Virus record (IMG/VR): IMGVR_UViG_3300049846_001482
DNA length: 64,000 nucleotides
Reading direction: 5' to 3' (one strand)
Source: an uncultured virus (IMG/VR IMGVR_UViG_3300049846_001482)
Taxonomy: Duplodnaviria > Heunggongvirae > Uroviricota > Caudoviricetes
Shown piece after piece: positions 1 to 64,000 of the stretch (the stretch's first letter is position 1; every line of letters begins with the position of its first letter). The translations under genes and the position numbers were made by a program. The notes under the pieces are model-generated. The model made no database searches. It was not told where the DNA came from and saw nothing but the letters and a program-made list of their open reading frames with translations.

Positions 1-20
1 ATGAAGCCCATGTCATCCTC

Positions 21-1010
21 CTACTTCTTAGCCATGCTCAGAGCCACCTTGAGAGCCTTCTCCTTGATGGCGGCTCCCGAACCGAACTGGGTGGCGTTGA
101 ACCGAGCCTCGTCCTTGCTCTTGAAGGAGTCGGTCAGGCGGGTTCCACGCTCATGGTCAGCCCAGTAGGTGATGGCGTTGACAGCGCCCCACAGCGTCCC
201 CTTGGCCGAAGCCAGGTTGGCACCAGGGCTCGACACAAAAGCCTCCTTCACCTCGTCCACCGTCTCCTTCTTGCGGCCTTCCTTCGCCTCCAGGTCGAAG
301 CCCATGAGGTCCAAGAACTCGTCCAGCTTGGCCGTGTTGACCCTCACCTCGGTCAGACGCTTCGCCTGCTCCTCGAAGGTGCGGAACTGCTCCTGGATGA
401 GCCCCAGAGCATCACGGGCCGAGTCCACCTTCTCCTCCATCTTCGTGGAGTGACGGATGCGGTAGATGTCCCCGTTCTCCGAAGCCTCCTTCACGGCAAT
501 GCGGAGGGTGTTGTTGCAGACCACACGGGTCGTGGTCAGAGCCAGCGTCACCCGCATCGAACCATCGTGGGCGTTGGCGCAGAGCAGGTACTTGTTGATG
601 AGGTCATTGCCCTTGAGGCTGATGACCCCCTTGAGCTGGGACAGCACCCAGATGCGCTCCCCACGCCCCAGAGCCCCAGCCGTCTCGATGGTGGCTTCCT
701 TGAGCCCCAAGATGCCATCGATGAAGGAGAACGCCACTCGGTTCTGCAGCGGCGTGTAGACCCCACCCACCACGCCCAAGTTCTCCTGCGTGTCGGTGCG
801 GACCATGCTGAACTTGTCCTCGATCTTCTCCATCACCTTCGCCTTCCCCACCGTCTTCTCGAAGTAGATGGGGCGCTTCTCCACCTGCCAGTCCAGCCCA
901 GCGGCTTTGATGGCTTCCTTGGTGGTGAGCGTTCCCTGCACCACCGTTCCGATCTTATGCCAGGGCATGACTCCCGACCCCGACACCATGGTTTGGACTT
1001 TGGCTGGCAT
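21..1010 (-). CDS. DUF932/DUF945 family phage/plasmid-like protein (TIGR03299-like)
   Basis: Motifs PWHKIG, AGLDWQV, YTPLQN, ETAGALGRGERIW, HDGS, RVVCNNTL, GTLWGAVNAIT. Start moved to ATG 1010, which has AGGAGG 6 nt upstream. Confidence 0.85.
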   Translation of the reverse strand: MPAKVQTMVSGSGVMPWHKIGTVVQGTLTTKEAIKAAGLDWQVEKRPIYFEKTVGKAKVMEKIEDKFSMVRTDTQENLGVVGGVYTPLQNRVAFSFIDGILGLKEATIETAGALGRGERIWVLSQLKGVISLKGNDLINKYLLCANAHDGSMRVTLALTTTRVVCNNTLRIAVKEASENGDIYRIRHSTKMEEKVDSARDALGLIQEQFRTFEEQAKRLTEVRVNTAKLDEFLDLMGFDLEAKEGRKKETVDEVKEAFVSSPGANLASAKGTLWGAVNAITYWADHERGTRLTDSFKSKDEARFNATQFGSGAAIKEKALKVALSMAKK

Positions 1011-1038
1011 GGCTGACCTCCTGTAAAGAGTATGGCTT

Positions 1039-1067
1039 ATACTACGATAAACGGTACTCCTTGTCAA
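1039..1067 (-). promoter_or_regulatory. sigma70-like promoter
   Basis: TTGACA-17-TAGTAT upstream of the DUF932 gene. Confidence 0.7.
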
Positions 1068-1246
1068 GCCCCTCCCCATAAGTGGTATTTACCGCCTGTT
1101 CGTTACACTTTCAAACCTCATATATAAGAAGGGGCTACAGAAGTTGTAATTTCAAATTCGTCGATCTTTTATAACCTAATACTTAAGTACAAAGCTCTTA
1201 AAGATCTAAGAGCTAAGCTCTTAAGTACTAGCCAGGGAATTCGAGC

Positions 1247-1268
1247 CACTTACTTAAATTTAAGTAGA
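1247..1268. repeat. 22-bp repeat copy 1 containing the 16-bp palindrome TACTTAAATTTAAGTA
   Basis: CACTTACTTAAATTTAAGTAGA is identical to 5404-5425. Confidence 0.9.
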
Positions 1269-1307
1269 TATAGCTTACCTCGCAGTAAAGATTCTTTACC
1301 GGCAATG

Positions 1308-1349
1308 AAAAAGGGCAACCCCTGTTTATGGGATTGCCCTTCTTCTTTT
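1308..1349. terminator. intrinsic terminator, possibly bidirectional
   Basis: AAGGGCAA...TTGCCCTT stem flanked by A and T runs, just past the stop of the 1370 gene. Confidence 0.7.
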
Positions 1350-1369
1350 ACCGCTTCTTCTTACCGACC

Positions 1370-1849
1370 TTAATCCGCTTTCGGCTCTTGCCCTTCCGTA
1401 GCGTTGCCATTGGTAGCCTCCTTTCCTTTCTTGAAGTCACCATAGGTATCCCGCAGCCGCTCCAGCAACCTTTCGTTCTTCTTCTTATCCGTGTTAGAAA
1501 GGAAGTTCTCCAAGTCGTTCAAGATGACAGCCAACTTATGGTTGTCGGCTACAGCGGTTTCCTTGCTGCCATCATAGATGAAGGTGGCCATCTCCGTGTG
1601 GTAGTCAGCCATCATCTCAAAGACAACACGCTCGTAGACTTCCTCTGAGATGAACATGAACATCACCCAGACTGGAATTCCCCACCATCCCATAAAATGG
1701 AAGGCAACCACATAGACCGCAGCATTAACCAGAAGATGCAGAGGCGTCAGCCTGTGGTGAAAACGCCCATAACGCATGAACTGATAAACCAGCCAATCAC
1801 GGCGGTTCTTCAAGTCTGCATCAGGACGGGGAATATAGTCCAGTCTCAT
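1370..1849 (-). CDS. hypothetical membrane protein
   Basis: Two hydrophobic segments; ATGA overlap with neighbour. Confidence 0.65.
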   Translation of the reverse strand: MRLDYIPRPDADLKNRRDWLVYQFMRYGRFHHRLTPLHLLVNAAVYVVAFHFMGWWGIPVWVMFMFISEEVYERVVFEMMADYHTEMATFIYDGSKETAVADNHKLAVILNDLENFLSNTDKKKNERLLERLRDTYGDFKKGKEATNGNATEGQEPKAD

Positions 1850-2079
1850 CTGGAGGCCTCAACGTTTTCATAGCGAGACTTCTTCACCTTATTCAGAGGA
1901 ACCTCGCAGATGGAGCCATCATCTCGGCGGACAATCAAGCGGGGGATCATAGTGCCGAGCGAGCCCACCACTATTCCATTGTCCAGTTCCATCTCCCCAT
2001 TCTTGCCGTAGTTGACGGACATGACATCGCCCCAGAAGACTCGGAGCATCACGGTGAGAACCAGCAAGGCCTTCTTCAT
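1846..2079 (-). CDS. hypothetical protein with signal-like N-terminus
   Basis: MKKALLVLTV; ATGA overlaps. Confidence 0.6.
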   Translation of the reverse strand: MKKALLVLTVMLRVFWGDVMSVNYGKNGEMELDNGIVVGSLGTMIPRLIVRRDDGSICEVPLNKVKKSRYENVEASR

Positions 2080-2435
2080 TTTACCACCTTTTTAGGGATG
2101 AGGCCTGCCTTCTTCAACCGCTTGGTCACATCAGCATCAAACTTGTTGATGGCCTTGATGAAACCCTTGTTGGTCTTATCCTTCTTGAGCAGTTTTTCGG
2201 CCTCGAACATGTACTTGTTGTAGCCGTTGAGGCAGAACAGCAGGGCCTCCGCCTTCGTAGAGTATCTGCCAGCCATGTCCTCCAGCTCTTTCATCAACTT
2301 GTCGATGAAGATACCCTGGTCCTTCAACAACTTGCTCTTCTTCTTGTTCTCATCCAGGAGTCTGAGGGCCTGCTGATTAGATTCAGAGGCCACCCGCAGA
2401 ACCCTCAAGGCCTGAGCCTTTGTGAGCGTCTTCAC
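2076..2435 (-). CDS. hypothetical coiled-coil protein
   Basis: Overlap-coupled to the ligase stop. Confidence 0.6.
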   Translation of the reverse strand: MKTLTKAQALRVLRVASESNQQALRLLDENKKKSKLLKDQGIFIDKLMKELEDMAGRYSTKAEALLFCLNGYNKYMFEAEKLLKKDKTNKGFIKAINKFDADVTKRLKKAGLIPKKVVK

Positions 2436-3322
2436 ATATCCCCCTTATCCCTGAACCCCTTGAAGACAGGAAAACGAGGCCTGTCTTCTCCACCCTCTTT
2501 CTGGTACTTGTAAACCACGATGGCCCCTTGCAGTTTCTTGCGGTCTCCCCAGATCTTCTTCCGCAAGGCCTGGTCAAAGCCGGTGCCGATCTTGAAGTCC
2601 ACGCCCTTGAAGTCCCCATTGACCCCACGAACCACCAAGGCCCCCAGCGTATCCTTGCCCTCCAGATTCTCCTGTGAGGTGCTGCGCTTGGTTCGGCCGA
2701 AGTTGTCCTTCTCGGCCTCGTTGTTGTTCTTCATCTCTTCTTCGAAGCCCTCAATGGTGGCCTCGGCGTCCTTGAACCGCTTGACCTTCACCAAGTCCAA
2801 GGCCTTAGCCGTTCCACGCCCACACTTGTAAGCCGAGGAGGCCTTCCGCAGCATGATGCCTTCGAAGCCTTCGCTCAAGCATTCCTTCTCGTAGGCCTCC
2901 AACTCCTTGATGTTGTTCAACACAACAGGAAGGACAAGGACACACCACTTGGGAAGCTTGAGGGCCTTGAGGTCTTTGAGACGATCCTCATAGGGCCTCT
3001 TGAGGTCGCCCTTTACATAGTCGAAGACGTGGTATTCGAATTCGGGCTCACCATCATGCCGCATGACGTTGCCCGTAGTGTCGTTGAAGGTTCCGCTGAC
3101 CAGTTCACCGTCGAGGCCGTCGGGTAGGGCCTCCGTGCAGGTCTTGAAGATGTGCTTGTTGGGGATGTTCTTGAAAGTCCGACTCAGCAACTTGCCACCC
3201 ACCATCAACGCCCGAATGCCATCATACTTCGGCGTGGCCAGAAGAGGAAAGGTCAACACGGAACCGAGGTCTTCCAGCTCCTCATCGCTGAACTTCCCAG
3301 ACAACATCGGCTTGGTAATCAT
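2432..3322 (-). CDS. lig: ATP-dependent DNA ligase (minimal phage type)
   Basis: KYDGIR adenylation motif, LDGEL, FDY, EGIMLR, KVKRF, RFPVFKGFR. Start placed at MITKP, downstream of the promoter. Confidence 0.92.
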   Translation of the reverse strand: MITKPMLSGKFSDEELEDLGSVLTFPLLATPKYDGIRALMVGGKLLSRTFKNIPNKHIFKTCTEALPDGLDGELVSGTFNDTTGNVMRHDGEPEFEYHVFDYVKGDLKRPYEDRLKDLKALKLPKWCVLVLPVVLNNIKELEAYEKECLSEGFEGIMLRKASSAYKCGRGTAKALDLVKVKRFKDAEATIEGFEEEMKNNNEAEKDNFGRTKRSTSQENLEGKDTLGALVVRGVNGDFKGVDFKIGTGFDQALRKKIWGDRKKLQGAIVVYKYQKEGGEDRPRFPVFKGFRDKGDM

Positions 3323-3347
3323 GGTAGGCCCCTTGAGTGTTTCAACC

Positions 3348-3376
3348 ATAGTATGACTTTCTCCTCTACTTGTCAA
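3348..3376 (-). promoter_or_regulatory. sigma70-like promoter
   Basis: TTGACA-17-TACTAT upstream of the ligase. Confidence 0.75.
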
Positions 3377-3612
3377 GCCGCCTGAGGCCAATCAATGAAG
3401 TTGTCTACCACCTTGATGTTAGGTTTCTTGACAACCTTTTTCTTGGGCTTGGCCTTAGCCCTTTCCTTTACATCCCTCTCAGCAGCCTCATGGGCCTCTT
3501 CCCTTGTGGCATACCAAGCATAGTTCTTGGAATAGCCATACGCATCCACCTCTCCGATGACCCTATCAATCTCTTCCTTTATTTTGTCGTAAGCCGTTTT
3601 GTAGGTCTTCAT
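3373..3612 (-). CDS. hypothetical protein, C-terminal VDNFID motif
   Basis: ORF track; TGATG overlap. Confidence 0.6.
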   Translation of the reverse strand: MKTYKTAYDKIKEEIDRVIGEVDAYGYSKNYAWYATREEAHEAAERDVKERAKAKPKKKVVKKPNIKVVDNFIDWPQAA

Positions 3613-3794
3613 CAGACATCCAAGAAGTCGTCTATTTTTTTGATCTGTTCAGGGGTAGGCCTATTGTTCTGCATCTCATAGACCATATCCCCTACAATCT
3701 TTACATAGTTCAAGGCCTTGCCTTCATCCATGTAACCCTGAGATATGGCGGCATAGGACTCAAGGATGCTATTGAAATAACTGTAGTTAGCCAT
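3612..3794 (-). CDS. hypothetical protein, C-terminal IDDFLDV
   Basis: ORF track; TGATG overlap. Confidence 0.6.
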   Translation of the reverse strand: MANYSYFNSILESYAAISQGYMDEGKALNYVKIVGDMVYEMQNNRPTPEQIKKIDDFLDV

Positions 3795-3913
3795 CAGATA
3801 TCCAAGAAATCATCTACGAGGCCTACCCTCATTTCAACGGGCAACTCATAGGGATCTTCTTTTTTGTAATACGAGATGTTCTCATAATGAACAATCTCAT
3901 CCATCACACCCAT
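3794..3913 (-). CDS. 39-aa hypothetical protein, C-terminal VDDFLDI
   Basis: Hand translation MGVMDEIVHY...GLVDDFLDI*; below the ORF-track cutoff. Confidence 0.55.
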   Translation of the reverse strand: MGVMDEIVHYENISYYKKEDPYELPVEMRVGLVDDFLDI

Positions 3914-3917
3914 AGTC

Positions 3918-4121
3918 CTACCCCAAGAATCGGTCTATCTTCTTGATCTTATTTCGCCACTCTTGATGAACACTTTCTTTTTCTGCCTCCACAAATAACC
4001 AGAAGGCCACCCCTATAAGCAGGATGATCAAAAGAACCAGTATGGCAATGCCCGCTAGAAGGAAAGCCGCTGCCAACCCCATAGGCCTACCCCAGATCGA
4101 GCATATTGTCGATGACCTCAA
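3918..4121 (-). CDS. small membrane protein ending IDRFLG
   Basis: Long hydrophobic helix; start uncertain. Confidence 0.55.
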   Translation of the reverse strand: MRSSTICSIWGRPMGLAAAFLLAGIAILVLLIILLIGVAFWLFVEAEKESVHQEWRNKIKKIDRFLG

Positions 4122-4263
4122 GCTTCAAAGCCTGAGGCCTCTGGTCATATAAAACAATCTCTTCCCCAGCGGCCTCCATAGCCATCATCAATGCCCCCAA
4201 CTTGGAAGCATCAAACCTAATACTGCTCCCGTTGGACCACGATACTATGTCTCTCGGATTCAT
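4087..4263 (-). CDS. hypothetical protein ending IDNMLDLG
   Basis: Start MNPRD after GGGAGG and a sigma70-like promoter. Confidence 0.55.
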   Translation of the reverse strand: MNPRDIVSWSNGSSIRFDASKLGALMMAMEAAGEEIVLYDQRPQALKLEVIDNMLDLG

Positions 4264-4284
4264 CTGAGGCCTCCCCTTTATTTC

Positions 4285-4314
4285 ACAATAATACTTTTCC
4301 ACCCTACTTGTCAA
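4285..4314 (-). promoter_or_regulatory. sigma70-like promoter
   Basis: TTGACA-18-TATTGT. Confidence 0.55.
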
Positions 4315-4345
4315 TAAAAAAGCCTACGAGGAAAACCCCGTAGGC
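4315..4345 (-). terminator. intrinsic terminator
   Basis: GCCTACG/CGTAGGC stem followed by a T-run on the minus strand. Confidence 0.65.
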
Positions 4346-4720
4346 CTCTGCAGTTATGTTGTCAGGTTTACTTAAACGTCTTCTGCCCTCTGTCTACGGC
4401 AGGCATCACACATCCAATGAGGCCTCATGTCGTTATAGATCTCAGCCGCAAATGGGTCAGGCCCCCAGTGACATTCAACCTCAGAGTGGCAAGAAGGACA
4501 TACCATCTGCTTGGTCTTAACTGTGGGTTCCCCATCTGCTCCAAACGGCATTAGATCTCCTCGGCCTCCTCTGGCAGCAACTCCCCAGAGGCAACCAAAT
4601 CAAAGAACTCCTTGTTCGTCAGATGCCCATACTTCTCAAGGGCATCCAAGTGGAGCTCAAAGTGCCTGACTTCTTGGTTGGTATTGTTTTCCATGACAGG
4701 CCTCCTCTCTTTCTACTTAA

Positions 4721-4749
4721 AACTTACTACTTTGTCTCTTACTTGTCAA
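4721..4749 (-). promoter_or_regulatory. sigma70-like promoter
   Basis: TTGACA-17-TAAGTT. Confidence 0.5.
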
Positions 4750-5102
4750 CGCATATTTACTACTTCTTTGGTAATGTCATACCTTTTCTTTGAGGCCTCC
4801 CCTGTCTTCTCGTCCACCTTGATCCTCTCATTGATGAACATAGGGTTCTTTCCAAACTCCCCACGATAGTTTAACCTGCGGGCCTCTAACAAAGTCTTGC
4901 CCCAAAGATCTTCCCCAGTATTTTCAAAAAGAGTTTTCCCATTGAAAATAATAGATGCCGTATTGGTCGCATCCTCAAACCTGATGATGACCTGAGGCCT
5001 CCCCTCTACCTGAGCAGTCTTTACAAGTTGGCAACTACGAGCAATTCTGTCGAAGGCCTCCCTGTTTGTCTCTTTACTGTATATCAATGAACGATAATTC
5101 AT
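4746..5102 (-). CDS. hypothetical protein (MNYRSLIY...)
   Basis: AGGAG RBS before ATG 5102. Confidence 0.6.
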   Translation of the reverse strand: MNYRSLIYSKETNREAFDRIARSCQLVKTAQVEGRPQVIIRFEDATNTASIIFNGKTLFENTGEDLWGKTLLEARRLNYRGEFGKNPMFINERIKVDEKTGEASKKRYDITKEVVNMR

Positions 5103-5403
5103 TCCAGTTTCTCCTGTTAGAATAGTTTGTGAAAAATAGTGCAAGGCCTCTAATCCTGATTATACGACATTCGTCAACACACTTTCAGATTTACCCTTAG
5201 GCCTCCTCTCTTTTCTTCTCAATAAAGCTATGAGGCCTACCCTGCTCACTTGCTTAACTCTTAAACACCTGAGGCCTATATCTTGTGGCCTACCTCTGTA
5301 TGGTTTGTTCTGAATTTCACAAAGTCTTTCACAATATGAAAAAGGCCTCTACGCATTTACAAGGCTTTTCTGAGACAACCCAAAAGGCCTTGCGCCACAT
5401 AGA

Positions 5404-5425
5404 CACTTACTTAAATTTAAGTAGA
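5404..5425. repeat. 22-bp repeat copy 2 with 16-bp palindrome
   Basis: Identical to 1247-1268. Confidence 0.9.
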
Positions 5426-5608
5426 ACATGACAAGAGACTTAGAATGAATCAGAAATATCTTTGAACCAGAGGCCTCTATGGGTTTGTTTGTACCTGCCA
5501 TTTTAAGCCCCTCAAATTCCTTTGGACATATCAGACAAGGGGGTAGGCCTCTGCAGATTTTTAACTATCCTCTTGACATTGTATTCAAACTATGAGAGAC
5601 TGGAAGAT

Positions 5609-5809
5609 TTACTTCAAGGCCTTCCCACAATGAGGGCAAATGTCCAACTCAGTCTTTCCAAAGGATTCGTTGACTTCCTTAGCGGCTGTTCCTACTCCTG
5701 GCATAACTGTGTTCATGACTGCTTGGCCTATGGGACTATTGGCTGGTGAACCTGCTGGGAAGACATCTGCTTTCTTGTAAATCAAATCTCTGTAGCTAGC
5801 TTTATTCAT
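5609..5809 (-). CDS. small protein MNKASYRDLIYKKADV... with C-terminal CPHC
   Basis: ORF track; downstream of a TATA-N5 motif. Confidence 0.55.
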   Translation of the reverse strand: MNKASYRDLIYKKADVFPAGSPANSPIGQAVMNTVMPGVGTAAKEVNESFGKTELDICPHCGKALK

Positions 5810-5860
5810 GGGAGGCCTCTGTGGGTTTAATTGATCTCATCTTAAATTGATCTTCTAAGC

Positions 5861-5879
5861 TAATAGTAATTTATAAAAC
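5861..5879 (-). promoter_or_regulatory. putative phage (late) promoter motif
   Basis: GTTTTATA-AATTA-CTATTA on the minus strand. Confidence 0.5.
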
Positions 5880-6154
5880 ATTGATTGATCTTTGGACATA
5901 AAACAAATAACCCAACTCTGGGGATGATATGAGGGAGAATAGAGAGAGCTTCTAGACTCTCCACCCCTATTTGAATATCACTTTCCCACTTTCCTATCTT
6001 CCTTTTGTATCACTTGATGAGGAAAAGCCTTGTTAAATATAGATTGAGGCCTTTTGGGTCTATATGGGCATTTGTGGGATAGTTACCCATTTAAGCCAAG
6101 GTATTAGACATTACCAAGGGGTTAAAAAGTGGTTATTAGCCTTGGTGGTAGACA

Positions 6155-7639
6155 TTACTCTTGGACAGGGTAGGTAACATGGACTGATGATATATAGGGT
6201 AGAACTGCAGCAGCCGAGTCTGTTGCAAACAAGAGTCTCAGGTTGGTTCCGCTGGTATGGAAGTGAGCTGGTTGCACGGCATTGAAGTTAAAGCCTCCAG
6301 CAGTTTGGGAAAGGTTATAGATAGAAGTGGGGTTCAAATGGATCTCGCTGACGGTCAGGGGTCCAGGTGCAGGGAAATTGACTGGGACGGACAAGACATT
6401 TGTATAGGTCATAAGTCCTGTGGTAGTGGGAGAAAAGGCATTGGCTAGACCTCCTGATATCTCTATAAGTTGTCCACAATTATTGTTCCAGATGTAAGTA
6501 TTATCATTTGGAAGGATAGTAATATTAAGAGGTAGATTTAGGATGGCATTGCCTGTAGGAGTAGGACCGCCGATGCAAGAGTTTGAACCATTGCCATAGG
6601 GAGCGGTCTCAATGATTCCACCAGTACTGATGAACCTTATTCTTTGGTTGAATGAATCAGCAACATAGAATGAGCCATCTGGATTTACGAGTATTGAAGA
6701 ATAGGAAGCAAGGTTAAATTGTGCATCTACAGCATTACCTCCATCACCAGAGAAGCCAGGGCTACCATAGGTTCCAGCGACTTTGGAGATGATATTAGTA
6801 GCACTATTTATTTTTCTAACAGCAACCCCGCCTATTTCAAGGATATATAGATTATCGTCTGCATCTAGACCGAGGCCTGCGGGATAGTTAGTTGTAGCAG
6901 CCGCAGCATCACCACCGTCACCTGTTGAGGTAGCAGTTCCATCGCCGCAGATGGTGCTGATATTTCCATTGGTATCTACTTTTCTTACTCGATAATTTGT
7001 AGAGTCTCCGATATAGACATTTCCGAGGCTATCAACAGCGACACCGTGGGGTTGGCCAAGTTGGGCTGAAGTAGCGGGGCCTCCATCGCCGGAGAAGCCG
7101 TCTGATCCTGTGCCAGCAAATGTGACAGCATCACCGTAACTAACAAGATCAATGACATATATTCTATAGCCTGTGGCGGCGACATAAGCTTTGGTTTCAT
7201 CGGCATTGATAGCAACTTGGGTAGGATTAGAGACCATCCAGCCTGAATGGAGTTCTATTATGAGGGTACCGTCATATCTCACTAATTTATAGCCGCCGCT
7301 GCCGTTACCTACGCCATAGAGTTTACCTGATACGGGTCCGGTGACAGAGTAGAGAGGTGCTGAAACAATAGGAGAAGTATCAAGTCTTTGGGTTAGATAT
7401 AAGACTTGAACAGGGCCTACAGGAGTTTTGGACAGGGTTATATTCTGGGTGGTGCCGGTATTATTATTGAGGGTCAGGGTCTCAGAAAATAGTGATACTG
7501 TGAGGGCAGGATTGGTACCCAGAGTATTTTGAATAGCGACAACGGATGATTGTAGGTTATTGACATCGGCGGCCAATACATCATCGACATTATCAACTTT
7601 AGTGGTGAAAGAATCTATTCCTGTAGGGTAGACGGACAT
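6155..7639 (-). CDS. NHL-repeat beta-propeller protein, probable virion fibre/adhesin
   Basis: Repeated GDGGxAxxAxL..PxGxxVD..GNxYIxD NHL units; N-terminal 42 aa shared with 45461..46675. Confidence 0.85.
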   Translation of the reverse strand: MSVYPTGIDSFTTKVDNVDDVLAADVNNLQSSVVAIQNTLGTNPALTVSLFSETLTLNNNTGTTQNITLSKTPVGPVQVLYLTQRLDTSPIVSAPLYSVTGPVSGKLYGVGNGSGGYKLVRYDGTLIIELHSGWMVSNPTQVAINADETKAYVAATGYRIYVIDLVSYGDAVTFAGTGSDGFSGDGGPATSAQLGQPHGVAVDSLGNVYIGDSTNYRVRKVDTNGNISTICGDGTATSTGDGGDAAAATTNYPAGLGLDADDNLYILEIGGVAVRKINSATNIISKVAGTYGSPGFSGDGGNAVDAQFNLASYSSILVNPDGSFYVADSFNQRIRFISTGGIIETAPYGNGSNSCIGGPTPTGNAILNLPLNITILPNDNTYIWNNNCGQLIEISGGLANAFSPTTTGLMTYTNVLSVPVNFPAPGPLTVSEIHLNPTSIYNLSQTAGGFNFNAVQPAHFHTSGTNLRLLFATDSAAAVLPYISSVHVTYPVQE

Positions 7640-7672
7640 GGGGTTCTCCTGAAAAAATTGGGTCGTTCAATG

Positions 7673-7691
7673 TATTACAAAAATATAAAAG
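7673..7691 (-). promoter_or_regulatory. putative phage (late) promoter motif
   Basis: CTTTTATA-TTTTT-GTAATA upstream of the NHL gene. Confidence 0.65.
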
Positions 7692-7698
7692 ATGGGGA

Positions 7699-7727
7699 TT
7701 GACAGGGGTGGGATAAATATGTAAGGC
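7699..7727 (+). promoter_or_regulatory. sigma70-like promoter (weak -10)
   Basis: TTGACA-17-TAAGGC, then AGGAG RBS before ATG 7738. Confidence 0.45.
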
Positions 7728-7737
7728 TTAGGAGCCC

Positions 7738-7974
7738 ATGAATAGATTGCTCTTTGCATCGGGGAAGGTCATAGATAAGCCCAAGTATCATCTTGGGAAG
7801 ATATTGACGTTGAAGAAGGGTAGAGACCCCAACGACTGGGCAAAAGAACTAGAGATCGTTGGCAGGCATATAGATGGAAGGTGGATTGTTGTGGCTACTC
7901 AGAGGATGTATCCTGATGCAGCCCGCACACCTGGACCATTGGATATAGAATATTTGGATACCTACTATGAATAG
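7738..7974 (+). CDS. tag-B protein
   Basis: MNRLLFASGK. Confidence 0.7.
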   Translation: MNRLLFASGKVIDKPKYHLGKILTLKKGRDPNDWAKELEIVGRHIDGRWIVVATQRMYPDAARTPGPLDIEYLDTYYE

Positions 7975-8206
7975 ATTTAGATATCTAATGGGGTATACTA
8001 GGGCTCGATATCCGATGGTGGGAGATAGGGTGAGGGATATTGCTACGGGAGAGGTTTTCACTATCTATAAGATCGCTCCTTGGGGAAAGAGAGAGGGTTC
8101 GTATTTAGAGAGGAACTTCTATTACATCCAGCCCGCACCTGATGGAACAATCTGGTATTTGACTGCTGCTGACTTCAATGGGAAATATATTTATGAACCG
8201 AGCTAA
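7967..8206 (+). CDS. tag-B protein (SH3-like VGDRV)
   Basis: MNRFRYLMGY; 8-nt overlap. Confidence 0.7.
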   Translation: MNRFRYLMGYTRARYPMVGDRVRDIATGEVFTIYKIAPWGKREGSYLERNFYYIQPAPDGTIWYLTAADFNGKYIYEPS

Positions 8207-8513
8207 ATATATTTCTGGGGTCAAGATTCCTCGTAGAAGGCGTAGGCTTACTAGGAGGGCTTGTAGGATATGGGAAGATGAGGGTAACAGTAGATTTACT
8301 ATGCGTTTTGTTGGAGCTGAGATAGAGGTTTCTATTCATCCCCGCACTGGCGATATAGAATGGCAGATTTATAGCCTAGAGGGTGATGGAAGTGAGACTG
8401 TCTTTGGTTGGGGTAAAGCCGATTCCATTGAAGGGGCTCAGAGAGAGGGTTTAATAAGAATGAAGGATATATTGGATCGGGACAGAAGGAACCTTGTTCG
8501 GATAATGAAATGA
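8193..8513 (+). CDS. tag-B protein
   Basis: MNRAKYISGV; 14-nt overlap. Confidence 0.7.
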   Translation: MNRAKYISGVKIPRRRRRLTRRACRIWEDEGNSRFTMRFVGAEIEVSIHPRTGDIEWQIYSLEGDGSETVFGWGKADSIEGAQREGLIRMKDILDRDRRNLVRIMK

Positions 8514-8794
8514 ATAGGCTGAAATATATCAAAGGGCAAAAGAAGGGTAGGCCTAAGAGGTTTGCTTCCCGATGGATCAAGGGAAGGGATGGGGTCTATC
8601 GTAGGGATTTAGGGTCTATCTATCTCTATATCAAGCAGACAGATGAGAGTGATGTAGAGTGGAGGCAATGGGCTATTTTTATTTGCTATCAGCCGCAGAT
8701 GGGAAGTGGAATACTTCTGGCTCGGCTTGATACTTTAGAATCTGCTCAGGACTATGGACAGGAGTGGTTAGAGCGTATCATGGAGAATATGTGA
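8510..8794 (+). CDS. tag-B protein
   Basis: MNRLKYIKGQ. Confidence 0.7.
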   Translation: MNRLKYIKGQKKGRPKRFASRWIKGRDGVYRRDLGSIYLYIKQTDESDVEWRQWAIFICYQPQMGSGILLARLDTLESAQDYGQEWLERIMENM

Positions 8795-9066
8795 ACCGAT
8801 TCAAATATCTTCAAGGCGTTGAGAGGTCGCAGAAATATCCTGCCAATCCTTGGTCGAGTATTTCGGCCGGGGTAGGTATTGATGGAGTTCACATCATTGA
8901 ATATGGATTGCCGTGGAAGGGCATCACGGTCATCTATCGAAGGCACAGGACTGATGATGCAACCTATTATGTGACGCTCAATGCCTCCAAGATATCTGAG
9001 GACATGGTATCTTTTGAGGAGGCCTGTGACTGGGCTGACAAATATATGTGGGAGCATGGATTATGA
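8791..9066 (+). CDS. tag-B protein
   Basis: GTG start, MNRFKYLQGV; ends WADKYMWEHGL. Confidence 0.7.
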   Translation: MNRFKYLQGVERSQKYPANPWSSISAGVGIDGVHIIEYGLPWKGITVIYRRHRTDDATYYVTLNASKISEDMVSFEEACDWADKYMWEHGL

Positions 9067-9284
9067 ATATTTGGGATATGCACAGTGCTTCGTTGTTTGA
9101 TACAAATAAAGCATGGACTCGTGAGTATAGAGTAGCAGGGAAAGACATATCCATCGTTCATAGCAGCAATGGTTCAAGCAATCTATATTGGATCATGAGG
9201 GGTGGACGCATGCTATATGAGGCGACATCTCTTTTAGCGTCAATCCGTTGGGCCGACAAATATATTTGGGAGCATGGATTGTGA
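9063..9284 (+). CDS. untagged paralog of the preceding gene
   Basis: Ends WADKYIWEHGL. Confidence 0.65.
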   Translation: MNIWDMHSASLFDTNKAWTREYRVAGKDISIVHSSNGSSNLYWIMRGGRMLYEATSLLASIRWADKYIWEHGL

Positions 9285-9736
9285 ACCGCACCCAATATAT
9301 TTCTGGGGAGACAAACTACGAGATCAAGAAGGCGGGAACAGGTAGAGTGTCCGTCTCTCTTGCCGAGTTGGAACGTAGGGGAGATCAATTATTGAGCAGG
9401 GTTCAACAAGAGATAGACAAACAAATGTATGAGGCCGATGGAAATAGATATACCTACAAGACAAAGATCAGAGGGGATAGATTGACTTGGCATCTGACTT
9501 TTTACAAGAAGATATTCAAGGGATATACGGAGCAGAGGGTCAGGCCTGGTGGAGATTACTTGAAGACATTTTCCTACAAGCCTTTTGTCAAGAGGATGAG
9601 GGGCAAGGTCTTGTTGGAGGACGAGAAGGGTCCGTGGGTTGGCAAGAATATCTTGGTGCGGTGGGATAGGGTGGCCAAGGGTTTGAGAAAGATATCTTGG
9701 ATGAAGAGAGAGGATTTGATCTATGAACAGGTCTAG
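9281..9736 (+). CDS. tag-B protein
   Basis: GTG start, MNRTQYISGE. Confidence 0.7.
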   Translation: MNRTQYISGETNYEIKKAGTGRVSVSLAELERRGDQLLSRVQQEIDKQMYEADGNRYTYKTKIRGDRLTWHLTFYKKIFKGYTEQRVRPGGDYLKTFSYKPFVKRMRGKVLLEDEKGPWVGKNILVRWDRVAKGLRKISWMKREDLIYEQV

Positions 9737-9995
9737 ATATCTCAAAGGTGACAAGAAGGAGATATCTATTCCCTTGAGTCATTGGGAGTATAGGGACAAT
9801 AGTTTTAGGAGACCTGCGGGGCCTTTACTGGTTTATATTCTGCCTCGTAGCGTGTCGGGATTAATACGATATGGGGAGTGGCATCTCTTTGTAGCCCTTG
9901 AGGGAGCCAGGGTATTTTTGCGGGGAGCGGATACATTAGAGGAAGCTCAGGAGAGTGGAGAGAAGTGGTTGAGGGCTATTTATGAACAGGTCTAA
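9723..9995 (+). CDS. tag-B protein
   Basis: MNRSRYLKGD; resembles the 8510 gene (DTLE.AQ..G..WL). Confidence 0.7.
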   Translation: MNRSRYLKGDKKEISIPLSHWEYRDNSFRRPAGPLLVYILPRSVSGLIRYGEWHLFVALEGARVFLRGADTLEEAQESGEKWLRAIYEQV

Positions 9996-10221
9996 ATATA
10001 TTTCTGGGGTAAAGCGGCGGGCTGTCAGATATCGGCCTATTAGCAAGGGAGATCGTGTCAAAATCAAAGCGGGAACCATTAAGTTAACCGACAAATATTT
10101 CACTGAGGGTATTTGGGAGGTAGGGAGAAGGGTTCATTTAGATAGCGGCGAATATATGTTTGAGATACATCAAGACCATACGATGATGTTACTTGCTCCT
10201 TCTATGTTGGAGCGGGTCTAA
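9982..10221 (+). CDS. tag-B protein (SH3/KOW-like)
   Basis: MNRSKYISGV; paralog of the 10844 gene. Confidence 0.7.
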   Translation: MNRSKYISGVKRRAVRYRPISKGDRVKIKAGTIKLTDKYFTEGIWEVGRRVHLDSGEYMFEIHQDHTMMLLAPSMLERV

Positions 10222-10238
10222 AACGGAGGATATAAAAA

Positions 10239-10586
10239 ATGAGAAAGACAGCGCCGGTTCAATGCGGATATTGTGAGGGTAAGGGTTGGGTCCACGACTA
10301 TGATAAGGTGGATTGTCCCAGGTGTAAGGGAAAGGGAGAGATATCTGGGGAAGTCATCTATGTCATGCGGCAGGTCGAGAAGGCCACCCGTCTATTGAGG
10401 AAGAGGCGGGACAAGATATCTTCTCAGAATAAAAAGAGGGCGGATTGGTATAGGAACAAGGCCAATGCCATTGAGGCTCGTGGTCTTCGAGCCGCCGACA
10501 AGATCAATGCTCAGATAAGGATGGTGGCCTTGAAGATACGCAAGCAATATCCTGAGGTGGACATGAGTGGAGTCTACCGTGAATAG
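10239..10586 (+). CDS. DnaJ-type zinc-finger protein
   Basis: CGYCEGKG and CPRCKGKG; GGAGG RBS. Confidence 0.7.
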   Translation: MRKTAPVQCGYCEGKGWVHDYDKVDCPRCKGKGEISGEVIYVMRQVEKATRLLRKRRDKISSQNKKRADWYRNKANAIEARGLRAADKINAQIRMVALKIRKQYPEVDMSGVYRE

Positions 10587-10857
10587 GAGTAAATATATTT
10601 CTGGATATCAGAAGCCTGCTCTTGAGGATATCATTGCGCCTGGGCAGGTTTGGCGTGGCAAGTTGTGTAACGTCAAATATATGTTGATACGGATTACGAA
10701 GAAGATATCTCCTCAGGGTTGGGCTGTTGAGGAGGTCGGTGAGGATGGAAAGGCCATAGATTCAGATGTTGCTTTTCCCCGATTCATGACTGAGGCCTAC
10801 ATCAAGGAGATCTACGTCAACGATGCTTTGATGTGGGATAGATATGGAAAGGCATAA
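10579..10857 (+). CDS. tag-B protein
   Basis: GTG start, MNRSKYISGY. Confidence 0.7.
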   Translation: MNRSKYISGYQKPALEDIIAPGQVWRGKLCNVKYMLIRITKKISPQGWAVEEVGEDGKAIDSDVAFPRFMTEAYIKEIYVNDALMWDRYGKA

Positions 10858-11083
10858 ATATATCTCTGGAGCCAAGCCCAAACCTATGAGGCGTAGGCCT
10901 ATAGGTAAAGGCGATAGGGTCAAGATAAAGAAAGAAGACCTCAGGATCGCCAAGAAGTATTTTGACTTGAGCGGGGCCTGGGAAGTAAAGCGTGTGATTA
11001 GAATGGGTGGAAATAGGGTATTGGAATTGGAGCGAGGAGATAAGATGTTCTTCTGCAATCCATATATTGTGGAACGGGTATGA
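10844..11083 (+). CDS. tag-B protein (SH3/KOW-like)
   Basis: MERHKYISGA; RPIGKGDRVKIK. Confidence 0.7.
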   Translation: MERHKYISGAKPKPMRRRPIGKGDRVKIKKEDLRIAKKYFDLSGAWEVKRVIRMGGNRVLELERGDKMFFCNPYIVERV

Positions 11084-11322
11084 GGTATTGGAGTTGGCTC
11101 AAGTATTTATATCTGACGAGGCATCGGCCTAGGTATAAGGTCGGGGATATTTTGCAGCACCGAGAGAATGGAGAGTTCATTCAGTTGGTGGACTCTTTTG
11201 CCGCACCTTTCATTAAGCTTGAGCCTGGGGATATGAAGGTGGCCTATAAATATCGGGTGGGAGATAGCGAGTTCAGCATTGGAAGTGAGGGGTTGGATTT
11301 CTCTTATAGGAAGGTCCAATGA
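11080..11322 (+). CDS. hypothetical protein
   Basis: ATGA overlaps at both ends. Confidence 0.6.
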   Translation: MRYWSWLKYLYLTRHRPRYKVGDILQHRENGEFIQLVDSFAAPFIKLEPGDMKVAYKYRVGDSEFSIGSEGLDFSYRKVQ

Positions 11323-11504
11323 ACCGCTTTAAATATCTCAAAGGTCTAAAGTGGAAGAGGACTGAGGAATATAGTATTAACTTTAGCGTGATAAAGAACA
11401 AGAGTACCGATCATGTCTTTTGGATACGAGAGTCCCCGATGGATCACTCACGAATCGTCATCAAGAAGACTCCAGCGAGGGAGTTTTATTATGAGGCGAG
11501 ATAA
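11319..11504 (+). CDS. tag-B protein
   Basis: MNRFKYLKGL. Confidence 0.65.
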   Translation: MNRFKYLKGLKWKRTEEYSINFSVIKNKSTDHVFWIRESPMDHSRIVIKKTPAREFYYEAR

Positions 11505-11655
11505 ATATTTGAAGGGTGAGAAGACCAACAAGGAGCAGGCCCGCAGGAAGGCCATTGCCGCACAACTGCAGGGGTTGGCTGATAGATTGGGTCAGGGAGA
11601 GGATTACGACAAGCTAAGAAAAGAAATTGATAGGTGGAAGAATGAACCGAAGTAA
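11491..11655 (+). CDS. tag-B protein
   Basis: MRRDKYLKGE. Confidence 0.65.
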   Translation: MRRDKYLKGEKTNKEQARRKAIAAQLQGLADRLGQGEDYDKLRKEIDRWKNEPK

Positions 11656-11872
11656 ATATATTATGGGCCAAGATAATAAGCGAGCTCGTGCCTTGGTGGT
11701 GGTTCGAGCCATCAGCAGGGAGTTGGATTTTTTAGAGCAGAGTTCTCGCAATCCCTACAATCATCCCTCTCTCAATAAGATGAAGGTAGTCGTGGGCCTT
11801 AGTTTTCTCTTGGATAGTGTCTTTGAAGATACTTCGATTGGAGTGAATCCATGCAAAGAAATAAATATCTAA
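11642..11872 (+). CDS. tag-B protein
   Basis: MNRSKYIMGQ. Confidence 0.65.
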   Translation: MNRSKYIMGQDNKRARALVVVRAISRELDFLEQSSRNPYNHPSLNKMKVVVGLSFLLDSVFEDTSIGVNPCKEINI

Positions 11873-12024
11873 GGGGTGAGAAGACTGACTTTGAGGGACT
11901 TCGCAAAGCATCCCAAGAGGAATATGAAAAGGCATTGGCTAAGATGGTCGAAGAGAATAAGGTGATGGCAAGTCCTCACTATGACACCTTTGGTCGGATG
12001 GGGTTGATTCATGAACCGAAGTAA
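11851..12024 (+). CDS. tag-B protein (57 aa, not in ORF track)
   Basis: Hand translation MQRNKYLRGEKTDF...IHEPK*. Confidence 0.6.
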   Translation: MQRNKYLRGEKTDFEGLRKASQEEYEKALAKMVEENKVMASPHYDTFGRMGLIHEPK

Positions 12025-12310
12025 ATACATCTCTGGATATCGTAAGCCTGTGTTGCCTGATCCGCTCCCAGACTTTGTTGTGGGTGATCGGGTTGTCTTC
12101 AAGCGGGATATTTGGAATGGGTTTGACTGGGCTGCGTTCATTGGATATTCTCAGCCGCCGACTTTTAGGACTAGGGGTATCGTTGTCAATGCCAGCACTT
12201 CTATTATTTATGTTCGGTGGGAGGAGTATGTGCCGACATCGGGGCGGGGAACACTCTTTGAATATGTCAAGACTGAGGATGTCGAGAGGATAATTCCGGA
12301 GAAGGCTTAA
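12011..12310 (+). CDS. tag-B protein (SH3-like)
   Basis: MNRSKYISGY. Confidence 0.7.
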   Translation: MNRSKYISGYRKPVLPDPLPDFVVGDRVVFKRDIWNGFDWAAFIGYSQPPTFRTRGIVVNASTSIIYVRWEEYVPTSGRGTLFEYVKTEDVERIIPEKA

Positions 12311-12338
12311 TGCGTCCCGATATCTTTGAGGTCGTGGA

Positions 12339-12644
12339 ATGAACCGGAGCAAGTTCCTCTCTGGATATGTAGCCCCAAAGGCGCAGCCTATCTATAAGAC
12401 TGTCTATGCTGGGGAGAAATATATTCAGAAGGACATTGGAGCTTTGGATGTTGCTGGGCGGCCTGTCAAGCGTCAGGTGGTCACAATAAAGTCGTGGCAT
12501 CCCTCAGAGCAGCCGACCAATGTATTTCATCCAGATGGAAATACGGATCCCTACTTCTCTTATTTCAAGGTAGAAGAGAACGATAATGTAAAGTATTGGG
12601 CTGACAAGTTCATTGAAAATTGGGAACTCTATGAAGAGAAGTGA
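12339..12644 (+). CDS. tag-B protein
   Basis: MNRSKFLSGY. Confidence 0.7.
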   Translation: MNRSKFLSGYVAPKAQPIYKTVYAGEKYIQKDIGALDVAGRPVKRQVVTIKSWHPSEQPTNVFHPDGNTDPYFSYFKVEENDNVKYWADKFIENWELYEEK

Positions 12645-12969
12645 TTACATTTCAGGTGCACCCTCAAAACCCATGCCACCCAGACCTCTTGAGATCTGGA
12701 AGAGCAAGAATGGATTTGTGGTTGTTGTCAGGAATACTGAGAGGGGAGTCAAGGTAAGGTTCATTGAATGGGACAAGGAGAAGAAGAGGTATGTTTATCC
12801 TTTCCTTCCCACCATTGATGGCAGACATCCAGACATCAACAGATATATCCACCTAGATAAGTTCGGTGGCTATCAGTATGTTGAGAGCGTTAAGATGTTA
12901 GCTTCGCTGGAGCGTAAGTTGCCACCAGAGCCGGTGTTCTCATTTGGATATGGATATGAACAGGGCTGA
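12631..12969 (+). CDS. tag-B protein
   Basis: MKRSDYISGA. Confidence 0.7.
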   Translation: MKRSDYISGAPSKPMPPRPLEIWKSKNGFVVVVRNTERGVKVRFIEWDKEKKRYVYPFLPTIDGRHPDINRYIHLDKFGGYQYVESVKMLASLERKLPPEPVFSFGYGYEQG

Positions 12970-13240
12970 TTATGTATCTGGTAAACCAATGCCCAAGTTA
13001 GAGGTTGGGGCTAGGGTTAAGTTAAGTCGTGACCTGATCATGAAGATGCACAAGGGACCACAGAAATTTCTACCAGACCAAGAGGAAGAGTGGTTAAGAC
13101 AGATTTTGGATATGCGAGGGGTTGTTTTGAAGATAAACGAACAAGATAGGGTCAAGGTAGCTGCAAATATTCAATGGACTTACGAGGGTAGGTCTTGGGC
13201 AAATAGCTATTACATTGAAGACTTGGAATTGGTGCCTTAG
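12956..13240 (+). CDS. tag-B protein (SH3-like)
   Basis: MNRADYVSGK. Confidence 0.7.
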   Translation: MNRADYVSGKPMPKLEVGARVKLSRDLIMKMHKGPQKFLPDQEEEWLRQILDMRGVVLKINEQDRVKVAANIQWTYEGRSWANSYYIEDLELVP

Positions 13241-13248
13241 GAGGATTT

Positions 13249-13389
13249 ATGAACCCGTTGGAGAAGATTGCTTTTGAGTTGAATGGTGGATGGCCTGCCT
13301 TGATCGGCATGTGGGTAGCTTCTGCCATCAAATATCTAGCAATAGGTTTTCTGTTTGGATTGGGATTGAGGTGGGCGTTCTATCTATGA
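13249..13389 (+). CDS. 46-aa membrane protein
   Basis: AGGAGG RBS; hydrophobic; ATGA overlap with 13386. Confidence 0.55.
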   Translation: MNPLEKIAFELNGGWPALIGMWVASAIKYLAIGFLFGLGLRWAFYL

Positions 13390-13727
13390 ATAGATTTAGG
13401 TATCTCAAAGGTGACAAGGTAGAGAGTGTCATCAAGGAGTTCCCGATAGTCAACAATGTTATCGAGGTCTCTACTATGAATGATCTGGAGGAAGCCGCCA
13501 GATTCATCAGGTATAGATTTGGGAGCAATGAGATTTATCCTGCAGATGAGACGAGGGATATAAGCAATCTTCGTTATGGGTGGGTTTTTGATGGAGGAGA
13601 GCAAGTCATTCAGGTGACTGCCAAGATGCTTCTGTTGAATAAAGATATGAGTGAGGAAGATAGGAATAGATATTTCAGGAGCGAAAGAGGAAAGATGGCT
13701 TATGCAGCCCATCTTCTGACTTGTTAG
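13386..13727 (+). CDS. tag-B protein
   Basis: MNRFRYLKGD. Confidence 0.7.
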   Translation: MNRFRYLKGDKVESVIKEFPIVNNVIEVSTMNDLEEAARFIRYRFGSNEIYPADETRDISNLRYGWVFDGGEQVIQVTAKMLLLNKDMSEEDRNRYFRSERGKMAYAAHLLTC

Positions 13728-14101
13728 CGCTTCTTTATTACTTTTGGAATCTGAAACTTAGCCCAGTGTACCGAAGCATGAGTTGGGTCGTAGTTTTCTG
13801 GTAAAGGTATCTGGTTGACCAATCCTAGTTTCAAGCAATCTTGAACCAGACGACGTACCGTGGTATGAGGGTTTGTGCTTCCTATGCTGCACTGAATCTC
13901 CCAAGCATTAGGAACCCTCTTTATGTCGAAGCCTTTGAACGGGGCAAGATACTTCTCGTCGATATCAAATTCTACACCAGCCCTATATTTTGGATCAAGG
14001 GAAAAGATACCCTGTACCTGTGTGGGAGTTGAATAGATGTTCAACTGCCAAGGGGCTTTTTTAAATGCCGAAAGAAGATCTGCTTGTCTGTAAGATATCA
14101 T
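13724..14101 (-). CDS. tag-A protein
   Basis: MISYRQADLLSAF. Confidence 0.8.
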   Translation of the reverse strand: MISYRQADLLSAFKKAPWQLNIYSTPTQVQGIFSLDPKYRAGVEFDIDEKYLAPFKGFDIKRVPNAWEIQCSIGSTNPHTTVRRLVQDCLKLGLVNQIPLPENYDPTHASVHWAKFQIPKVIKKR

Positions 14102-14874
14102 GGTTTGGCCTCGAACTCTATCAGGCGAACAGAGCCGCCGTTCTCGTGGTATATCTCATCCTTCATAAGTTGGCAACCATTTATTGATTGACGAAGATAG
14201 TCCCTCAACTCATCTATGCTACTGGTGTCACCCATATTGGGAAACTGTATGTAGCTGCTTGTATTGTGAAGGGATGCCCAAGGTGACTGTGGGAAGTAGC
14301 TGTAGGCATAGCTGGGAATGATTTCCTCTATCCTACGTCTTATGATTGGGCTGTAAGTTTCCAAGAACCGATTGCTCTCAGAATAGAGTTTGACATGGTT
14401 GCTTCGCATATTGACGTGTTGAAAGAGGACGAGCCAGAACTTCACCCTTTCTTTATCGTTAAGGGTATTGAGTAGGTCGGCCTTCTTCTTGAAGGTTCGG
14501 CCGGTGAGGTGGTAGGAGAGACATTTTGAGTTGCTTCGCTTGTCAACGTTGATAGATTTCTGAACGCTCGATGCTTGTATCTGGCGGGACACCTGAGTAA
14601 CGATGTGGTTTATATCTATCTTGTCCTGATCATTGAAGCGGAAGTTGCTGCCGCTTGGAATAAGTCTGGTATTGAACTTTTGGTTGTCCAATTGAACGTC
14701 AAAATTATGAGCCAACTGCATGATAGGTGGCGTCAAGATATCTTGTATGAGATAGCGGGCATCTTCACAGAAAATAGTTAACTTTAGTTTGTCATGATAG
14801 ACATAGAAAGCCAGCCATATCTCAATGGGTGGGTTAAAGGTATTGAGTAGGTCGGCTTGTCTGAAAGATATCAT
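14098..14874 (-). CDS. tag-A protein, two units
   Basis: MISFRQADLLNTF plus internal KKKADLLNTLN. Confidence 0.8.
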   Translation of the reverse strand: MISFRQADLLNTFNPPIEIWLAFYVYHDKLKLTIFCEDARYLIQDILTPPIMQLAHNFDVQLDNQKFNTRLIPSGSNFRFNDQDKIDINHIVTQVSRQIQASSVQKSINVDKRSNSKCLSYHLTGRTFKKKADLLNTLNDKERVKFWLVLFQHVNMRSNHVKLYSESNRFLETYSPIIRRRIEEIIPSYAYSYFPQSPWASLHNTSSYIQFPNMGDTSSIDELRDYLRQSINGCQLMKDEIYHENGGSVRLIEFEAKP

Positions 14875-15269
14875 GGTCTCTCGCTCAAGAGCAGTCCTTG
14901 TTCATGCTCATCATTGACGTAGTAGTGAACTGGGTCGTAGGTCTTTAGGTCAGCGGGTCTAAAGTCAGATGAGGATATCAAGAAGTTGCCTTCGTCATCG
15001 ATGCCCCAAAAATATCCCACGAACTTATATTTTCTATCCCAGACCTGAGGGTGTTTCCTGAGGATAGAATCTGGGTTGTAGATAACAAAGCCTTCGGGTC
15101 TTTTGAATATATCACATCCGAATACTTCGTGCTTGCTATCATCGTAGTGAATCTCTCTAGTCTTTGGGTCGTAGATCTTCTTAGACATAGGTCTAGGATC
15201 GTAGACATAGAAAGCCGGTGAGGGCTCATTGAAGGTATTGAGAAGGTCCGCTTGTCTGTGGGAGATCAT
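14871..15269 (-). CDS. tag-A protein
   Basis: MISHRQADLLNTF. Confidence 0.8.
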   Translation of the reverse strand: MISHRQADLLNTFNEPSPAFYVYDPRPMSKKIYDPKTREIHYDDSKHEVFGCDIFKRPEGFVIYNPDSILRKHPQVWDRKYKFVGYFWGIDDEGNFLISSSDFRPADLKTYDPVHYYVNDEHEQGLLLSERP

Positions 15270-15508
15270 TTATTCACCAGCCTCACTTCGTCTTCTGACT
15301 CATAGAATATTTCGTATTTGTCTCGCATCCACTTGGAGCCTTTCGATTTAGGGTCTCCCTTGGATATAAAGTATTCAGGAGTTACCTCAACAATAGTTCC
15401 AGAGTGACCCATCCTCTCACCGGCCGAAGGGGCATAGTAAAGAGTTTTGCCGACGAGGCTATCGTCTTTTATCTTGTCAAGAAGGTCTGCTTGTCTGAAA
15501 GATATCAT
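15266..15508 (-). CDS. tag-A protein
   Basis: MISFRQADLLDKI. Confidence 0.8.
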   Translation of the reverse strand: MISFRQADLLDKIKDDSLVGKTLYYAPSAGERMGHSGTIVEVTPEYFISKGDPKSKGSKWMRDKYEIFYESEDEVRLVNK

Positions 15509-16230
15509 TTGAACCACACCGTCATGGTCATCCTATCGTTAGATATGTTGTGTCCTATTGAATCTCTAACCGAAACAACTCTTGGATCTCCAAAGTTCTT
15601 CAATCTCTGTGCAACGCTCATAACAACATCAGTAGGTCTGGAGAAGGTATTGTAGGACCAGATGCCATAGTCATCGTTGTAGAATCCCATGACACCAGTG
15701 CAGCTCTTGATAATATCTAGGAGGTCTTCTCCCTTTTGAGCAATGGCTGCAGAGATGGATATGGACCTATCTTCTGGTTTATATCCAATCATCTGAACCT
15801 TGTCGTCCTCAAAGCGAAAGAGGACATCAAATGGCATGGCAACGTCTTGGTTGAGGGTGTTGAGTAGATCTGCCTTCCTCAAGTTTTTCATCTGCCTGTG
15901 TTTGAACATCTCTTTCTGTTGTTCGGTCTTGAAGGGATAGACATAGATTCGGTTGGGGTTGTTTGCATCATCGCTCACAAACAATGCTCCTGGATACATG
16001 GCCCTTATATCTTTAGCAGCATAGACATCATAGCCCTTTCCGTTTCTGTAGACGATAACCTTTATGTCTGGGAAGCCGTCTGGGCCAGTGAACCAGTACC
16101 AATCGCCATTTAGGTTGACACCTTCCTCTGGTGTAGCCTTTGAGCCACGGATATAGGTGTGGGGCTGAGGAAGATAGTCCTCCTCATGGGTCAATGTATT
16201 CAAGAGATCTGCGTGTCTGTAAGATATCAT
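15505..16230 (-). CDS. tag-A protein, two units
   Basis: MISYRHADLLNTL plus internal LRKADLLNTLN. Confidence 0.8.
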   Translation of the reverse strand: MISYRHADLLNTLTHEEDYLPQPHTYIRGSKATPEEGVNLNGDWYWFTGPDGFPDIKVIVYRNGKGYDVYAAKDIRAMYPGALFVSDDANNPNRIYVYPFKTEQQKEMFKHRQMKNLRKADLLNTLNQDVAMPFDVLFRFEDDKVQMIGYKPEDRSISISAAIAQKGEDLLDIIKSCTGVMGFYNDDYGIWSYNTFSRPTDVVMSVAQRLKNFGDPRVVSVRDSIGHNISNDRMTMTVWFK

Positions 16231-16571
16231 GAGGGTGGGTAGACCGTTCTATTATAGTTGATCCATTTGTCATGGATATCTTTGGCAGACTTCAAGCTCG
16301 TCACGTTGTCTCCCTCTTGAGAAACCCAGTACATGAACATCTTACGCATTTCAGGTGGCACGATCTCATAGTTGTGGGTTATGTTTGCAGGCAAAGCAAG
16401 TCCACCTATTTCATTCATGGGTATTTCCGTCTCATGTCCGACCATCTCTCTGATCAAACGAACAAGAGCAACCTTGCTTTCTCTAAGACCCCTAAGGTAG
16501 TTCCATAGTGGTTCATAGACTTGATCCTCTCGAAAGCTGTTCATGAGGTCTGCTTGTCTGTAAGATATCAT
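16227..16571 (-). CDS. tag-A protein
   Basis: MISYRQADLMNSF. Confidence 0.8.
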   Translation of the reverse strand: MISYRQADLMNSFREDQVYEPLWNYLRGLRESKVALVRLIREMVGHETEIPMNEIGGLALPANITHNYEIVPPEMRKMFMYWVSQEGDNVTSLKSAKDIHDKWINYNRTVYPPS

Positions 16572-16975
16572 GAGTAGTAACACTCCACAACGAATGCTCT
16601 TCCTTTTTCGCCCACATAATTCGATGTATGTCCTTCCACTTTTTTAATGGCTTTAGACTTCAACAAGTCTGACATGACTCTGTTGACTAAACTAAAGGCT
16701 GTGGACTTGCTTTCGATTGAAGACAGACTTGCCGTTGCTCCTGCTGGGATATCTCTCTCAGGGGCAAATCCATGAGGGTTGGTTAGAATGGAATTAAATG
16801 ACCTCAACTCTGATGAACCAGACATCTGAGATACCACCATCTCCATGTCATCATTCAGGGATGGGTCATAGCAGATGGCCACATGATAACCAGCAGGATC
16901 GGTGAAGAAGACGAAGAATATTGATCCGCCGCCTTTCAATGTATCCAGTAGGTCTGCTTGTCTGTAAGATATCAT
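16568..16975 (-). CDS. tag-A protein
   Basis: MISYRQADLLDTL. Confidence 0.8.
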   Translation of the reverse strand: MISYRQADLLDTLKGGGSIFFVFFTDPAGYHVAICYDPSLNDDMEMVVSQMSGSSELRSFNSILTNPHGFAPERDIPAGATASLSSIESKSTAFSLVNRVMSDLLKSKAIKKVEGHTSNYVGEKGRAFVVECYYS

Positions 16976-17367
16976 CTGAGCATGAGTCCTGGTTTTGCTG
17001 CGACCAACTGATATTTCTCTAGAGGGAAGGTTTTCTTTTGGGTGACAGCAATACCCATATCGATAGAGATGAGTTGTCCCATATGTTCTGATCCTATGAT
17101 GACTTCTTCACCGATGAGATTGGGGACTTTGGGATTCCAAAATATAGCTTTGCCGTCTCTCACGCCAAGTAGTTTGCCAACCTCTTCGTCGAAGTCCTCG
17201 TTCTCATATTGGAGTGATACAAAATCCTTGCCTCCAACCGTAAAGTATCTTGTGATGAGTGGAAGGGATTGGTTTCTGCCATAGGAAGGCACCAACACAA
17301 ATAGTTTACCGACAGGATTTTGGTCCTTGACTGTTTGAAGAAGGTCGGCTTGTCTGTACGAAATCAT
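16972..17367 (-). CDS. tag-A protein
   Basis: MISYRQADLLQTV. Confidence 0.8.
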   Translation of the reverse strand: MISYRQADLLQTVKDQNPVGKLFVLVPSYGRNQSLPLITRYFTVGGKDFVSLQYENEDFDEEVGKLLGVRDGKAIFWNPKVPNLIGEEVIIGSEHMGQLISIDMGIAVTQKKTFPLEKYQLVAAKPGLMLR

Positions 17368-17630
17368 AGTCGCCTCAAGAGAGCATCGAGAGTGTCATCT
17401 TCATCTCTGATGTTCAAATACTTCTTACGCTCTTCTTCTGTAGACTTCTCCCACATACCTTCCAAGATGATCTCCTCAACCCTTCTAGGAATATCCATTG
17501 CCGAGCCATGAGGATCTGACAACTCAATGGTATTCTGAGCCATAGGAATGAATCGCTCAAGGTATGCTTTGAAGGTAGCATCCTCGAAGGCTGGCAAAAG
17601 GTCGGCTTGTCTGTAGGAAAGTAGGCTCAT
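17364..17630 (-). CDS. tag-A protein, first gene of the array
   Basis: MSLLSYRQADLLPAF. Confidence 0.8.
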   Translation of the reverse strand: MSLLSYRQADLLPAFEDATFKAYLERFIPMAQNTIELSDPHGSAMDIPRRVEEIILEGMWEKSTEEERKKYLNIRDEDDTLDALLRRL

Positions 17631-17634
17631 AATG

Positions 17635-17653
17635 TATTACTAAAATATAAAAG
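17635..17653 (-). promoter_or_regulatory. putative phage (late) promoter motif
   Basis: CTTTTATA-TTTTA-GTAATA 4 nt before the ATG. Confidence 0.7.
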
Positions 17654-17693
17654 AGGCCCTTATGGTGAAAGTATCACTACTTGTAAAAGTTGC

Positions 17694-17722
17694 TTGACAG
17701 CAATGCTTGGATAATGGAGTAT
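17694..17722 (+). promoter_or_regulatory. sigma70-like promoter
   Basis: TTGACA-17-GAGTAT; TGGATAAT also present. Confidence 0.45.
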
Positions 17723-17753
17723 ATTGACGGGCAAAACTTTCTTGAGGTGTGGA

Positions 17754-17924
17754 ATGAAGAAGTTCTGGCTTGTGATTGTCCTTTACATCGTTTGGTGTGG
17801 TTTTTCTGGCTACGTTGCCGGTAAAATCAGTCCGCTTGTTCTCTTGCCGGTGGTTATTGGCAACGGGATGCTAGGAAAGCCTGTTGCACGATTGGCACAT
17901 AAACAAACAGGAGAAGCCCAATGA
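17754..17924 (+). CDS. small membrane protein
   Basis: MKKFWLVIVL; GAGGT RBS. Confidence 0.6.
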   Translation: MKKFWLVIVLYIVWCGFSGYVAGKISPLVLLPVVIGNGMLGKPVARLAHKQTGEAQ

Positions 17925-18214
17925 GAAAGTACATCACGGATTTCAAGAACGAAGATGAGTTCTGGAAGGAAGCGGAGTCTCCTGCGGGTCGTAAGGCCGT
18001 CATGATCAAAGACGGGGCCACTAGTCAGATGAAGTTGGACAAGGGTCTTGAGTTGACCATGACTGGTTACTTTGTCAGTGCCGAGCCTGTGTGGGGTGGT
18101 CTCTTGAATCCTCGCCTTTACTTCGACACCGAGAAGTTCTCTGTGTCGATTGAGGCATCTCCCAAGTTCCACTTCTTCACCGACATCAGATCAGAGTTCT
18201 TTGAGTTCAAATAA
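17921..18214 (+). CDS. hypothetical protein
   Basis: AGGAG RBS; ATGA overlap. Confidence 0.65.
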   Translation: MRKYITDFKNEDEFWKEAESPAGRKAVMIKDGATSQMKLDKGLELTMTGYFVSAEPVWGGLLNPRLYFDTEKFSVSIEASPKFHFFTDIRSEFFEFK

Positions 18215-18227
18215 ACAGGAGGATCAA

Positions 18228-18557
18228 GTGAGGTTAAAGGCAGAGGAAAAGTTCAATCTTGCGGTTGTGACCTTGATCATATTGGGCGCTGTAGGTCTGT
18301 GGTACTCATCACAAAGAGCATATGAGACGCAGTGGAGTAGTTGGCCAAAATACTATCTGCAATGGGAGCCAAGTGGAAGGCAGGCTCAGGTTATCCCAGC
18401 CTATCAGCGTGAAGGCTGCATTGTCATTGGTGACATCAGAACCTCTCTTGGCGATGGACTCCTGACAGTTTCAACCTACGAGAAGGGGAGAGTCTTTAAG
18501 TGTGAGACAAAAGATTCTCCCTGCTTTGAAGTAGCCCTTTGTGAAAGAGTCAAGTGA
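18228..18557 (+). CDS. membrane-anchored hypothetical protein
   Basis: AGGAGG RBS before GTG; N-terminal TM helix. Confidence 0.6.
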   Translation: MRLKAEEKFNLAVVTLIILGAVGLWYSSQRAYETQWSSWPKYYLQWEPSGRQAQVIPAYQREGCIVIGDIRTSLGDGLLTVSTYEKGRVFKCETKDSPCFEVALCERVK

Positions 18558-18754
18558 ATAGAAACAACTTCCTACTCGGCGTCAAACCATCCAGATGTCG
18601 GGCTGGGCAGGTATGGTACAACCCATCTGTCTTTGCCGACCCCCGAAGGATTACGCTTGCACAGAAAGACGACGACCTGATGTGGAAGCTGAGTGATGGA
18701 ACCTACATAGCCGAAGATCTGATACTGCAGTATTTTGTCTTGGAGCAACCATGA
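18554..18754 (+). CDS. tag-B protein
   Basis: MNRNNFLLGV. Confidence 0.65.
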   Translation: MNRNNFLLGVKPSRCRAGQVWYNPSVFADPRRITLAQKDDDLMWKLSDGTYIAEDLILQYFVLEQP

Positions 18755-19026
18755 GAAAGAACATATTGATAGCTCTCTTGTGTGTGGCTACTTTAGCCTT
18801 TGGGGCAACCAAGTACATACCAGACCCTAACGAGACCAGGGTTGAGAATGTCCACTATGATCCTGAGTTGAAGATGGTCGTCATCCACATTCATGCTCAT
18901 GTCCTCTGGTTTAATATTGAAGAGGTCTATGGGTTGAAGGTCAAGGATGACAAAGACATCAAGAATGTCTGGGAGCGCATCATTGGAGATCAGCCAGAGG
19001 TTGTTCATCTAAAGATGGTGAAGTAA
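18751..19026 (+). CDS. secreted hypothetical protein
   Basis: Sec-like signal MRKNILIALLCVATLAFG. Confidence 0.6.
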   Translation: MRKNILIALLCVATLAFGATKYIPDPNETRVENVHYDPELKMVVIHIHAHVLWFNIEEVYGLKVKDDKDIKNVWERIIGDQPEVVHLKMVK

Positions 19027-19322
19027 TGAGCAGCCGACTAAAGCATCTACTTGGTGTTAAGGCTAGGAAGATGCCCAAGTGGGAGTCTTGGCAGGGACAG
19101 ATGTCCATTTACTCAAGGGGCATCAAGGTCTCTGTCTTTAAAGAGGAGAGTTCCTACTACCCCAATGGACCCTGGGTTGTTTCTGGAGCCGTACTCGACA
19201 TAAAGCGTGAGGGAGGCAGTCGAGGCTTCAATCACTGCAAGACTTACCTTGGTAGGTTTGCGTCACTTGAAGAAGCCAAACGAGAAGTAGAAGAGTGGCT
19301 TGAAGAGTTGGAGACGATGTAG
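19026..19322 (+). CDS. hypothetical protein (tag-B variant)
   Basis: MSSRLKHLLGV; SLEEAK..VEEWL C-terminus. Confidence 0.6.
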   Translation: MSSRLKHLLGVKARKMPKWESWQGQMSIYSRGIKVSVFKEESSYYPNGPWVVSGAVLDIKREGGSRGFNHCKTYLGRFASLEEAKREVEEWLEELETM

Positions 19323-20002
19323 TGGACTTCGTAGTTGTCAACTCACTATTTCAAGAGACAGACATCGCCCTCTTTGGGTTGGATGACCCTGTTCGTCTGC
19401 CTGAGACTGCCACCATGTTTGATGTCTTGGTTGCTGCCAAGATATTCAAGTCCAAGAGTGATGCCCGTAAGAACTGGAAGGGTTCAGTAGATATTCCTTT
19501 TGGCTTAAATCGATTTGAAGTCGGCAAGATGAAAGTGGAGATCTACACCCTCAAGATAGGTGAGGGTCAGGTTGAAGTAGTTGATCATGGCAAGGTGGGT
19601 GGACCAACTGAAACACCAAAGCCCCCTAAACCCAAAGAGATAGTCTATCGTCAACCCAAGAACGACAAAGAATACTTCATTGGGGTTGCTGGAAGCATTT
19701 TCTCTACAACGTGGCCAAATAGAGCCAACTTTGAGAGGGTCTTCAAGTCAGAGATGGAGAAATACCATCTCAAGAAAGACAGACTTGAGGTGGTTAAGTA
19801 TGTCGGATGGGAGTTTAGAGGGTGGGACTGGATAAAATGGGGAATAAAGAACGTCTCTAGAAATGGATTGAAAAGTTGGAGGTGTCTACTGCCTTTTGAG
19901 TGGACCAACAAATACGAGATATACATTCACTATACCGATCTTGGACAAGGCAACATTCACCTATGGGTTGATCATTCAGAACTACAGAGGTTGATGCAAT
20001 GA
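19322..20002 (+). CDS. hypothetical protein with possible S4-like N-terminal domain
   Basis: DVLVAAKIFKSKSDARK resembles S4 RNA-binding helices. Confidence 0.5.
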   Translation: MDFVVVNSLFQETDIALFGLDDPVRLPETATMFDVLVAAKIFKSKSDARKNWKGSVDIPFGLNRFEVGKMKVEIYTLKIGEGQVEVVDHGKVGGPTETPKPPKPKEIVYRQPKNDKEYFIGVAGSIFSTTWPNRANFERVFKSEMEKYHLKKDRLEVVKYVGWEFRGWDWIKWGIKNVSRNGLKSWRCLLPFEWTNKYEIYIHYTDLGQGNIHLWVDHSELQRLMQ

Positions 20003-20436
20003 AGATGTATAGATTGGTCTATGAGTACATGTATGGGGCTCAGTTTGCCGCTACGATAGGATTCTTTGACGACAGAGACAAAGCCATCGAGGCATGGAAC
20101 AAGTGCTTTAACCGAGAGGGTTTGGATAAGAAGGCGGATCCAAACGACCCATACTCCGCCCTATACCCGGCGTTCCACTCAGGCTCGGTAGATGACTCCA
20201 AGCTTGAGTATACCTTTAGCTGCTGCGGCTGGAGGGAGTGGTATAGGGTTGAGGAGTTCGAGCATGACAACACCCTGAAGGGCTATGGTGGTGGACCTTC
20301 ACGCCTCAACACTGTGGACTACAAGATCAAGGATGCTCTCAAGGCTCTGGTTGATGCCGAAGGTAGTCTGAGAAGGTTTTCCTTGAACTACTCTGAGAAG
20401 TCACCAGACTACACCAAGGTATTCAAGAGTGAATAG
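19999..20436 (+). CDS. hypothetical protein
   Basis: Coupled ORF. Confidence 0.6.
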   Translation: MKMYRLVYEYMYGAQFAATIGFFDDRDKAIEAWNKCFNREGLDKKADPNDPYSALYPAFHSGSVDDSKLEYTFSCCGWREWYRVEEFEHDNTLKGYGGGPSRLNTVDYKIKDALKALVDAEGSLRRFSLNYSEKSPDYTKVFKSE

Positions 20437-20662
20437 GCAAGACTACCTCAAGGGCAAGAAGATAGAGAGGGTCTATCCAGTAGACCCTAAAAGGTACAGT
20501 GTGGGTGATACGGTTGTTTCTGTTGATGGAAAGATAGTGGGCATCGTAACAGAAGTAAGTCATGACATTGTATTCCTAGACATAGACAGCATCAGGGGAG
20601 ACATTATTCCCCAAGGCGCTATGCCAGCCTATCGCAGAAGTGACTTCATAAGACATGAATAA
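20429..20662 (+). CDS. tag-B protein
   Basis: MNRQDYLKGK. Confidence 0.7.
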   Translation: MNRQDYLKGKKIERVYPVDPKRYSVGDTVVSVDGKIVGIVTEVSHDIVFLDIDSIRGDIIPQGAMPAYRRSDFIRHE

Positions 20663-21050
20663 ACACAAGTTCATCAGCGGAGCCAAACGAGATCCTCTTA
20701 TCTGGCCCAGAAGCAGAGGGGAGAGGTGGATTCAAAAGGCCGATGAGTCTCACAAGGTTGTCATTGATGCAATTGATGATGTCCGTTCTGTCTATCAAGT
20801 AAGAAGCAACAAGTTCGGGAATAGCATCATCAATCAGGGCGATTTCATTCTTCACTACAAGCCAGCACCTTTGGTCCAGGTTGGTGACAAGTTCCGCAAG
20901 AAGATCAAATACATACTGGAGAAAGAGACTCCACAGAACGTAGAGGTCATAGGGAATGATGGTATGACTTGGACGCTCAAGGAAGAGGGCGACAAATTCA
21001 CCTACCATCTGGCCGAAGAGCTTTTGCTTCAATACTATGAGAAGATATAA
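20655..21050 (+). CDS. tag-B protein
   Basis: MNKHKFISGA. Confidence 0.7.
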   Translation: MNKHKFISGAKRDPLIWPRSRGERWIQKADESHKVVIDAIDDVRSVYQVRSNKFGNSIINQGDFILHYKPAPLVQVGDKFRKKIKYILEKETPQNVEVIGNDGMTWTLKEEGDKFTYHLAEELLLQYYEKI

Positions 21051-21282
21051 GTTCATCAGTAATGTGGCGATACCTAGAGCGGAGTATTATCCGCTCAAGG
21101 TGGGTGAGCATGTCAAGTACTCACACCTCTACCTTGATGAAGTCAATAGACAACCACAGCATCTAGGTGAGGTGGGATATGTTAAATCTGTTAATCCTGA
21201 AATGGTTTTTGTGGTCTGGCCCCAAGGTCCACGCAATACCTCTAATCTGCAACACAAGTACTTGGACAGGATCATCCCATGA
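21037..21282 (+). CDS. tag-B protein
   Basis: MRRYKFISNV. Confidence 0.7.
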   Translation: MRRYKFISNVAIPRAEYYPLKVGEHVKYSHLYLDEVNRQPQHLGEVGYVKSVNPEMVFVVWPQGPRNTSNLQHKYLDRIIP

Positions 21283-21599
21283 AGAGATTGGTCTTCCTCA
21301 CCAGCAACCCTCCAGCCATCTATAAAAGGGGTGATAGGGTCTGTCTTACAAGAGAAGACTGGCATGACATTCACCTCAGGCAATTTGAAGACACTCCGAA
21401 GGTTAGGGATGTTGGCATCATCAGATGGTGCAATAAAGATGGCTGCATGATAGATTGGGGAGATGGGAGTAACCTCAACAGTGAACACTTTTGGCCACAC
21501 AAAGAAATAGAGTTGGCTGGTCCAGATGATCGCATAAAGAGCAGCAAGCCAAAAAAGGAAGAGATTGCGGCTGCGGAGTTTCCCTATGAAGAGGGATAA
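21279..21599 (+). CDS. tag-B protein
   Basis: MKRLVFLTSN. Confidence 0.7.
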   Translation: MKRLVFLTSNPPAIYKRGDRVCLTREDWHDIHLRQFEDTPKVRDVGIIRWCNKDGCMIDWGDGSNLNSEHFWPHKEIELAGPDDRIKSSKPKKEEIAAAEFPYEEG

Positions 21600-21804
21600 G
21601 TTTGTCCGTGGTGAGAGGGTGTCCATTCCAAAGTACCGACCTGGGACAAAGGTCTTGACGCAAGATGTCCTCTACAACGACCACTATGCCACCATTGTAG
21701 GTTTTGCCGATGGACTCTACGAGATCAAGATGTCTGGAGATCAAAGGTACTACATCACCGAAGAAGAATTAGACGAGTTCAACGATGAGGGTTTGTATGA
21801 ATAG
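21586..21804 (+). CDS. tag-B protein
   Basis: MKRDKFVRGE. Confidence 0.7.
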   Translation: MKRDKFVRGERVSIPKYRPGTKVLTQDVLYNDHYATIVGFADGLYEIKMSGDQRYYITEEELDEFNDEGLYE

Positions 21805-22189
21805 ACAGAAGTTTCTTAGTGGCTACGTCAGAGAAAAACTCAAGCCCTGCTATAACTGTCTTAGCTATCATTACCACACCTCTTGTCGCATTACTTATGT
21901 TGGCGCATTGCCACGCAAGGGCGAGAGTTGGAAGTCTGATAAAGGTAAAATTGTAGAGATAGTTGGATGGAAAACTGCTCAAGAAGAATTCATAACGGAC
22001 GAAGAGCCAGATTCAATGAGGCGGCTGTGGGACTGGTCGAATGATCAAATGACACCCAAGATAATCTACAAAGACATACATGCTCATCACTGTGAAGATC
22101 TCATAGACTTCATGAATGCATACTCGCCAGTCTTAGACATGGAATACCTCATACAAAGGGCGCAGAGATTTCAGGCGCAAACAAAATGA
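21797..22189 (+). CDS. tag-B protein
   Basis: MNRQKFLSGY. Confidence 0.7.
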   Translation: MNRQKFLSGYVREKLKPCYNCLSYHYHTSCRITYVGALPRKGESWKSDKGKIVEIVGWKTAQEEFITDEEPDSMRRLWDWSNDQMTPKIIYKDIHAHHCEDLIDFMNAYSPVLDMEYLIQRAQRFQAQTK

Positions 22190-22740
22190 CCGCCAAGCAG
22201 CTCAGAAAGCAATTCAACTACTTCAACAAGATTTACTTTTCCAACAAATTGCCGTTGGTTAAGATCGTTACCTACAAGAAGGTCTGGGTCAACGATACTG
22301 TCGGAAAAATATCTCCGGTGAGGAAGCGGAATTGGGATAAGGTTCTTGGAGTCTATCAGCACCGAGGCGGTAAGCCATTTCGCATTGTCGTGGCACAGGA
22401 CCAGCCACCTGTACAGCAACTATGCACCCTTGTTCATGAAATGCAGCACATGAGCGACTATCAATACAAGGGCTCAACCAATCATGGCAAAGAGTTCATG
22501 AAGAGAGTCAGGTTCATGGAGAAGAGCATCTACACCGAATACTTTATGGACCACATCAAAGAGTTGAATCTGATGTCGGAAGCAATGCTGCTGGTGCCGC
22601 CCACCAACAAACTTATGGCTCAACTACTAAAGAAGGCAAAGCGTCAATACAACGCTTACGCCAAGAATGTCATTGACATGATAAAGACGAAGGGACAAAA
22701 AGAATTACTAAAGAAGATCAATTACCTGAGGCTTAAATGA
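22186..22740 (+). CDS. SprT-like zinc metalloprotease
   Basis: FNYFNKIYFSNKLP, TLVHEMQH (HExxH), HGKEF. Confidence 0.75.
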   Translation: MTAKQLRKQFNYFNKIYFSNKLPLVKIVTYKKVWVNDTVGKISPVRKRNWDKVLGVYQHRGGKPFRIVVAQDQPPVQQLCTLVHEMQHMSDYQYKGSTNHGKEFMKRVRFMEKSIYTEYFMDHIKELNLMSEAMLLVPPTNKLMAQLLKKAKRQYNAYAKNVIDMIKTKGQKELLKKINYLRLK

Positions 22741-23015
22741 AGAGAGAGAAGTTTGCCCGTGGCGACAAAGCCAATCTGCCAGAGTTCAGACCTGGGCAGA
22801 TATGGGAGGCTAAGAAGAGGACGCCCTATGATTCAACCAGACAAGTTGTGCTTGCCAAGCCATACAAGAACGGATGGTGGTATGTCGAGAACAGCCGTTC
22901 AGGGATGGCTCACGAAAACTTCCTAAGACGCTTCTACTTTCTTACGGACAGAAGATTTCTAAGAAACAACCTTTTTGTTGGCGACATCTATGAAGAGACA
23001 TCGCTTTCTAACTGA
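22737..23015 (+). CDS. tag-B protein
   Basis: MKREKFARGD. Confidence 0.7.
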   Translation: MKREKFARGDKANLPEFRPGQIWEAKKRTPYDSTRQVVLAKPYKNGWWYVENSRSGMAHENFLRRFYFLTDRRFLRNNLFVGDIYEETSLSN

Positions 23016-23250
23016 GAAAGTAGACCGATCAAGCGGTCTGTTTAAGGGAGCCTATTGGGTCAAGGAAACCAACATCATTGGCGTCTTGTCTCCTGCCTCT
23101 TTGTTCCTAGAGACCTTTAAGGATGGCGTATGGAAATGGAACAGCAGAGGGGACAAGGGAAGTGGTATTATCTCCCAGAAGGATTTGCTTAGTTGTTACC
23201 GCTACGAAACGGAAAGACATTGGTTTGAATTCAGAGATAATCTCACTTGA
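22990..23250 (+). CDS. tag-B protein
   Basis: MKRHRFLTEK. Confidence 0.65.
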   Translation: MKRHRFLTEKVDRSSGLFKGAYWVKETNIIGVLSPASLFLETFKDGVWKWNSRGDKGSGIISQKDLLSCYRYETERHWFEFRDNLT

Positions 23251-23276
23251 CAGCCTCCTGTAAAATCCCTTAAAAT
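23247..23276 (+). promoter_or_regulatory. sigma70-like promoter
   Basis: TTGACA-18-TAAAAT. Confidence 0.65.
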
Positions 23277-23304
23277 CTAAAGACAACTCAAGAAAGGGAA
23301 ACCC

Positions 23305-23586
23305 ATGAGAGAAGCCATTGAGAAAATCTTTGGTCCCGTTGGACGTATGATCAGCATGAGCAAGACTGCTCCTAAGGGGCATCTTTGCGGCTGGAATGCC
23401 AACATCATCGTTGACGGCAAGAAGGTCTGGTTTGGTGACATTGACATCACCAAGGACCAGAAGAAGTTGGACAAACTGGCCAAGGAAATTGGCAAAGACA
23501 TCTATGTGGTCAGGGAACACGATGCTCGTTTCAGGAATGAGGAGAACCCCATCCTCACAGACCCGCTCTATGTGGCGAGGGCATAA
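23305..23586 (+). CDS. hypothetical phage protein
   Basis: KVWFGDIDIT; RBS present. Confidence 0.65.
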   Translation: MREAIEKIFGPVGRMISMSKTAPKGHLCGWNANIIVDGKKVWFGDIDITKDQKKLDKLAKEIGKDIYVVREHDARFRNEENPILTDPLYVARA

Positions 23587-23638
23587 TGGCAATGATGTAT
23601 GTAAGCCTTCATGTCTACGGCTCTCTGGACTGTCTGCG

Positions 23639-24040
23639 GTGAAGCGTAGCCTCTTCTTGACCGGCGAAACCACACGCACGGTCCCAGAAGTGGAAGACGT
23701 TAAGGTTCCCAAAGACCTGGCGGAACTGGCATATGTACTTGCCAAATTTAAGGGCATCCACATCAAGAGCTCCTTCATTGACTATCGAGGAGCCTACATC
23801 TTCATCAAGGTAGATGAGGTAGAAGATCTGCGCCCCATCTTAAAGGTATTGCCACGGTCATTGGCTGGCTTTCAGCGGTGGACGTGTACCGCAGAACACA
23901 TAGAGATAGAGCCTACGGTTGTGTTTAAGATCAGCTATAAGTTCAGGCTCTTGAGTGAGAACAGGGAGCAACGTGGGGAAAGGTTCTACGAAGATGTGAG
24001 GGCTCTTGCATCTAGTCTGGCAGAAAGTTGGAAACCATGA
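23639..24040 (+). CDS. tag-B protein
   Basis: GTG start, MKRSLFLTGE. Confidence 0.65.
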   Translation: MKRSLFLTGETTRTVPEVEDVKVPKDLAELAYVLAKFKGIHIKSSFIDYRGAYIFIKVDEVEDLRPILKVLPRSLAGFQRWTCTAEHIEIEPTVVFKISYKFRLLSENREQRGERFYEDVRALASSLAESWKP

Positions 24041-24384
24041 ACAGGATCAAATACATAACCAGAACTGGTTTGGTCAAGAAGAGGTTGTCGTCGCTGACTG
24101 GAAAGACAGTCTACAACGATGACATGACCTATGCGCTGCACCTTGGGAAGTCAACGCTCAATCAGCGTGGCGTGAGAATGTACTCGGTGAAGTCTGTTCG
24201 TTGTGTCACCACACCTATCTATGGGCATCAGGGCAAGAAGATCGTCAAGAGGCTTTTCCCTAAGGGACACGAGTTTGTCCATCCGATCATAGAAAACGGG
24301 GAGATACCAGAGCATTTTATCTCCCAGATATTCCCTCATGTCTATGATGGGAGCCTCAAGCAGTTTGAAGAAAGCATCAAATGA
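24037..24384 (+). CDS. tag-B protein
   Basis: MNRIKYITRT. Confidence 0.7.
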   Translation: MNRIKYITRTGLVKKRLSSLTGKTVYNDDMTYALHLGKSTLNQRGVRMYSVKSVRCVTTPIYGHQGKKIVKRLFPKGHEFVHPIIENGEIPEHFISQIFPHVYDGSLKQFEESIK

Positions 24385-24728
24385 ACAGAACTGCCTTTGC
24401 ATCGGGGAAGATAGCGCCACGACCTCCTTGGAGGCCGTTGCTTCCTAATGACTCCCACCTTGACATGGGAAGAGTTCAGGAGTTTATCAGAGAGGGACGA
24501 TCTCTGGTAAGGCATGGCTATACCGATGTAAGAATCCCCTTTAACCGAAACGTGTTGGAGGGAGTGCCTGCGTTGGTTCTGCGGTTTACTCACCCTGAAA
24601 CCAACGAGGGCATCCTTCTGAGCATGCAGCATGCTAGATGGGTGAGGGGACCAGAGGAATACAGCAGATATCTTTTTATCGACAACGGCATAGAGGCTTT
24701 CATAAAAACATACTTCTTGGATGCGTAG
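24381..24728 (+). CDS. tag-B protein
   Basis: MNRTAFASGK. Confidence 0.7.
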   Translation: MNRTAFASGKIAPRPPWRPLLPNDSHLDMGRVQEFIREGRSLVRHGYTDVRIPFNRNVLEGVPALVLRFTHPETNEGILLSMQHARWVRGPEEYSRYLFIDNGIEAFIKTYFLDA

Positions 24729-24730
24729 CC

Positions 24731-24970
24731 ATGAATAGAACTCAATTCATCACCGACAATCCTCCGACTCCCAAGCCTGGATGTCCTCGTTGCGGACAAG
24801 AACAGCACTGCCCTTGCAGCTCGTGTGCTGAGAGGAACAAGGGAAAGGTGACTTGGAAGTGGCAGGCAGATGGAGAGAGCATTGCCTGTGGTAGCTGTGG
24901 CTTGACCATGCATGCCGACCAATGGGAAGACATTGAAGCCACCTACTACTTCTACAAGTTCAAACAATGA
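24731..24970 (+). CDS. tag-B Cys-rich zinc-binding protein
   Basis: MNRTQFITDN; CPRC, HCPCSSC, CGSC. Confidence 0.7.
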   Translation: MNRTQFITDNPPTPKPGCPRCGQEQHCPCSSCAERNKGKVTWKWQADGESIACGSCGLTMHADQWEDIEATYYFYKFKQ

Positions 24971-25353
24971 ACAGGAACAAGTACGCAGCGGGACATCAGC
25001 ATCCCTACAGACAGAGGAGCATCTTGCCGGGACAGATATGGCAGATGAAGGCTGATGTCTTTGCAAAAAATCAACACACAAGAACCTACGTTGACTTTCA
25101 CATCCTCATATCTAAGGTAGATGCCAATGGGAATGTGACATCACACCTTGTTCACTATGTTGACCACGATAGTTTGAACAGGGAGACAATGTGGGCTGCT
25201 CAGAACTCTAAGCGTGAAGCATTGGAGAAGGGACACAAGTACCTTTATCCAGGCACTCCCACCATAACGATCCGACTCTTCCATCGTGAATACATCTTGG
25301 AGAACTACGATCTCCATGACCAAGCCGACTACCTGCTTGAGCATGTTCAATGA
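24967..25353 (+). CDS. tag-B protein
   Basis: MNRNKYAAGH. Confidence 0.7.
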   Translation: MNRNKYAAGHQHPYRQRSILPGQIWQMKADVFAKNQHTRTYVDFHILISKVDANGNVTSHLVHYVDHDSLNRETMWAAQNSKREALEKGHKYLYPGTPTITIRLFHREYILENYDLHDQADYLLEHVQ

Positions 25354-25622
25354 ACAGACAGAAGTTTGCTCAGGGATTCAAGAGACCACCCATTCCGTTT
25401 AGGGTTGGGGACAAGGTAGGTTTAGATATGGACAATCTCCAAAAAGAAATACGCAACCTCAAAGATCACCCAGTTATGGGAGAATACCTGAGAAGTGATA
25501 TTTATGGGACCATCCAATCGGTGGGTAATGACCCAAAGACTTGGAAGGTAAAATGGACCGGAGTGATGGCTCTTTTCAGTGATATGTCGTGGCCAGAGAA
25601 CTTCCTCCACCACGTTGAATAG
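25350..25622 (+). CDS. tag-B protein (SH3-like)
   Basis: MNRQKFAQGF. Confidence 0.7.
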   Translation: MNRQKFAQGFKRPPIPFRVGDKVGLDMDNLQKEIRNLKDHPVMGEYLRSDIYGTIQSVGNDPKTWKVKWTGVMALFSDMSWPENFLHHVE

Positions 25623-25692
25623 GGCTCCCAAATGCCCTTCTTTGAGCCCAGGATGGCTTTAAACAACCTCAAAACCGCCCTTCGGGGTCTGA

Positions 25693-25998
25693 ATGGACAG
25701 GCTTAGTTTTGCCTCTGGAATACCAAGAGAACCAATTCTTTGGTATGTTATGGTCAGTTGGCAGACTTGGAGCGATGTTTGCGACCTCATCCCAAAGCAT
25801 AACTTTGTACATGGTGTATTTTTGGACGTGAATGGCTCACCAATGCAAGATGCAAATGATGTGTCAGATAGAATGGGCGTTATAGTAAGGGGTGCCAGCG
25901 GCAAGGAGATGTTGTTCAGAGAAGGCGACAAGTTGTACTTAAAGGCAGGAAAGCTTTACTACTACAACGATGACACACGGAATTTTGAGGAACCATGA
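25693..25998 (+). CDS. tag-B protein
   Basis: MDRLSFASGI. Confidence 0.7.
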   Translation: MDRLSFASGIPREPILWYVMVSWQTWSDVCDLIPKHNFVHGVFLDVNGSPMQDANDVSDRMGVIVRGASGKEMLFREGDKLYLKAGKLYYYNDDTRNFEEP

Positions 25999-26435
25999 AA
26001 AGGCATAGTTTTGTCTCTACCAAACCACCGGCCGTCAAAGACCCCAGGATATATGTTGGGGACTACGTGAAGGTCTCTGAGGATTTTCTTATCAAGCACA
26101 ATTTTGATAAGGACACTTATGGACTTGGCATTGTTGAAGAGGCGGTGCACAACCACATGTGGAAAGATGACTATCGCTGCTTTAAGGTTCGTTGGATGTC
26201 AATGGATGCCGAGAGAGCCAAGATATTCGGGACCGAGATATGGCCAGAGGCACACTTAGTCAAGAGATCAGAGGGGGAGGGTGCCGTCAACCTCTCCATA
26301 CTTAAGGATGAATTACAGGCTATAGCTAAACTTCTCAAGGTCATCCACAAAGCTAACGAGATAGATGGTTTGACGACAGAGCAGGTCTATGCTCTTAGGA
26401 GAACCTATCTCAAGGTCTTCAATAGGTATGCGTGA
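25995..26435 (+). CDS. tag-B protein (SH3-like)
   Basis: MKRHSFVSTK. Confidence 0.7.
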   Translation: MKRHSFVSTKPPAVKDPRIYVGDYVKVSEDFLIKHNFDKDTYGLGIVEEAVHNHMWKDDYRCFKVRWMSMDAERAKIFGTEIWPEAHLVKRSEGEGAVNLSILKDELQAIAKLLKVIHKANEIDGLTTEQVYALRRTYLKVFNRYA

Positions 26436-26674
26436 TGAATAGATACAAGACTCTCTCTACTGAGATGATGACCCCTCAGATTGCCGAAGCCATAAGGCTA
26501 AAGCAGCGCATCAATTACCACTGCGCTCTTTGCGGAAGGTTTGCTGGCTATGAGCCGCTTTGCGTAGAAGAGTGGTATAGTAGCGGTGGATGGAATGAGC
26601 CAGTAGAGTACGACTGCGAATATCTTCCAGCTTGCAAATCATGTTACGAAAAAAACAAAGGAGAGAAGAAATGA
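26435..26674 (+). CDS. tag-B variant zinc-finger protein
   Basis: MNRYKTLSTE; CALC and CKSC. Confidence 0.6.
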   Translation: MNRYKTLSTEMMTPQIAEAIRLKQRINYHCALCGRFAGYEPLCVEEWYSSGGWNEPVEYDCEYLPACKSCYEKNKGEKK

Positions 26675-26808
26675 GATACCTAGTGCTGCTAATGTTCTTG
26701 GTCGCTGGCTGCGCCGAGATTCAACTCGTCAACCCCAAAGAAGATTGCAGGGGCAGATATGGCGAGAAGTCTGGCACTCCCTCATATCCCTGTGAGTGCT
26801 GCAGATGA
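26671..26808 (+). CDS. small lipoprotein
   Basis: MRYLVLLMFLVAGC lipobox; AGGAG RBS; ATGA overlaps. Confidence 0.55.
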   Translation: MRYLVLLMFLVAGCAEIQLVNPKEDCRGRYGEKSGTPSYPCECCR

Positions 26809-27101
26809 ATCGTACCGCCTTCCTCTTGGGAACAAAAAAGCCCATCCTCCCTCACCCCGGTCAACGGTGGTTTTGGAAGATGAGCGAAGAGGAATTCAAT
26901 TACCCCAAAGACCCAGAGAGAGCCCTTAACATCAAGAAGGCTCACGAAGTCTGGAGAACTAAGGGTGTTCACATAGTCAGCGAAGATGAGCAGAGTGTCT
27001 TTGTTTCATCTTCTTGGCCGAGCCCAAGATCACGTCCGCACCCAGTCCCAAAGAACGTCTTTGTCAGACTTTATCGGTTCGGTCATTACGAATCAGCGTG
27101 A
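26805..27101 (+). CDS. tag-B protein
   Basis: MNRTAFLLGT. Confidence 0.7.
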   Translation: MNRTAFLLGTKKPILPHPGQRWFWKMSEEEFNYPKDPERALNIKKAHEVWRTKGVHIVSEDEQSVFVSSSWPSPRSRPHPVPKNVFVRLYRFGHYESA

Positions 27102-27467
27102 GATATCTAATCCAAAGATCAGATCTGCCTCCATGAGTCTGCCGCCATCCATAGTTTTTCTCTCGACAAATTTCATGATAACTTTAAATGAATTAAACAA
27201 TGTAATCTTCAGGTTCAAAAAGGTTTGATAGGCATCGTTTCCTTCCACATGCTTGAAGGCATCCCATCCTCCTTCGTAGAAATCAGTTTGCCACCCCTCT
27301 TTCGACAGAGCCTCAAGCATAACATCCCTGTATCTCTTGCTGGTATTCTTTTCTGACAACACTAGGTTGACGCCATTGGGTGTATCGTCTATATGGAAAT
27401 AGGCACGACCGGACTCCTTTTGGTCCTTTAGGGTTTGCATGAGGTCTGCCTGTCGATAGCTGATCAT
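27093..27467 (-). CDS. tag-A protein
   Basis: MISYRQADLMQTL. Confidence 0.8.
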   Translation of the reverse strand: MISYRQADLMQTLKDQKESGRAYFHIDDTPNGVNLVLSEKNTSKRYRDVMLEALSKEGWQTDFYEGGWDAFKHVEGNDAYQTFLNLKITLFNSFKVIMKFVERKTMDGGRLMEADLIFGLDISR

Positions 27468-27823
27468 TGGACCTCCACACAGAAGTCCAAGTCCGAATCA
27501 AAGTCGGTGTTGTATTCTTTGAAGACTCTGCGAATGCGAGGTTTCCCCTTGAGCAATTCCATGATAGCGCTTGTCTGAGCCACTAGAGCAGGACCATCTG
27601 GACTCCACTCTTTGTAGAGTTCCTTCTCATTCCTGTCGTATGGCCAGACCTCATAGATGAGGTCTTCAAGATACTTCATGCGGTTAAGCGTGTCTTCGTC
27701 TAGATTGTTTGTAGCATCGACAACGCCGTTAAAGTGTAGGTTGCCACCATAATACTTGAACGTCACCCAGATGATACTGGGCTTCATCCTATCCAAAAGA
27801 TCGGCTTGTCTGAAAGAGATCAT
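27464..27823 (-). CDS. tag-A protein
   Basis: MISFRQADLLDRM. Confidence 0.8.
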   Translation of the reverse strand: MISFRQADLLDRMKPSIIWVTFKYYGGNLHFNGVVDATNNLDEDTLNRMKYLEDLIYEVWPYDRNEKELYKEWSPDGPALVAQTSAIMELLKGKPRIRRVFKEYNTDFDSDLDFCVEVQ

Positions 27824-28275
27824 TTCTTCAACTCAACATCCACCATCTTGAAGTCAAATGTTATTGTGGCTAAGATGTTGTGTTCCTTTTCATAGTATTT
27901 ATAGTCGCATTTAGTCTTGAACATATCTTGTATCTGATTAAGAGTTGCAACCAAGATAGACTTGAGGGAGTTCTCATCAATGGTTGTGTGAGATCTAAGG
28001 TTAAAGGAGTAAGGAAACTTGACATACTCAACACCATGACTTGGAAACATAGCTGCCCAATTGACTTCGAGGAAGCTGGCAATAGATCTACAAGCCTTCT
28101 CGTTGTTGGGCTTCATCATTATGGCTATACGGGCTTCTTGCTCCAAGACCTTGTTGCCAGCGCCTTGGTTGCGGTAGTAGTGTTGGTTGTTCCTGACACC
28201 AATGGTCACATAGATATAGACTTCGGTGGGTCCAATGAATGTGTTAATGAGGTCCGCTTGTCTATAGGAGATCAT
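27820..28275 (-). CDS. tag-A protein
   Basis: MISYRQADLINTF. Confidence 0.8.
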   Translation of the reverse strand: MISYRQADLINTFIGPTEVYIYVTIGVRNNQHYYRNQGAGNKVLEQEARIAIMMKPNNEKACRSIASFLEVNWAAMFPSHGVEYVKFPYSFNLRSHTTIDENSLKSILVATLNQIQDMFKTKCDYKYYEKEHNILATITFDFKMVDVELKK

Positions 28276-28622
28276 CTTATCCATACCACCCATTCAAGTT
28301 TGTCGTCAATGTCTTCGTGAAGTGGTTCTTCGTTGGTCATCCTATTGCTCTTCTGCAGCGTCTTAACAACGCTTTGGATGGCAGATTGTAAGACAGATAT
28401 CTTGTCCCCGAACTCATCTGCATTTGCAAACTCATCAATGTAGCTGTCCAAAAGGTTTTTCAAGGTACGAGAATACTCAAGATACCTATCATCAGAGACC
28501 AGTCTAACAGTCTTGATATCAATGACTCTGGGCTTTTCCTTCTTCAAATCAAAGATCACCCTAAGACCAAGTGGTTTGGGTTTGAGAGATTCAAGAAGGT
28601 CTGCTTGTCTGTAGGATATCAT
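28272..28622 (-). CDS. tag-A protein
   Basis: MISYRQADLLESL. Confidence 0.8.
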   Translation of the reverse strand: MISYRQADLLESLKPKPLGLRVIFDLKKEKPRVIDIKTVRLVSDDRYLEYSRTLKNLLDSYIDEFANADEFGDKISVLQSAIQSVVKTLQKSNRMTNEEPLHEDIDDKLEWVVWIR

Positions 28623-29032
28623 GCTTCTGTGATGAAGACGTGATCGCCGTCGTGTCCATACCAACGGTAGTCTTCTGGTCTTAGGATTTGATGTTGAGCC
28701 GTCTCTATGATCCCATTTTTAATGGAAGCAACTCTGCCGAAATCTTCATAACTCACTACGTCTTCTTTGTTCAAAAGCCGTAGGTTCTTCCTTTGTAATT
28801 CTTCATGCATATGCTTCATGAGAACAATGAGATTACCACCACGATCCCAGGTGGCATAGATGTTCTCTTTTGGAATTCCCCAACGCCCCTGTGTGTGACC
28901 CTCTGGACGATACTCTAATGCAGTATCACTCTCACCAAGATAGACTTTCTTCTTGTCTGTGAGAGGAAATATCTCGATAATGTATTTTGGACGCAGCGTT
29001 TCGAGCAGGTCTGCTTGGCGAAAAGATATCAT
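28619..29032 (-). CDS. tag-A protein, first gene of the array
   Basis: MISFRQADLLETL. Confidence 0.8.
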   Translation of the reverse strand: MISFRQADLLETLRPKYIIEIFPLTDKKKVYLGESDTALEYRPEGHTQGRWGIPKENIYATWDRGGNLIVLMKHMHEELQRKNLRLLNKEDVVSYEDFGRVASIKNGIIETAQHQILRPEDYRWYGHDGDHVFITEA

Positions 29033-29037
29033 ATACT

Positions 29038-29056
29038 TACTACTAAATTATAAGAT
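29038..29056 (-). promoter_or_regulatory. putative phage (late) promoter motif
   Basis: ATCTTATA-ATTTA-GTAGTA 5 nt before the ATG. Confidence 0.7.
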
Positions 29057-29069
29057 CTGAAAGTATAAC

Positions 29070-29414
29070 TTACCTGGGGAAACCAAAGTCATAGGTGATA
29101 GTTCGCATACCCACTAGTTCAGCGGGTTCAAAGTGAATGTTCCAACTTGTATCAATGACGATCATTCTATTTTGGAAGGGTGGAGCATCGGGAGCCCTGA
29201 CGATGTTCTCTTTAGCCTCTATCGTATCGTTCTTGTGCTCTGAGTTCGGACCCCAATTGATGACCCACTTGCCATTGTGTTCACCCACAATATGACCACG
29301 CATAGAGGGCATCGAGGGATGTCCGATGTATCTGCAGAAGTCCTCTGTGAACTTGACTCCACACATAAGATAGAGGGGTCGCTCTTTACCTTGAAGATAG
29401 TCTGTGCGTTTCAT
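29070..29414 (-). CDS. tag-B protein
   Basis: MKRTDYLQGK. Confidence 0.7.
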   Translation of the reverse strand: MKRTDYLQGKERPLYLMCGVKFTEDFCRYIGHPSMPSMRGHIVGEHNGKWVINWGPNSEHKNDTIEAKENIVRAPDAPPFQNRMIVIDTSWNIHFEPAELVGMRTITYDFGFPR

Positions 29415-29440
29415 AGTATAGATTTTACCTCTAGGCGGTT

Positions 29441-29469
29441 TTGTCATCAACTCATTTTTGCAGTATAAT
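29441..29469 (+). promoter_or_regulatory. sigma70-like promoter
   Basis: TTGTCA-17-TATAAT. Confidence 0.65.
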
Positions 29470-29492
29470 TAAGTATCACTATAGGGAGAACC

Positions 29493-29801
29493 ATGAAGAG
29501 ACAAGACTTTGCGGGTGGCAGGAAGATTCCCCACCTTAAATTTGAAAACAAATATGACACCGAAGCCGCTGTTCGAGAGTACCTGAACTCTTTGCCGCCC
29601 AAGGAACGAGATGAGGTCATCAAGGAGATGCTGAAGGCAATGGGTGTTAAGAATCCACACTCTGAAAAAGAGATCGTTGACCGAATAGTGGAAGCAGAAC
29701 TCAAGAAAGCAGAAGCAGTGGCAAAAGAGTTCTATGAAAGAGAAAAGCTCTCAGCCGTTTGGCCGAAAGCTTTTGAAGATGAAGAGACAGAGGGAGATTA
29801 G
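29493..29801 (+). CDS. tag-B protein
   Basis: MKRQDFAGGR; GGAG RBS. Confidence 0.7.
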   Translation: MKRQDFAGGRKIPHLKFENKYDTEAAVREYLNSLPPKERDEVIKEMLKAMGVKNPHSEKEIVDRIVEAELKKAEAVAKEFYEREKLSAVWPKAFEDEETEGD

Positions 29802-30235
29802 TCTCTCTCCATCTTTATTTTGTGTCGCTCTATTTCCTCTTCAAGAGCATCATTTGGAAGCGTTGTATCAACAACATAGGTCGCTATCTTCTTTAGTTTC
29901 TCCTCATCCTTGATCACCCCATAGTTTCTTTCAACAGTGAACTCCGTCACATCTCCAGGCAAGATAGTGTAGCCAGTTACTCCAATGTCATAGCCAGCGG
30001 GCTCATCTGGCGTATAGTAATCGCCACGAGAGCCCCTGCGGTAGTCTGCTACGTAAGCCACATAAAGGTCTCCAGAGTAAAACCTGTCTCCCATCTGCAC
30101 GTCATCAAATGAGTGGGTGTAGAACTCTTCGCCCTTATGTGCTGCCTGAAAGAGCCAACGAGCCTGGTTCTTCTCGTTTGACTGAACATGTTGCCTGACT
30201 TTTGGCAAAAGATCTGCTTGTCTGAATGAAATCAT
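29798..30235 (-). CDS. tag-A protein
   Basis: MISFRQADLLPKV. Confidence 0.8.
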   Translation of the reverse strand: MISFRQADLLPKVRQHVQSNEKNQARWLFQAAHKGEEFYTHSFDDVQMGDRFYSGDLYVAYVADYRRGSRGDYYTPDEPAGYDIGVTGYTILPGDVTEFTVERNYGVIKDEEKLKKIATYVVDTTLPNDALEEEIERHKIKMERD

Positions 30236-30591
30236 GAGAGGTCTATCTCCACTTCAACAAGGAATATGCCATCGAAAGCCTCTTTGGGGTTGCCAACCGT
30301 AGTCTTCTTGTATCTCTTTGCCATGTCCGCACAGATCTCTCTAACGGCTTTCCAAGAAGCATCTTTGTTCTTTACCGACCCGTGTTGGGTGTACTTCTTA
30401 TAGGTTGGAGATGCCTGTACCATGGAGTTTAGGGTCATCTCTGCTCCTGCTATCGGAGGAGTGACTGGAGAGATCTTCTTCAAGACTATGTTTCTCCATG
30501 CAGTAAACCAATGAAACTCCAACTCAAAGGTGGACTTGCCATCTTCGGTTCTGAGAGTATCAAGAAGGTCTGCTTGTCTGTATGATATCAT
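30232..30591 (-). CDS. tag-A protein
   Basis: MISYRQADLLDTL. Confidence 0.8.
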   Translation of the reverse strand: MISYRQADLLDTLRTEDGKSTFELEFHWFTAWRNIVLKKISPVTPPIAGAEMTLNSMVQASPTYKKYTQHGSVKNKDASWKAVREICADMAKRYKKTTVGNPKEAFDGIFLVEVEIDLS

Positions 30592-31052
30592 TTTAGTTGG
30601 AAGTAAACATAAGCAGAGTCGTATTCATGGGACGGCTCATGTATCTCGGTCTTTAGAATGGTTTGTCCTAACTTCTCCAATATCTTCTCTGCCGCAGCCT
30701 TGATGTTCTCCATGCCTACATTCTTAGATATCTTTCTGATATCTACAGGAATATACTCCTCAAACTCTGCATTGTTGCCAGTGACCTGAGCCCCTATGAG
30801 TGTGGGAGGAAATGACTTGAACTCATTGTTGATCTGTTCAGCCAATTCATCTGGAACAGTGGAGGCAAAGAAGACCGCTGGAACTCCATAGTAGTTCTCA
30901 ACCGAGCATTGCAGACCAAGGAATCGTCCCGGCAAAGAACTTGGGTCGCCATCTTTCTTCAAGACAGCATCCTCTTCATTCTCATCAATGCCAATGAACA
31001 GATCCTTTGGCTTCAATTGCTCAAGAAGATCTGCTTGTCGATGACTGATCAT
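30588..31052 (-). CDS. tag-A protein
   Basis: MISHRQADLLEQL. Confidence 0.8.
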   Translation of the reverse strand: MISHRQADLLEQLKPKDLFIGIDENEEDAVLKKDGDPSSLPGRFLGLQCSVENYYGVPAVFFASTVPDELAEQINNEFKSFPPTLIGAQVTGNNAEFEEYIPVDIRKISKNVGMENIKAAAEKILEKLGQTILKTEIHEPSHEYDSAYVYFQLK

Positions 31053-31495
31053 TCAATTCCCTTCGGAACCAACGTTGTGAAGATGCTAAAGTGACACTCA
31101 TAAGTATCGTTGAATTGCCAATTGGTCTTATGGTTATTTGGCATCAAAACAAATTCAACGTCCGTTATTTCAGGTCGTGACTTTAGATAGTTCTCAAACT
31201 CTTCTACTGATTGGACCCACTCAGCCCCACGCTTGCCGTGCCATAGGTGTGATCCTGGCTTCTCGGCTCCCAAGGATCTCTCGTAGTCATCAAAAATCTC
31301 AAAAGCCATCGCCAGCTCAACTGACCTTTTTGGAGCAAAATCCTGTCTATTCAAATCAATGACGTTGGTAATGTGAAGCAGTGATATGCGGTCATCGGAT
31401 GGATTACCTTCAGCGGCATGATGAACCGAAAGGTAAAATTTGATTTTACCCTTCTTGCGATATTCCAAAAGATCTGCTTGTCTGTATGATATCAT
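31049..31495 (-). CDS. tag-A protein
   Basis: MISYRQADLLEYR. Confidence 0.8.
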   Translation of the reverse strand: MISYRQADLLEYRKKGKIKFYLSVHHAAEGNPSDDRISLLHITNVIDLNRQDFAPKRSVELAMAFEIFDDYERSLGAEKPGSHLWHGKRGAEWVQSVEEFENYLKSRPEITDVEFVLMPNNHKTNWQFNDTYECHFSIFTTLVPKGIE

Positions 31496-31887
31496 GATGG
31501 CATTAGCATCCTTAGATGAATTCTTATTCCATTGTCGCCGCTCTTTGAATAGTCTCCCCCAATACACTCATCAATATATTCATAGATACCAGGAACGAAT
31601 TGATTCAAAACGAAATCTTCCAACGTCATATCTTCTGGCTGGCGCAATATGAAGTTCCTGGCCCCATAGACTTCAAGCAGATACTTGTTGAACTCATGAG
31701 ATACTATGCCATGTATAGAAGAGGCATAGTCGTATTTTTTTGGATCAGCACTATTAGTTAGTCCTTGTGCCAATGGAGTCAAACCAAGCATTCCCTTTTG
31801 ATTCAGCGGCCATATGGTTGTCTCAAAGACAACTGAATTCTCTTTGTCAAAAGACCTTAGAAGATCAGATTGTCTGTATGATATCAT
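31492..31887 (-). CDS. tag-A protein
   Basis: MISYRQSDLLRSF. Confidence 0.8.
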   Translation of the reverse strand: MISYRQSDLLRSFDKENSVVFETTIWPLNQKGMLGLTPLAQGLTNSADPKKYDYASSIHGIVSHEFNKYLLEVYGARNFILRQPEDMTLEDFVLNQFVPGIYEYIDECIGGDYSKSGDNGIRIHLRMLMPS

Positions 31888-32315
31888 TTTTTCACCATCG
31901 TAAGTATTATGCTTATGTGTTGGGTTACGCCCTCACCCTCAAGACGACATTCAATGGTGGCATCATAATCGAAGTCTCTATCAGAAATGGTATGATGATT
32001 GCCTTGTTGCTCCAAGTAGGACGAGATGTACTCATACTCTCTTTGCATGGCGTCATATGAGTTGTCCACCTTCTTTATGAAGTCAAACTCAGATTGCTTA
32101 TTGAAGGGCTTGCTATATCCAACATGCATCAAGGTATTCCCAATGACAATGTTGGCAAACTGAACCAGATCAGCCGATCCAGAACTATCAACCTTCATAC
32201 GATGGCAGTAGAATTCCACCGAGCTATAATTAGTAGGACGCCTTTCCCATATCTCTGATGTAAAGCGATGGGTGATGAGTTTCTTGAGAAGGTCTGCCTG
32301 CCGATAGCTAATCAT
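31884..32315 (-). CDS. tag-A protein
   Basis: MISYRQADLLKKL. Confidence 0.8.
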   Translation of the reverse strand: MISYRQADLLKKLITHRFTSEIWERRPTNYSSVEFYCHRMKVDSSGSADLVQFANIVIGNTLMHVGYSKPFNKQSEFDFIKKVDNSYDAMQREYEYISSYLEQQGNHHTISDRDFDYDATIECRLEGEGVTQHISIILTMVKK

Positions 32316-32752
32316 AGTATTGTCACCTGTATTGCTATCTCAACATAGTCGCCGTCTGGGTGATTGACTTCCCCTGTATCCCATCCAGTTGCCCTCTGAA
32401 CTCTTTCATCTTCACGAAACTTTTCAAGGATATAGCTCATTATATCTTCGATGTCCGTATACTGGACATCCTTCGTCTTCTTATAGACGATAGCCACAGC
32501 TTCCTTTAGCCACTTGTCAGCCCTCTCAGCGACATACTCCGCCTTCTCATCCAAAGACTTGCTGGCAGGCACTTCGTCGTTATAGTCTTCTCTGTGGACT
32601 TCTGTGTTGTGGTAGTCGAACCTCTTGCCCTTTGGTTGGTCTTGATCAAAGTCAAAGGTTACGTCAAATGTAATAGGGACATTGACGTGGGCATCGTCCT
32701 TTTGTTTTTGAACGAAAGACGGAAGGAGGTCGGCTTGTCTGTAACTGATCAC
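32312..32752 (-). CDS. tag-A protein
   Basis: GTG start, MISYRQADLLPSF. Confidence 0.8.
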   Translation of the reverse strand: MISYRQADLLPSFVQKQKDDAHVNVPITFDVTFDFDQDQPKGKRFDYHNTEVHREDYNDEVPASKSLDEKAEYVAERADKWLKEAVAIVYKKTKDVQYTDIEDIMSYILEKFREDERVQRATGWDTGEVNHPDGDYVEIAIQVTIL

Positions 32753-33147
32753 TTTGGTAACTCCAATATGAATGTGGCGATTCTTCCAGATATCATCTCG
32801 GATGGGTCTTCAATGATGTGGTCGTAAATCTTGAACCCAACACTCTTGAATGACTCTTTGAGAGCAGAGAGTACGTGGGCTATTTGATCTACATTAGACT
32901 CATCTGACTCGCCATTTACAGCCCAAGAAATGGTGCCATCTGCAGCCAAGTAAAATCCCACGTCGAAAAGAGCCGTTTGAACTCTAGCAGTGAGAGTAGA
33001 CTTCATCTCAGATGGAAACATGAGTGTCTTGATAAGATCAACCTCAAGGATATTACCGCCAGAGACATCTACTGAAAGATGAACCTCTGGAAGTTCTTCT
33101 GACTTCTCCAGACTTCTCAAGAGATCTGATTGTCTGAATGATATCAT
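32749..33147 (-). CDS. tag-A protein
   Basis: MISFRQSDLLRSL. Confidence 0.8.
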   Translation of the reverse strand: MISFRQSDLLRSLEKSEELPEVHLSVDVSGGNILEVDLIKTLMFPSEMKSTLTARVQTALFDVGFYLAADGTISWAVNGESDESNVDQIAHVLSALKESFKSVGFKIYDHIIEDPSEMISGRIATFILELPK

Positions 33148-33395
33148 AACTTCACTATCCTAGCCTTCTCTATCTTGTCTACAGTCTGGTCGCCGTCCCA
33201 AAGAACTTCAATGAAATCGGGTCCGAGGTCACAGACAGTGTTGAGAATACTTCCAACCAATTGATCAACATCATCTTGCTTCCACCCGCCACCAACCAGA
33301 TAATCCTTGTAGCTGTCTGATGGACGCACTCTATCGCCAACTCTGAAAGACTTGGAAAGACTATCAAGAAGATCAGAGTGGCGATAGGAGAGCAT
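33144..33395 (-). CDS. tag-A protein (SH3-like)
   Basis: MLSYRHSDLLDSL; TAATG overlap with the glucanase gene. Confidence 0.8.
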   Translation of the reverse strand: MLSYRHSDLLDSLSKSFRVGDRVRPSDSYKDYLVGGGWKQDDVDQLVGSILNTVCDLGPDFIEVLWDGDQTVDKIEKARIVKL

Positions 33396-34756
33396 TAGGC
33401 AGCAGACCCCGTGTACCAAGGCTGGAGTGTGATGGTCATGCCCTGAGGGTTGCCGTCAGCCATGTTGGAGCTATAGAGGTTGCAGGCATCATCGTAGGGG
33501 AAGGCGTAGTTGATGTGGTCGGTGCTGATGTCGTGAACCGTGAAGGCATACTCATTGTGAACGGTGCCACTGTAGAAGTTGTTGGGGTCACAGACCTTAG
33601 GCAGAGTTGCAACGCCACGGTTCATGGCTCCTGCTACGGCAGTCTTGATATTTCCATCCCACGTTCCATTGACTGGGTTAGTGACGTTGAAGACACCATT
33701 GCAGCTCATGAGGTCGGTGGTGGATGGCTTGTTGATGGTGAACTGGTTGCCAGTCGTTGATGGGTCTGGGAAGGTCAAGACACCATCCACAACATTGCCA
33801 GAGGTCGTGGTGCCGTAAGGGAAGCCAGCGTAGGCATCAAGATTGACATTGAAGTAGTTGCCAGGCTGCGAGAAGAAGTTCCAAACCTCATCGATGTATG
33901 GGTCCATGAGGTCGGCAGGGAACATGGGTCCATTGCCACTGACTCTTGAGAGAGCCATCTGAGGAGAAAGGATCCTTACGTAGTTGTCTGCGCTCTGTCC
34001 ATTCGACAAGACTATCTGATCTGTGTAAGCCTGATCCAAAGTGTTGAACTCGGCAAACGCCTCTGATCTTGTCTTGGTCAAACTGCCTGCGGACTGCTGT
34101 CCATTGTCAGTGCCAGTGAGTGACAGAAGGATAGGAAGACCAAAGCCATCAACAAGCGTTGTATTGCAATCCAACACCGTGACATCAGCGCCAAGGGCTT
34201 GGTTCTTATTGGTGAACTCAATCTTGTCGTTGACAACGAACCACCATGAGTCGCCAGTTGATGTAGTGCTAGGCATTGGTAGTCCGCTTGGTGACAGGGC
34301 TGGGTAGTAGGATGGAATCTCCCCAAAAGCAAACGTGACTCTTCCTGAGAAGAAGAATGGAACGTTGCCTGAGAAACTGTTGCCCTCTATCTTGTGGAAG
34401 TACTGGGAGAAGTCCTGTCCTGATTGAACCACCTGAGGATTGCCATTGGCATCCATGTATGACCACTGTCTTATGAGTGGATCGACGTTCCACTGATCAT
34501 TTTGTAGACCGATGATTGAGAAGTAGACGTTGCCAGTGTAGCCAGAGTTGTCTTGAATGAACAAGGGCACAGGAGAAACGCCAGAGGGAAGTGGTTGCGG
34601 CACTGGTGTCGGAGTTGGGTTGGGGATAGATGTCATGTCTACCGTGTGAGTGGTGCCGCTGAGTCCCTTGAATTTGAGTTTCATGTCATTGATGTCTACA
34701 AACAAGGATAGATCTCTTACAAAGGAAGGGTCTGTTGGTTCAAAATGATAGAGCAT
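33395..34756 (-). CDS. glycoside hydrolase family 64 (beta-1,3-glucanase)
   Basis: SGRVTFAFG, DKIEFT, NTTLVDGFGLP, RILSP, AMNRG, YAFPYDD; Pro/Thr linker after a short N-terminal domain; AGGAG RBS. Confidence 0.8.
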   Translation of the reverse strand: MLYHFEPTDPSFVRDLSLFVDINDMKLKFKGLSGTTHTVDMTSIPNPTPTPVPQPLPSGVSPVPLFIQDNSGYTGNVYFSIIGLQNDQWNVDPLIRQWSYMDANGNPQVVQSGQDFSQYFHKIEGNSFSGNVPFFFSGRVTFAFGEIPSYYPALSPSGLPMPSTTSTGDSWWFVVNDKIEFTNKNQALGADVTVLDCNTTLVDGFGLPILLSLTGTDNGQQSAGSLTKTRSEAFAEFNTLDQAYTDQIVLSNGQSADNYVRILSPQMALSRVSGNGPMFPADLMDPYIDEVWNFFSQPGNYFNVNLDAYAGFPYGTTTSGNVVDGVLTFPDPSTTGNQFTINKPSTTDLMSCNGVFNVTNPVNGTWDGNIKTAVAGAMNRGVATLPKVCDPNNFYSGTVHNEYAFTVHDISTDHINYAFPYDDACNLYSSNMADGNPQGMTITLQPWYTGSAA

Positions 34757-34792
34757 GGGTTCTCCTGTGGGGTTTGGAATAGATTATATACT

Positions 34793-34811
34793 TACTAGTA
34801 AATTATAAGAT
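34793..34811 (-). promoter_or_regulatory. putative phage (late) promoter motif
   Basis: ATCTTATA-ATTTA-CTAGTA. Confidence 0.7.
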
Positions 34812-34829
34812 CTGTCACTTACAAATAAG

Positions 34830-35153
34830 TTATACTAATCCACGCAATATGTTTATGATGGGTATCTCAAAATCTTGGCTGTCGTCCATATTGATGACCC
34901 TAATGGTTCCCGCTTCTAATTGGACGGCGATGTGATAGTGGCTCCAGGAAAACTCTGGATGTGGCTTCCAAGATTGGCGTTCAATTTGAAATTGGATGGC
35001 ATCAAATATCCAGTCTAAACTAAAGTCCTCACGTTTTTCCAAGATGTGATCGTGAGTAAAGGGCAATCGTCCTTCGCAGCCAGCAGCAAATCGCCAGAAG
35101 TCGTCCCTTCTCTCCTGGCTGATGTCATATTGAATGAAGTCATGTCTTTTCAT
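34830..35153 (-). CDS. tag-B protein
   Basis: MKRHDFIQYD. Confidence 0.7.
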   Translation of the reverse strand: MKRHDFIQYDISQERRDDFWRFAAGCEGRLPFTHDHILEKREDFSLDWIFDAIQFQIERQSWKPHPEFSWSHYHIAVQLEAGTIRVINMDDSQDFEIPIINILRGLV

Positions 35154-35162
35154 TTGGGCTCA

Positions 35163-35206
35163 ATTTTACGACATTTGAAAAGTGGTGTCAAGCGTTTTGG
35201 TATAAT
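35163..35206. promoter_or_regulatory. divergent sigma70-like promoters
   Basis: Minus strand TTGACA-17-TAAAAT (35163-35191); plus strand extended -10 TGGTATAAT (35198-35206). Confidence 0.65.
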
Positions 35207-35211
35207 GAGGT

Positions 35212-35745
35212 ATGAACAAAATATCATACTTACTCAACAAGAAGCGATTTACGCCCCAAGAGAAGGTCTCTGAGTGGGGCAATAAGATGACGCTTGAGCA
35301 TAAGCAGATCCTTTCAGAGAAGCAGAACATGGTCTGCGAGTATGTTCTGTTCCACAAGATAGAGAAAGTAGAAGACTGGAGATATGACCATGATGTTGAG
35401 TGGAACTATCGCAACGACGACATCATGTGGAGAGCCGCTGCCACAACCTGTATTCGTTGTTTTGGTGGACTAAGAGATGGTGAACTGACGGTTCGACACA
35501 ACGACATACGTGTTACGAGCGGGGCTGACATGATACCACTCTATGTCAAGTGGGCTTACAGGATCGCCGAAGGCGAATTCACCACTTGGAATGGAAAGAA
35601 CTACGCCGTCCTCCAGAACCCAGAGATGATGGAAAAATTGAGAAAGATTTACATGAGCCTTACAAAGCTAGATCATCCTGACCGCCTCCCAGAGTTCGTT
35701 GAATGCAAGTGTGAGAGATGCGGCAATGAATGGATAGTATTTTGA
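35212..35745 (+). CDS. tag-B variant zinc-binding protein
   Basis: MNKISYLLNK; CIRC and CKCERC. Confidence 0.65.
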   Translation: MNKISYLLNKKRFTPQEKVSEWGNKMTLEHKQILSEKQNMVCEYVLFHKIEKVEDWRYDHDVEWNYRNDDIMWRAAATTCIRCFGGLRDGELTVRHNDIRVTSGADMIPLYVKWAYRIAEGEFTTWNGKNYAVLQNPEMMEKLRKIYMSLTKLDHPDRLPEFVECKCERCGNEWIVF

Positions 35746-36449
35746 AGATCTTCTGCGACGTAGACGATACCGTTTGTCACAGCACCAAACCTGCTACTTG
35801 GGAGATGTTGTCTGAACTCAATCGACTCATCAACCTTGGTCATACCCTCATATTCATCAGTGGCTCAACCGTAGACCAAATCTATGCCCAAACCAAAGGT
35901 CTCGGTGGCGAGTATCATCTACTTGGAACATCAGGAACCATCTATGTCAAGGTAATCAATGGTGTGCAGCACTACATCTACTCACATGGTATGACCTCTG
36001 AACAGCGTAGCAAAGCCCGTATGGCTCTTGCTCACATCATTGTCAAACACGATCTTCCATCAGTCCCCGAACAACTCCAAGACAGATTCTCCCAAGTCAC
36101 CCTATCAGCCATCGGCCGCAATGCTGACTCTGCAGCCAAGAAGGCGTTTGATCCAGATGGATCCAAGCGTAGAGCGTGGATAGAGGAGTTGAAGCAGGAG
36201 TTGGGAGACGAATACAGCATCAAGTTGGGTGGCTCAACGTCGATTGACATTACCCTCAAGGGCATTGACAAGGGATGGGGAGTCAGGGAGATCATTGCCC
36301 ACAACAAGTGGGATGTCTCAGACTGCATCTTCTATGGTGACAAGTTGATGGAGGGTGGCAATGACTATGCGGTTAACGGAGTCATTCCATGTGTTCCAGT
36401 TACCGGCGTTGATGACACACTAGAGAGGTTTAGAAATGATTATCACTGA
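35730..36449 (+). CDS. phosphomannomutase-like HAD hydrolase (class IIB)
   Basis: DVDDT, ISGS, SAIGRNA, GGSTSIDI, FYGDKLMEGGNDY. Confidence 0.85.
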   Translation: MDSILKIFCDVDDTVCHSTKPATWEMLSELNRLINLGHTLIFISGSTVDQIYAQTKGLGGEYHLLGTSGTIYVKVINGVQHYIYSHGMTSEQRSKARMALAHIIVKHDLPSVPEQLQDRFSQVTLSAIGRNADSAAKKAFDPDGSKRRAWIEELKQELGDEYSIKLGGSTSIDITLKGIDKGWGVREIIAHNKWDVSDCIFYGDKLMEGGNDYAVNGVIPCVPVTGVDDTLERFRNDYH

Positions 36450-36918
36450 TCCAAAGCAGATACCCAGAGATGGGACAGTGGTAGCAACTTCTGGCTACTA
36501 CGATCCGCTCCACGTAGGACATCTGGAGTGTCTGGAGTTATCTAAGAAGATGGGTGACTTGCTGGTTGTCATAGTCAACAATGATGCTCAAGCTGCTCTC
36601 AAGAAGGGCAAGTCCTTCATGCCTGAGTCTGAGAGGGTCAAGATCATTGATGGACTACGTTGCGTGGACTATGTGTTCTTGTCGATTGACGAGGACCAGA
36701 CGGTGGTCAAGAGTCTTGCTGCTATAAACCCAACTGTCTTTACTAAGGGTGGTGATAGATTTGCTGGCGAGATACCTGAGGCAACTATCTGTAGGGCTTT
36801 GGGAATCAGAATGGTTGATGGACTTGGGTCTAAGATTCAGAGTTCAAGCAGTCTCATTGCTGGTGACGGGCACAAAGCTATCAAGGAATTTTTCGACACT
36901 CTTAAGCATCCCTCGTGA
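36436..36918 (+). CDS. cytidylyltransferase-like nucleotidyltransferase (TagD/RfaE-II family)
   Basis: SGYYDPLHVGH (HxGH), ERVKII, KGGD, SSS. Confidence 0.85.
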   Translation: MIITDPKQIPRDGTVVATSGYYDPLHVGHLECLELSKKMGDLLVVIVNNDAQAALKKGKSFMPESERVKIIDGLRCVDYVFLSIDEDQTVVKSLAAINPTVFTKGGDRFAGEIPEATICRALGIRMVDGLGSKIQSSSSLIAGDGHKAIKEFFDTLKHPS

Positions 36919-37077
36919 TATCTCTGGAAGCTTTTCTACGTGAAACTCAACATATCTGTCCTTCCCGACGAAAAATGGATGATCAACTACTACACGTAGT
37001 CCACCTACCTTTCTTTGCCAGATTGATCCCAATCCTATTCTTTTGTATTTATTGGATGCAAAATCTATGCGTTTCAT
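36844..37077 (-). CDS. tag-B protein
   Basis: MKRIDFASNK. Confidence 0.6.
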   Translation of the reverse strand: MKRIDFASNKYKRIGLGSIWQRKVGGLRVVVDHPFFVGKDRYVEFHVEKLPEISRGMLKSVEKFLDSFVPVTSNETA

Positions 37078-37310
37078 TCGGGCTCATAGAGTTGATATAG
37101 TAAGTCTTCCTCAATAGCTTGGCGTTGATCTTTGTCTATCCACCAAAACCTTCTTCCTCTATCTTCGGTCTGCCCATACAGGGTCAATTGAACCTTGTAA
37201 CCATCAGTCCATTGTAGGTAGTTGCTCGTCTCTTTCTTACGCCTCCAATTAGAAGGCATCTTTTCTTCAACAGTTTTCTTCTTGTTCATTAGGAAAGCAG
37301 TTCGGTTCAT
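37074..37310 (-). CDS. tag-B protein
   Basis: MNRTAFLMNK. Confidence 0.65.
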   Translation of the reverse strand: MNRTAFLMNKKKTVEEKMPSNWRRKKETSNYLQWTDGYKVQLTLYGQTEDRGRRFWWIDKDQRQAIEEDLLYQLYEPE

Positions 37311-37345
37311 GACATCCTCAGAGGTAGTACTAAGCATAGCCGATC

Positions 37346-37384
37346 AAAAGAAGAACACCAAACCTTTTTAGGTTGGTGTTCTTT
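37346..37384 (-). terminator. intrinsic terminator after the tag-A array
   Basis: AAGAACACCA..TGGTGTTCTT stem with T-rich tail on the minus strand. Confidence 0.7.
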
Positions 37385-37402
37385 AGTATAACTATTTAAA
37401 CC

Positions 37403-37804
37403 TTACAGGATACCGAGATTTGGAATTTCGTAGGTTATCTGTAAATTATCTTTTAGGTCTTGGGATGTGTTTCTATGTCCAGGCAACTGCCCCATTGCAT
37501 CTGTGAATGGACGAACCTTGCCGTGATAGACGTTGTTCACAAAACCGAGGTCTTCCATTTTTTTCTTGAAGATGTCCTCAATCTCAACTTGCCAACGCAA
37601 GAAGTTGTGTCCAAGCAAATCATTCCAATCAGCATCCTTTAGACGACAGCCAACATACGTGATGTCAATGGGAATGTCTTCGGATGGTATGTATGATCTG
37701 GTCCTCTGACTGACCTTGAACATCAGTGTGAAGAATGCAGCCTGCTCCAAGAACTCAAGTCTGTTTAGTTGAGTGACTATATCTGCTTGTCTATAACTGA
37801 TCAC
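37403..37804 (-). CDS. tag-A protein
   Basis: GTG start, MISYRQADIVTQL. Confidence 0.8.
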   Translation of the reverse strand: MISYRQADIVTQLNRLEFLEQAAFFTLMFKVSQRTRSYIPSEDIPIDITYVGCRLKDADWNDLLGHNFLRWQVEIEDIFKKKMEDLGFVNNVYHGKVRPFTDAMGQLPGHRNTSQDLKDNLQITYEIPNLGIL

Positions 37805-38436
37805 TTTGCCCTCTCAAAAGACTCGATGGTGAACTTTGACATACCATCGGAGGTGTGAACATACTTATCCCACTTAACCTCTGCTTTCACCTTCATGTCA
37901 TGGTACATGTCTTCGTAGATTCTGACAATGGTGCCAACGTTGCCTATATAGTATTGTCTCAGACCGCCAATGCGGTTAATAGTTGCATCATTTAACTTGA
38001 CCCTATCTCCAACCTGTAGGGGTCTGGATTTGAATGCAGGGATAAGGTCAGCCTTCTTTTCTAGTAGAGGATAGTAGTGATACTCAACGATTGGCCTTAC
38101 ACCCATAACCCTAAGGGTGCTATCAAAGCCCTTTTGGTCAAGGAACTCCATGAAACCCTCTATGACATCTTGAGCGCTGGGGGCTTGAAGGTCTTCAACG
38201 AGTGTGTAGTAGGGGTCTAGTTCACCATCTGACCTTGGATTCATATCAAATCCAGCCTCAGACATGGCATCGTAGATCTTTCTCTTGATTTCTGGGGTGC
38301 CGTCTGCTCCAACCAGAAGAATCTCGCCTTGCATGATCTCAAATACAATGGAGCCACGAGTGAATGTTTTCTTTAACTCATTCACCTTATCTTCATTGAT
38401 CTTGTCGAGTAGGTCAGCTTGTCTGAATGATATCAT
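37801..38436 (-). CDS. tag-A protein, two units
   Basis: MISFRQADLLDKI plus internal EKKADLIPAF. Confidence 0.8.
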   Translation of the reverse strand: MISFRQADLLDKINEDKVNELKKTFTRGSIVFEIMQGEILLVGADGTPEIKRKIYDAMSEAGFDMNPRSDGELDPYYTLVEDLQAPSAQDVIEGFMEFLDQKGFDSTLRVMGVRPIVEYHYYPLLEKKADLIPAFKSRPLQVGDRVKLNDATINRIGGLRQYYIGNVGTIVRIYEDMYHDMKVKAEVKWDKYVHTSDGMSKFTIESFERAK

Positions 38437-38705
38437 GACTCGTAGTAGGCGAACTGATCTTGTGGTTCAGCCCTCACTCTTATTTCGGTTCCAGGTATTA
38501 GCAACTCTTGTGGAACCTCGTTGGGATTACCGAGCCAGAACAAAATGTCTCTATCGGATGATGCTCCCCCACCAGCAGGCATACGCAACTTAACAGCCCA
38601 CTTCATTTTGCCATTGTTGAATGGGTCAAATTGACGGACCAGTTCTCCGGTCCATCGGGGCTTGGCTAACTCGTTCATAAGGTCTGCTTGACGATAGGAG
38701 ATCAT
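38433..38705 (-). CDS. tag-A protein
   Basis: MISYRQADLMNEL. Confidence 0.8.
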   Translation of the reverse strand: MISYRQADLMNELAKPRWTGELVRQFDPFNNGKMKWAVKLRMPAGGGASSDRDILFWLGNPNEVPQELLIPGTEIRVRAEPQDQFAYYES

Positions 38706-39049
38706 GGGTGGTATTCAAAGTCAAAGGCGGTTCCATCTTCATTCAATCTTACCTCACGAAGATTCTTTACCTTTGAGTTTCCTTGTAGTATTTTTGCCAA
38801 CGTCAGTTCTATCTCGTATGGAGTTCTTTTTGTTGACATCCAGCCAACTGCAACCTTTTCCATATAGTTGTCGGCGTCCATGACAGAATCTATCTTGTCT
38901 TGAAGTGGCTTGATCTTGTCAGAGGCAGCGCTTTTAAGCGGCTCAATATCGTAGAAGTAGATGCCGCTCTTGGTGTTGTATATCTTGACCCTGCAATGAA
39001 TGACAGGGTTGAGGGTCTGTAGAAGATCTGACTGGCGAAAGCTGATCAT
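38702..39049 (-). CDS. tag-A protein
   Basis: MISFRQSDLLQTL. Confidence 0.8.
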   Translation of the reverse strand: MISFRQSDLLQTLNPVIHCRVKIYNTKSGIYFYDIEPLKSAASDKIKPLQDKIDSVMDADNYMEKVAVGWMSTKRTPYEIELTLAKILQGNSKVKNLREVRLNEDGTAFDFEYHP

Positions 39050-39420
39050 CTCTTAACCACCCATACTGTAACTTCTTGAACATCATCAGAGTATTCAACT
39101 GGATACTCTTTTTTGAAATCGAAACCCTTAGACCAAACAAAATTGGCTAACTGGGTGTGTTCTTCGGACCAGGACCATCCACTTTCCTCATTTGGATCAC
39201 GATGCTTTGAAACGTTAATGGATGGAACATTTTGGAATGTCTTGACGAGGTTCTGTTGGGTGGAGAATTCAGGTATCTTTATGCCAGCGTTGTAGTATTC
39301 ATAGGTGACGAAATTATTCCCCTGATCTTTAACTCCCCTGGGGTTAAATACCAAACCGACCACTGGATGAGCGGCTTTGTCTAAGGATTGGATTAGATCG
39401 GCTTGGCGGAAGGATATCAT
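39046..39420 (-). CDS. tag-A protein, first gene of the array
   Basis: MISFRQADLIQSL. Confidence 0.8.
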   Translation of the reverse strand: MISFRQADLIQSLDKAAHPVVGLVFNPRGVKDQGNNFVTYEYYNAGIKIPEFSTQQNLVKTFQNVPSINVSKHRDPNEESGWSWSEEHTQLANFVWSKGFDFKKEYPVEYSDDVQEVTVWVVKR

Positions 39421-39425
39421 ATACT

Positions 39426-39444
39426 TACTACTAATTTATAAGAT
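39426..39444 (-). promoter_or_regulatory. putative phage (late) promoter motif
   Basis: ATCTTATA-AATTA-GTAGTA 5 nt before the ATG. Confidence 0.7.
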
Positions 39445-39782
39445 CAGCGAAAATGCCCAAACTGCTTCTGGTATTTGTTTATATGATTAGTTCTACAGAA
39501 TGGGCATTTTTTGGTTCTAGAGTATTGGCGGCTTGGGAGATCACATTTGGGGCAACAGTTTGGCTGATATATCTCCATGAACTCGCCATTTCCATTGCAC
39601 TTCTGGCAAGTAACAATCCTATACTCATTATTGCCCCAGCGAGGATAGGCAGGAGTTACCCCACCTACCATATACAGCATCTCACGCCGCCCAAAGAATC
39701 CACGGGCAGACTCACAATCACATATGATCCACCGCTTGCGGGTCTTGATTAAGGATGGGTTTAGGAACTTGTGGCGGTTCAT
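39444..39782 (-). CDS. tag-B Cys-rich zinc-finger protein
   Basis: MNRHKFLNPS; several CxxC pairs. Confidence 0.65.
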   Translation of the reverse strand: MNRHKFLNPSLIKTRKRWIICDCESARGFFGRREMLYMVGGVTPAYPRWGNNEYRIVTCQKCNGNGEFMEIYQPNCCPKCDLPSRQYSRTKKCPFCRTNHINKYQKQFGHFR

Positions 39783-39790
39783 GGGATACC

Positions 39791-39826
39791 TAAAGAAACA
39801 GCCCCCTGGTGGTGTCCAGGGGGCTG
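39791..39826 (-). terminator. GC-rich hairpin/terminator
   Basis: CAGCCCCCTGG/CCAGGGGGCTG stem followed by TTTCTTT on the minus strand. Confidence 0.7.
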
Positions 39827-39937
39827 CTAGGGGCGACGGTTCAGTGGGCCGTCACCCTCCACCACCCTGTAGTTACTGTTACAGGGACCAGTCGTGGCCG
39901 CAAGGTAGTTCTATTGTATCAAACTTCATGGCTTTGT

Positions 39938-40189
39938 CTATTTCTTTTTCTTCATTGCAACCATCTTCTTTTTCATGGCACGGATCCTCTCAAAGTTCTT
40001 CTTCATGGCATCGCTGGGTTTGAATACTACCAAGTTGACCTCTTTGCCATCAGAGATTTTAGCCTGGTAGATGCCAGTGAAGCTTTTCAGGGTTTCGTCC
40101 AAGATGGCTTGCTTGGCCATCTTGAATAGACCCTCATCTTCCTTTGGGATATCCCAGTCTATCTCTAGCCTAAGTTTCTGACGAATCAT
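39938..40189 (-). CDS. hypothetical protein
   Basis: MIRQKLRLEIDW; Lys-rich tail. Confidence 0.55.
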   Translation of the reverse strand: MIRQKLRLEIDWDIPKEDEGLFKMAKQAILDETLKSFTGIYQAKISDGKEVNLVVFKPSDAMKKNFERIRAMKKKMVAMKKKK

Positions 40190-40310
40190 TAGTTTGCCAC
40201 ATAGAGTATGGTTATGATGATGATGAAGACAATGGCAGACGACTTTGGATGGTCCGTGATTGTCTCGATGGCAAGATCTACGCCCTCTTCCAGAAAACCC
40301 CTGTCGCTTC

Positions 40311-40532
40311 TCACAGCAAATGCTCCTCGATGATGGCATAGAGGTCTTTCCATACTATTCCAACGTCCTGCAGGTCAAACTTCTCATTCCTTACCTTGAG
40401 CTGAGCCTCTTTGAACGGGATGTCCACCAGTAGAATGCGTGGCTCGGCACAGAAGAAGGTGCAGACAAGAGTTCGCTTCTTCTTGTCGTACTTGATGCCG
40501 TAGATGACGCACTCTCTTGGCTTTAGGCTCAT
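40311..40532 (-). CDS. hypothetical protein
   Basis: ATGA-coupled to the AAA gene. Confidence 0.6.
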   Translation of the reverse strand: MSLKPRECVIYGIKYDKKKRTLVCTFFCAEPRILLVDIPFKEAQLKVRNEKFDLQDVGIVWKDLYAIIEEHLL

Positions 40533-41440
40533 GGCTTGGTTGAGAATCCTATCTTATCGCCCCTTGAACGGGTGACACGGGGCGGCTTCTTCATGGAGTC
40601 GAGCTTCTTGAGGGCTTCGGCATAGTCCTTGCCGTACATGAACACCGAGACCACCAACTCCTTGAGGTGAGCCACAGAGAGGTGGGAGGTATCCTTGACC
40701 CACTTGTTGATGTCCACACCCTCAGGCTTCTTCTCCATCTTGTTGATGAGGTGGCTGAGGTAGAAGTGTCTATCCTCGGTGGCAGGAAGGTCAACCTGCA
40801 CCACCCTGTCAAAGCGGCTGGGGCGGTCAGTGATTCTCTCAGCCAACTTCTCTGGATAGTTGGTCGTGGCAATGAAAACCACGTTGTCGAGCTGGAAGAC
40901 GCCATCGAGCAAGTTCAGGATGGCTGACTCATGGTTGTCGCCTTCCATGTTGAAGAGGGCGTCAATGTCCTCAAGGATGACCAGGAACTCACGGTTGGGT
41001 TCTGCCTTGCGGAAGAACTGGATGCAAGGGATGTCGTAGCGGGCATTCTTGAAGTCGATGACCATGCCACCACGGTCGATCATGTCCTTGATCAAGATGT
41101 TGATGATGGAGGTCTTGCCGCTGCCCTGCGGTCCATAGAGCAGGATGCCACGCTTGAAGGTGATGCCCATCTGGCGGTACTCTTCTCTCTTACCCCAGAA
41201 GGACTTGACCTCGGAGATGATCTCGCTCTGCTGGGCGCTGGGGAAGTTCAGAACCTCGTACTTGCCGCCATCGACCATCGAGAAGATGTGGTGTCCGTGG
41301 TAGTCAATGTTGCAGCGATAGACACCTGGCTCAAGTCTGTCTGCATTGCATTCAACGCCAGTGAACTTCCTGCGGTCTTGTGTGGAGTATTTGGCTACCG
41401 ACATCTTTGATTCAGCAGGCTTCGTCTCGATGATCTTCAT
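40529..41440 (-). CDS. AAA+ ATPase (classic clade, BCS1-like)
   Basis: KRGILLYGPQGSGKT, ILEDID, LNLLDG, ATTN, RPSRFD. Confidence 0.9.
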   Translation of the reverse strand: MKIIETKPAESKMSVAKYSTQDRRKFTGVECNADRLEPGVYRCNIDYHGHHIFSMVDGGKYEVLNFPSAQQSEIISEVKSFWGKREEYRQMGITFKRGILLYGPQGSGKTSIINILIKDMIDRGGMVIDFKNARYDIPCIQFFRKAEPNREFLVILEDIDALFNMEGDNHESAILNLLDGVFQLDNVVFIATTNYPEKLAERITDRPSRFDRVVQVDLPATEDRHFYLSHLINKMEKKPEGVDINKWVKDTSHLSVAHLKELVVSVFMYGKDYAEALKKLDSMKKPPRVTRSRGDKIGFSTKP

Positions 41441-41462
41441 TAATTTCTCCGTGGATGGTAGG

Positions 41463-41744
41463 TTACTTACATTCCCATGTCTTGGACTTCTTGTTGTAGA
41501 CGTACTTGCTGCCAGAACCCTTCTCGCATTCCCTTACCGCTTCAAGCATCGAACCAAACCTTTCGTAGTTCACGAGCCAAGGACTTGGGTGGACAGCGTA
41601 AACCGTCTCCCTCTGCTCAACCCGATGGAAGGTATTGTCGCTGTAGAAGACAGTCACCTTATCATCGGACCTATTGACCTGCTTGATGGTTGGTGTAGAG
41701 GCACAGCCAGTCACAAGCAATGAAACCAAGACAAGGGCTTTCAT
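41463..41744 (-). CDS. lipoprotein
   Basis: MKALVLVSLLVTGC lipobox. Confidence 0.65.
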   Translation of the reverse strand: MKALVLVSLLVTGCASTPTIKQVNRSDDKVTVFYSDNTFHRVEQRETVYAVHPSPWLVNYERFGSMLEAVRECEKGSGSKYVYNKKSKTWECK

Positions 41745-42280
41745 GCGCTCTCCTTGTGGACTGGGTGGGTGATTCTCCAGATGAGAGCCACCACCAACGC
41801 AGAGATGAGGGTGAGGATATGGAGAATCCCACGGTGGTATATCACCGTCCAGTCCAACTTCTCTATGTTCACGAAGTCTTTGAGTATCTGGATGAGCGTG
41901 ATGCCACAGATGGACAGAGCTATCTTAACCTTGAGGATGCCAGTGTCGATGTGGTCAAGGTATTGAGGACGATCTTGGCCGGGCTTGAGGTCAAACTTGC
42001 TGATGAAGAGCTGGTGGCCACCTTGGGCTATCATGACAATAAGGTTGGCCACCATTGCTGCATCCACGAAGCTCAACATAAGCAGCATCATGGCTTCTTG
42101 CGAGTGATCCAGTCCGCTGGTGAGGAAGTGGTAGTCTTCGACCAAGAACCTCAGGATGTAAACCACCAAGGCACCGAGAAGACCAAGGTTCACGGGATAG
42201 AGCATCCACCGAGCAGAGAACACAATGCGTTCACATGCCTGATGGACGTTGATAGCCTTGATCTTCTCGGTGAGCTTCAT
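41741..42280 (-). CDS. yqhA: YqhA/UPF0114 family membrane protein
   Basis: ERIVFSARWMLYP.NLGL, VDAAMVANL, LFISKFD, LKVKIALSI. Confidence 0.8.
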   Translation of the reverse strand: MKLTEKIKAINVHQACERIVFSARWMLYPVNLGLLGALVVYILRFLVEDYHFLTSGLDHSQEAMMLLMLSFVDAAMVANLIVMIAQGGHQLFISKFDLKPGQDRPQYLDHIDTGILKVKIALSICGITLIQILKDFVNIEKLDWTVIYHRGILHILTLISALVVALIWRITHPVHKESA

Positions 42281-42352
42281 AGAAAACACCCCAATATCAC
42301 ACCTGCCGCAAAGCAGAAGGTGTAAAACCTTTCCTTGTGTTGTTTGATGAAG

Positions 42353-42574
42353 TTACTTGTCCCCTGCCACATACTTCACCAGAGCCGCATCGAGCGTCTT
42401 CTTGCCAGCGTTGTGTTCACGGATGCACTTCTGGAGCAACTGCTCGACTGCGTGATCAAAGGCAGGGAAGAAGTCCTTGCTGGCCCGCTTGCCACCTTCC
42501 TTGATGGCCTTACGGATCTCAGAAGCCTTGATGTAGGTCTTGACTCGCTCTTTCTTCTCGGTGTTCTCGCTCAT
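42353..42574 (-). CDS. probable bacterial-type histone-fold protein
   Basis: YIKASEIRKAIKEGGKRASKDF...AVEQLLQKCI...AGKKTL pattern; AGGAG RBS. Confidence 0.6.
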   Translation of the reverse strand: MSENTEKKERVKTYIKASEIRKAIKEGGKRASKDFFPAFDHAVEQLLQKCIREHNAGKKTLDAALVKYVAGDK

Positions 42575-42597
42575 TGTGTTGCTCCTTTGTGGTGGGA

Positions 42598-42768
42598 TTA
42601 CTCTTTGATGGAATTCTTCCAGATGGTCATGACCAGAGAGCCTAGCATGAAGATGACACCCTTTGATGCGTTGAAGTCATCAAAGGCATAGACGATGCCA
42701 GCCACAAAGCAGGCAGCACTGCCAAACCCGAAAATGGCTTTCACATCGCTTTTGCTCAGATTTACCAT
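42598..42768 (-). CDS. small membrane protein
   Basis: Two hydrophobic helices; TAATG overlap. Confidence 0.55.
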   Translation of the reverse strand: MVNLSKSDVKAIFGFGSAACFVAGIVYAFDDFNASKGVIFMLGSLVMTIWKNSIKE

Positions 42769-43079
42769 TATCGCTCCAGAAGGATAGCTTTGACCAAGAT
42801 GTTCTTGAATGCAGCAATGACGAGCTCGCAACGAGCCTTGGTGCCACCAAAACACACCACTCGACCCTCTGTGTGGATGCGGCGGGTGTAGGTCTCGGCG
42901 GTCTTGCGGTCGTACATGCAGACCTTCGTGAAGACCTTGATGACATCCTCAAAGGTCGAGATGTCATTGTTGAAGGCTTCGACTGCCCAATTGGACATGT
43001 CGCTACGGTCCTCCAAGGTCACGTTAGCGATCTTGGGGTTGCCGATAGTCTCCGAAGGCTTCACAATGGTCTTACTCAT
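42768..43079 (-). CDS. clpS: ATP-dependent Clp protease adaptor ClpS-like
   Basis: WAVEAFNNDISTFEDVI...AETYTRRIHTEGRVVC matches the ClpS core. Confidence 0.75.
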   Translation of the reverse strand: MSKTIVKPSETIGNPKIANVTLEDRSDMSNWAVEAFNNDISTFEDVIKVFTKVCMYDRKTAETYTRRIHTEGRVVCFGGTKARCELVIAAFKNILVKAILLER

Positions 43080-43287
43080 GGACCTCTTCCTCGTGAATGG
43101 TGAACTCTTCATGCTCACCATAAATCCTGCTAGATTCCTTGTCAAGTCTCTTCTTTTCCTTTTTGGCTTTCTTCTCGTCTAGCCAAACGCTATGAATCTC
43201 GGCGTTAAAGCGCATGTCACCCGTAGCGCCTTCGCCAATGATCTCTTGCCGCCAAGAAGCGGTTCGAAGAATGACATAGACCTTCAT
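43072..43287 (-). CDS. hypothetical protein
   Basis: MKVYVIL; directly after a promoter. Confidence 0.6.
   Translation of the reverse strand: MKVYVILRTASWRQEIIGEGATGDMRFNAEIHSVWLDEKKAKKEKKRLDKESSRIYGEHEEFTIHEEEVHE
43117..43145 (-). promoter_or_regulatory. sigma70-like promoter for clpS
   Basis: TTGACA-17-TATGGT. Confidence 0.55.
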
Positions 43288-43296
43288 AGTGGCAAA

Positions 43297-43325
43297 AGTG
43301 TAACATTTGGCATGATACTTGTCAA
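43297..43325 (-). promoter_or_regulatory. sigma70-like promoter
   Basis: TTGACA-17-TACACT. Confidence 0.7.
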
Positions 43326-43334
43326 GCGTTATTT

Positions 43335-43601
43335 TTAGGGGATTGGGTCGTAGTATTTTAGGATGTCTTTCTCGGCAATTCCGCCATTTGAGATAGTCCA
43401 GTTTCCTGCGCAGCCGCCGGTAATCTCAAAGGAATCGGGCAATTCATCCACATCCCCGAAGATGCCGAAGTCAGCCTTTTCAATTGAGCTGGCAATGTTC
43501 TCAGAGATACCCAGACTATTGATCATCCAATGCGACCCCACATAGAGGTAGGTCTCTTTGGGTCTCGGTGGCTTCTGAGAAAGAAAAAGGACTCGCTTCA
43601 T
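43335..43601 (-). CDS. tag-B protein
   Basis: MKRVLFLSQK. Confidence 0.65.
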   Translation of the reverse strand: MKRVLFLSQKPPRPKETYLYVGSHWMINSLGISENIASSIEKADFGIFGDVDELPDSFEITGGCAGNWTISNGGIAEKDILKYYDPIP

Positions 43602-43612
43602 AAGGCGAGTCC

Positions 43613-43641
43613 ATTATCTGGTATTCAGTTTTCCCTGTCAA
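43613..43641 (-). promoter_or_regulatory. sigma70-like promoter
   Basis: TTGACA-17-GATAAT. Confidence 0.65.
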
Positions 43642-44037
43642 TTACTTTTTGGTCATTAAAACTACGTCCTCTAAGTTCATTTCGACCATCTTGACTTTCT
43701 CTGGATAGATATCTACGCCATTCTCTGTATGAACAATTCCGCTGGAGATTGAGGTAATGGGACCACAGTTCTTTCCATCTAATATCACATTCAAACCCTC
43801 AGAGCTCTCCTTGTGCCTGACAAACAACTTGCCATCTCTAATCCAAGTTCTGTAGCTGTCGAGGTTGATGACGCCATTGTGCCACCCCTGCACTGTGATC
43901 TTTCTTCCATCCTGTTTAACGATCTTGTTGACGCCAGCCTCTCGTGGGAATATGGAAACAACCTCCATGCCAACTAGATTGGATGGAACAGCTTTTTCAA
44001 GGCTTGTAAGAAGGTCAGCGATTCTAAAAGATATCAT
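43642..44037 (-). CDS. tag-A protein
   Basis: MISFRIADLLTSL. Confidence 0.75.
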   Translation of the reverse strand: MISFRIADLLTSLEKAVPSNLVGMEVVSIFPREAGVNKIVKQDGRKITVQGWHNGVINLDSYRTWIRDGKLFVRHKESSEGLNVILDGKNCGPITSISSGIVHTENGVDIYPEKVKMVEMNLEDVVLMTKK

Positions 44038-44351
44038 TTGCTCCTACCTTTGATCCATGCCGAAACGGCGTCGATGAGGGTTTCAGCCCTCTGCTTCTCC
44101 ACCCACCACAATCCAAAGAATGTGGGAGGGGTTATGAGTACCGCATAGACGAACCAGCTAAGGGGATCTTTAGAGAACAGAATAGTCCAAAAGATGATGA
44201 CCATAGCACAGGTGCCGGTGATCATCATCAAGAGGAAAGCCTTGCTCATGAGGTCTACACAGATCAGTTTGAAAAAGTTATGCTTGAACACTTCCCACTT
44301 GGAGTGTTTGCCATAGATGAGTTTGAATTTGTCTCTATCTTCTTTTGTCAA
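44034..44351 (-). CDS. two-TM membrane protein (holin-like size)
   Basis: Two hydrophobic helices; function unproven. Confidence 0.55.
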   Translation of the reverse strand: MTKEDRDKFKLIYGKHSKWEVFKHNFFKLICVDLMSKAFLLMMITGTCAMVIIFWTILFSKDPLSWFVYAVLITPPTFFGLWWVEKQRAETLIDAVSAWIKGRSK

Positions 44352-44531
44352 GGCTTGTCCGCATTCCTGATGCCCTCATCAAGAGCGGCATTCAATTGTC
44401 TGATCTGCTGCTGGTATCTTGCAAAGAAGGCATCGTCCTTTACAATCTTGGTATCAGCCATCTGAGCTCTGAGAACAGCCATGTCTGCGTTGTATTGATC
44501 TATCACTTCTTTTGTGGTCATTGTTGACTCC

Positions 44532-45464
44532 TTATTTTGCGTCGTGCGGAAGATAGAGTTTTTTCCACCAAGAGTAAATTGATATGGCTATGGGAAGAAC
44601 TGCTGTTCCTATGAGCGCCCAGTGATTATCAAATACTCCTATACCTATAGATGCAATAAATAACATTGCAAATGTAATGGAAAGAGACTTCATGTTCTTT
44701 ATTGTATTTACAATAGCTCGCCAAGTTTTCCAGTACCACTTGGAGTATTTGGGGTCTGGCTTGGAAGACTCCTCATCAATCACAGCCCAAACCTCAGATT
44801 GCATACCCCAGTCACTATAGGGGAAAATTGTGTAACCCTTATCGCCCCACTCTTCGCCCCATGAGTTCCTGATGATGAATCCCTCTTTGTTCCATCCAAC
44901 CACTGTCATAGCATGTCCACCAGTAACAACTTGACCAACCACACTTGGTTTCCACATAGTCTTATTTGCGGAGTAGACTGGGACCGTGATGGCACAAGCC
45001 CCGCCACGATAGACGGCCGCCTTGAGAGTCTGAATTGTGTTGACGTAGGCATAGCCCTGTATCTTGTAGTTGGAAGCTTTGTTAAGGACATCTTGCGAAA
45101 TCTGCTCTGGCTTCTCTATTTTGCCGTATGGATAGTCCTCTTCTGCAACAATGCCTTTCTTATAGAGAATGTTCATAGAGTCTCTAGGATACATGCCTTC
45201 GCCTTCTTGATTGATCCTGTTGTTGTATACAAACTGTGGCGAGAAGTAGTCCTCAAAGCCCACGTTCTTCTTCTCCTGCAGTTCTTTCATGGCAGCGCAG
45301 GATTCAGCCACACATGAACCTTGTGACCCCTGATTCCTGACGGGCAACAAGTTTTTGCGTGGATCAAAGACCTCTGGAAGACTTAGGTCAGAGGGGAATA
45401 TGGACTCTGCCTGAAAGTCTCTGGGGTCGGCTGGAGAAGATTGGGCGTCTAATTTGTATATCAT
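44532..45464 (-). CDS. papain-like cysteine peptidase (C1A) with C-terminal TM helices
   Basis: RNQGSQGSC, GGHAM, IIRNSWGEEWGDKGY. Confidence 0.9.
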   Translation of the reverse strand: MIYKLDAQSSPADPRDFQAESIFPSDLSLPEVFDPRKNLLPVRNQGSQGSCVAESCAAMKELQEKKNVGFEDYFSPQFVYNNRINQEGEGMYPRDSMNILYKKGIVAEEDYPYGKIEKPEQISQDVLNKASNYKIQGYAYVNTIQTLKAAVYRGGACAITVPVYSANKTMWKPSVVGQVVTGGHAMTVVGWNKEGFIIRNSWGEEWGDKGYTIFPYSDWGMQSEVWAVIDEESSKPDPKYSKWYWKTWRAIVNTIKNMKSLSITFAMLFIASIGIGVFDNHWALIGTAVLPIAISIYSWWKKLYLPHDAK

Positions 45465-46675
45465 GGCAGCACACTAAGGTCTATTTTTGCAAAAGTTTTT
45501 ACTAGGGTTGACCCAATCTGAGATGTGGTTGTAAAAACAGTATAGAGCCAATCCCCATCAACTTGAAAATAATACGGGTATCCCGATGGAGTTTGTGCAA
45601 CAGCAATCACCTTAAAGTCGCTTTTCCTGACGAAAAACAAAGCATAGGCATTATCATATATTAAATACTCTTTGTATGTTACCACACGGTTTATGTTTGG
45701 ATATCCATTAGACACAGGTGCCTGAGCTGCAGAAAAGTGAAAATATGCATTGACATCGATGGAGTTTGCAAGATCATTTATGTCACCGTAAACAGCTATA
45801 CCTGCTCTGGATGGTGGTACGGGAGAAACCTGATCAAGACCAATGTATGGTCCATAAAAAATCACCGAGCTTCCACTACCACGTGCGCCTTGTATGTTGC
45901 TGCTAGTGAGAGTTTGAACCAAGGAACCATCTGTGATGCTAAAAACTCTCGTAGCATTGCTATTGTAAGCAACAAAAACATCGTTAAATATATTGGACCT
46001 TAAGTAAGAGGTATCTGGCTTAAAGACTCCCCCATCAGATCCGGTCGTTTTATCATATGATTTAATTGCACTTGAATTGCCATCAAAAGAACCACCAACA
46101 AGAACGTCAGATGTGCCTGTTTCAACGGTAGAAAATTGAGAAACACCAAATCCTCCAGCAGCATAGACTGGAGCAAATGTTTCATTCAAAGAACCATCGG
46201 CAATATTGACAGCAGCCAATCCAGAGGCGCAGTAAGTTAATCCACTGTAATCAAAAGCGCCAGCAATAAAAATGGAGTTGTTATCACGTAAGCCAATGGA
46301 ATTAACAACTGTACTTCCCCAAGCCATTGGCGTCAGCGATGGATTAAAAGATGTCACTACTGAGTAGTCGCTCAGGTCTATAGCGGCAAGACCGGTCCTA
46401 GCAACCCCATTGACAGCAGTAAAATTACCGCCCAGGTAGGCTATGTTGTTGTGAACAAGCACAGTTTGGGGCTGACCACCAGTGATAGATGACAAAATAT
46501 TGATACCAGTCAGGTTTATGGGAACTTCCATGAAATTGTATGAACTAGATGTCCCAAGTGTATTTTGAATAGCAACAACTGATGACTGCAGAGAGTTTAC
46601 ATCTGCTGCCATTACGTCATCAACGTTGTCAACTTTAGTTGTGAATGAGTCTGTGCCTGTTGGATAGACCGACAT
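45461..46675 (-). CDS. beta-propeller virion fibre/adhesin-like protein
   Basis: YLGGNFTAVNG..RTGLAAID repeats; N-terminus shared with 6155..7639. Confidence 0.75.
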   Translation of the reverse strand: MSVYPTGTDSFTTKVDNVDDVMAADVNSLQSSVVAIQNTLGTSSSYNFMEVPINLTGINILSSITGGQPQTVLVHNNIAYLGGNFTAVNGVARTGLAAIDLSDYSVVTSFNPSLTPMAWGSTVVNSIGLRDNNSIFIAGAFDYSGLTYCASGLAAVNIADGSLNETFAPVYAAGGFGVSQFSTVETGTSDVLVGGSFDGNSSAIKSYDKTTGSDGGVFKPDTSYLRSNIFNDVFVAYNSNATRVFSITDGSLVQTLTSSNIQGARGSGSSVIFYGPYIGLDQVSPVPPSRAGIAVYGDINDLANSIDVNAYFHFSAAQAPVSNGYPNINRVVTYKEYLIYDNAYALFFVRKSDFKVIAVAQTPSGYPYYFQVDGDWLYTVFTTTSQIGSTLVKTFAKIDLSVLP

Positions 46676-46687
46676 TTATATCTCCTG

Positions 46688-46906
46688 TTACTTTAATATG
46701 TTGTCAATAAAATTGTCAGCGCTGATATAACTTGGACTCGATAGATTGGTTCCTATGCCGAACCCTTGTGTGCCTACAACGAGGTTTCCATCAAATGCAG
46801 TAACACCAATGGGTGTGTTCAATGCAGTTGACTCAGAGGCGCTACCGCTTGAGGATGAGACGCCATATTGGGCTTGGCCATATTTGAATGATCCGTACTT
46901 AGCCAT
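46688..46906 (-). CDS. small probable structural protein
   Basis: MAKYGSFKYGQAQYG tyrosine-glycine repeats. Confidence 0.55.
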   Translation of the reverse strand: MAKYGSFKYGQAQYGVSSSSGSASESTALNTPIGVTAFDGNLVVGTQGFGIGTNLSSPSYISADNFIDNILK

Positions 46907-46908
46907 GA

Positions 46909-47703
46909 TTAGTTGAATCCTTTGGATAGTTTCACTGTGTAAGTGTAATGCTTTTCATCTGGAGGAATGTAGTCTTGCTCTTCTTTGACAGATTCAACAA
47001 AGTCAAGAGACTCAACGCCCTTGATGATCTCCCTCATGTTGAATGTGGCGTCACCTTCGTCCCCAAAGACAATTGACTTATAGATGTTGCCGACATTGGA
47101 GTGATCATCGTGACTCAAAAGTACTGTTGACAATCTAGACTGAAACCAATCTGAGGTCTCGTTTGGCTTTCCATCTGCTCCACTGCATCCATAAAAGATG
47201 TTGAGCCATCCGTTGCGGCTACGGGTAGGTCTTATTGTTACTTCAAATTTTACGGTGTTGGATGTTAAGTTAAGCGTATTGAAGAGGTCAGCTCTTTTAA
47301 GGCTTGCCTCTCTTACATGGGGAACCTTCATCTTTATGACGGCATCAACCCCACCTATACCCTTCTTTGATGGATAGTCAACTGTTGTTTCTACACCCAT
47401 CTCTTTGGAGTAGTAGACAACTTCTTTGATGATGTCTTCGACAGTGACCTTGATGTGAAGACATGTCTTGTATCTATTGCCCATCAACGGGTCTGTTCCA
47501 GCCAAACTCAAACCAGACCTAAGGAGTATTTTGCCCATCTCTTTAGAGTATTCGGAATAGAAGGGCGTCCTGAAATCTCTGTCAATGGCAGAGGGTCCAT
47601 CCACAATCAAACACCCTTCTTGATCATGAAAAAACCTCATGATGTAGGCATCATTGTGGGTCTTGATGGTTTCAAGCAGGTCGGCTTGACGAAAAGAGAT
47701 CAA
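46909..47703 (-). CDS. tag-A protein, two units
   Basis: TTG start with AGGAG; MISFRQADLLETI plus internal LKRADLFNTLN. Confidence 0.8.
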   Translation of the reverse strand: MISFRQADLLETIKTHNDAYIMRFFHDQEGCLIVDGPSAIDRDFRTPFYSEYSKEMGKILLRSGLSLAGTDPLMGNRYKTCLHIKVTVEDIIKEVVYYSKEMGVETTVDYPSKKGIGGVDAVIKMKVPHVREASLKRADLFNTLNLTSNTVKFEVTIRPTRSRNGWLNIFYGCSGADGKPNETSDWFQSRLSTVLLSHDDHSNVGNIYKSIVFGDEGDATFNMREIIKGVESLDFVESVKEEQDYIPPDEKHYTYTVKLSKGFN

Positions 47704-47730
47704 GGCTAGCTCCTAGTAGTGTGGTCATAA

Positions 47731-47749
47731 TACTACTTTTTTATAAAAG
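47731..47749 (-). promoter_or_regulatory. putative phage (late) promoter motif
   Basis: CTTTTATA-AAAAA-GTAGTA. Confidence 0.65.
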
Positions 47750-47767
47750 GAGCTGGATTTGTAAGTA

Positions 47768-48082
47768 TCAATAATCTTCGAAGTCGTCTTCGGATGGTGG
47801 TCTACGGGGCTCGTCAATAGTGGCGTCCATTTCTTCTCTGGCATTTCCCCAGATTTGGTCAAAAGCAGTTTGTTCTGGGGCAAATCTACCACCCCTAGCC
47901 GACCTAAAGGATGGTCTGGGACTTTCGTTTTTGGGGAGTCTATCGGAGGGCTTTGTTTCTAGGGGCTGACTTGTGCAGCACGAATAGTCCTTCTTGTATA
48001 TCTTGCCGCAGCGCTCGCAAGCATGGAAGGGTCTATTGTTCTTGTCTTCGTTGGTGTTTTTGATGAAGCGATGACGATCCAT
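47768..48082 (-). CDS. tag-B protein
   Basis: MDRHRFIKNT; CERC. Confidence 0.65.
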   Translation of the reverse strand: MDRHRFIKNTNEDKNNRPFHACERCGKIYKKDYSCCTSQPLETKPSDRLPKNESPRPSFRSARGGRFAPEQTAFDQIWGNAREEMDATIDEPRRPPSEDDFEDY

Positions 48083-48098
48083 ACATTAGTATATCAAA

Positions 48099-48449
48099 TC
48101 ACGGTTTTGCATCGGGGTTGGATGCAAAATGATTCTTCCTCTCATTCCAAAGTATTTTTTCCATAAGCTTATGAAACCAGACGTTTCTTTTTATTGGAAG
48201 ATAACGCAACTCAAAGTTATGCAGCTCATTTGAAGTGGTTCTATCGGGAATCATAAGAGCTGTTCCAGATGTGCGTCCGCCTATCCACCAGTCATTCTTT
48301 CTGCGAATGAGCTTGGCATATCGCCTCTTACCTTTACTATCATAGAAAAAGAACACGTCCCCATCATGATACCCGTAGCAACTTGGACGGGTATCAATCC
48401 GGGGACGCTTGGGGCGTTTGTTGATCAGGAACTTGTATCTATTTGCCAT
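48099..48449 (-). CDS. tag-B protein
   Basis: MANRYKFLINK. Confidence 0.65.
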   Translation of the reverse strand: MANRYKFLINKRPKRPRIDTRPSCYGYHDGDVFFFYDSKGKRRYAKLIRRKNDWWIGGRTSGTALMIPDRTTSNELHNFELRYLPIKRNVWFHKLMEKILWNERKNHFASNPDAKP

Positions 48450-48636
48450 CTCGCATTTTCTTCATCATGTTATCGTAGACCTCAGCCGCCGTGAGGCTTC
48501 GAGGCTGTGGCTCCAATGGCTTGCCCATAGCCAGATCGCTGCCGCTTAGAGGCTCTTCGGCATGGAAGATGAGGTTATAGATGAAGCCACCGGCAATGAT
48601 AGCCAGAATGATCTTGATCAGTGTGTAGACCCACAT
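48439..48636 (-). CDS. small membrane protein
   Basis: AGGAGG RBS; TM helix. Confidence 0.6.
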   Translation of the reverse strand: MWVYTLIKIILAIIAGGFIYNLIFHAEEPLSGSDLAMGKPLEPQPRSLTAAEVYDNMMKKMRDGK

Positions 48637-48647
48637 GACTAACCCTC

Positions 48648-49262
48648 CTATTTTGGTAGTTTCTGTCTGAACAACTTGGTGTAAGTCCAGATGGCATACT
48701 TGTAGGGTAGGTACGAGATGAGCAAGCAAAGCACACCACGGGAGAAGCAGACCCTCGCCTCATCCTTGTAGTTGAAGCCAATGGGATTGCAGAGCGTATG
48801 AATGCATCGGCTCAACTGCTCATGGTCGCCCCGTCCCTTGGCTATGACATCTCTGTATTCCCAGAACAGATCGATCATGTCCGAGCAAATAGCATGCCTC
48901 TTACCGCCGAACTCGTTCTCCTCATCGCTCATGCCAAACCAGTCAGGAGCAAAGCCAGGCGTCTTACCCTGCTTACCCTTCTCAAAGACCACATCATTGA
49001 TCTTGTTCTTCTTGAAGACCTTCTGGATGTGAGCCAGCAACTTCTTGGCTTGGGGTTCCGTTGACATCCAAGTGATCTCAATGTAGGGCTCGTAGAAGTG
49101 CCAGAAGTATTGTATCTTCAGCTTACGAGCCTGTTCCTTGATGTTCTTGATGAGCGGATAGTAGGTCTCATGGACCTGCCTGAACGTGATGCGTGGGTCG
49201 TTCTTGTCGGCCCAGTAGTTGACGCTCAATTTCTTATTGCAGGTGACTCTGAATGATCTCAT
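48648..49262 (-). CDS. hypothetical protein
   Basis: Long coupled ORF; start MRSFRV. Confidence 0.65.
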   Translation of the reverse strand: MRSFRVTCNKKLSVNYWADKNDPRITFRQVHETYYPLIKNIKEQARKLKIQYFWHFYEPYIEITWMSTEPQAKKLLAHIQKVFKKNKINDVVFEKGKQGKTPGFAPDWFGMSDEENEFGGKRHAICSDMIDLFWEYRDVIAKGRGDHEQLSRCIHTLCNPIGFNYKDEARVCFSRGVLCLLISYLPYKYAIWTYTKLFRQKLPK

Positions 49263-49456
49263 TATGACACCTTCTTTGGCTTCGCCATCGAGAGCCAGCA
49301 TATCCAGTAGAGGAATAGTCCAGTGAAAAACGAGCCGAGGATCAGTACTGCGGTGATGATGCGAACAAACGCAACATCAACCTCAAGGTAATCGGCAATC
49401 CCTGAGCAGACGCCAGCCAAAACCTTGTCAGTACCGAGGGTCAACTTCTTGTCCAT
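49262..49456 (-). CDS. pspC: PspC domain protein
   Basis: DKVLAGVCSGIADYLEVDVAFVRI plus TM helix. Confidence 0.85.
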   Translation of the reverse strand: MDKKLTLGTDKVLAGVCSGIADYLEVDVAFVRIITAVLILGSFFTGLFLYWICWLSMAKPKKVS

Positions 49457-49457
49457 T

Positions 49458-49826
49458 TCATTTCTCCTTATGATGGTCTAACTTGCAAGAGTGTGAGAAC
49501 TGGTGATTGATGTAGTGAGCGGCGAATATGCAGCCCACCCCAAGCAGAAGCAAACCTAGATGTTCTCCCCAGAGCTTATGGGCTCCAATGAAGATGGCAA
49601 AGCCAACCACTGCAAAGATGGCTGGGACGGCTTTCTTGTGGTAGATGTAACCCTGCAGCATGGCAAAGAAGGCTATGACCACACTGAGAGCAATGAAAGA
49701 CCACTCAAAGATCTCGCTGTGCAAGAACGTGAGCATGGGAAAGAACACAAACAGGAACGGGAATACAATGCAGTGTATCCCGCAAATACCAGAAGCCCAC
49801 ATCCCTACCTTATCAATCCACTTCAC
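49458..49826 (-). CDS. merC: MerC family membrane protein
   Basis: DKVGMWASGICGIHC, GYIYHK, AAHYIN, His-rich tail. Confidence 0.75.
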   Translation of the reverse strand: MKWIDKVGMWASGICGIHCIVFPFLFVFFPMLTFLHSEIFEWSFIALSVVIAFFAMLQGYIYHKKAVPAIFAVVGFAIFIGAHKLWGEHLGLLLLGVGCIFAAHYINHQFSHSCKLDHHKEK

Positions 49827-50166
49827 TTAGATTTCCCCTCTTTGCCTTTGCCCTTAGACGAAGGGCTAGGATGGTGGTTGCTGGATGCTTCAAGAAGTTC
49901 CTGATGCTGATCTCGAATGGGCTGAACATGTGGTTGAACCACTTGTCGTAGATGTATGAGACCGAATAGGGGTTAGCCGGTATTAGTCCAGACTTGCCAT
50001 CAACAATGGTTCCAGGCTTCTCCCAGCGAAGGCACTTAGTTACTCCCCTATAGTGCTTTAGGCAGATGACAATTGTCTTCATGTCTCTCGAAGACAATAC
50101 CTGAAATTGCCTGAGACCATTGGGGAAGCTTTGAGTCTTGTTGGTGACAAAGCTTGTTCTATTCAT
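49813..50166 (-). CDS. tag-B protein
   Basis: MNRTSFVTNK. Confidence 0.65.
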   Translation of the reverse strand: MNRTSFVTNKTQSFPNGLRQFQVLSSRDMKTIVICLKHYRGVTKCLRWEKPGTIVDGKSGLIPANPYSVSYIYDKWFNHMFSPFEISIRNFLKHPATTILALRLRAKAKRGNLSEVD

Positions 50167-50173
50167 CTAACCC

Positions 50174-50497
50174 TCACTGGAGTATCAAGCTACGGATAAC
50201 CCTATCGGTATGTATCTTGCCCCATGCTTCGTGAATTATGAATCTAAGTTCTAGCCCCTCATCTCGACGTATGACCTCGAAACCACCAGTAGCAAGAGAG
50301 TCCATCTCATCGTTGGTGCACATCTCTTCTAGTAGCCTACGAGCAGTCTTACGCATTTCAGCGACAGGTGGAACATCATCGGTCCTTGCCCATCTCCAAT
50401 TGAGGGATTCCATGACTCGTCTGACTCCGTTGAAGTCAAACTCATCAAGGATATCTTCAATTAGTTCATGATTGGATTTCTTTCTTGATCTCTTCAT
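50174..50497 (-). CDS. hypothetical phage protein
   Basis: ILDEFDF..V..VM..LNWRW...ATGGF; start uncertain. Confidence 0.6.
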   Translation of the reverse strand: MKRSRKKSNHELIEDILDEFDFNGVRRVMESLNWRWARTDDVPPVAEMRKTARRLLEEMCTNDEMDSLATGGFEVIRRDEGLELRFIIHEAWGKIHTDRVIRSLILQ

Positions 50498-50732
50498 GTA
50501 GCTCACGAATGAATTCACTCAGGGTCTTGCTGGTAGCCTTCTTTCCCTCGAACCTATCGAAGACCCTGCGAATGCAGGTGGTGCACATCTGCCTATGTTT
50601 GCTTGGAACCTCTTGCCTTATCCAGTTGGATGCGTCAATGGCATCGAGGTGGAGGTGGATGTTCTCCGTCATGCACTCAATGGACATGGAGTGAGGGAGG
50701 TTCTTGTTGGTTAGGTATTTGATCCTGTTCAT
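50466..50732 (-). CDS. tag-B protein
   Basis: MNRIKYLTNK. Confidence 0.65.
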   Translation of the reverse strand: MNRIKYLTNKNLPHSMSIECMTENIHLHLDAIDASNWIRQEVPSKHRQMCTTCIRRVFDRFEGKKATSKTLSEFIRELHEEIKKEIQS

Positions 50733-51238
50733 TGGCTTCGCCTACCATCCCTTTTGATTCTGTTGAGCATGTCAAACATGCCGTCTTCCTTGATGACATC
50801 TACCGCAGTGAACTGACCAACAACCTCTTGCCCAGACTTCTCATAGACATCTATTGGCCATGAGTTCTTCTTGTGGCCGTGAGGCATCTCTGGTCCCCAG
50901 AAGGCTATGTATCTTCCGTCTTCGGTTACGGGCTTGTCGCTCAAAACATTGATGCCGTTCATCGAGATGTGTTTTGGTCTTGACTTGAAAACGAAAAAGA
51001 TATTGGAGCTGTAGTTCTCTTCTATCAGGTCAACAAACGAATAGATGCCGCTTGAGAACACTTGGTTGATCTTGTGCTGGTTTCTCAAAAACAGCAACTC
51101 GCTTGGACCAGCATCATGTAGGGAGCCAACAATAGCCACAGAGTAGGCAGACGAACCAACCCCGTACATGCTCAAGAGCCCCAGCATAAGGTCTCCTGGG
51201 AAACATGTCAAGCTCGAATTGATGGGCTTGTTGACCAT
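50729..51238 (-). CDS. hypothetical protein
   Basis: Coupled ORF. Confidence 0.6.
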   Translation of the reverse strand: MVNKPINSSLTCFPGDLMLGLLSMYGVGSSAYSVAIVGSLHDAGPSELLFLRNQHKINQVFSSGIYSFVDLIEENYSSNIFFVFKSRPKHISMNGINVLSDKPVTEDGRYIAFWGPEMPHGHKKNSWPIDVYEKSGQEVVGQFTAVDVIKEDGMFDMLNRIKRDGRRSQ

Positions 51239-51517
51239 CTATTCTACCTTCTGGAGATCCTTGAGCGTCTTTTCAAGAGCCTTGATGCTCTTCTTTACAG
51301 TCTTTGCCATCCAAGCCTGCCCACTTCGCTTGGCTCTGGCAAAACTCATGAACTCCCTCGGCTTGGCGACCAAAGTATCATTATCGTAGAGCCTAAGGAG
51401 GTAGCTGCCATAGCGTCTGACTCCAGTGATCTCGGCTACATACCTGAGGTCTGCAGTCTCAATATAGTAGCAGTCAAACCTTTCTTCCATTGGATCGTCA
51501 ATCTTTGTCCACTTCAT
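51239..51517 (-). CDS. hypothetical protein
   Basis: Coupled ORF. Confidence 0.6.
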   Translation of the reverse strand: MKWTKIDDPMEERFDCYYIETADLRYVAEITGVRRYGSYLLRLYDNDTLVAKPREFMSFARAKRSGQAWMAKTVKKSIKALEKTLKDLQKVE

Positions 51518-51921
51518 TATGCCCTCGAATACCTAGCGTATGTTTGTATGACTTTTCCTCGTCCTGCGTCAAAGTGGAGACGTTTCACTGTATGGTCCAG
51601 ATATTCAAGACAGTCTTCGGTCTCTATTGGAACAGTACTGTTGCTGGTCTTGTCGTGAACTAAGATGCGTGGCTGGAAACTTGGAGGCAGCTCACACTTG
51701 GTAGTGCCTATGGTGATCATTGGCTCTGGTAATCTCTGACTTCTTGCATCGCCGGTCTTCATGTCAATAACAACGCAGTCATAACTATCACAGATGAACC
51801 CACCCACCAAAGACTTCCTGCTAACATAGATATAGGAGTCTTTGTTGAATGAGTCTGGCTCACCCTTCCACCAACCAAGCATATCCTTGACTGGATTGTT
51901 GACAAAATCAGTCCGCCTCAT
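51517..51921 (-). CDS. tag-B protein
   Basis: MRRTDFVNNP. Confidence 0.65.
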   Translation of the reverse strand: MRRTDFVNNPVKDMLGWWKGEPDSFNKDSYIYVSRKSLVGGFICDSYDCVVIDMKTGDARSQRLPEPMITIGTTKCELPPSFQPRILVHDKTSNSTVPIETEDCLEYLDHTVKRLHFDAGRGKVIQTYARYSRA

Positions 51922-51932
51922 GAAACACCCTT

Positions 51933-51980
51933 AAAAACAAATAGACCATCCAATCTTGCGAAAGGAAGGTCTATTTGTGT
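51933..51980 (-). terminator. intrinsic terminator
   Basis: ACAAATAGACC/GGTCTATTTGT stem; T-run on the minus strand. Confidence 0.6.
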
Positions 51981-51995
51981 TAGTATCATTTTCCG

Positions 51996-52736
51996 TTACT
52001 CTGAGAGAATGTCTTGGCAGATACCGTAGGCATCTGAATTCCAAGACTGGTAAGGCCAACCCCTGATGTATCGGTCGAACTCCACGATTGTCCTGTAGAG
52101 CAACAATGAGTCAATAGCGTCTTGCGTGGGTTCAGAGTATGGAATGCTTATCTTGATCTTTTTTGGCCCAACGCCAGCCCTGACTTGCTTAACGTACTGT
52201 TTTTTAGCATCAGCGGCAGTTGAGACATCAATCCTGTAGAGACTCAAAGACTGTGGTATGGTCAAGTACTTGGGTAGTTCCTTGATCGTTCTTGGATGAA
52301 ACCCCAGTCTATACATCTCCTGCTTTGACAGGCTTCGGTTGTTTTGGATCGCCCTAGCTATTACATAAGCAGAGTCTACATTATGCTCGTTCAATCCAGA
52401 CCAACCGTAGTCTACAGAGAACTTTTTGACCTTCAATCCCTTGAGCCCAGGATAGGGCTTCCCAGGGATGTTGTAGTGGACGTAATCGGCCCTGAACTCG
52501 GACTCCATACCTCCCCAACCTATATTTCTGGCTGCTCTTTCATGGAAGCTTGACGCAGGCCAACCCCTCCACATCTTAGCAACGTGATAAGAGGCATTCA
52601 TATAGGGTCTTACTTCTCTTCCGTAATGCTTGCTGATACGCTGGACAGATTTTTCGTAGAAGTTGTTTGTATCAGCTTGCAGATTTATAGTCGCCGTAAG
52701 TAAGGCGAGAGTGCATAGTATAATTTTTGTCATCAT
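51996..52736 (-). CDS. secreted hypothetical protein
   Basis: Signal peptide MMTKIILCTLALLTATINLQA. Confidence 0.65.
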   Translation of the reverse strand: MMTKIILCTLALLTATINLQADTNNFYEKSVQRISKHYGREVRPYMNASYHVAKMWRGWPASSFHERAARNIGWGGMESEFRADYVHYNIPGKPYPGLKGLKVKKFSVDYGWSGLNEHNVDSAYVIARAIQNNRSLSKQEMYRLGFHPRTIKELPKYLTIPQSLSLYRIDVSTAADAKKQYVKQVRAGVGPKKIKISIPYSEPTQDAIDSLLLYRTIVEFDRYIRGWPYQSWNSDAYGICQDILSE

Positions 52737-52906
52737 TGTCCCAGTGGGTCATTCCGCCGCCGTGAAGTCCAACGGCATCCTAACTTGAATCTGGTCCTGG
52801 TGGTCTTGCGCCTCGTCTGGTCTTTCTGTTTCTGGTAGATCGATTTTAGTTCCATCAGGTAACGTCATCAAAGTATAACTTTTTGATAACTCTACCCTCT
52901 TACATA

Positions 52907-52925
52907 TATTACTTTTTTATAGAAA
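52907..52925 (-). promoter_or_regulatory. putative phage (late) promoter motif
   Basis: TTTCTATA-AAAAA-GTAATA. Confidence 0.5.
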
Positions 52926-52970
52926 ATAGTCAAGTTTTTTTGGGTGTTAGTTATACTTTCAAAGTTATAC

Positions 52971-53189
52971 TTACTCGTGATTTTCGTCACTCTCTACCCA
53001 TTCAAAGTCTTCTAAAAATGATATTAATGGGTAGACGTGATCTTCGCTTTCAAACCTATAAATCCAGAAAACCTTTTCTTTATCTACCTTTTTAACGAAG
53101 CACTCCATGTTCTGAACCTTATGACGCCACTTCTGCCCAGCCCAGACTTTGAGTGGCTTCTGGTTCTTGAGGTAGGCTTGGCGTTTCAT
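52971..53189 (-). CDS. tag-B protein
   Basis: MKRQAYLKNQ. Confidence 0.65.
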   Translation of the reverse strand: MKRQAYLKNQKPLKVWAGQKWRHKVQNMECFVKKVDKEKVFWIYRFESEDHVYPLISFLEDFEWVESDENHE

Positions 53190-53575
53190 TTGGCTCCGGG
53201 ATATCTTTGATTCAGCTCATCAACTGACTTTTGAAGCATGTTTTGATATTCGCCCATGTCTTGCACTGTGTAGCCTGCAGGACGAGTCTCTAGGACAAAG
53301 CCAACGTGTTCGCCATGCCATTTTATTTCAACTGGCATTCCTGTGTTGTCTCCCATCCAGGGACTAGCCTGATTCCATTGGATGTGATCATGGTGAATGT
53401 TTTGGTAATGCCTAAAGCCATGTAAGCCAACCGAACCATAGGACTTTAAGTTAAACCCATGTATCACCGCAGCCACCCCAATGTAGGATCCGCCGCTGCC
53501 TGGTATCATAAACTTCACTTGGTCGTACAGCAATGGTGGCTTTTGATAGCCACTCAAAAAGTCATATCTATCCAT
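53186..53575 (-). CDS. tag-B protein
   Basis: MDRYDFLSGY. Confidence 0.7.
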   Translation of the reverse strand: MDRYDFLSGYQKPPLLYDQVKFMIPGSGGSYIGVAAVIHGFNLKSYGSVGLHGFRHYQNIHHDHIQWNQASPWMGDNTGMPVEIKWHGEHVGFVLETRPAGYTVQDMGEYQNMLQKSVDELNQRYPGAK

Positions 53576-53892
53576 AGATACTTCCTCGACTTCTTCAATA
53601 TGAAATAGAGCGCCCGAAAGGACGCCTTGCAGAGTCCGAAGTTATAGAGACTCCAAATAAAGTTATACTTTAGTGATAGCACCTTTGCAGCAGCATCGGC
53701 ACCCGAATAGATGAACATGCCTTTGCCGTGAGGTATGACCAGATGGACATCTCTCTTGATGGCTGCTTGGATGCCCCTGATCTTGCATTGGTGGTTTGGG
53801 ACTATCTTGATGCCTATATGCTTCTTAAGCCGTTTAGCCAGCCCAGAGCAGAAGGGACAAGATGAGTCGTAGATGAGGATTGCCTTTTTCAT
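53554..53892 (-). CDS. DCC/DUF393 thiol-disulfide oxidoreductase-like protein
   Basis: LIYDSSCPFC, IYSGADA. Confidence 0.7.
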   Translation of the reverse strand: MKKAILIYDSSCPFCSGLAKRLKKHIGIKIVPNHQCKIRGIQAAIKRDVHLVIPHGKGMFIYSGADAAAKVLSLKYNFIWSLYNFGLCKASFRALYFILKKSRKYLWIDMTF

Positions 53893-54491
53893 ACCCAACC
53901 AACTCCCAGCTCTTCTTCGCCCTCCATCTCTCTTGCTTCTTTTAGAGCCTCAATGAGAGGGGTAAAAGCGGCTTCCTCGAACTTCTCGGCATCCAAATCC
54001 ATACCAAAAACAGAACTGTTGCCACTAGAGCCGATTTTGCTCAGCTCGTCAGCCCTCTCATTCATCTCTCTGGGTATCCACTTTAACTCAACTGGCACGG
54101 GTGACTCAGCCATTGCCTTGAGTATCTTGTCCCGCAGAATGGTCAGGACGGGATTCTTACCAGAGGGGTCGTAGGACTGGTTCTTGAGCGTGGTGATCAG
54201 TATCTTTGAGTCAGAGCAAATGATGGCGCTATCAAAGGTCTCGGAGAACTTCTTGGACTTTAGGAACTTGACAGCCATGAGCATACCCAGGTATTCCATC
54301 TGGTTGTTGGTAGCTGTATCAGCCACAAAACAGGAGATGCCAACCTTCTCGTCGCCCAAATTGTTGGCGCAGGAAAGACCAAAACCCCCAGGACCGGGGT
54401 TGGCATGGGAGGTGCTGCCATCAACATAGATGTAGCCAACCTTCGTCAACTCCCTCTCCTTCTTAGGTTCCAAGAATTCATAGCGATTCAT
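53889..54491 (-). CDS. rnhA: ribonuclease HI with N-terminal tag B
   Basis: YVDGS..NPGPGGFG, TNNQMEY, SDS, WIPREMNERADELS; starts MNRYEFL. Confidence 0.88.
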   Translation of the reverse strand: MNRYEFLEPKKERELTKVGYIYVDGSTSHANPGPGGFGLSCANNLGDEKVGISCFVADTATNNQMEYLGMLMAVKFLKSKKFSETFDSAIICSDSKILITTLKNQSYDPSGKNPVLTILRDKILKAMAESPVPVELKWIPREMNERADELSKIGSSGNSSVFGMDLDAEKFEEAAFTPLIEALKEAREMEGEEELGVGWV

Positions 54492-55027
54492 TTGCCATAT
54501 TTCCTGAGAACGGACTGCAGCCCATTCATATGGACTACATCCAGTGGCAATTTCAAGAAGTACTCTGGCTCGGTGGCTCCCTGTTCACGGGCAATCCTAT
54601 TCGCCCAAGGAACCAAGGCAGAAGCCTCGCCAAACCGTTTAACTCGGTCATTGTAGACCGCCAAGACATCCTTGAGGGTCACTACGGCATGCTGGGTGTA
54701 GTCCCCATTCCATAGAACCCAAAGACCATTCTCGCTGTAGTCAAAGTTCCTAGCCAGCAAGTGGTCCAGTTTACGTCCCAAGAAGTTCATGTCGCTGAAC
54801 GGAAACTTGGGGCTATTCCATCGAGGATCCCTCTTGGTTTCCGTTTCGATGCAGCGTATGACGTTCCCATCACCATCACAAAGGCATAGGTCAATGCCGT
54901 ATTGATTGTTGTGATCCTTAACTACCAGACCACTACTGGGTGGGAAGAACGCCTTCACTGCATTTCGAGCAGGCGGGTCGTACTGCCTGTCTTCTGCTTT
55001 GGTGTATCTTTTTCTGAAACCTTGCAT
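54488..55027 (-). CDS. hypothetical protein, possible PD-(D/E)xK nuclease fold
   Basis: GIDL...IETETK. Confidence 0.5.
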   Translation of the reverse strand: MQGFRKRYTKAEDRQYDPPARNAVKAFFPPSSGLVVKDHNNQYGIDLCLCDGDGNVIRCIETETKRDPRWNSPKFPFSDMNFLGRKLDHLLARNFDYSENGLWVLWNGDYTQHAVVTLKDVLAVYNDRVKRFGEASALVPWANRIAREQGATEPEYFLKLPLDVVHMNGLQSVLRKYGK

Positions 55028-55482
55028 TAGTCTTCAGTCAATCCTTTGCCGCATCGTGGGCATGTGTGTCTGTTGGGGTCTGCCTTCCACTTCTTGTATG
55101 TTGGCCACTTCATGTTGTGATACTTACGCCAGTTCCTTTTCCATGAGTAGTAGACCATCCACCAAGAGTGTATCTCCATTGCCACATAATCTCTAGCTAC
55201 ATCGTCTGGACCGGCCGAAAGCCTTGGATTTGGCTCGTAGTGTCTGTGGACTATCCTTACCACTGGGTTGTATTTCCAGCGAATCAGATCCTGAATGAAG
55301 CTGTCGTCAAAGTGTATCCAGCGTGGGCGTAGATACTCAAAGAAGTCATCAATAAAACAGCTAAGGGGATTGTAGCCAAAGAGTCTAAAGGTCTTCCAGA
55401 ACTTCAAACGTGGCTTGAACTTCCACGTCCAGAAGTCGTCTTGTTCCCAGTTGCATGTTTTACAATAGATGAATGACATCAA
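55027..55482 (-). CDS. zinc-binding hypothetical protein
   Basis: CKTC...CPRC; WEQDDFW. Confidence 0.6.
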   Translation of the reverse strand: MMSFIYCKTCNWEQDDFWTWKFKPRLKFWKTFRLFGYNPLSCFIDDFFEYLRPRWIHFDDSFIQDLIRWKYNPVVRIVHRHYEPNPRLSAGPDDVARDYVAMEIHSWWMVYYSWKRNWRKYHNMKWPTYKKWKADPNRHTCPRCGKGLTED

Positions 55483-55799
55483 TACAACCCACGGAAGTTA
55501 TCCATATTAGCTTGTAGTAGTTGCTTCATTGTTTTGCTTATCTGTTGGTCCAAAAACTCCTTCACCTTCTTCTCGTCCTCTGGGTCTGTGAACTGAGAGC
55601 CCAACTCTTCCCAGGTAAACTTGTGCAGCCCACCACCCTGAACGCCTTTGTGGTGATGCTTCGAAACAACCCACCCATCCTCTTGCTTGGTGTGGAGGGT
55701 GTATTGTTCGCCAGTTGTCTTGTTGGTGATCTTGTCTCCAACCTCACCCCAGGTCATGACTGGCTGGCGCTTGGCGGAGACAAACTTATTTCTTTGCAT
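55479..55799 (-). CDS. tag-B protein
   Basis: MQRNKFVSAK. Confidence 0.65.
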   Translation of the reverse strand: MQRNKFVSAKRQPVMTWGEVGDKITNKTTGEQYTLHTKQEDGWVVSKHHHKGVQGGGLHKFTWEELGSQFTDPEDEKKVKEFLDQQISKTMKQLLQANMDNFRGLY

Positions 55800-56028
55800 T
55801 GAAAACCGTCTCCCCAGTCTTGGGATGCTTGTCAAACGAGATCTTCTTCTGTCGCTTCAATAGATTGATGAAGACAAAGACCTCTATCATGTCTTTGCTA
55901 AAGCCAAAGTCGGCATTGAGACCTTTCGTTATCTGCACAGTCGAAAGACCAGGATGCTCCCTGATGTAAGTCAGGACGAGATCCTGGTCAAACGATGGTT
56001 TGCGTGATAAGAAAGTCCTACGTCGCAT
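55786..56028 (-). CDS. tag-B protein, winged-helix-like
   Basis: MRRRTFLSRK; VLTYIREHPGLSTVQI. Confidence 0.65.
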   Translation of the reverse strand: MRRRTFLSRKPSFDQDLVLTYIREHPGLSTVQITKGLNADFGFSKDMIEVFVFINLLKRQKKISFDKHPKTGETVFNAKK

Positions 56029-56246
56029 TACTTCTTAGCGGAAGGCTTTTCTTTGCTAGGAGCAGCAATAAACTTCTCTATGGATTCCAGACCATCGGCA
56101 GCGGTTTTCAGAAGCACCAGCCGCCCACTCTTGTATCTATTGCTAACGTGACCCTTGATCTTCTCAATAGATGCATTTATTCTTTCTAGGCTCTGGTTCA
56201 TTTCGATATCTTTCTCTTGTTTTTTTACCACGATCAGTCCCTCCAT
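56028..56246 (-). CDS. hypothetical protein
   Basis: Coupled ORF. Confidence 0.5.
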   Translation of the reverse strand: MEGLIVVKKQEKDIEMNQSLERINASIEKIKGHVSNRYKSGRLVLLKTAADGLESIEKFIAAPSKEKPSAKK

Positions 56247-56494
56247 CCATATAGGTTAGCTAGAAATTCCTGAACCTTCCGATGTTCCGCTTCCGTCTTG
56301 GTGATCCATTCCCACTGCTCTCTTGTTATTTCAGCCTTCTTGTAAGATGGTATCTCTGCCAACTTCTCGCTGTGGATGTCTACCGAGAAGTCTGGATAGA
56401 CCTCATCCACGCTTACGAGAATAGAAAGATTGTCTCCACCAAACTCTGTGGGTCTTACCACAACCTTCTCGGATACAAACGCTTCTCGTTTCAT
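56234..56494 (-). CDS. tag-B protein
   Basis: MKREAFVSEK. Confidence 0.65.
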   Translation of the reverse strand: MKREAFVSEKVVVRPTEFGGDNLSILVSVDEVYPDFSVDIHSEKLAEIPSYKKAEITREQWEWITKTEAEHRKVQEFLANLYGWRD

Positions 56495-57207
56495 CGCCAG
56501 TTGGATATCCTGTTCTCTATCTTCTTTTGCTTATCTGCCGGTAGTTTGTCGAGGAAGTCTAGACCCGTCAACTCTTCCAGTTTGTCTATCTTGATCTGCT
56601 CCATCTCTTGGGTCTCGCCACTGTTCTTGCCAACAAAGCAGACGGCATCCGATTTAGCTGGATCATAGATGACCTTATACCACATGTCTGGGATTGCCAC
56701 TTTCCTGCCGATGAACTTGGTTGGACGGTCAGTGAAGAAGACCCCTGTGTAGATGACTAGATGGTTCCTTCTTTTAGCCCAACGTCTGACATCTGACTCA
56801 AGATGCTCCCATGCCCCACGGTTGAAGGCTGCAGCCTGAGGAGCGCAATTGGCAAAAGAGAAGGTCCACTGCATTGCCTGAGAGCTTCGCACCATATCGG
56901 CAGAAGGAACAAGGTGTCCCTTGTCGTAGGAAGTTCTCTTGTAGTCTTTATTGTTAGCGATGTAAGTAGATGGAATGGAGGTGGGATTCCGCCACTTCCC
57001 GTTTCGTTTACGCTTGGGCTTGAGATCAGCGGCAGTCAACTCATAGGCCGCCCAGTTTGGAATCTTGGTGTCATAGTTGAATGACACAACATAGAACTCG
57101 TTTGGATACAAGTTCTCTAACGAAGGCAGACCGTAGTCCTGCACTGCGGCGAGAAGTGGTTGCACAAAAAGAAACGCAACCAGTGATGTCATCCATAGGC
57201 GTTTCAT
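56491..57207 (-). CDS. DNA/RNA non-specific endonuclease (NucA/EndA type), exported
   Basis: IPNWAAY, YDKGHLVPSAD, NCAPQAAAFNRGAW, VAIPD; signal peptide. Confidence 0.92.
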   Translation of the reverse strand: MKRLWMTSLVAFLFVQPLLAAVQDYGLPSLENLYPNEFYVVSFNYDTKIPNWAAYELTAADLKPKRKRNGKWRNPTSIPSTYIANNKDYKRTSYDKGHLVPSADMVRSSQAMQWTFSFANCAPQAAAFNRGAWEHLESDVRRWAKRRNHLVIYTGVFFTDRPTKFIGRKVAIPDMWYKVIYDPAKSDAVCFVGKNSGETQEMEQIKIDKLEELTGLDFLDKLPADKQKKIENRISNWR

Positions 57208-57216
57208 CTTGCGATA

Positions 57217-57245
57217 ACTATAGGTTGTTAGAGGGAAATTGTCAA
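57217..57245 (-). promoter_or_regulatory. sigma70-like promoter
   Basis: TTGACA-17-TATAGT. Confidence 0.7.
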
Positions 57246-57505
57246 GTTAAATCGGTGAGGGGTTTGTATTGATAGTGTTGCTTTAGGTGGGAAATGCTGA
57301 GTTCGAAGATGCCTGATCCGCCTGCCAAAGTCCAATCGGCGTTGTTTTGGGTCTGCTTTACCCAGGGGATGCAGTTGTAAGTATTATTTCCTATGTATGA
57401 CATTATGATGACGGCTTCGTGTGGGTATGCTTTTTTGACCCACAATTGATTGGGGAGGATATGTATCTCTTTCTTGTCATCGGCTACGAAGTTGTATCGG
57501 TTCAT
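57242..57505 (-). CDS. tag-B protein
   Basis: MNRYNFVADD. Confidence 0.65.
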   Translation of the reverse strand: MNRYNFVADDKKEIHILPNQLWVKKAYPHEAVIIMSYIGNNTYNCIPWVKQTQNNADWTLAGGSGIFELSISHLKQHYQYKPLTDLT

Positions 57506-57735
57506 GTTTGTTTTTTGTAGAAGCTCAAAATGTAAGATTCGAGTAAGTCTTTTGTTCCATTGTCGTGAACCTTAAAGTTGCCCTTCATTGTTTCGTGAAC
57601 GCTCCACGATTGAGTCTTCTTCTCAAGGATGGTGATGTAAGACCCATTAACCTTATTAACCCATTTCTCTCCAACATTGATCTTGGATTCGACAAAGGGC
57701 TGTCTTTGCTTAGTGATAAAATCGTGCCTTCTCAT
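57502..57735 (-). CDS. tag-B protein
   Basis: MRRHDFITKQ. Confidence 0.65.
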   Translation of the reverse strand: MRRHDFITKQRQPFVESKINVGEKWVNKVNGSYITILEKKTQSWSVHETMKGNFKVHDNGTKDLLESYILSFYKKQT

Positions 57736-57779
57736 ATGACCCCAAAAGACATACCCCCAGATTTCTCTGAGGGTAGTGT

Positions 57780-58586
57780 TTATTCCTCGCCTTCCTCTTC
57801 CTCTGGCTTCCTGAGCTTCTTCTGCATTCTCTTGTTAGCCATCATGATCTTCTTGTAGTAGCTCAGCACATGGCTGGCTTCTAGGTCGTTGAGTGTGTCC
57901 ACTTCTTTCATTTCGTTGGACAACTCATTCTTCTTTCCCTCTTCAAAGGCAGCTTTGTTCTTGACTCTTTCACTGGCTTTGCCTTGGTCAATCATGAAGT
58001 CATAGATGCGGGAAAGGATTCCCTTGATCTCACTTCTCTTACCAGCAGAGGCAGGGGCAACATAGCTCTCATCGCCCGTATATCCGTAGTCCTCAGCAAA
58101 AGCGGGAGCAAGAATACGGACCTCTTCTACTGGGAGGAACAACTCTTTGTCAAAGACTTCATCGGACCTGACGCCTTGATTCTCTGTCTGATCAGCCAAT
58201 TCACCTGTCTCACTGGTCTCCTCAACAACTTCTTCTGGAAGACCCTCAAAGGCTTCGGCTAGTTCTTCTGCTTGTGTCTTTCCACCGTCTGGGATGGTCG
58301 GCTCAAACATGGTCTCTTCTGCTGGGGCGGCAGGAGCATGCTTCTTCTTTAGGAACTCTTGATGACGGTTACGGATGAGGTCAATTCTTTTATCACGCTT
58401 GTTTCTCTTGCGCTGCACCTCGTCCATGAGCACAGGCGCTTCCTCGTCTTCTGACTCTTCCTCCTCTTCATCAAACAAAGCCTCTTCGCCACGGCTTGAT
58501 GGAGAGTGGAAAGTATCACTACTTAGGAAGCCCTCTTCCTCTTCGAGTTCATCTAGTCTCTTTTTTCTGAGCGCCTTTTTGTCCAT
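57780..58586 (-). CDS. acidic low-complexity hypothetical protein
   Basis: Glu-rich, with alternating acidic and basic tracts. Confidence 0.7.
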   Translation of the reverse strand: MDKKALRKKRLDELEEEEGFLSSDTFHSPSSRGEEALFDEEEEESEDEEAPVLMDEVQRKRNKRDKRIDLIRNRHQEFLKKKHAPAAPAEETMFEPTIPDGGKTQAEELAEAFEGLPEEVVEETSETGELADQTENQGVRSDEVFDKELFLPVEEVRILAPAFAEDYGYTGDESYVAPASAGKRSEIKGILSRIYDFMIDQGKASERVKNKAAFEEGKKNELSNEMKEVDTLNDLEASHVLSYYKKIMMANKRMQKKLRKPEEEEGEE

Positions 58587-58717
58587 TGTTTTGCCCCAAT
58601 TCTATTTTATCCAAGATCTCTTGGAATTCGGATTTTTTCTTAGTTTTAGCTTTTGCCACCTTACCCAAGGGAGTGATAGGGGGTATGAGGTGGGGTGTCG
58701 GATCTACTCTCATAAGC

Positions 58718-58736
58718 TATTACAAAAATATAAAAG
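58718..58736 (-). promoter_or_regulatory. putative phage (late) promoter motif
   Basis: CTTTTATA-TTTTT-GTAATA 4 nt before ATG 58713 (54-aa ORF 58549..58713). Confidence 0.65.
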
Positions 58737-58767
58737 AGGGCTACCTTTTGGGGGTAGCCCTCTCTTG
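58732..58767 (-). terminator. intrinsic terminator overlapping the promoter motif
   Basis: AGAGGGCTACC/GGTAGCCCTCT stem. Confidence 0.7.
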
Positions 58768-58886
58768 GGGGTTGATAGAAGCCATGGTAGGGACGACCAC
58801 TATCAGAGTGTATTTTATGGCGGAAATGCCTTAAACCCTACCCTCCCAGTTCCCTTCCGCAATCTATCATATCAAATTTAATTTAG

Positions 58887-59138
58887 CTATAGATGTAGGT
58901 TGGATTCTTTTATCCAAAGATATCCCATAGTATCATTAACAATTGTGACCATCCACCAAAGACCATCGCTACGTAATTCGGACTTTTCTAACCTCACCGT
59001 TGTATTCTTTTCGCTTTCTGAGTTTACTGAGTCTCCGTTTTGAAATAAGATCCTACTGACATCGGCACCAATCTCCATGCCGATTTGAGGAGATATCTTC
59101 TTCCTCTTGTCACCAGCGGCAAACCTGTTGCGCTTCAT
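58887..59138 (-). CDS. tag-B protein
   Basis: MKRNRFAAGD. Confidence 0.65.
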   Translation of the reverse strand: MKRNRFAAGDKRKKISPQIGMEIGADVSRILFQNGDSVNSESEKNTTVRLEKSELRSDGLWWMVTIVNDTMGYLWIKESNLHL

Positions 59139-59425
59139 GGAACAAAGCTTAAATCTTCGGCTTTAAACCAAACTGTCTTAGAGGGTCCGGTAAGTTCTTG
59201 CATAGTGACCTTGTAGGTATTTTTACTGGGATTGTAAGCAGAGGCTATACCATGATTGCTATAGGTACAGTAGCTGCCTCCAGAATAGTGTCTTTGAGGA
59301 GATTTTGAATTCATATCCTCTGGCTTCAACATTCGACACATGGCTTCGAGGGACACGAAGCACTTTTTCCACATTGGCTGTATTCTTAGTTTTTTTGTCG
59401 TGTCCGAAAACGCCACCCTATCCAT
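59135..59425 (-). CDS. tag-B protein
   Basis: MDRVAFSDTT. Confidence 0.6.
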   Translation of the reverse strand: MDRVAFSDTTKKLRIQPMWKKCFVSLEAMCRMLKPEDMNSKSPQRHYSGGSYCTYSNHGIASAYNPSKNTYKVTMQELTGPSKTVWFKAEDLSFVP

Positions 59426-59696
59426 GACGCCTCCTATACTTGATCACAAGATAGATGTGAACAAAAAAGTAGCCGACATTGACCACGTTCTGCCAAAACA
59501 TGGCACTGGGACCACCACTCATCTTCAAATGAGTCGCATAGGTCAGCAGACAACACATTCCAGTGAAGGTAAAGAAGACGGCTGGAATGGAAAAGTCCTC
59601 TGCAGACTTGCGGCGGTAGATCCTGAGGTTGGTGAAGGTCATACTGATCACAAAGATAGTCTGACCAGTATAGAGGATGGCATCGAAAATGTTCAT
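59418..59696 (-). CDS. SemiSWEET/PQ-loop-like three-TM protein
   Basis: RIYRRKSAEDFS followed by TM helices; canonical PQ absent. Confidence 0.6.
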   Translation of the reverse strand: MNIFDAILYTGQTIFVISMTFTNLRIYRRKSAEDFSIPAVFFTFTGMCCLLTYATHLKMSGGPSAMFWQNVVNVGYFFVHIYLVIKYRRRHG

Positions 59697-60080
59697 CTAA
59701 GCCCTAAAGGGTGGCATTGAGAGATTCTTTATAGACTCGTAGCCATCGTACTCATCAATGTCAAAGCATGTACCTGGAGAGACCCACTCAACAGTCAATC
59801 CCTCCCAACCACCAGCAAAAGGAGTCTTGTCACCGAAAAGTTCCTTGAGGATGGCTTTTACGCCAGCCTCTCCGTCAGGCTTTCCATCCAAAACCCATCT
59901 TACGAGCTTGGGATGAAATGCCATGATCTCCTTCTGGTCATCGGTTGCCCAAGAGGTCCAACCAGCACCATAGCCAGGTGAGTAAAGCACAGCAATCCTA
60001 TCTTCAACCACATAGCGTGATACAGATGGGAAGGTTACTTCCTCTCCTTTCTTACCTGATGCAAAGTCGTTGCGATTCAT
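59697..60080 (-). CDS. tag-B phage protein
   Basis: MNRNDFASGK; AVLYSPGYGAGWTSW...IDEYDGYES. Confidence 0.7.
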   Translation of the reverse strand: MNRNDFASGKKGEEVTFPSVSRYVVEDRIAVLYSPGYGAGWTSWATDDQKEIMAFHPKLVRWVLDGKPDGEAGVKAILKELFGDKTPFAGGWEGLTVEWVSPGTCFDIDEYDGYESIKNLSMPPFRA

Positions 60081-60283
60081 TTCTTTGGAAGGTAATTGTC
60101 CATCTTCTTGATGAAGTCATCAGAGATGAGGGTCTGACCAGCAGCAGCATGGCCAGGACCGACCATCTTCTGTCCAGTCAACTTGCTCTTGGAAGCCTCA
60201 GCTTCGGCCTTCGCCTTGACTTCTGCCTCAGCGACCTTCTCTGGGTCTTCCTTCTTGCCTGATGCGAAATCGTTGCGGTTCAT
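60077..60283 (-). CDS. tag-B protein
   Basis: MNRNDFASGK. Confidence 0.65.
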   Translation of the reverse strand: MNRNDFASGKKEDPEKVAEAEVKAKAEAEASKSKLTGQKMVGPGHAAAGQTLISDDFIKKMDNYLPKK

Positions 60284-60452
60284 TTCTTCCTCCGTTGGTT
60301 TGGTTTCCGTCCACCATGCTTGAGACCCACGGCATAGGCCATCATCACAAACATAATGAGATCAAAGCCGTTTATCCCGTGGCCGAGCGCAATGAACTTT
60401 CTGGCAGGAGCCAGCGCTTCATCCAGTTCTTTCTGACGCTTCTTGGAAAGCA

Positions 60453-61040
60453 TTACGGCTCTCGCAGCTTAACGATCTCGTCGATGAGACCGTATTCCTT
60501 GGCCTCTTCGGTGGTCATCCAGTAGTCACGCTCACAGTCCTTGTTGACCTGCTTGGCGGTCTTGCCGGTGTAGATGGCCATCTTGGCTTCGAGCAGGTCA
60601 CGCAGGCGCTGGATCTCCTTGGCCTGGATCTGGATGTCGGTTGACTGTCCACCACCGCCACCCGAAGGCTGGTGGATCATGATGCGGGCATTGGGGAGAG
60701 CCCTGCGCTTGCCCTTGCTGCCAGCCGAGAGCAGGAAGGCTCCCATTGAGGCGGCTTGACCCAGGCAGATGGTGGAGACGGGGCACTTGATGTATCGCAT
60801 GGTATCGTGGATAGCCATGCCAGCCGAGATGCTGCCGCCGGGGCTGTTGATGTAGAAGAAGATGTCCTTCTCAGCGTCTTCGCTCTCAAGGAAGAGCATC
60901 TGAGCCACGATGGCATTGGCCACGTAGTCGTCCACGGGAGTTCCCAAGAAGACGATGCGATCCTTGAGCAAGCGAGAGTAGATGTCGTATCCACGCTCAC
61001 CAAACGGGGTCTTCTCCACGACCATAGGGATGAGTGACAT
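60453..61040 (-). CDS. clpP: ATP-dependent Clp protease proteolytic subunit
   Basis: [47 protein letters not shown]. Confidence 0.97.
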
Positions 61041-61050
61041 GGCTTTCCTT

Positions 61051-61713
61051 TCAGACGTAGGGTTGTTGGAAGATTTCCAGTGTTACCGTATTGATGCCTG
61101 TTAGAACCTTTGATGCCGAGCTGTCGATACAGAGAGCATATTGCTTTCCGTCGTATTCCAACCAGCGAAGACCCCAGTTGGAGTTGTGTCCAAACACTTG
61201 CAGCTTTTCCTTCATGTCAATTGGATAGCCCCTGTTCCATATGAGGCTTGATCCATTAGCCAACTCCATGCTCTTCAAGCCCTCTAGCGAATAGAAGCCG
61301 CTGACAGGGGCATGGCTAAAGAAGAAGGCTTCGTGTTCAAGATAGGTTGGAAGAGACTCCATCCACTTTACATGCTCTTCAGGAACCCACTGGAACAACT
61401 CGCCTCTCTTGGTGGGAGTCCAGACATCGGCTGTCTCTGGCACCCCGTAAGACTCAAGTGTTGCATCACCGCCGTTCATGAACCAGATGCCGTCTTCATA
61501 CTGATGTGAGCCACGCATGAAATCAATCATCATGTGTTCGTGGTTGCCCATCAGGACTTTAGCGTTCTTCATGGCCCACTCAACAACTTGCTTGGAGTCT
61601 GGTCCACGGTCAATGAGGTCGCCAAGCAGCAATGTCTCTTCGCCCTTTGGCATCTTCTCCAGTAGAGCCAAGAGAGTTTTGTATTGCCCAGCGACATCAC
61701 CTATTACGTTCAA
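61051..61713 (-). CDS. metallophosphoesterase / Ser-Thr protein phosphatase
   Basis: [27 protein letters not shown]. Confidence 0.88.
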
Positions 61714-61914
61714 TCAGTACTCCACCAAGAAATCGCCACGCCATTGGTGTAGGATGTATTTTTTGTCCACTGAAAGAATGTCGATTCCATGTACGGCAGA
61801 GACCCCGTACTTCCATTCTTTCTCCACTCTATTGGGAGTAGCTACTTGTTCGTTTTTCAAATTCTTGAAGGTCTTAACACACTTTCCGCCGCTGTAGCAT
61901 TTAACGGTTGCCAT
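61714..61914 (-). CDS. hypothetical protein
   Basis: Coupled ORF. Confidence 0.5.
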   Translation of the reverse strand: MATVKCYSGGKCVKTFKNLKNEQVATPNRVEKEWKYGVSAVHGIDILSVDKKYILHQWRGDFLVEY

Positions 61915-62170
61915 GTTTTGTCATCCCTTGATACTGGTAGTAGTCTTTCAGCAAAGTTTCATGAGAGATTTGAACAACCTCTTTTCTACCAAGTACATTA
62001 AACGAGGCTTCCCAAATCACAACATTATGGCTTGGCACCAAACGCCTGTCAAGCGAAATGTATAGGCCGCCATCTTTTTTAACCCAGATTTCTCCCACCT
62101 TTGGCTCGAAAAACTCCTCCACTTGCTTGGCTTCTGTGGGGATATTCTGGATGAACTTGTATCTATTCAT
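61901..62170 (-). CDS. tag-B protein
   Basis: MNRYKFIQNI. Confidence 0.65.
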   Translation of the reverse strand: MNRYKFIQNIPTEAKQVEEFFEPKVGEIWVKKDGGLYISLDRRLVPSHNVVIWEASFNVLGRKEVVQISHETLLKDYYQYQGMTKHGNR

Positions 62171-62538
62171 GTGCCTTCTAACCAATCATTGTCAATGCTG
62201 GCTCGTGGGAAAGGCATTGGCGGAGCGCCGATGTTTTCTACTCCACCATTCATTCGTTCTTCGGGAGGAATGATGGTGCCAGTATTGCCGTCGATGTTGT
62301 TTCCAATGACCACTGTATTGTATGGTGTGATGCCTTGTTCTGGATTCCTTACCACTATTCCACCATTCACGGTAATGACACCATCGATCAAAATGCGTCC
62401 ATCTGCATAGAGTCTGATTGCCGACTGTCCATTAAGGACAGCCACATGTTCGTTTTCAGTCCCCTCATCGACCCTAGTTACTTTGGGGTCAAAAGGTTTG
62501 ACTCTTGATTTGCCAGATGTGAAATCACTTCGCTTCAT
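62167..62538 (-). CDS. tag-B protein
   Basis: MKRSDFTSGK. Confidence 0.65.
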   Translation of the reverse strand: MKRSDFTSGKSRVKPFDPKVTRVDEGTENEHVAVLNGQSAIRLYADGRILIDGVITVNGGIVVRNPEQGITPYNTVVIGNNIDGNTGTIIPPEERMNGGVENIGAPPMPFPRASIDNDWLEGT

Positions 62539-62864
62539 TTTTGCGTCTCAACCTTTACGTGTTTCACGATAGGTCTGTTGGTTTTCTTGTTCAACCATTT
62601 AGTGCCGACCTGAATCCAACCATCTTCACTGGAATACTCAACCGTCTTACCCTTCGGTCCACCTGTTCGATACCTCATTCTTCCACGACCCAAGATGCGA
62701 ACTTTGGTGAATGAGACTTCTCTTTCAATCACACCTACAGGCCATTTTGCAAAAAACTTGTATTTCTTGATCTTCTCGCCACCAGTTTCAAGAGAAACAT
62801 AGTAGGGAGCATAGATCACTAGATGATTCTTTGGGAGGTCTCTCAAAAAGTCATACCTATTCAT
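62535..62864 (-). CDS. tag-B protein
   Basis: MNRYDFLRDL. Confidence 0.7.
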   Translation of the reverse strand: MNRYDFLRDLPKNHLVIYAPYYVSLETGGEKIKKYKFFAKWPVGVIEREVSFTKVRILGRGRMRYRTGGPKGKTVEYSSEDGWIQVGTKWLNKKTNRPIVKHVKVETQK

Positions 62865-62870
62865 GGTTAA

Positions 62871-62899
62871 ACTATAGGATTTCGGACATGCAAAGTCAA
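62871..62899 (-). promoter_or_regulatory. sigma70-like promoter
   Basis: TTGACT-17-TATAGT just upstream of a tag-B gene. Confidence 0.65.
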
Positions 62900-62902
62900 G
62901 TT

Positions 62903-62921
62903 ATTTTATAAGAAAGTATTA
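62903..62921 (+). promoter_or_regulatory. putative phage (late) promoter motif
   Basis: ATTTTATA-AGAAA-GTATTA upstream of phoH. Confidence 0.55.
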
Positions 62922-62956
62922 CTATAGAGCCTGGATCGACATAAAGGAGACTTTCT

Positions 62957-63961
62957 ATGTCCAAGACCTCAAGGCGTAAGTTGACCTTTGACACTAAAGA
63001 CGAAATCACTTTGCTCTTCACAGAAAACAAAGAACACCCAATCTTCGCAGAGATACAAAACAAATTCCATGTAGAACTCAAGTTAAACGCCGTAGGTGTC
63101 CTAGTAGCCAAAGGCGACAAAGAGAACACGCTTGAACTAGAGAACCGCTTCAAACGTCTCGTATCCTCCACTAAACCACCTCTTACCCTAGAGCACATGC
63201 AGTCTGTGCTTGATGACACCGCCCTCGCCGCAACACCAGAAGTCCCCGAACCCGAATGGTCCACCATTGAGTTCAAAAACTACCACGGCAAAATCTCACG
63301 CATCTCGCCCAAGAATGAACACCAGAAGGAGTTCATGGAGCAGATCATTGAGAAGAAGGTTGTCTTTGGCAGTGGAGCAAGCGGCACGGGCAAGACTATG
63401 ATAGCTGTAGTTGTCGCTTTGAAGATGCTTGAAATAGGCAAGATCAAGAAGTTGTTCATAACTCGTCCATACTTGCCGTCAGAAAACTTTGGCTTCCTAC
63501 CAGGTGACATCGATGAAAAGATGTTGCCTTTCTTTTTGCCAATCTACAACATCATTGATGCTTTGATAGGTAGAGAGCGCAGGGAGATGTATCAGAAGAC
63601 TAACAAGATTGAGATTCTACCGGCCGCTTTCGCCAGAGGCATCACCATTGGTGGCTTCCAGCCAGAGATGTGCATTGTCGATGAGTCCGAGAACCTGACC
63701 CACAAGCAGATGTTCTTGATGTTGAGCAGAATCGGCTCTCATCCAAACTCTAAGATCATCTTCTGTGGTGACTCCTACCAGACGGACCTTGGACCAAGGG
63801 ATGCAGATTCTCTAAAGAGGGTTGAGATGATATTGAGGGGTTCTCCCTATGTCGGCTTTACAACCTTCACTAGAGAGGATGTGGTTAGGAGCGTTGAGGT
63901 TCAGGATATGGTAGAGAGGTTTGAAAAGTATGAGGCAGAGCAGAAGAACAAGAAGAGCTAA
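62957..63961 (+). CDS. phoH: PhoH family ATPase
   Basis: GASGTGKT, ITRP, GFLPGDIDEKM, ARG, IVDESEN, LSRIG, GDSYQTDL, DVVRS. Confidence 0.92.
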   Translation: MSKTSRRKLTFDTKDEITLLFTENKEHPIFAEIQNKFHVELKLNAVGVLVAKGDKENTLELENRFKRLVSSTKPPLTLEHMQSVLDDTALAATPEVPEPEWSTIEFKNYHGKISRISPKNEHQKEFMEQIIEKKVVFGSGASGTGKTMIAVVVALKMLEIGKIKKLFITRPYLPSENFGFLPGDIDEKMLPFFLPIYNIIDALIGRERREMYQKTNKIEILPAAFARGITIGGFQPEMCIVDESENLTHKQMFLMLSRIGSHPNSKIIFCGDSYQTDLGPRDADSLKRVEMILRGSPYVGFTTFTREDVVRSVEVQDMVERFEKYEAEQKNKKS

Positions 63962-64000
63962 ATCCTATCCCAAGCAATGCTATCTCTCAAGAACTTGGAT

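Follow-up and report, generated by a model that had tools for sequence, protein, structure and literature searches.

A portable N-terminal short linear motif on soluble accessory proteins of a very large uncultured myovirus

Sixty-six genes of a very large, uncultured myovirus encode proteins that start with the same short sequence, here called Tag B. This portable short linear motif occupies the N-terminus of soluble accessory proteins, the bodies of which are mostly without detectable kinship. The window, that is, the whole stretch of 64,000 nt analysed here, is the continuation of an IMG/VR contig, and the genome therefore comprises at least 400 kb. The remaining part of the same phage (205 kb) is referred to as G001. 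The core of the tag reads M-[NK]-R-x-x-[FY]-aliphatic; x-[GN] and then a spacer rich in Lys, Arg, and Pro usually come next. An initial annotation had counted about 66 such genes in three groups and had described the tag as a second one, independent of the first (Tag A), on diverse soluble proteins. Our analysis supports this description, and the recount agreed gene for gene, with 19 genes in 7738-13727, 19 in 18554-27101, and 28 in 29070-62864 (Table 1).

We defined the strict pattern as M[NKDR]Rxx[FY][LIAV]x[GN], beginning with ATG, GTG, or TTG and heading an open reading frame of at least 30 aa; it matched 43 of the 2555 candidate starts in the window. The loose pattern M[NKDRQ]Rxx[FY][LIVAMT] yielded 16 further Tag B genes, one gene carries an added residue (MANRYKF), and six variants came from a position matrix, the scores of which were bimodal. 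All four examples quoted in the initial annotation were recovered. Genes were called with a simple in-house caller, and the starts of the tagged genes were picked because they yield the tag; on this basis, the motif lies at residue 2 in 43 proteins, at residue 3 in one, and at no other site in 20,172 residues. The linker rich in Lys, Arg, and Pro that had been noticed behind the tag is present at positions 10-16. Position 5 is occupied by Asp in 14 of 59 proteins and by Lys or Arg in 27 of 59. As previously proposed, membrane and secreted proteins lack the tag: a transmembrane-like hydrophobic segment occurs in 0/60 Tag B proteins versus 16/76 untagged ones (Fisher p = 5.7e-5).

Table 1. Tag B genes of the window and the two Clp-related genes (positions in the window; N-terminal residues as encoded).
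Feature	Coordinates	Strand	Length (aa)	N-terminus	Remarks
Tag B strict	7738..7974	+	78	MNRLLFASGK
Tag B strict	7967..8206	+	79	MNRFRYLMGY
Tag B strict	8193..8513	+	106	MNRAKYISGV
Tag B strict	8510..8794	+	94	MNRLKYIKGQ
Tag B strict	8791..9066	+	91	MNRFKYLQGV
Tag B strict	9281..9736	+	151	MNRTQYISGE
Tag B strict	9723..9995	+	90	MNRSRYLKGD
Tag B strict	9982..10221	+	79	MNRSKYISGV
Tag B strict	10579..10857	+	92	MNRSKYISGY
Tag B variant (E at position 2)	10844..11083	+	79	MERHKYISGA	body paralogous to 9982-10221
Tag B strict	11319..11504	+	61	MNRFKYLKGL
Tag B strict	11491..11655	+	54	MRRDKYLKGE
Tag B strict	11642..11872	+	76	MNRSKYIMGQ
Tag B loose	11851..12024	+	57	MQRNKYLRGE
Tag B strict	12011..12310	+	99	MNRSKYISGY	body small beta-barrel-like (lead only)
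Tag B strict	12339..12644	+	101	MNRSKFLSGY
Tag B strict	12631..12969	+	112	MKRSDYISGA
Tag B strict	12956..13240	+	94	MNRADYVSGK
Tag B strict	13386..13727	+	113	MNRFRYLKGD
Tag B strict	18554..18754	+	66	MNRNNFLLGV
Tag B strict	20429..20662	+	77	MNRQDYLKGK
Tag B variant (K at position 3)	20655..21050	+	131	MNKHKFISGA
Tag B strict	21037..21282	+	81	MRRYKFISNV
Tag B loose	21279..21599	+	106	MKRLVFLTSN
Tag B strict	21586..21804	+	72	MKRDKFVRGE
Tag B strict	21797..22189	+	130	MNRQKFLSGY
Tag B strict	22737..23015	+	92	MKREKFARGD
Tag B loose	22990..23250	+	86	MKRHRFLTEK
Tag B strict	23639..24040	+	133	MKRSLFLTGE
Tag B loose	24037..24384	+	115	MNRIKYITRT
Tag B strict	24381..24728	+	115	MNRTAFASGK
Tag B loose	24731..24970	+	79	MNRTQFITDN	zinc-ribbon-like body; MNRxxF kept in orthologues of two relatives
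Tag B strict	24967..25353	+	128	MNRNKYAAGH
Tag B strict	25350..25622	+	90	MNRQKFAQGF
Tag B strict	25693..25998	+	101	MDRLSFASGI
Tag B loose	25995..26435	+	146	MKRHSFVSTK
Tag B variant (weak: T at position 6)	26435..26674	+	79	MNRYKTLSTE
Tag B strict	26805..27101	+	98	MNRTAFLLGT
Tag B strict	29070..29414	-	114	MKRTDYLQGK
Tag B strict	29493..29801	+	102	MKRQDFAGGR	sigma-70-like promoter ending 24 nt upstream
Tag B loose	34830..35153	-	107	MKRHDFIQYD	sigma-70-like promoter 10 nt upstream
Tag B variant (weak: K3, N9)	35212..35745	+	177	MNKISYLLNK
Tag B strict	36844..37077	-	77	MKRIDFASNK
Tag B strict	37074..37310	-	78	MNRTAFLMNK
Tag B-like ORF	39444..39782	-	112	MNRHKFLNPS	Cys-rich; skipped by gene caller
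Tag B loose	43335..43601	-	88	MKRVLFLSQK	sigma-70-like promoter 12 nt upstream; adjoins ClpS
Tag B strict	47768..48082	-	104	MDRHRFIKNT
Tag B variant (one extra residue)	48099..48449	-	116	MANRYKFLINK
Tag B strict	49813..50166	-	117	MNRTSFVTNK
Tag B strict	50466..50732	-	88	MNRIKYLTNK
Tag B strict	51517..51921	-	134	MRRTDFVNNP
Tag B strict	52971..53189	-	72	MKRQAYLKNQ
Tag B strict	53186..53575	-	129	MDRYDFLSGY
RNase H with Tag B	53889..54491	-	200	MNRYEFLEPK	tag is a 17-residue N-terminal extension
Tag B loose	55479..55799	-	106	MQRNKFVSAK
Tag B loose	55786..56028	-	80	MRRRTFLSRK
Tag B loose	56234..56494	-	86	MKREAFVSEK
Tag B loose	57242..57505	-	87	MNRYNFVADD
Tag B loose	57502..57735	-	77	MRRHDFITKQ	modelled small beta-sheet domain from residue 24
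Tag B strict	58887..59138	-	83	MKRNRFAAGD
Tag B variant (weak: S at position 7)	59135..59425	-	96	MDRVAFSDTT
Tag B strict	59697..60080	-	127	MNRNDFASGK
Tag B strict	60077..60283	-	68	MNRNDFASGK
Tag B strict	61901..62170	-	89	MNRYKFIQNI
Tag B loose	62167..62538	-	123	MKRSDFTSGK
Tag B loose	62535..62864	-	109	MNRYDFLRDL	heads long - strand operon; sigma-70-like promoter 7 nt upstream
Divergent ClpS-like adaptor	42768..43121	-			Pfam ClpS, E 1.3e-10; candidate reader
ClpP	60453..61040	-			Pfam CLP_protease, E 2.9e-81; within Tag B operon; candidate reader under degron hypothesis

The enrichment persisted against shuffled sequences and other phage DNA. Compared with the 43 strict matches observed, the average over 200 mononucleotide shuffles was 0.035, with never more than 1 in a single shuffle, and 80 unrelated IMG/VR loci (1.26 Mb), which supplied 34,273 starts, contained 3. 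G001 contained 3 in 6,735 starts. An artefact of start/stop overlaps was excluded. The ATGA overlap was modelled by per-protein shuffles in which Met1 and residue 2 were fixed; across 2000 such runs, strict matches averaged 0.015 and never exceeded 2. Of 60 tagged genes, just 24 show this overlap. When the same residue occurs in two tags, the codon is also the same in 1760 of 5206 cases (0.338), as against 0.342 expected from codon usage, and the invariant Arg is encoded by all six codons. The synonymous sites within the tag are fully randomised. Since the overlaps are not explanatory and the synonymous sites are randomised, selection acts on the peptide and not on the DNA.

Iterative HMM searches linked 5 of the 90 trimmed bodies of both tags, and 86 of these 90 were without a PHROG; BLASTP on the trimmed bodies revealed three pairs with Tag B genes. 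A subfamily of 13 members with the signature GQxW...LLxxY shows that some of the tagged genes are no more than diverged paralogues of one family. For the most part, new members arose when genes duplicated locally and the bodies of the copies then diverged to an extreme degree. Tag B is also an add-on ahead of standard folds, namely RNase H, VWA, and zinc ribbons. Three RNase H orthologues (75, 66, and 49% identity) all begin with M[NK]RYxF[LMI]EP, and three cellular-type RNase HI proteins are devoid of the extension listed in Table 1. In an AlphaFold2 model of the phage RNase H, residues 1-14 have a pLDDT below 50 and the fold begins at residue 18; the tag is thus modelled as flexible or disordered. 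A VWA protein encoded in G001 carries Tag B in front of its domain. The earlier statement that most recognisable enzymes lack the tag holds, apart from the RNase H in the window and this VWA protein elsewhere in the genome. As for the body types that had been named, SH3/KOW-like and zinc-ribbon bodies are plausible.

The phage encodes a Clp and chaperone set consisting of ClpP, ClpS, a ClpX-like ATPase, GroEL, and DnaJ. The ClpX-like ATPase, two more AAA proteins, GroEL, DnaJ, and a deformylase are located in the rest of the genome, outside the window. The connection of the tag to Clp/AAA+ proteins is one of genome proximity only, with ClpP inside a Tag B operon and the ClpS-like gene beside a Tag B gene. 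No phiKZ-type nuclear shell protein was found in 269 kb of readable phage sequence.

We infer that the free N-terminal Tag B peptide is recognised by a single shared partner. Our preferred reading, which we put forward as possible but doubtful, is that AAA+ machinery recognises Tag B as an N-terminal handle or degron. The tag would deliver its carriers to unfolding and proteolysis by the phage ClpX-like ATPase, ClpP, and the ClpS-like adaptor, or by the host Clp system. The flexible basic spacer might be the point where the unfoldase engages the chain, and fast-evolving accessory proteins would be given a common, programmable lifetime. Several points argue against a degron. Canonical ClpS requires an exposed L, F, W, or Y, whereas Tag B as encoded exposes none of them. 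With nine conserved positions and an invariant Arg3, the tag is more conserved than known degenerate degrons, and the frequent acidic residue at position 5 does not fit well to a "basic" degron position. Moreover, a phage would gain no obvious advantage from destabilising over 60 proteins of its own. In favour of a degron, the format of Tag B resembles that of the N-terminal ClpX signals tabulated for lambda O and Dps in PMC8138137, with a position at the extreme N-terminus, one basic and two hydrophobic residues, and then a flexible stretch; we take this likeness as a lead only.

Two further readings are close rivals of the degron. Tag B may be a T4-CTS-like virion-cargo tag. Tag A (MIS[YF]RQADLL, 30 genes) is found downstream of late-type promoters of the kind that tail genes also have; this suggests that at least one of the tags has a virion-related role and, by analogy, perhaps both. 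Alternatively, Tag B may be a docking peptide for another hub. The initial annotation had suggested an amphipathic docking peptide on early proteins, and neither attribute was borne out: the models indicate flexibility of the tag and nothing more, and the promoters give a mixed picture. Sigma-70-like promoters are present at four Tag B operon heads, no promoter was recognisable at the two large + strand arrays, and late-type motifs lie upstream of some Tag B genes.

Literal-string searches of the literature found neither Tag A nor Tag B in print. Orthologues in related metagenomic phages retain Tag B, which has been kept within a freshwater lineage of very large phages. In the zinc-ribbon orthologues, the linker behind the retained motif has diverged. 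On a 4.7-kb contig from a different sample, seven MNR genes stand in tandem ahead of Tag A genes.

We searched the window in six frames for start codons of open reading frames of at least 30 aa that encode the N-terminal peptide M[NKDR]Rxx[FY][LIAV]x[GN], termed Tag B. This strict pattern occurred at 43 of 2555 candidate starts. Another 16 genes matched the loose form M[NKDRQ]Rxx[FY][LIVAMT], one carried the tag shifted by a single residue (MANRYKF), and six variants such as MERHKYISG and MNKHKFISG were set cleanly apart from the background by a position matrix. One of these six (39444-39782) is a gene overlooked by our own simple caller, which delivered 166 genes for the window, including 151 in the 7738-62864 interval. 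The initial annotation had counted about 66 Tag B genes in three blocks; our recount gave 66, distributed 19, 19 and 28, and the four tags quoted as examples were all found at starts.

Shuffled versions of the window (n = 200) contained on average 0.035 strict matches and at most one, compared with the 43 observed. In 80 unrelated viral loci (1.26 Mb), 3 of 34,273 starts matched; these control loci came from an IMG/VR search with the RNase H alignment, in which every RNase H gene recovered was distant (best segments 23-44% identity). A conserved peptide might nevertheless be mimicked at the nucleotide level, by start/stop overlaps, by a ribosome-binding site or downstream box, or by a recombination site. 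Among 60 tagged genes, 45 overlap the upstream gene, 24 as ATGA and 21 in another manner, and such overlaps favour second codons starting with A (Asn, Lys). However, 15 of the 60 have no overlap or head an operon, and 36 lack the ATGA overlap. With Met1 and residue 2 of each protein kept and the remainder shuffled, 0.015 matches were obtained instead of 43, so that the enrichment outlasts the overlap constraint, which the initial annotation had named as its possible undoing. Third codon positions within the tag carried almost no information, and Arg3 was encoded by AGA, AGG, CGA, CGC, CGT and CGG, that is, by all six codons. The same residue in two tags was written with the same codon in 1760 of 5206 cases (0.338), compared to 0.342 expected from the codon usage of the window. 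Thus, synonymous sites are fully randomised, and the conservation lies on the peptide. The residue-2-keeping null and the codon comparison refute a nucleotide-level origin, the probability of which we consider practically nil.

The anatomy of Tag B was tabulated for the 59 members defined by regular expression. Met1 and Arg3 were present in all 59. Position 2 was Asn (33), Lys (16), Arg (5), Asp (3) or Gln (2), position 5 was Lys or Arg in 27 and Asp in 14 tags, position 6 was Phe (37) or Tyr (22), and position 7 was Leu, Ile, Ala or Val in 58. Ser occupied position 8 in 23 of the 59, position 9 was Gly in 36 and Asn in 9, and positions 10-16 were rich in Lys, Arg and Pro. Forty-three occurrences of the motif were at residue 2 and a single one at residue 3; elsewhere in 20,172 residues it did not occur, at 0.65 matches predicted by shuffles. 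A transmembrane-like hydrophobic stretch was found in none of 60 Tag B proteins (p = 5.7e-5), in none of the 30 proteins with Tag A, the second N-terminal tag of the window, and in 16 of 76 untagged proteins. The median pI was 8.9 for Tag B, 8.3 for untagged and 5.65 for Tag A proteins.

These properties bear on the idea that Tag B is a degenerate twin-arginine (Tat) or other secretion signal. A few tags do resemble the start of a Tat signal (MRRRTFLS; MNRRSFISG in the related metagenome locus L037), and of the three matches that arose by chance in the control phages, one is typically Tat-like, hydrophobic stretch included. In Tag B proteins, however, Lys, Arg and Pro follow the tag where an h-region would stand, Arg occupies position 2 in only 5 of 59 tags, and the eight commonest residues at position 4 do not include it. 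The missing hydrophobic segment and the rarity of Arg-Arg refute an export function, to which we attach only a very slight probability.

Tag B also occurs on proteins with recognisable folds. The tagged RNase H has three orthologues (75, 66 and 49% identity), encoded on contigs of 13.6, 1.3 and 175 kb, and each of them starts with M[NK]RYxF[LMI]EP. Three RNase HI proteins of the cellular type (29-33% identity) open at the first strand, without the 17-residue extension. In the AlphaFold2 model of the phage enzyme (mean pLDDT 84.7), residues 1-14 fell below 50 and appeared unstructured, and the fold started at residue 18. The underlying alignment comprised only seven rows, and the model is thus modest evidence for a disordered tag. 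Orthologues of the zinc-ribbon gene 24731-24970 start with MNRYRF (61% identical) and MNRFRF; the linker before the first Cys is scrambled, and the start of the tag is kept. On G001, the 205-kb IMG/VR contig that the window continues, Tag B is placed ahead of the domain of a VWA protein. Judged from these comparisons, Tag B is an appendage to its bodies, standard folds included.

To compare the bodies, the first 12 residues were trimmed, and all-against-all BLASTP (E < 1e-3) and iterated HMM searches were performed. BLASTP returned only three pairs involving Tag B genes, and the HMM searches linked 5 of 90 tagged bodies (Tag A plus Tag B). No PHROGs match was obtained for 86 of the 90 tagged proteins, and no Pfam family spanned the tag in the 81 window proteins of at least 100 aa. 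A profile of the Tag B N-terminus recovered only three of the window's own proteins from 5.8 billion proteins, a search that covered the longer proteins and scored 7,996 candidates. For the small beta-barrel-like body of 12011-12310, the ESM Atlas neighbours were KOW, SH3, Agenet and DUF4926, all below our bar for naming.

A motif-anchored alignment of 13 rows, one of them from the related locus L035, revealed a Tag B subfamily that had been undetected by the HMM searches. Its 13 members share the tag, a spacer, GQxW with an invariant Trp, a small beta domain and a C-terminal LLxxY. AlphaFold2 predicted a small beta-sheet domain from residue 24 onwards (mean pLDDT 70; tag region 57-61). Foldseek returned no PDB structure at E <= 0.001 for this domain; the best neighbours were PWWP, KOW and SH3-like. 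Another 13 Tag B bodies open with a VGDRV-like strand. Tags of neighbouring genes were more alike than those of distant genes (4.2 vs 3.2 identities of 11). The two groups of 13 and the greater likeness of neighbouring tags point to a history of mostly tandem duplication, with runaway divergence of the bodies under a fixed N-terminus, and some transfers onto other folds.

Such a history raises the question of whether the tag has a common partner at all. It could be a first segment passed down within one or a few paralogue families that have expanded hugely and diverge fast, and be kept for each protein's own folding, solubility or early nascent-chain elongation. Tandem duplication predicts the likeness of neighbouring tags, the two groups of 13 share further features, and the bodies are short enough to have lost detectable homology. 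However, homology along the bodies, as expected for a single family, was found for just those 5 of 90, and the GQxW...LLxxY group represents partial paralogy. Bearers as different as RNase H, a VWA domain and zinc ribbons do not form one family, and in the RNase H model the tag is predicted to be disordered and outside the fold. Orthologues hold the tag next to a scrambled linker, five to seven tag positions stayed fixed while the bodies diverged past detection, and a different second tag follows the same pattern in the same genome. We therefore regard the absence of a common partner as improbable.

Features of the window and of the adjoining contig G001 (nucleotide positions)
Feature	Sequence	Positions	Strand
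RNase H, Tag B bearer with recognisable fold	window	53889-54491	
Zinc-ribbon-like Tag B proteins	window	24731-24970, 47768-48082, 39444-39782	
GQxW...LLxxY members, part 1	window	10579-10857, 12631-12969, 18554-18754, 20655-21050, 22737-23015, 24967-25353	
GQxW...LLxxY members, part 2	window	26805-27101, 36844-37077, 52971-53189, 57242-57735, 61901-62170	
Tag A blocks	window	13724-17630, 27093-33395, 37403-39420, 43642-44037, 46909-47703	-
TTTTATAWWWWWGTARTA sites	window	7670-7689, 17632-17651, 29033-29053, 34790-34808, 39421-39441, 47728-47747, 52905-52923, 58715-58734	-
TTTTATAWWWWWGTARTA sites	G001	about 2609, 30228, 38382, 50998, 61850, 62532, 169356	
HAD/phosphomannomutase-like gene and cytidylyltransferase	window	35730-36918	
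MerC	window	49458-49826	
DCC1-like thiol-disulfide oxidoreductase	window	53554-53892	
Secreted non-specific endonuclease	window	56491-57192	

Tag A was found in 30 genes, all on the minus strand, as MIS[YFH]RQ[AS]DL[LMI] or in a form displaced by one to three residues. The proteins are 80-264 aa long (median 131), otherwise unrelated and mostly acidic. The Ser of the tag is written as both TCN and AGY, and Tag A is thus selected as a peptide as well. Its RQADLL core presumably resembles bacterial clamp-binding motifs and its overall form the capsid targeting sequence (CTS) of phage T4; no beta-clamp Pfam family was detected in G001.

The first genes of four Tag A arrays (17630, 29032, 39420 and 47703) are preceded, about 20 nt before the start, by the motif TTTTATAWWWWWGTARTA. 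The same motif precedes the tail-fibre-like gene 6155-7639, a GH64 gene and genes of the sheath/baseplate region of G001, and its distance to the start codons is about 20-50 nt across sites. From its position, TTTTATAWWWWWGTARTA is probably a late-type phage promoter giving near-leaderless transcripts. Three of the four Tag A genes of G001 lie in or beside the structural block. The promoters of Tag B genes are mixed: sigma-70-like promoters end 7-24 nt before four operon-head genes (29493, 62864, 43601 and 35153), two sub-operons containing Tag B genes lie downstream of TTTTATAWWWWWGTARTA, and no promoter was found upstream of the two large plus-strand arrays. Overall, sigma-70-like sites were not enriched (19 vs 15.5 in shuffles). 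The expression of Tag B proteins as early proteins, assumed in the initial annotation, is therefore unproven.

Strong TTGACAAG-N15-GTTATACT promoters occur about every 1 kb before small genes in 179-202 kb of G001 and in 1-5 kb of the window. This stretch is probably the true early region, and it is almost without tagged genes. Between the sigma-70-like -10 box and the start of gene 29493, at 29470-29492, we noted a string of 14 bases that we take to be identical to the T7 promoter core. With a single occurrence in this context and no sign of a phage-type RNA polymerase, the likeness is probably due to chance, and we rejected the string as a promoter.

Positions 1-127 of the window are identical to positions 205300-205426 of G001, the end of this 205,426-bp contig. 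The join lies inside a DUF932 gene, indicating that the window continues G001. Together with the 195,487-bp contig of the window, the genome amounts to at least about 400 kb. For a myovirus genome of about 400 kb or more, the 90% completeness estimate of the IMG/VR contig would be too high. G001 encodes a tail sheath, baseplate J, large terminase, split Pol III alpha, RecA, two sigma-70-family factors, NusG and a tubulin/FtsZ-family protein. Its proteostasis genes comprise GroEL, DnaJ, a ClpX-like ATPase, a 595-aa AAA protein and peptide deformylase, to which the window adds ClpP, a ClpS-like protein, a 303-aa AAA protein and a papain-like peptidase. Only three strict and six loose Tag B starts (one of the latter an internal start in the terminase gene) and four Tag A starts were found in G001. 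Thus, the tags are concentrated in the window.

Metagenome contigs matching the Tag A pattern represent 26 distinct loci. In 13 of them Tag A stands at ORF starts, often in arrays, and five of these 13 also hold Tag B genes; the other 13 look like chance matches. The loci L037, L032 and L035 contain syntenic orthologues of window genes with 30-66% identity, and in L035 a tandem run of seven MNR genes leads into three Tag A genes of the same orientation. A whole lineage, not a single genome, is thus characterised by the two tags, and MNRxx[FY] at residue 1 offers a practical metagenome marker for this gene class and phage lineage. Within IMG/VR, the Tag A DNA pattern was found only in G001, and a 20-kb megablast query matched none of 50,697 phage records. 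The sequencing run that contained all sampled words is labelled as a freshwater sediment metagenome, and contigs of two further freshwater studies matched pieces at >=99%; no RNA run turned up in the same look-up. Contigs of three DNA runs span only pieces of 7700-27100. In another freshwater-sediment run, one contig departs from the window upstream of 26014, and the end left free there reads as another MNR-type start. Another contig joins 14102 to 16934, both in Tag A start regions, and skips six Tag A genes; this joint has 27 letters on its shorter side and may therefore be an assembly chimera at the repeated tag.

Several properties constrain the function of Tag B. Its register at the free N-terminus is fixed, it is predicted to be disordered, and a basic Pro-rich spacer follows. 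The bearers are exclusively soluble and evolve fast, another gene class has a second tag in parallel, and the phage encodes its own Clp/AAA+ machinery. We rank first, as a tentative reading by analogy, that Tag B may serve as a handle or degron for this AAA+ machinery. The clpP gene lies within a Tag B operon, and the gene for the ClpS-like protein adjoins a Tag B gene. The N-terminal ClpX signals of lambda O and Dps, as tabulated in PMC8138137, likewise combine a free N-terminus, a basic residue beside two hydrophobic ones and a flexible stretch. However, known N-terminal ClpX and ClpS signals are degenerate and occur on single proteins, whereas Tag B is a nine-position consensus on at least 60 proteins, and its 'basic' position 5 is Asp in 14 of 59. 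This far tighter consensus argues against a degron, and the link to Clp is one of genome proximity. ClpS requires an exposed Leu, Phe, Trp or Tyr, but all tags begin with Met-[NKDRQE]-Arg and would offer Phe or Tyr only if cut before residue 6.

The phage ClpS-like protein aligned weakly with E. coli ClpS (E 0.05). The counterparts of N34, D36 and H66 are retained, and those of D35, T38 and M40 are Asn, Ser and Phe. We take these six residues to have roles in the ClpS binding pocket, which would then be changed at three positions. The subfamily of about 40 proteins shows NN[DE] instead of the canonical NDD. A complex prediction combining the ClpS-like protein (41-row alignment) with Tag B residues 1-30 (59 rows) scored 0.00 without controls and speaks neither for nor against the pairing. 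The same ClpS search also returned giant proteins of 3719, 1872 and 1026 aa with 22, 11 and 11 ClpS-like stretches; the ClpS-like gene itself lies at 42768-43121 (minus strand).

In form, the closest published precedent is the CTS of T4, and Tag B might similarly bind a scaffold or inner-capsid component, so that the small proteins are packed and delivered with the DNA; they might then counter host defences, and the tag may later be removed. According to PMC3012670 and PMC8442874, the CTS is an N-terminal peptide of about 10 aa, the only feature common to the diverse, highly basic internal proteins, and any protein fused to it, foreign ones included, is packed. Tag B shares the position at the extreme N-terminus and the attachment to unrelated small, fast-evolving and mostly basic proteins, which in T4 are IPI, IPII, IPIII and Alt; like the CTS, it is portable. 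Tag B stands at residue 2 in 43 of 44 occurrences, on 66 genes, and most bodies are not detectably related. The Tag B proteins are soluble and encoded in tandem arrays, the sister Tag A arrays lie behind the promoter motif of tail-fibre-like, sheath and baseplate-region genes, and the location of three G001 Tag A genes at the structural block and of two Tag B sub-operons downstream of that motif would fit as well. On the other hand, in T4 a prohead-protease site follows the CTS and the bearers are proven virion components. The Tag B consensus has only Met1 and one aromatic residue in common with the CTS printed in PMC8442874, and a conserved Glu-type cleavage site like that of T4 is missing after it. 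Sigma-70-like promoters stand before four Tag B operon heads, and their operons also encode ClpP, a phosphoesterase, a nuclease and RNase H. In contrast to the handful of bearers in T4, about 66 are found here, and more than 60 distinct cargo species would be unprecedented; moreover, untagged proteins are almost equally basic. For Tag B, packaging as cargo is thus possible but doubtful; for Tag A, the reading would carry more weight.

Alternatively, Tag B might recruit accessory proteins to one non-proteolytic partner or place. This could be the replisome or the nucleoid, a hub protein of the host, a chaperone (phage DnaJ or GroEL, host DnaK) or a compartment made by the phage; the basic arm might also tether the proteins directly to nucleic acid. 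Portability, disorder and conservation speak for such a hub as they do for AAA+ machinery. The recognisable bodies are related to nucleic acids (RNase H, zinc ribbons, beta-barrels with weak PWWP, KOW and SH3 neighbours), and a tubulin/FtsZ-family protein, DnaJ and GroEL are encoded. However, a linear docking motif has no need of residue 2 in 43 of 44 cases, and G001 yielded no beta-clamp family match. With regard to a compartment, tblastn with the phiKZ shell protein gp54 gave no match in the 269 kb of window and G001 (best E 3.5). Neither a chimallin shell nor an own multisubunit RNA polymerase, the marks of a chimallivirus nucleus, was found in these 269 kb, in which sigma-70-family factors are present. 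Docking to such a hub therefore seems rather unlikely, and we retain the AAA+ handle as the first, tentative choice.

The RXLR and PEXEL peptides of eukaryotic pathogens are short conserved N-terminal addresses on hundreds of fast-diverging effectors. The analogy ends there; they belong to other organisms and machinery, are placed after a signal peptide and have no sequence relation to Tag B. Neither tag was found by literature searches with words or literal tag strings, within the papers covered. Portable terminal targeting and recognition peptides are known as a kind, and new here is this pair of portable N-terminal tags; Tag B stands out by its scale and by being paired with another tag.

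About 66 mostly basic proteins carry Tag B, vs 30 mostly acidic ones with Tag A behind late-type promoters. We tentatively suggest a two-letter address code, in which two unrelated N-terminal peptides would sort nearly 100 fast-evolving accessory proteins, counting this window alone, to two destinations or fates. A possible split would be an effector arsenal delivered with the virion and a set recruited to, or timed by, the phage AAA+ machinery. Proteins with either tag make up about two thirds of a 55-kb region in a phage of at least 400 kb. If the code holds, the phage would encode a sorting system, possibly a new one, with dedicated receptors, and about 63% of genes from 7.7 to 62.9 kb would make up its cargo. 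Terminal tags read by a single machine, such as ssrA, the T4 CTS and signal peptides, have become highly useful handles. Finding the reader would assign a common fate to nearly 100 orphan genes together, give insight into how huge phages organise a large accessory proteome, and possibly provide a new portable targeting or degradation tag.

Several neighbouring genes deserve mention. The tail-fibre-like paralogues 6155-7639 and 45461-46675 (minus strand) have a common N-terminus, and the first contains NHL/beta-propeller repeats. The operon of 45461-46675 also holds a Tag A gene, a 72-aa Gly/Ser-rich protein and the papain-like peptidase (44532-45311), which has a C-terminal hydrophobic segment. 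With other auxiliary genes nearby (see table), the GH64 beta-1,3-glucanase (33395-34756, minus strand; Pfam E 4.9e-44) lies behind the late-type motif and is unusual for a phage.

Follow-up and report, generated by a model that had tools for sequence, protein, structure and literature searches.

A bipartite N-terminal peptide on 30 diverse small proteins of an uncultured phage, a possible docking tag for virion assembly

In a 64-kb stretch of DNA from an uncultured tailed phage (the window, taken at its full length), 30 minus-strand open reading frames (ORFs) start with the leader M-I-S-[YFH]-R-Q-[AS]-D-L-L, here called tag A, and continue into bodies that for the most part show no detectable homology to one another. 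Tentatively, and with somewhat less than even confidence, we read tag A as a docking tag that can be moved between proteins and that probably serves virion assembly. If it is a true virion-loading label, it marks the 30 window proteins and more than 100 tag-A proteins across relatives as candidate co-injected proteins, making a phage group without a cultured member a source of such candidates. It would then also provide a catalogue for new counter-defence or host-takeover functions, and a short peptide that could be moved onto foreign proteins to load them into large capsids. Should the tag dock elsewhere, the two N-terminal peptides found here would still imply a proteome-sorting principle not described for phages. 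The bipartite build of tag A, a part confined to N-termini and a repeatable helix, offers direct handles for experiments.

Tag A in the window

The first-pass annotation had reported 30 genes with this leader, and we recovered them in exactly the arrays and singletons that it named, using a looser score of at least 6 of 9 tag positions. This score gave 31 places, 30 of which are minus-strand ORF starts; the sole other match, at 20696, is not at an ORF start. A strict regular expression found 20 ORF starts, and the tag back-translated into a DNA pattern had 26 matches at one mismatch or fewer, against 0 in 100 dinucleotide shuffles. The start codon is ATG in 27 genes, GTG in two and TTG in one, and the gene 17364-17630 has two extra residues ahead of the tag.

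All four arrays lie on the minus strand. Array 1 (13724..17630) comprises nine genes, at 13724-14101, 14098-14874, 14871-15269, 15266-15508, 15505-16230, 16227-16571, 16568-16975, 16972-17367 and 17364-17630, with the tag at each ORF start and 8 of the 9 chained by ATGA overlaps. Array 2 (27093..29032) has five, at 27093-27467, 27464-27823, 27820-28275, 28272-28622 and 28619-29032. The nine genes of array 3 (29798..33395), directly downstream of a GH64 gene, are at 29798-30235, 30232-30591, 30588-31052, 31049-31495, 31492-31887, 31884-32315, 32312-32752, 32749-33147 and 33144-33395, and the five of array 4 (37403..39420) at 37403-37804, 37801-38436, 38433-38705, 38702-39049 and 39046-39420. 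Two further minus-strand genes stand singly: the two-module gene 46909..47703, with the TTG start, is first in an operon with a beta-propeller fibre-like gene, and 43642..44037, with the variant MISFRIADLL, ends this operon, which starts at 47703. The chaining of array genes noted at first pass also stands, since 25 of the 30 tag-A starts overlap, as NTGA, with the stop codon of an upstream ORF 50 or more codons long.

Codon usage indicates that tag A is selected as a peptide, as had been proposed from its synonymous variation. Third codon positions vary (entropy 0.9-2.0 bits), and the first two positions of most tag codons have an entropy of 0 or close to it, except where Ser TCN/AGY, Arg AGR/CGN or Tyr/Phe switches occur. 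Ser is encoded by TCN in 65 and by AGY in 18 of 83 tag-A proteins, and Arg by AGR in 40 and CGN in 42 of the 83. Because third positions are nearly free and both residues switch codon family, it is not the RNA or DNA sequence that is conserved.

Two halves of the tag and the bodies behind them

Conservation in the 83 tag proteins reaches residue 14 and is followed by a Pro-rich linker; beyond residue 16 all diverges. S3 (83/83), R5 (82/83) and D8 (83/83) are kept, and their near-invariance while the bodies diverge suggests recognition by a partner rather than mere folding. Position 4 is Tyr or Phe in 74/83 and His, Thr or Ser in 9/83; a type VII secretion motif was rejected by eye because this position is not always Tyr. 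Past the linker, hydrophobic residues are enriched at positions 22-24. Most of the 83 proteins fall in a narrow length peak of about 115-150 aa, and tag-A proteins are acidic (median pI 5.65; 21/30 below pI 6).

The M-I-S-x-R-Q half occurs at N-termini only, and the A-D-L-L-x-x-L helix has an internal copy at every module boundary of two- and three-module proteins. Four long tag-A proteins of the window (starts 14874, 16230, 38436 and 47703) have such a second, internal core, all on the minus strand: KKADLLNTLNDK at 14452..14487 within the 258-aa protein 14098-14874, RKADLLNTLNQD at 15844..15879 within the 241-aa protein 15505-16230, KKADLIPAFKSR at 38023..38058 within the 211-aa protein 37801-38436, where an SH3-like second module comes after, and KRADLFNTLNLT at 47263..47298 within the 264-aa protein 46909-47703. 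Because the A-D-L-L half persists inside multi-module proteins, tag A is not purely an N-terminal propeptide. A T4-like propeptide with a cleavage end, as first suggested, was not supported either: the residue after the tag core (residue 11) is D or E in only 52/83 proteins, 11/30 in the window, and no invariant residue after the tag was found in the 83 proteins. Because this residue is not conserved, a T4-like cut site is absent from tag A.

The first-pass annotation saw no similarity after residue ~13, which is nearly right, the best body-versus-body BLASTP match among the 30 proteins having an E-value of 0.002. It needs three corrections: conservation extends to residue 14 and the linker, a few bodies form small paralogue groups, and four long proteins contain the internal cores. 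Iterative HMM clustering of 153 tag-stripped modules gave about 70 clusters, the largest with 14 members. We compared the 16 clusters of at least three members by hhalign (120 pairs, with small alignments that limit sensitivity); two pairs exceeded 90% probability, both with common members, and the other 118 stayed at or below 25.5%. AlphaFold modelled the body of 27464-27823 as alpha/beta (pLDDT 70) and that of 28619-29032 as mostly beta (pLDDT 55), with the tag as a helix at residues 4-12 or 4-13 in both, at lower confidence than the core. That the bodies do not form one homologous family is favoured by the few clusters that hhalign joins and by two models of different secondary-structure class, one of them at pLDDT 55, while the internal repeats and the narrow length peak speak for a single family; tag-A bodies have no common ancestry detectable in their sequences, and deep homology may still connect most of them.

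Searches assigned no family to these bodies. Pfam returned none above cutoff, Foldseek searches of PDB and BFVD with the better model had no match at E <= 0.001, and a wide VIA fold search of the same model reached a best Z of 4.5 with no fold assigned. Top scores in the ESM Atlas were 0.85-0.86, with no family and no model. An IMG/VR search with body 28619-29032 found no relative, and a homologous-protein search with two tag-A proteins, based on a word index insensitive to short tags, returned only the query itself. By eye, many tag-A bodies end in a beta-strand-like hydrophobic pattern.

Transcription units, neighbouring genes and relatives

One promoter-like motif precedes all five tag-A transcription units, on the minus strand: TTATATTTTAGTA (17638..17650) lies 7 nt upstream of array 1, TTATAATTTAGTA (29041..29053) 8 nt upstream of array 2, TTATAATTTACTA (34796..34808) 39 nt upstream of the GH64 gene and array 3, TTATAAATTAGTA (39429..39441) 8 nt upstream of array 4, and TTATAAAAAAGTA (47734..47746) 30 nt upstream of the operon starting at 47703. 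The same motif (7676..7688, minus strand) is found upstream of an NHL-repeat, tail-fibre-like gene (6155-7639). First array genes start about 7-9 nt past the motif and are therefore nearly leaderless. The motif was absent from G001, a 205-kb relative, and we label it 'late' only by its association with fibre-like genes; the sequencing runs listed for the window DNA are four of DNA and none of RNA.

Several minus-strand neighbours have recognisable domains. The beta-1,3-glucanase gene of family GH64 (33395..34756; Pfam PF16483, E 4.9e-44), with a putative virion role, heads the array 3 unit. Between the two single tag-A genes, the operon starting at 47703 contains the beta-propeller fibre-like gene (45461..46675; phrog_5490, E 2e-11) and a papain-family (C1) peptidase gene (44532..45464; Pfam PF00112, E 8.9e-23; phrog_16701 peptidase). 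Adjoining the tag-A gene 46909-47703 is a 72-aa gene ending in FIDNILK (46688..46906), and a gene of 59 aa that shares this ending is found in G001, placed between the capsid gene and a tag-A gene. A predicted complex of the G001 capsid protein, this 59-aa protein and a tag-A protein gave no verdict (score 0.00, in a run without controls).

The window does not include the head genes of its phage, and relatives provide the view of that region. The leader profile, scanned across related phages as the first-pass annotation had advised, showed the tag to be conserved across distantly related phages while bodies change. In G001, tag A heads arrays of different bodies (6 profile matches at E <= 0.0011), and the first 53 residues of the window gene 43642-44037 are 43% identical to the G001 tag-A gene 61902-62309. 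Three G001 tag-A genes lie between the capsid gene (62588-63574) and the sheath gene (49038-50849), in a stretch where tag-A genes are interleaved with Ig-like/CarboxypepD_reg-like and beta-propeller proteins and where 57915-59177 also matches phrog_5490. In a second relative, G002, the head block is collinear except for an inserted tag-A gene that follows the portal region. Together with the motif common to five tag-A units and a tail-fibre-like gene, these head-to-tail locations support a link to late or virion genes, the latter already drawn at first pass. In G001, moreover, 8 proteins are headed by [IML]-S-x-R-Q where 0.25 would be expected, and 4 of the 8 lack A-D-L-L, all four in the 45-87 kb morphogenesis region. 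The G001 capsid protein and phage G gp27 share 56.5% identity; the G001 protease matches phrog_18299 but no Pfam family, and a solved-structure sequence search with it found none. Scaffold-tail mimicry was rejected, as the 687-aa scaffold-like protein of G001 was not among the 25 best matches of the tag-core HMM.

Tag A also forms arrays in 14 of 20 metagenome loci, the other six (L016, L020-L023, L031) being dropped as chance matches or as not at real ORF starts, and it was found in 63 cluster representatives at E <= 0.001 in a library of 1.8 billion proteins. A pattern scan of a genome collection of 185,579 species gave 0 matches, and no match to 29000-40000 was found by megablast among 50,697 phage records. 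No tag-A profile match came from Bacillus phage G, Virus Rctr197k, LR745208.1 or Tunturiibacter phage Tunturi_5, and tag B, a second tag of the window phage, is absent from the same four.

Possible roles of the two tags

Under our favoured reading, residues 1-6 of tag A (M-I-S-[YF]-R-[QRK]) would work only at a free N-terminus and residues 7-14 (A-D-L-L-[DE]-x-hydrophobic-[KN]) would form a short amphipathic helix, joined to the following domain by a Pro-rich or charged linker. The tag would tether fast-changing, small, late-expressed proteins to one conserved partner, which gene context points to as a component of virion morphogenesis. The tagged proteins would most likely be taken into the head as it forms, or be placed on the virion, and move with the particle, like those bearing the capsid-targeting sequence (CTS) of T4. 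We infer the binding partner, its place in the virion and delivery of the cargo to the next host. The capsid-loading idea of the first-pass annotation is thus upheld in part: tag-A genes between capsid and sheath genes and after a portal region, and the shared promoter-like motif, make it plausible, and peptide-level selection, diverse bodies, cross-phage conservation and late or virion context agree with it, whereas the lack of a T4-like cut site, the acidic proteins and the internal A-D-L-L copies do not.

The T4 internal proteins IPI-III carry the CTS MKTYQEFIAE (PMC8442874, PMC3012670). It resembles tag A in its length of about 10 residues, its place at the extreme N-terminus of small, otherwise diverse proteins that differ from one related phage to another, its portability onto foreign proteins and its expression with head genes. 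Positions 1-6 may be faintly alike in pattern (Met, x, Ser/Thr, Tyr, polar, polar). However, the CTS ends at a prohead-protease cut site (after Glu) and is removed. Moreover, the head genes of the relatives are of phage-G type and not of T4 type (gp21-type protease, gp23-type capsid), and the second half of tag A recurs inside proteins, unlike the CTS. Several observations also sit uneasily with our reading: A-D-L-L is kept in fused multi-module proteins, which is not required of a removable propeptide; tag-A proteins are acidic, and T4 internal proteins are described as highly basic (PMC8442874); and 30 cargo genes in 64 kb are far above the three T4 internal proteins named in that paper. In P1, the first 30 residues of DarB are sufficient as a packaging signal (PMC9024508); an N-terminal peptide likewise directs an anti-restriction protein into the capsid for delivery with DNA, but as one signal on one very large protein in a stepwise Dar assembly. 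Giant phages such as SPN3US have large heads that hold tens of gene products, packaged and ejected; their head proteins are processed by a prohead protease, and the excerpted reports do not describe a single shared N-terminal tag (PMC10052503, PMC7411985). SPN3US-type phages are not related to the tag-A clade. Encapsulin cargo-loading peptides, usually C-terminal, attach on the inside of the shell to its HK97-fold protein.

Other readings explain parts of these data. Rather unlikely, in our view, is docking to a hub outside the virion, for example a phage Cdc48-like AAA unfoldase or ClpP/ClpS, with the tagged proteins as interchangeable adaptors. The window encodes ClpS (42768-43145; a solved-structure sequence search found none for this ClpS-like protein), ClpP (60453-61040) and a classic-clade (Cdc48-like) AAA ATPase (40529-41440), and the AAA protein has a G001 homologue (35% identity), as very few window proteins do and as expected of a conserved partner. 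The idea comes by analogy: protease adaptors use tethering motifs, and a short conserved helix followed by a flexible linker and a domain that varies would fit these, as the repeated cores would fit multivalent docking. However, no link of the tag to AAA, ClpS or ClpP was found, and tag-A genes keep company with fibre and head genes, whereas ClpP and ClpS are among tag-B genes. It is very improbable that tag A is a timed pro-degron, in which Tyr or Phe would come to the N-terminus once the first three residues are lost and be recognised by a ClpS N-degron pathway served by the phage ClpS and ClpP. The frequent aromatic at position 4, the two Clp genes and the papain-family peptidase in a tag-A operon would agree with this, but ClpS N-degron substrates begin with a free Leu, Phe, Tyr or Trp, and the encoded N-terminus is Met-Ile-Ser, without a primary destabilising residue; the aromatic is absent in 9/83, the invariant A-D-L-L half and its internal copies are left unexplained, and why a phage would destroy 30 late proteins is not obvious.

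We likewise give only a small chance to the absence of any address function, tag A being the first helix of one explosively diverging, tandem-duplicating domain family and the multi-module proteins its tandem repeats. The helix copies at every module boundary, the narrow length peak, the hydrophobic enrichment at positions 22-24 and the strand-like ends of many bodies would suit such a family; but profile-profile comparison does not join the clusters, the two models differ in secondary-structure class, and a structural helix alone would not hold S3, R5 and D8 invariant as the core diverges. In G001, morphogenesis-region proteins that lack A-D-L-L also carry the N-terminal half, and the SH3-like body type found behind tag A is also found behind tag B, its HMM matching one tag-B protein (E 1.5e-4, among 62). 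Anchoring of interchangeable small binding domains on the virion exterior (fibre, baseplate or capsid decoration) as a mixed adhesin coat strikes us as decidedly unlikely: co-transcription with fibre-like beta-propeller/NHL genes and a glucanase, the interleaved Ig-like and beta-propeller proteins of G001, and an acidic pI that is no obstacle outside a capsid speak for it, but no body belongs to a recognisable adhesin or Ig-like family, 14 residues are short for stable external attachment, and 30 ligands at one site would dilute each other. Finally, the codon data largely refute an element acting as nucleic acid, either an ATGA re-initiation signal or a recombination site for cassette shuffling. 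The NTGA overlaps, the nearly leaderless first genes and a tag DNA of roughly 30 nt, so often repeated that assemblies break at tag positions, would accord with it; yet codons for Ser and for Arg come from unrelated families, internal copies keep the peptide without a start codon, and we regard this as a very long shot, although tags may incidentally still serve as recombination points. Read joints between tag positions had sides of only 22-30 nt and, as repeat artefacts, give no support to cassette exchange.

Besides tag A, about 60 other genes, including an RNase H, carry tag B at the N-terminus (M-[NKRDQ]-R-x-x-[FY]-...). Tag-B proteins are mostly basic and their genes apparently early, two tag-B units that were scanned strictly having sigma-70-like (host-type) promoters. 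A twin-arginine signal was rejected for tag B by eye, as the spacing differs and no hydrophobic region comes after. Tag B shows that tagging in the window phage is not restricted to plausible capsid cargo, and because it is on about 60 genes including an RNase H, with such promoters before two units, tagging may serve a broader purpose than packaging. An unlikely but wider proposal is a two-label sorting code, with tag B on about 60 mostly basic proteins and tag A on 30 mostly acidic ones, in which bipartite tag A would load by far the largest known hypervariable effector library into a virion, to be delivered to the next host, without T4 protease clipping. Tag-B units would then use host-type promoters (two scanned) and tag A would stand behind its separate, phage-specific promoter-like motif, combining an M-I-S-x-R-Q part common to conserved morphogenesis proteins with a repeatable A-D-L-L docking helix. 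The two N-terminal tags cover well over half of the genes in the 64-kb stretch.

Conservation and distribution of tag A

Within the 64,000 bases of the window (46.4% G+C, no N), which belongs to a contig of 195,487 bp, a strict search for the leader M-I-S-[YFH]-R-Q-[AS]-D-L-L, here called tag A, found 20 ORF starts. When the score was relaxed to accept 6 or more of 9 tag positions, 31 places qualified, and 30 of these are minus-strand ORF starts; the last, at 20696, lies inside no gene and was rejected as a chance match. These ORF starts agree exactly with the 30 tag A genes placed by the first-pass annotation, all on the minus strand: array 1 (13724-17630, nine genes), array 2 (27093-29032, five), array 3 (29798-33395, nine), array 4 (37403-39420, five), and two single genes with the tag at the ORF start (43642-44037 and 46909-47703). 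The back-translated pattern had 26 matches at one mismatch or fewer, against 0 in 100 shuffles. Start codons are ATG (27), GTG (2) and TTG (1), and 25 of the 30 starts overlap the stop of the preceding ORF as NTGA.

The tag was analysed in a pool of 83 proteins, of which the window supplied 30 and relatives the others. Information content exceeds 3 bits at every one of tag positions 1-10, with S3 and D8 invariant (83/83 each) and R5 nearly so (82/83). Conservation is lower at positions 11-14 (D/E, T/S, hydrophobic in 94%, K/N), positions 15-16 hold many Pro and charged residues, and the columns beyond are at background. Entropy at third codon positions of the tag is 0.9-2.0 bits, and at first and second positions it is about 0 at most sites, the exceptions being switches of Ser or Arg codon family and Tyr/Phe switches. 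Ser3 is encoded by TCN in 65 cases and AGY in 18, Arg5 by AGR in 40 and CGN in 42. The conserved entity is the peptide, not the DNA, as had been proposed earlier, and a signal at the nucleic acid level is largely excluded by the variable third positions and the switching of Ser3 and Arg5 between codon families.

An IMG/VR pattern scan for tag A returned one contig, the 205,426-bp relative G001, which the profile matches six times at E <= 0.0011. Metagenomes yielded 20 loci, 14 of them with genuine tag-headed ORFs, mostly in arrays; the remaining six, chance hits or non-ORF matches, were set aside. In a search of 1.84 billion representatives, a profile built from residues 1-32 gave 63 at E <= 0.001, and in 62 of them the best matched stretch starts at residue 12 or earlier. 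Tag A had no match in the prokaryote genome collection. The major capsid proteins of G001 and Bacillus phage G are 56.5% identical, and tags A and B (the latter a second N-terminal peptide, described below) are both missing from phage G and three other relatives reached via the G001 capsid protein. In this region, the window matches G001 at E <= 1e-4 only through an AAA ATPase and through tag-driven matches. Three G001 tag A genes (54835-55386, 56602-56991 and 61902-62309) lie between its capsid (62588-63574) and sheath (49038-50849) genes, and further tag A genes are clustered at 166.8-169.3 kb. The related 12-kb fragment G002 has a head block collinear with that of G001 (portal 92% identical), and an 89-aa tag A gene is inserted after its portal region, where G001 has none. 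Within the window itself, contigs of two DNA runs contain a lower-depth variant of 29028-30772 (~11x vs ~120x) that differs by ~15-19% in nucleotides within tag A genes; diverged strains therefore co-occur.

Bodies and halves of tag A

The bodies, that is, the remainders of the proteins, were compared after cutting the first 16 residues. The best BLASTP E-value between bodies of the 30 window proteins was 0.002, so the earlier statement that they share no evident similarity is nearly right, and no resemblance to other window proteins was found. No Pfam family scored above cutoff in these 30 or in 62 scanned relatives, and PHROG gave no match for the seven tag A proteins examined. Iterative HMMs sorted 153 tag-stripped modules into ~70 clusters, the largest with 14 members. 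Sixteen clusters have at least three members; of the 120 hhalign pairs among them, only two exceeded 90% probability, both having member sequences in common, and all remaining pairs were at or below 25.5%. AlphaFold2 gave an alpha/beta body for 27464-27823 (7-sequence alignment, pLDDT 70, pTM 0.60; H4-12, E16-25, E28-36, H43-59, H80-92, E97-101, E111-118) and a mostly beta body, at low confidence, for 28619-29032 (6-sequence alignment, pLDDT 55). The fold search matched no known fold: Foldseek gave nothing at E <= 0.001, and VIA reached a Z of 4.5 at most. A less likely rival reading is that the tag A proteins form a single hyper-diverged domain family. Orthologues of individual bodies occur in related contigs, with 18-78% identity across the body, so these are maintained genes and not debris.

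Both models give the tag as a helix (residues 4-12 or 4-13), predicted with lower confidence than the core. The second half of the tag, [KR]-x-A-D-L-[LI]-x-x-[LF]-[KN], is repeated internally at each module boundary in proteins longer than ~200 residues, and the M-I-S-[YF] part is mostly missing from these copies. In the window, the proteins starting at 14874, 16230, 38436 and 47703, and no others, contain the internal core; three-module proteins are present among relatives. An SH3-like module follows the internal core in protein 37801-38436, and an HMM of this body type matches tag B protein 12011-12310 (E 1.5e-4 among 62). Since the same body type is found behind both tags, tag and body are separable.

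The first half, [IML]-S-x-R-Q, also occurs by itself. In G001, 8 proteins have it among their first 25 residues, whereas its frequency in the rest of those proteins predicts 0.25, and the 4 that do not have A-D-L-L are all encoded in the morphogenesis region at 45-87 kb. One is a 129-aa zinc-ribbon protein directly after the portal gene (G001 70495-70884, L035:10495-10884), with a ~130-aa counterpart after the portal gene of G002 (3631-4029, L049); both start M/V-I-I-S-A-R-Q, with no A-D-L-L helix. The other three are at 45872-47173, 86300-86602 and 86599-87045.

Promoter-like motif, fibre-like genes and tag B

A promoter-like motif, TTATAWWWWWNTA, has eight copies in the window, all on the minus strand, and stands 7-39 nt upstream of the first gene in all five tag A transcription units (unit starts 17630, 29032, 34756, 39420 and 47703, minus strand; that at 34756 begins with a GH64 gene followed by array 3). 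Another copy is upstream of the NHL-repeat, fibre-like gene 6155-7639, and the remaining two are elsewhere. A 20-nt version, to which the shuffle control applies, had three matches and none in shuffles. We take the motif to resemble late promoters of T4-type phages, which are AT-rich and have a -10 element only. The beta-propeller gene 45461-46675, between the two single tag A genes, matches phrog_5490, as does G001 57915-59177 inside the capsid-to-sheath block. The first 30 residues of the beta-propeller and NHL-repeat proteins (both minus strand) are nearly identical, and the 5' ends of their genes share a 137-nt stretch of 77% identity (7515-7651 and 46551-46687), so the two may share an attachment domain and differ in their distal parts.

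About 60 genes on both strands begin with tag B, M-[NKRDQ]-R-x-x-[FY]-[ILVAT]-x-[GN], and K-K-P often comes next. The regex M-[NKRDQ]-R-x-x-[FY]-[ILVAT] has 62 matches, compared with 0-2 in 20 shuffles, and two of the 62 are probably spurious. Plus-strand genes occupy 7738-13727 and 18554-27101, and many more lie on the minus strand from 29070 to 62864, including an RNase H gene (53889-54491); G001 has four. The proteins are ~90 aa long and mostly basic (median pI 8.9), many with SH3-like or zinc-ribbon bodies. Strict sigma-70-like promoters precede two tag B units, and others look similar by eye; the tags thus go with promoter class, and it cannot be assumed that both serve packaging.

Candidate partners of tag A and accessory genes

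The invariant polar residues, the selection on the peptide, its separability from the body and its conservation across distant relatives favour recognition of tag A by a single conserved partner. Given the promoter class and the neighbouring head and fibre genes, a partner in virion morphogenesis is our best guess, if a tentative one; loading into the head would be one form of this and is less likely still. Known analogues are the T4 capsid targeting sequence (PMC3012670, PMC8442874) and the N-terminal signal of P1 DarB (PMC9024508). The first-pass annotation had proposed capsid-packaged, injected cargo by analogy with T4 internal proteins. Against a T4-like cargo reading, no conserved residue follows tag A (position 11 is D/E in 52/83, and in 11/30 in the window), the putative docking helix is retained inside proteins, and the phage has its second tag on ~60 further genes; moreover, T4 internal proteins are described in PMC8442874 as highly basic, whereas tag A proteins are acidic (median pI 5.65). 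Because several defining T4 features fail, tag A may work like the capsid targeting sequence but is not a member of that system. A literature search by the letters of the tag gave no match.

Among less likely readings, tag A could be an external anchor on the virion, which the fibre-like neighbours would fit, or it could be a pro-degron. It could also dock to a non-virion hub such as the phage AAA/ClpP/ClpS set: the window encodes, on the minus strand, a ClpS-like adaptor (42768-43145, Pfam E 1.5e-10), a full-length ClpP (60453-61040, E 2.9e-81) and a Cdc48/VAT-like single-domain AAA ATPase (40529-41440, 35% identical to G001 98348-99442), which may form a phage-borne proteolysis set. The promoter class and neighbourhood of the tag A units still lead us to prefer a partner in virion morphogenesis.

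The GH64 beta-1,3-glucanase (33395-34756, minus strand, Pfam E 4.9e-44) that heads a tag A operon may be a depolymerase for a glucan-type envelope or capsule, and a hint to the host. FIDNILK forms the last seven residues of a 72-aa window protein (46688-46906, minus strand) and a 59-aa G001 protein (62306-62485, L035:2306-2485); both genes adjoin a tag A gene, the G001 copy directly after the capsid gene. The window also carries PspC-domain (49262-49456), MerC-like (49458-49826) and DCC1-like thiol-disulfide oxidoreductase (53554-53898) genes, all on the minus strand, which are unusual membrane or redox accessory genes for a phage.
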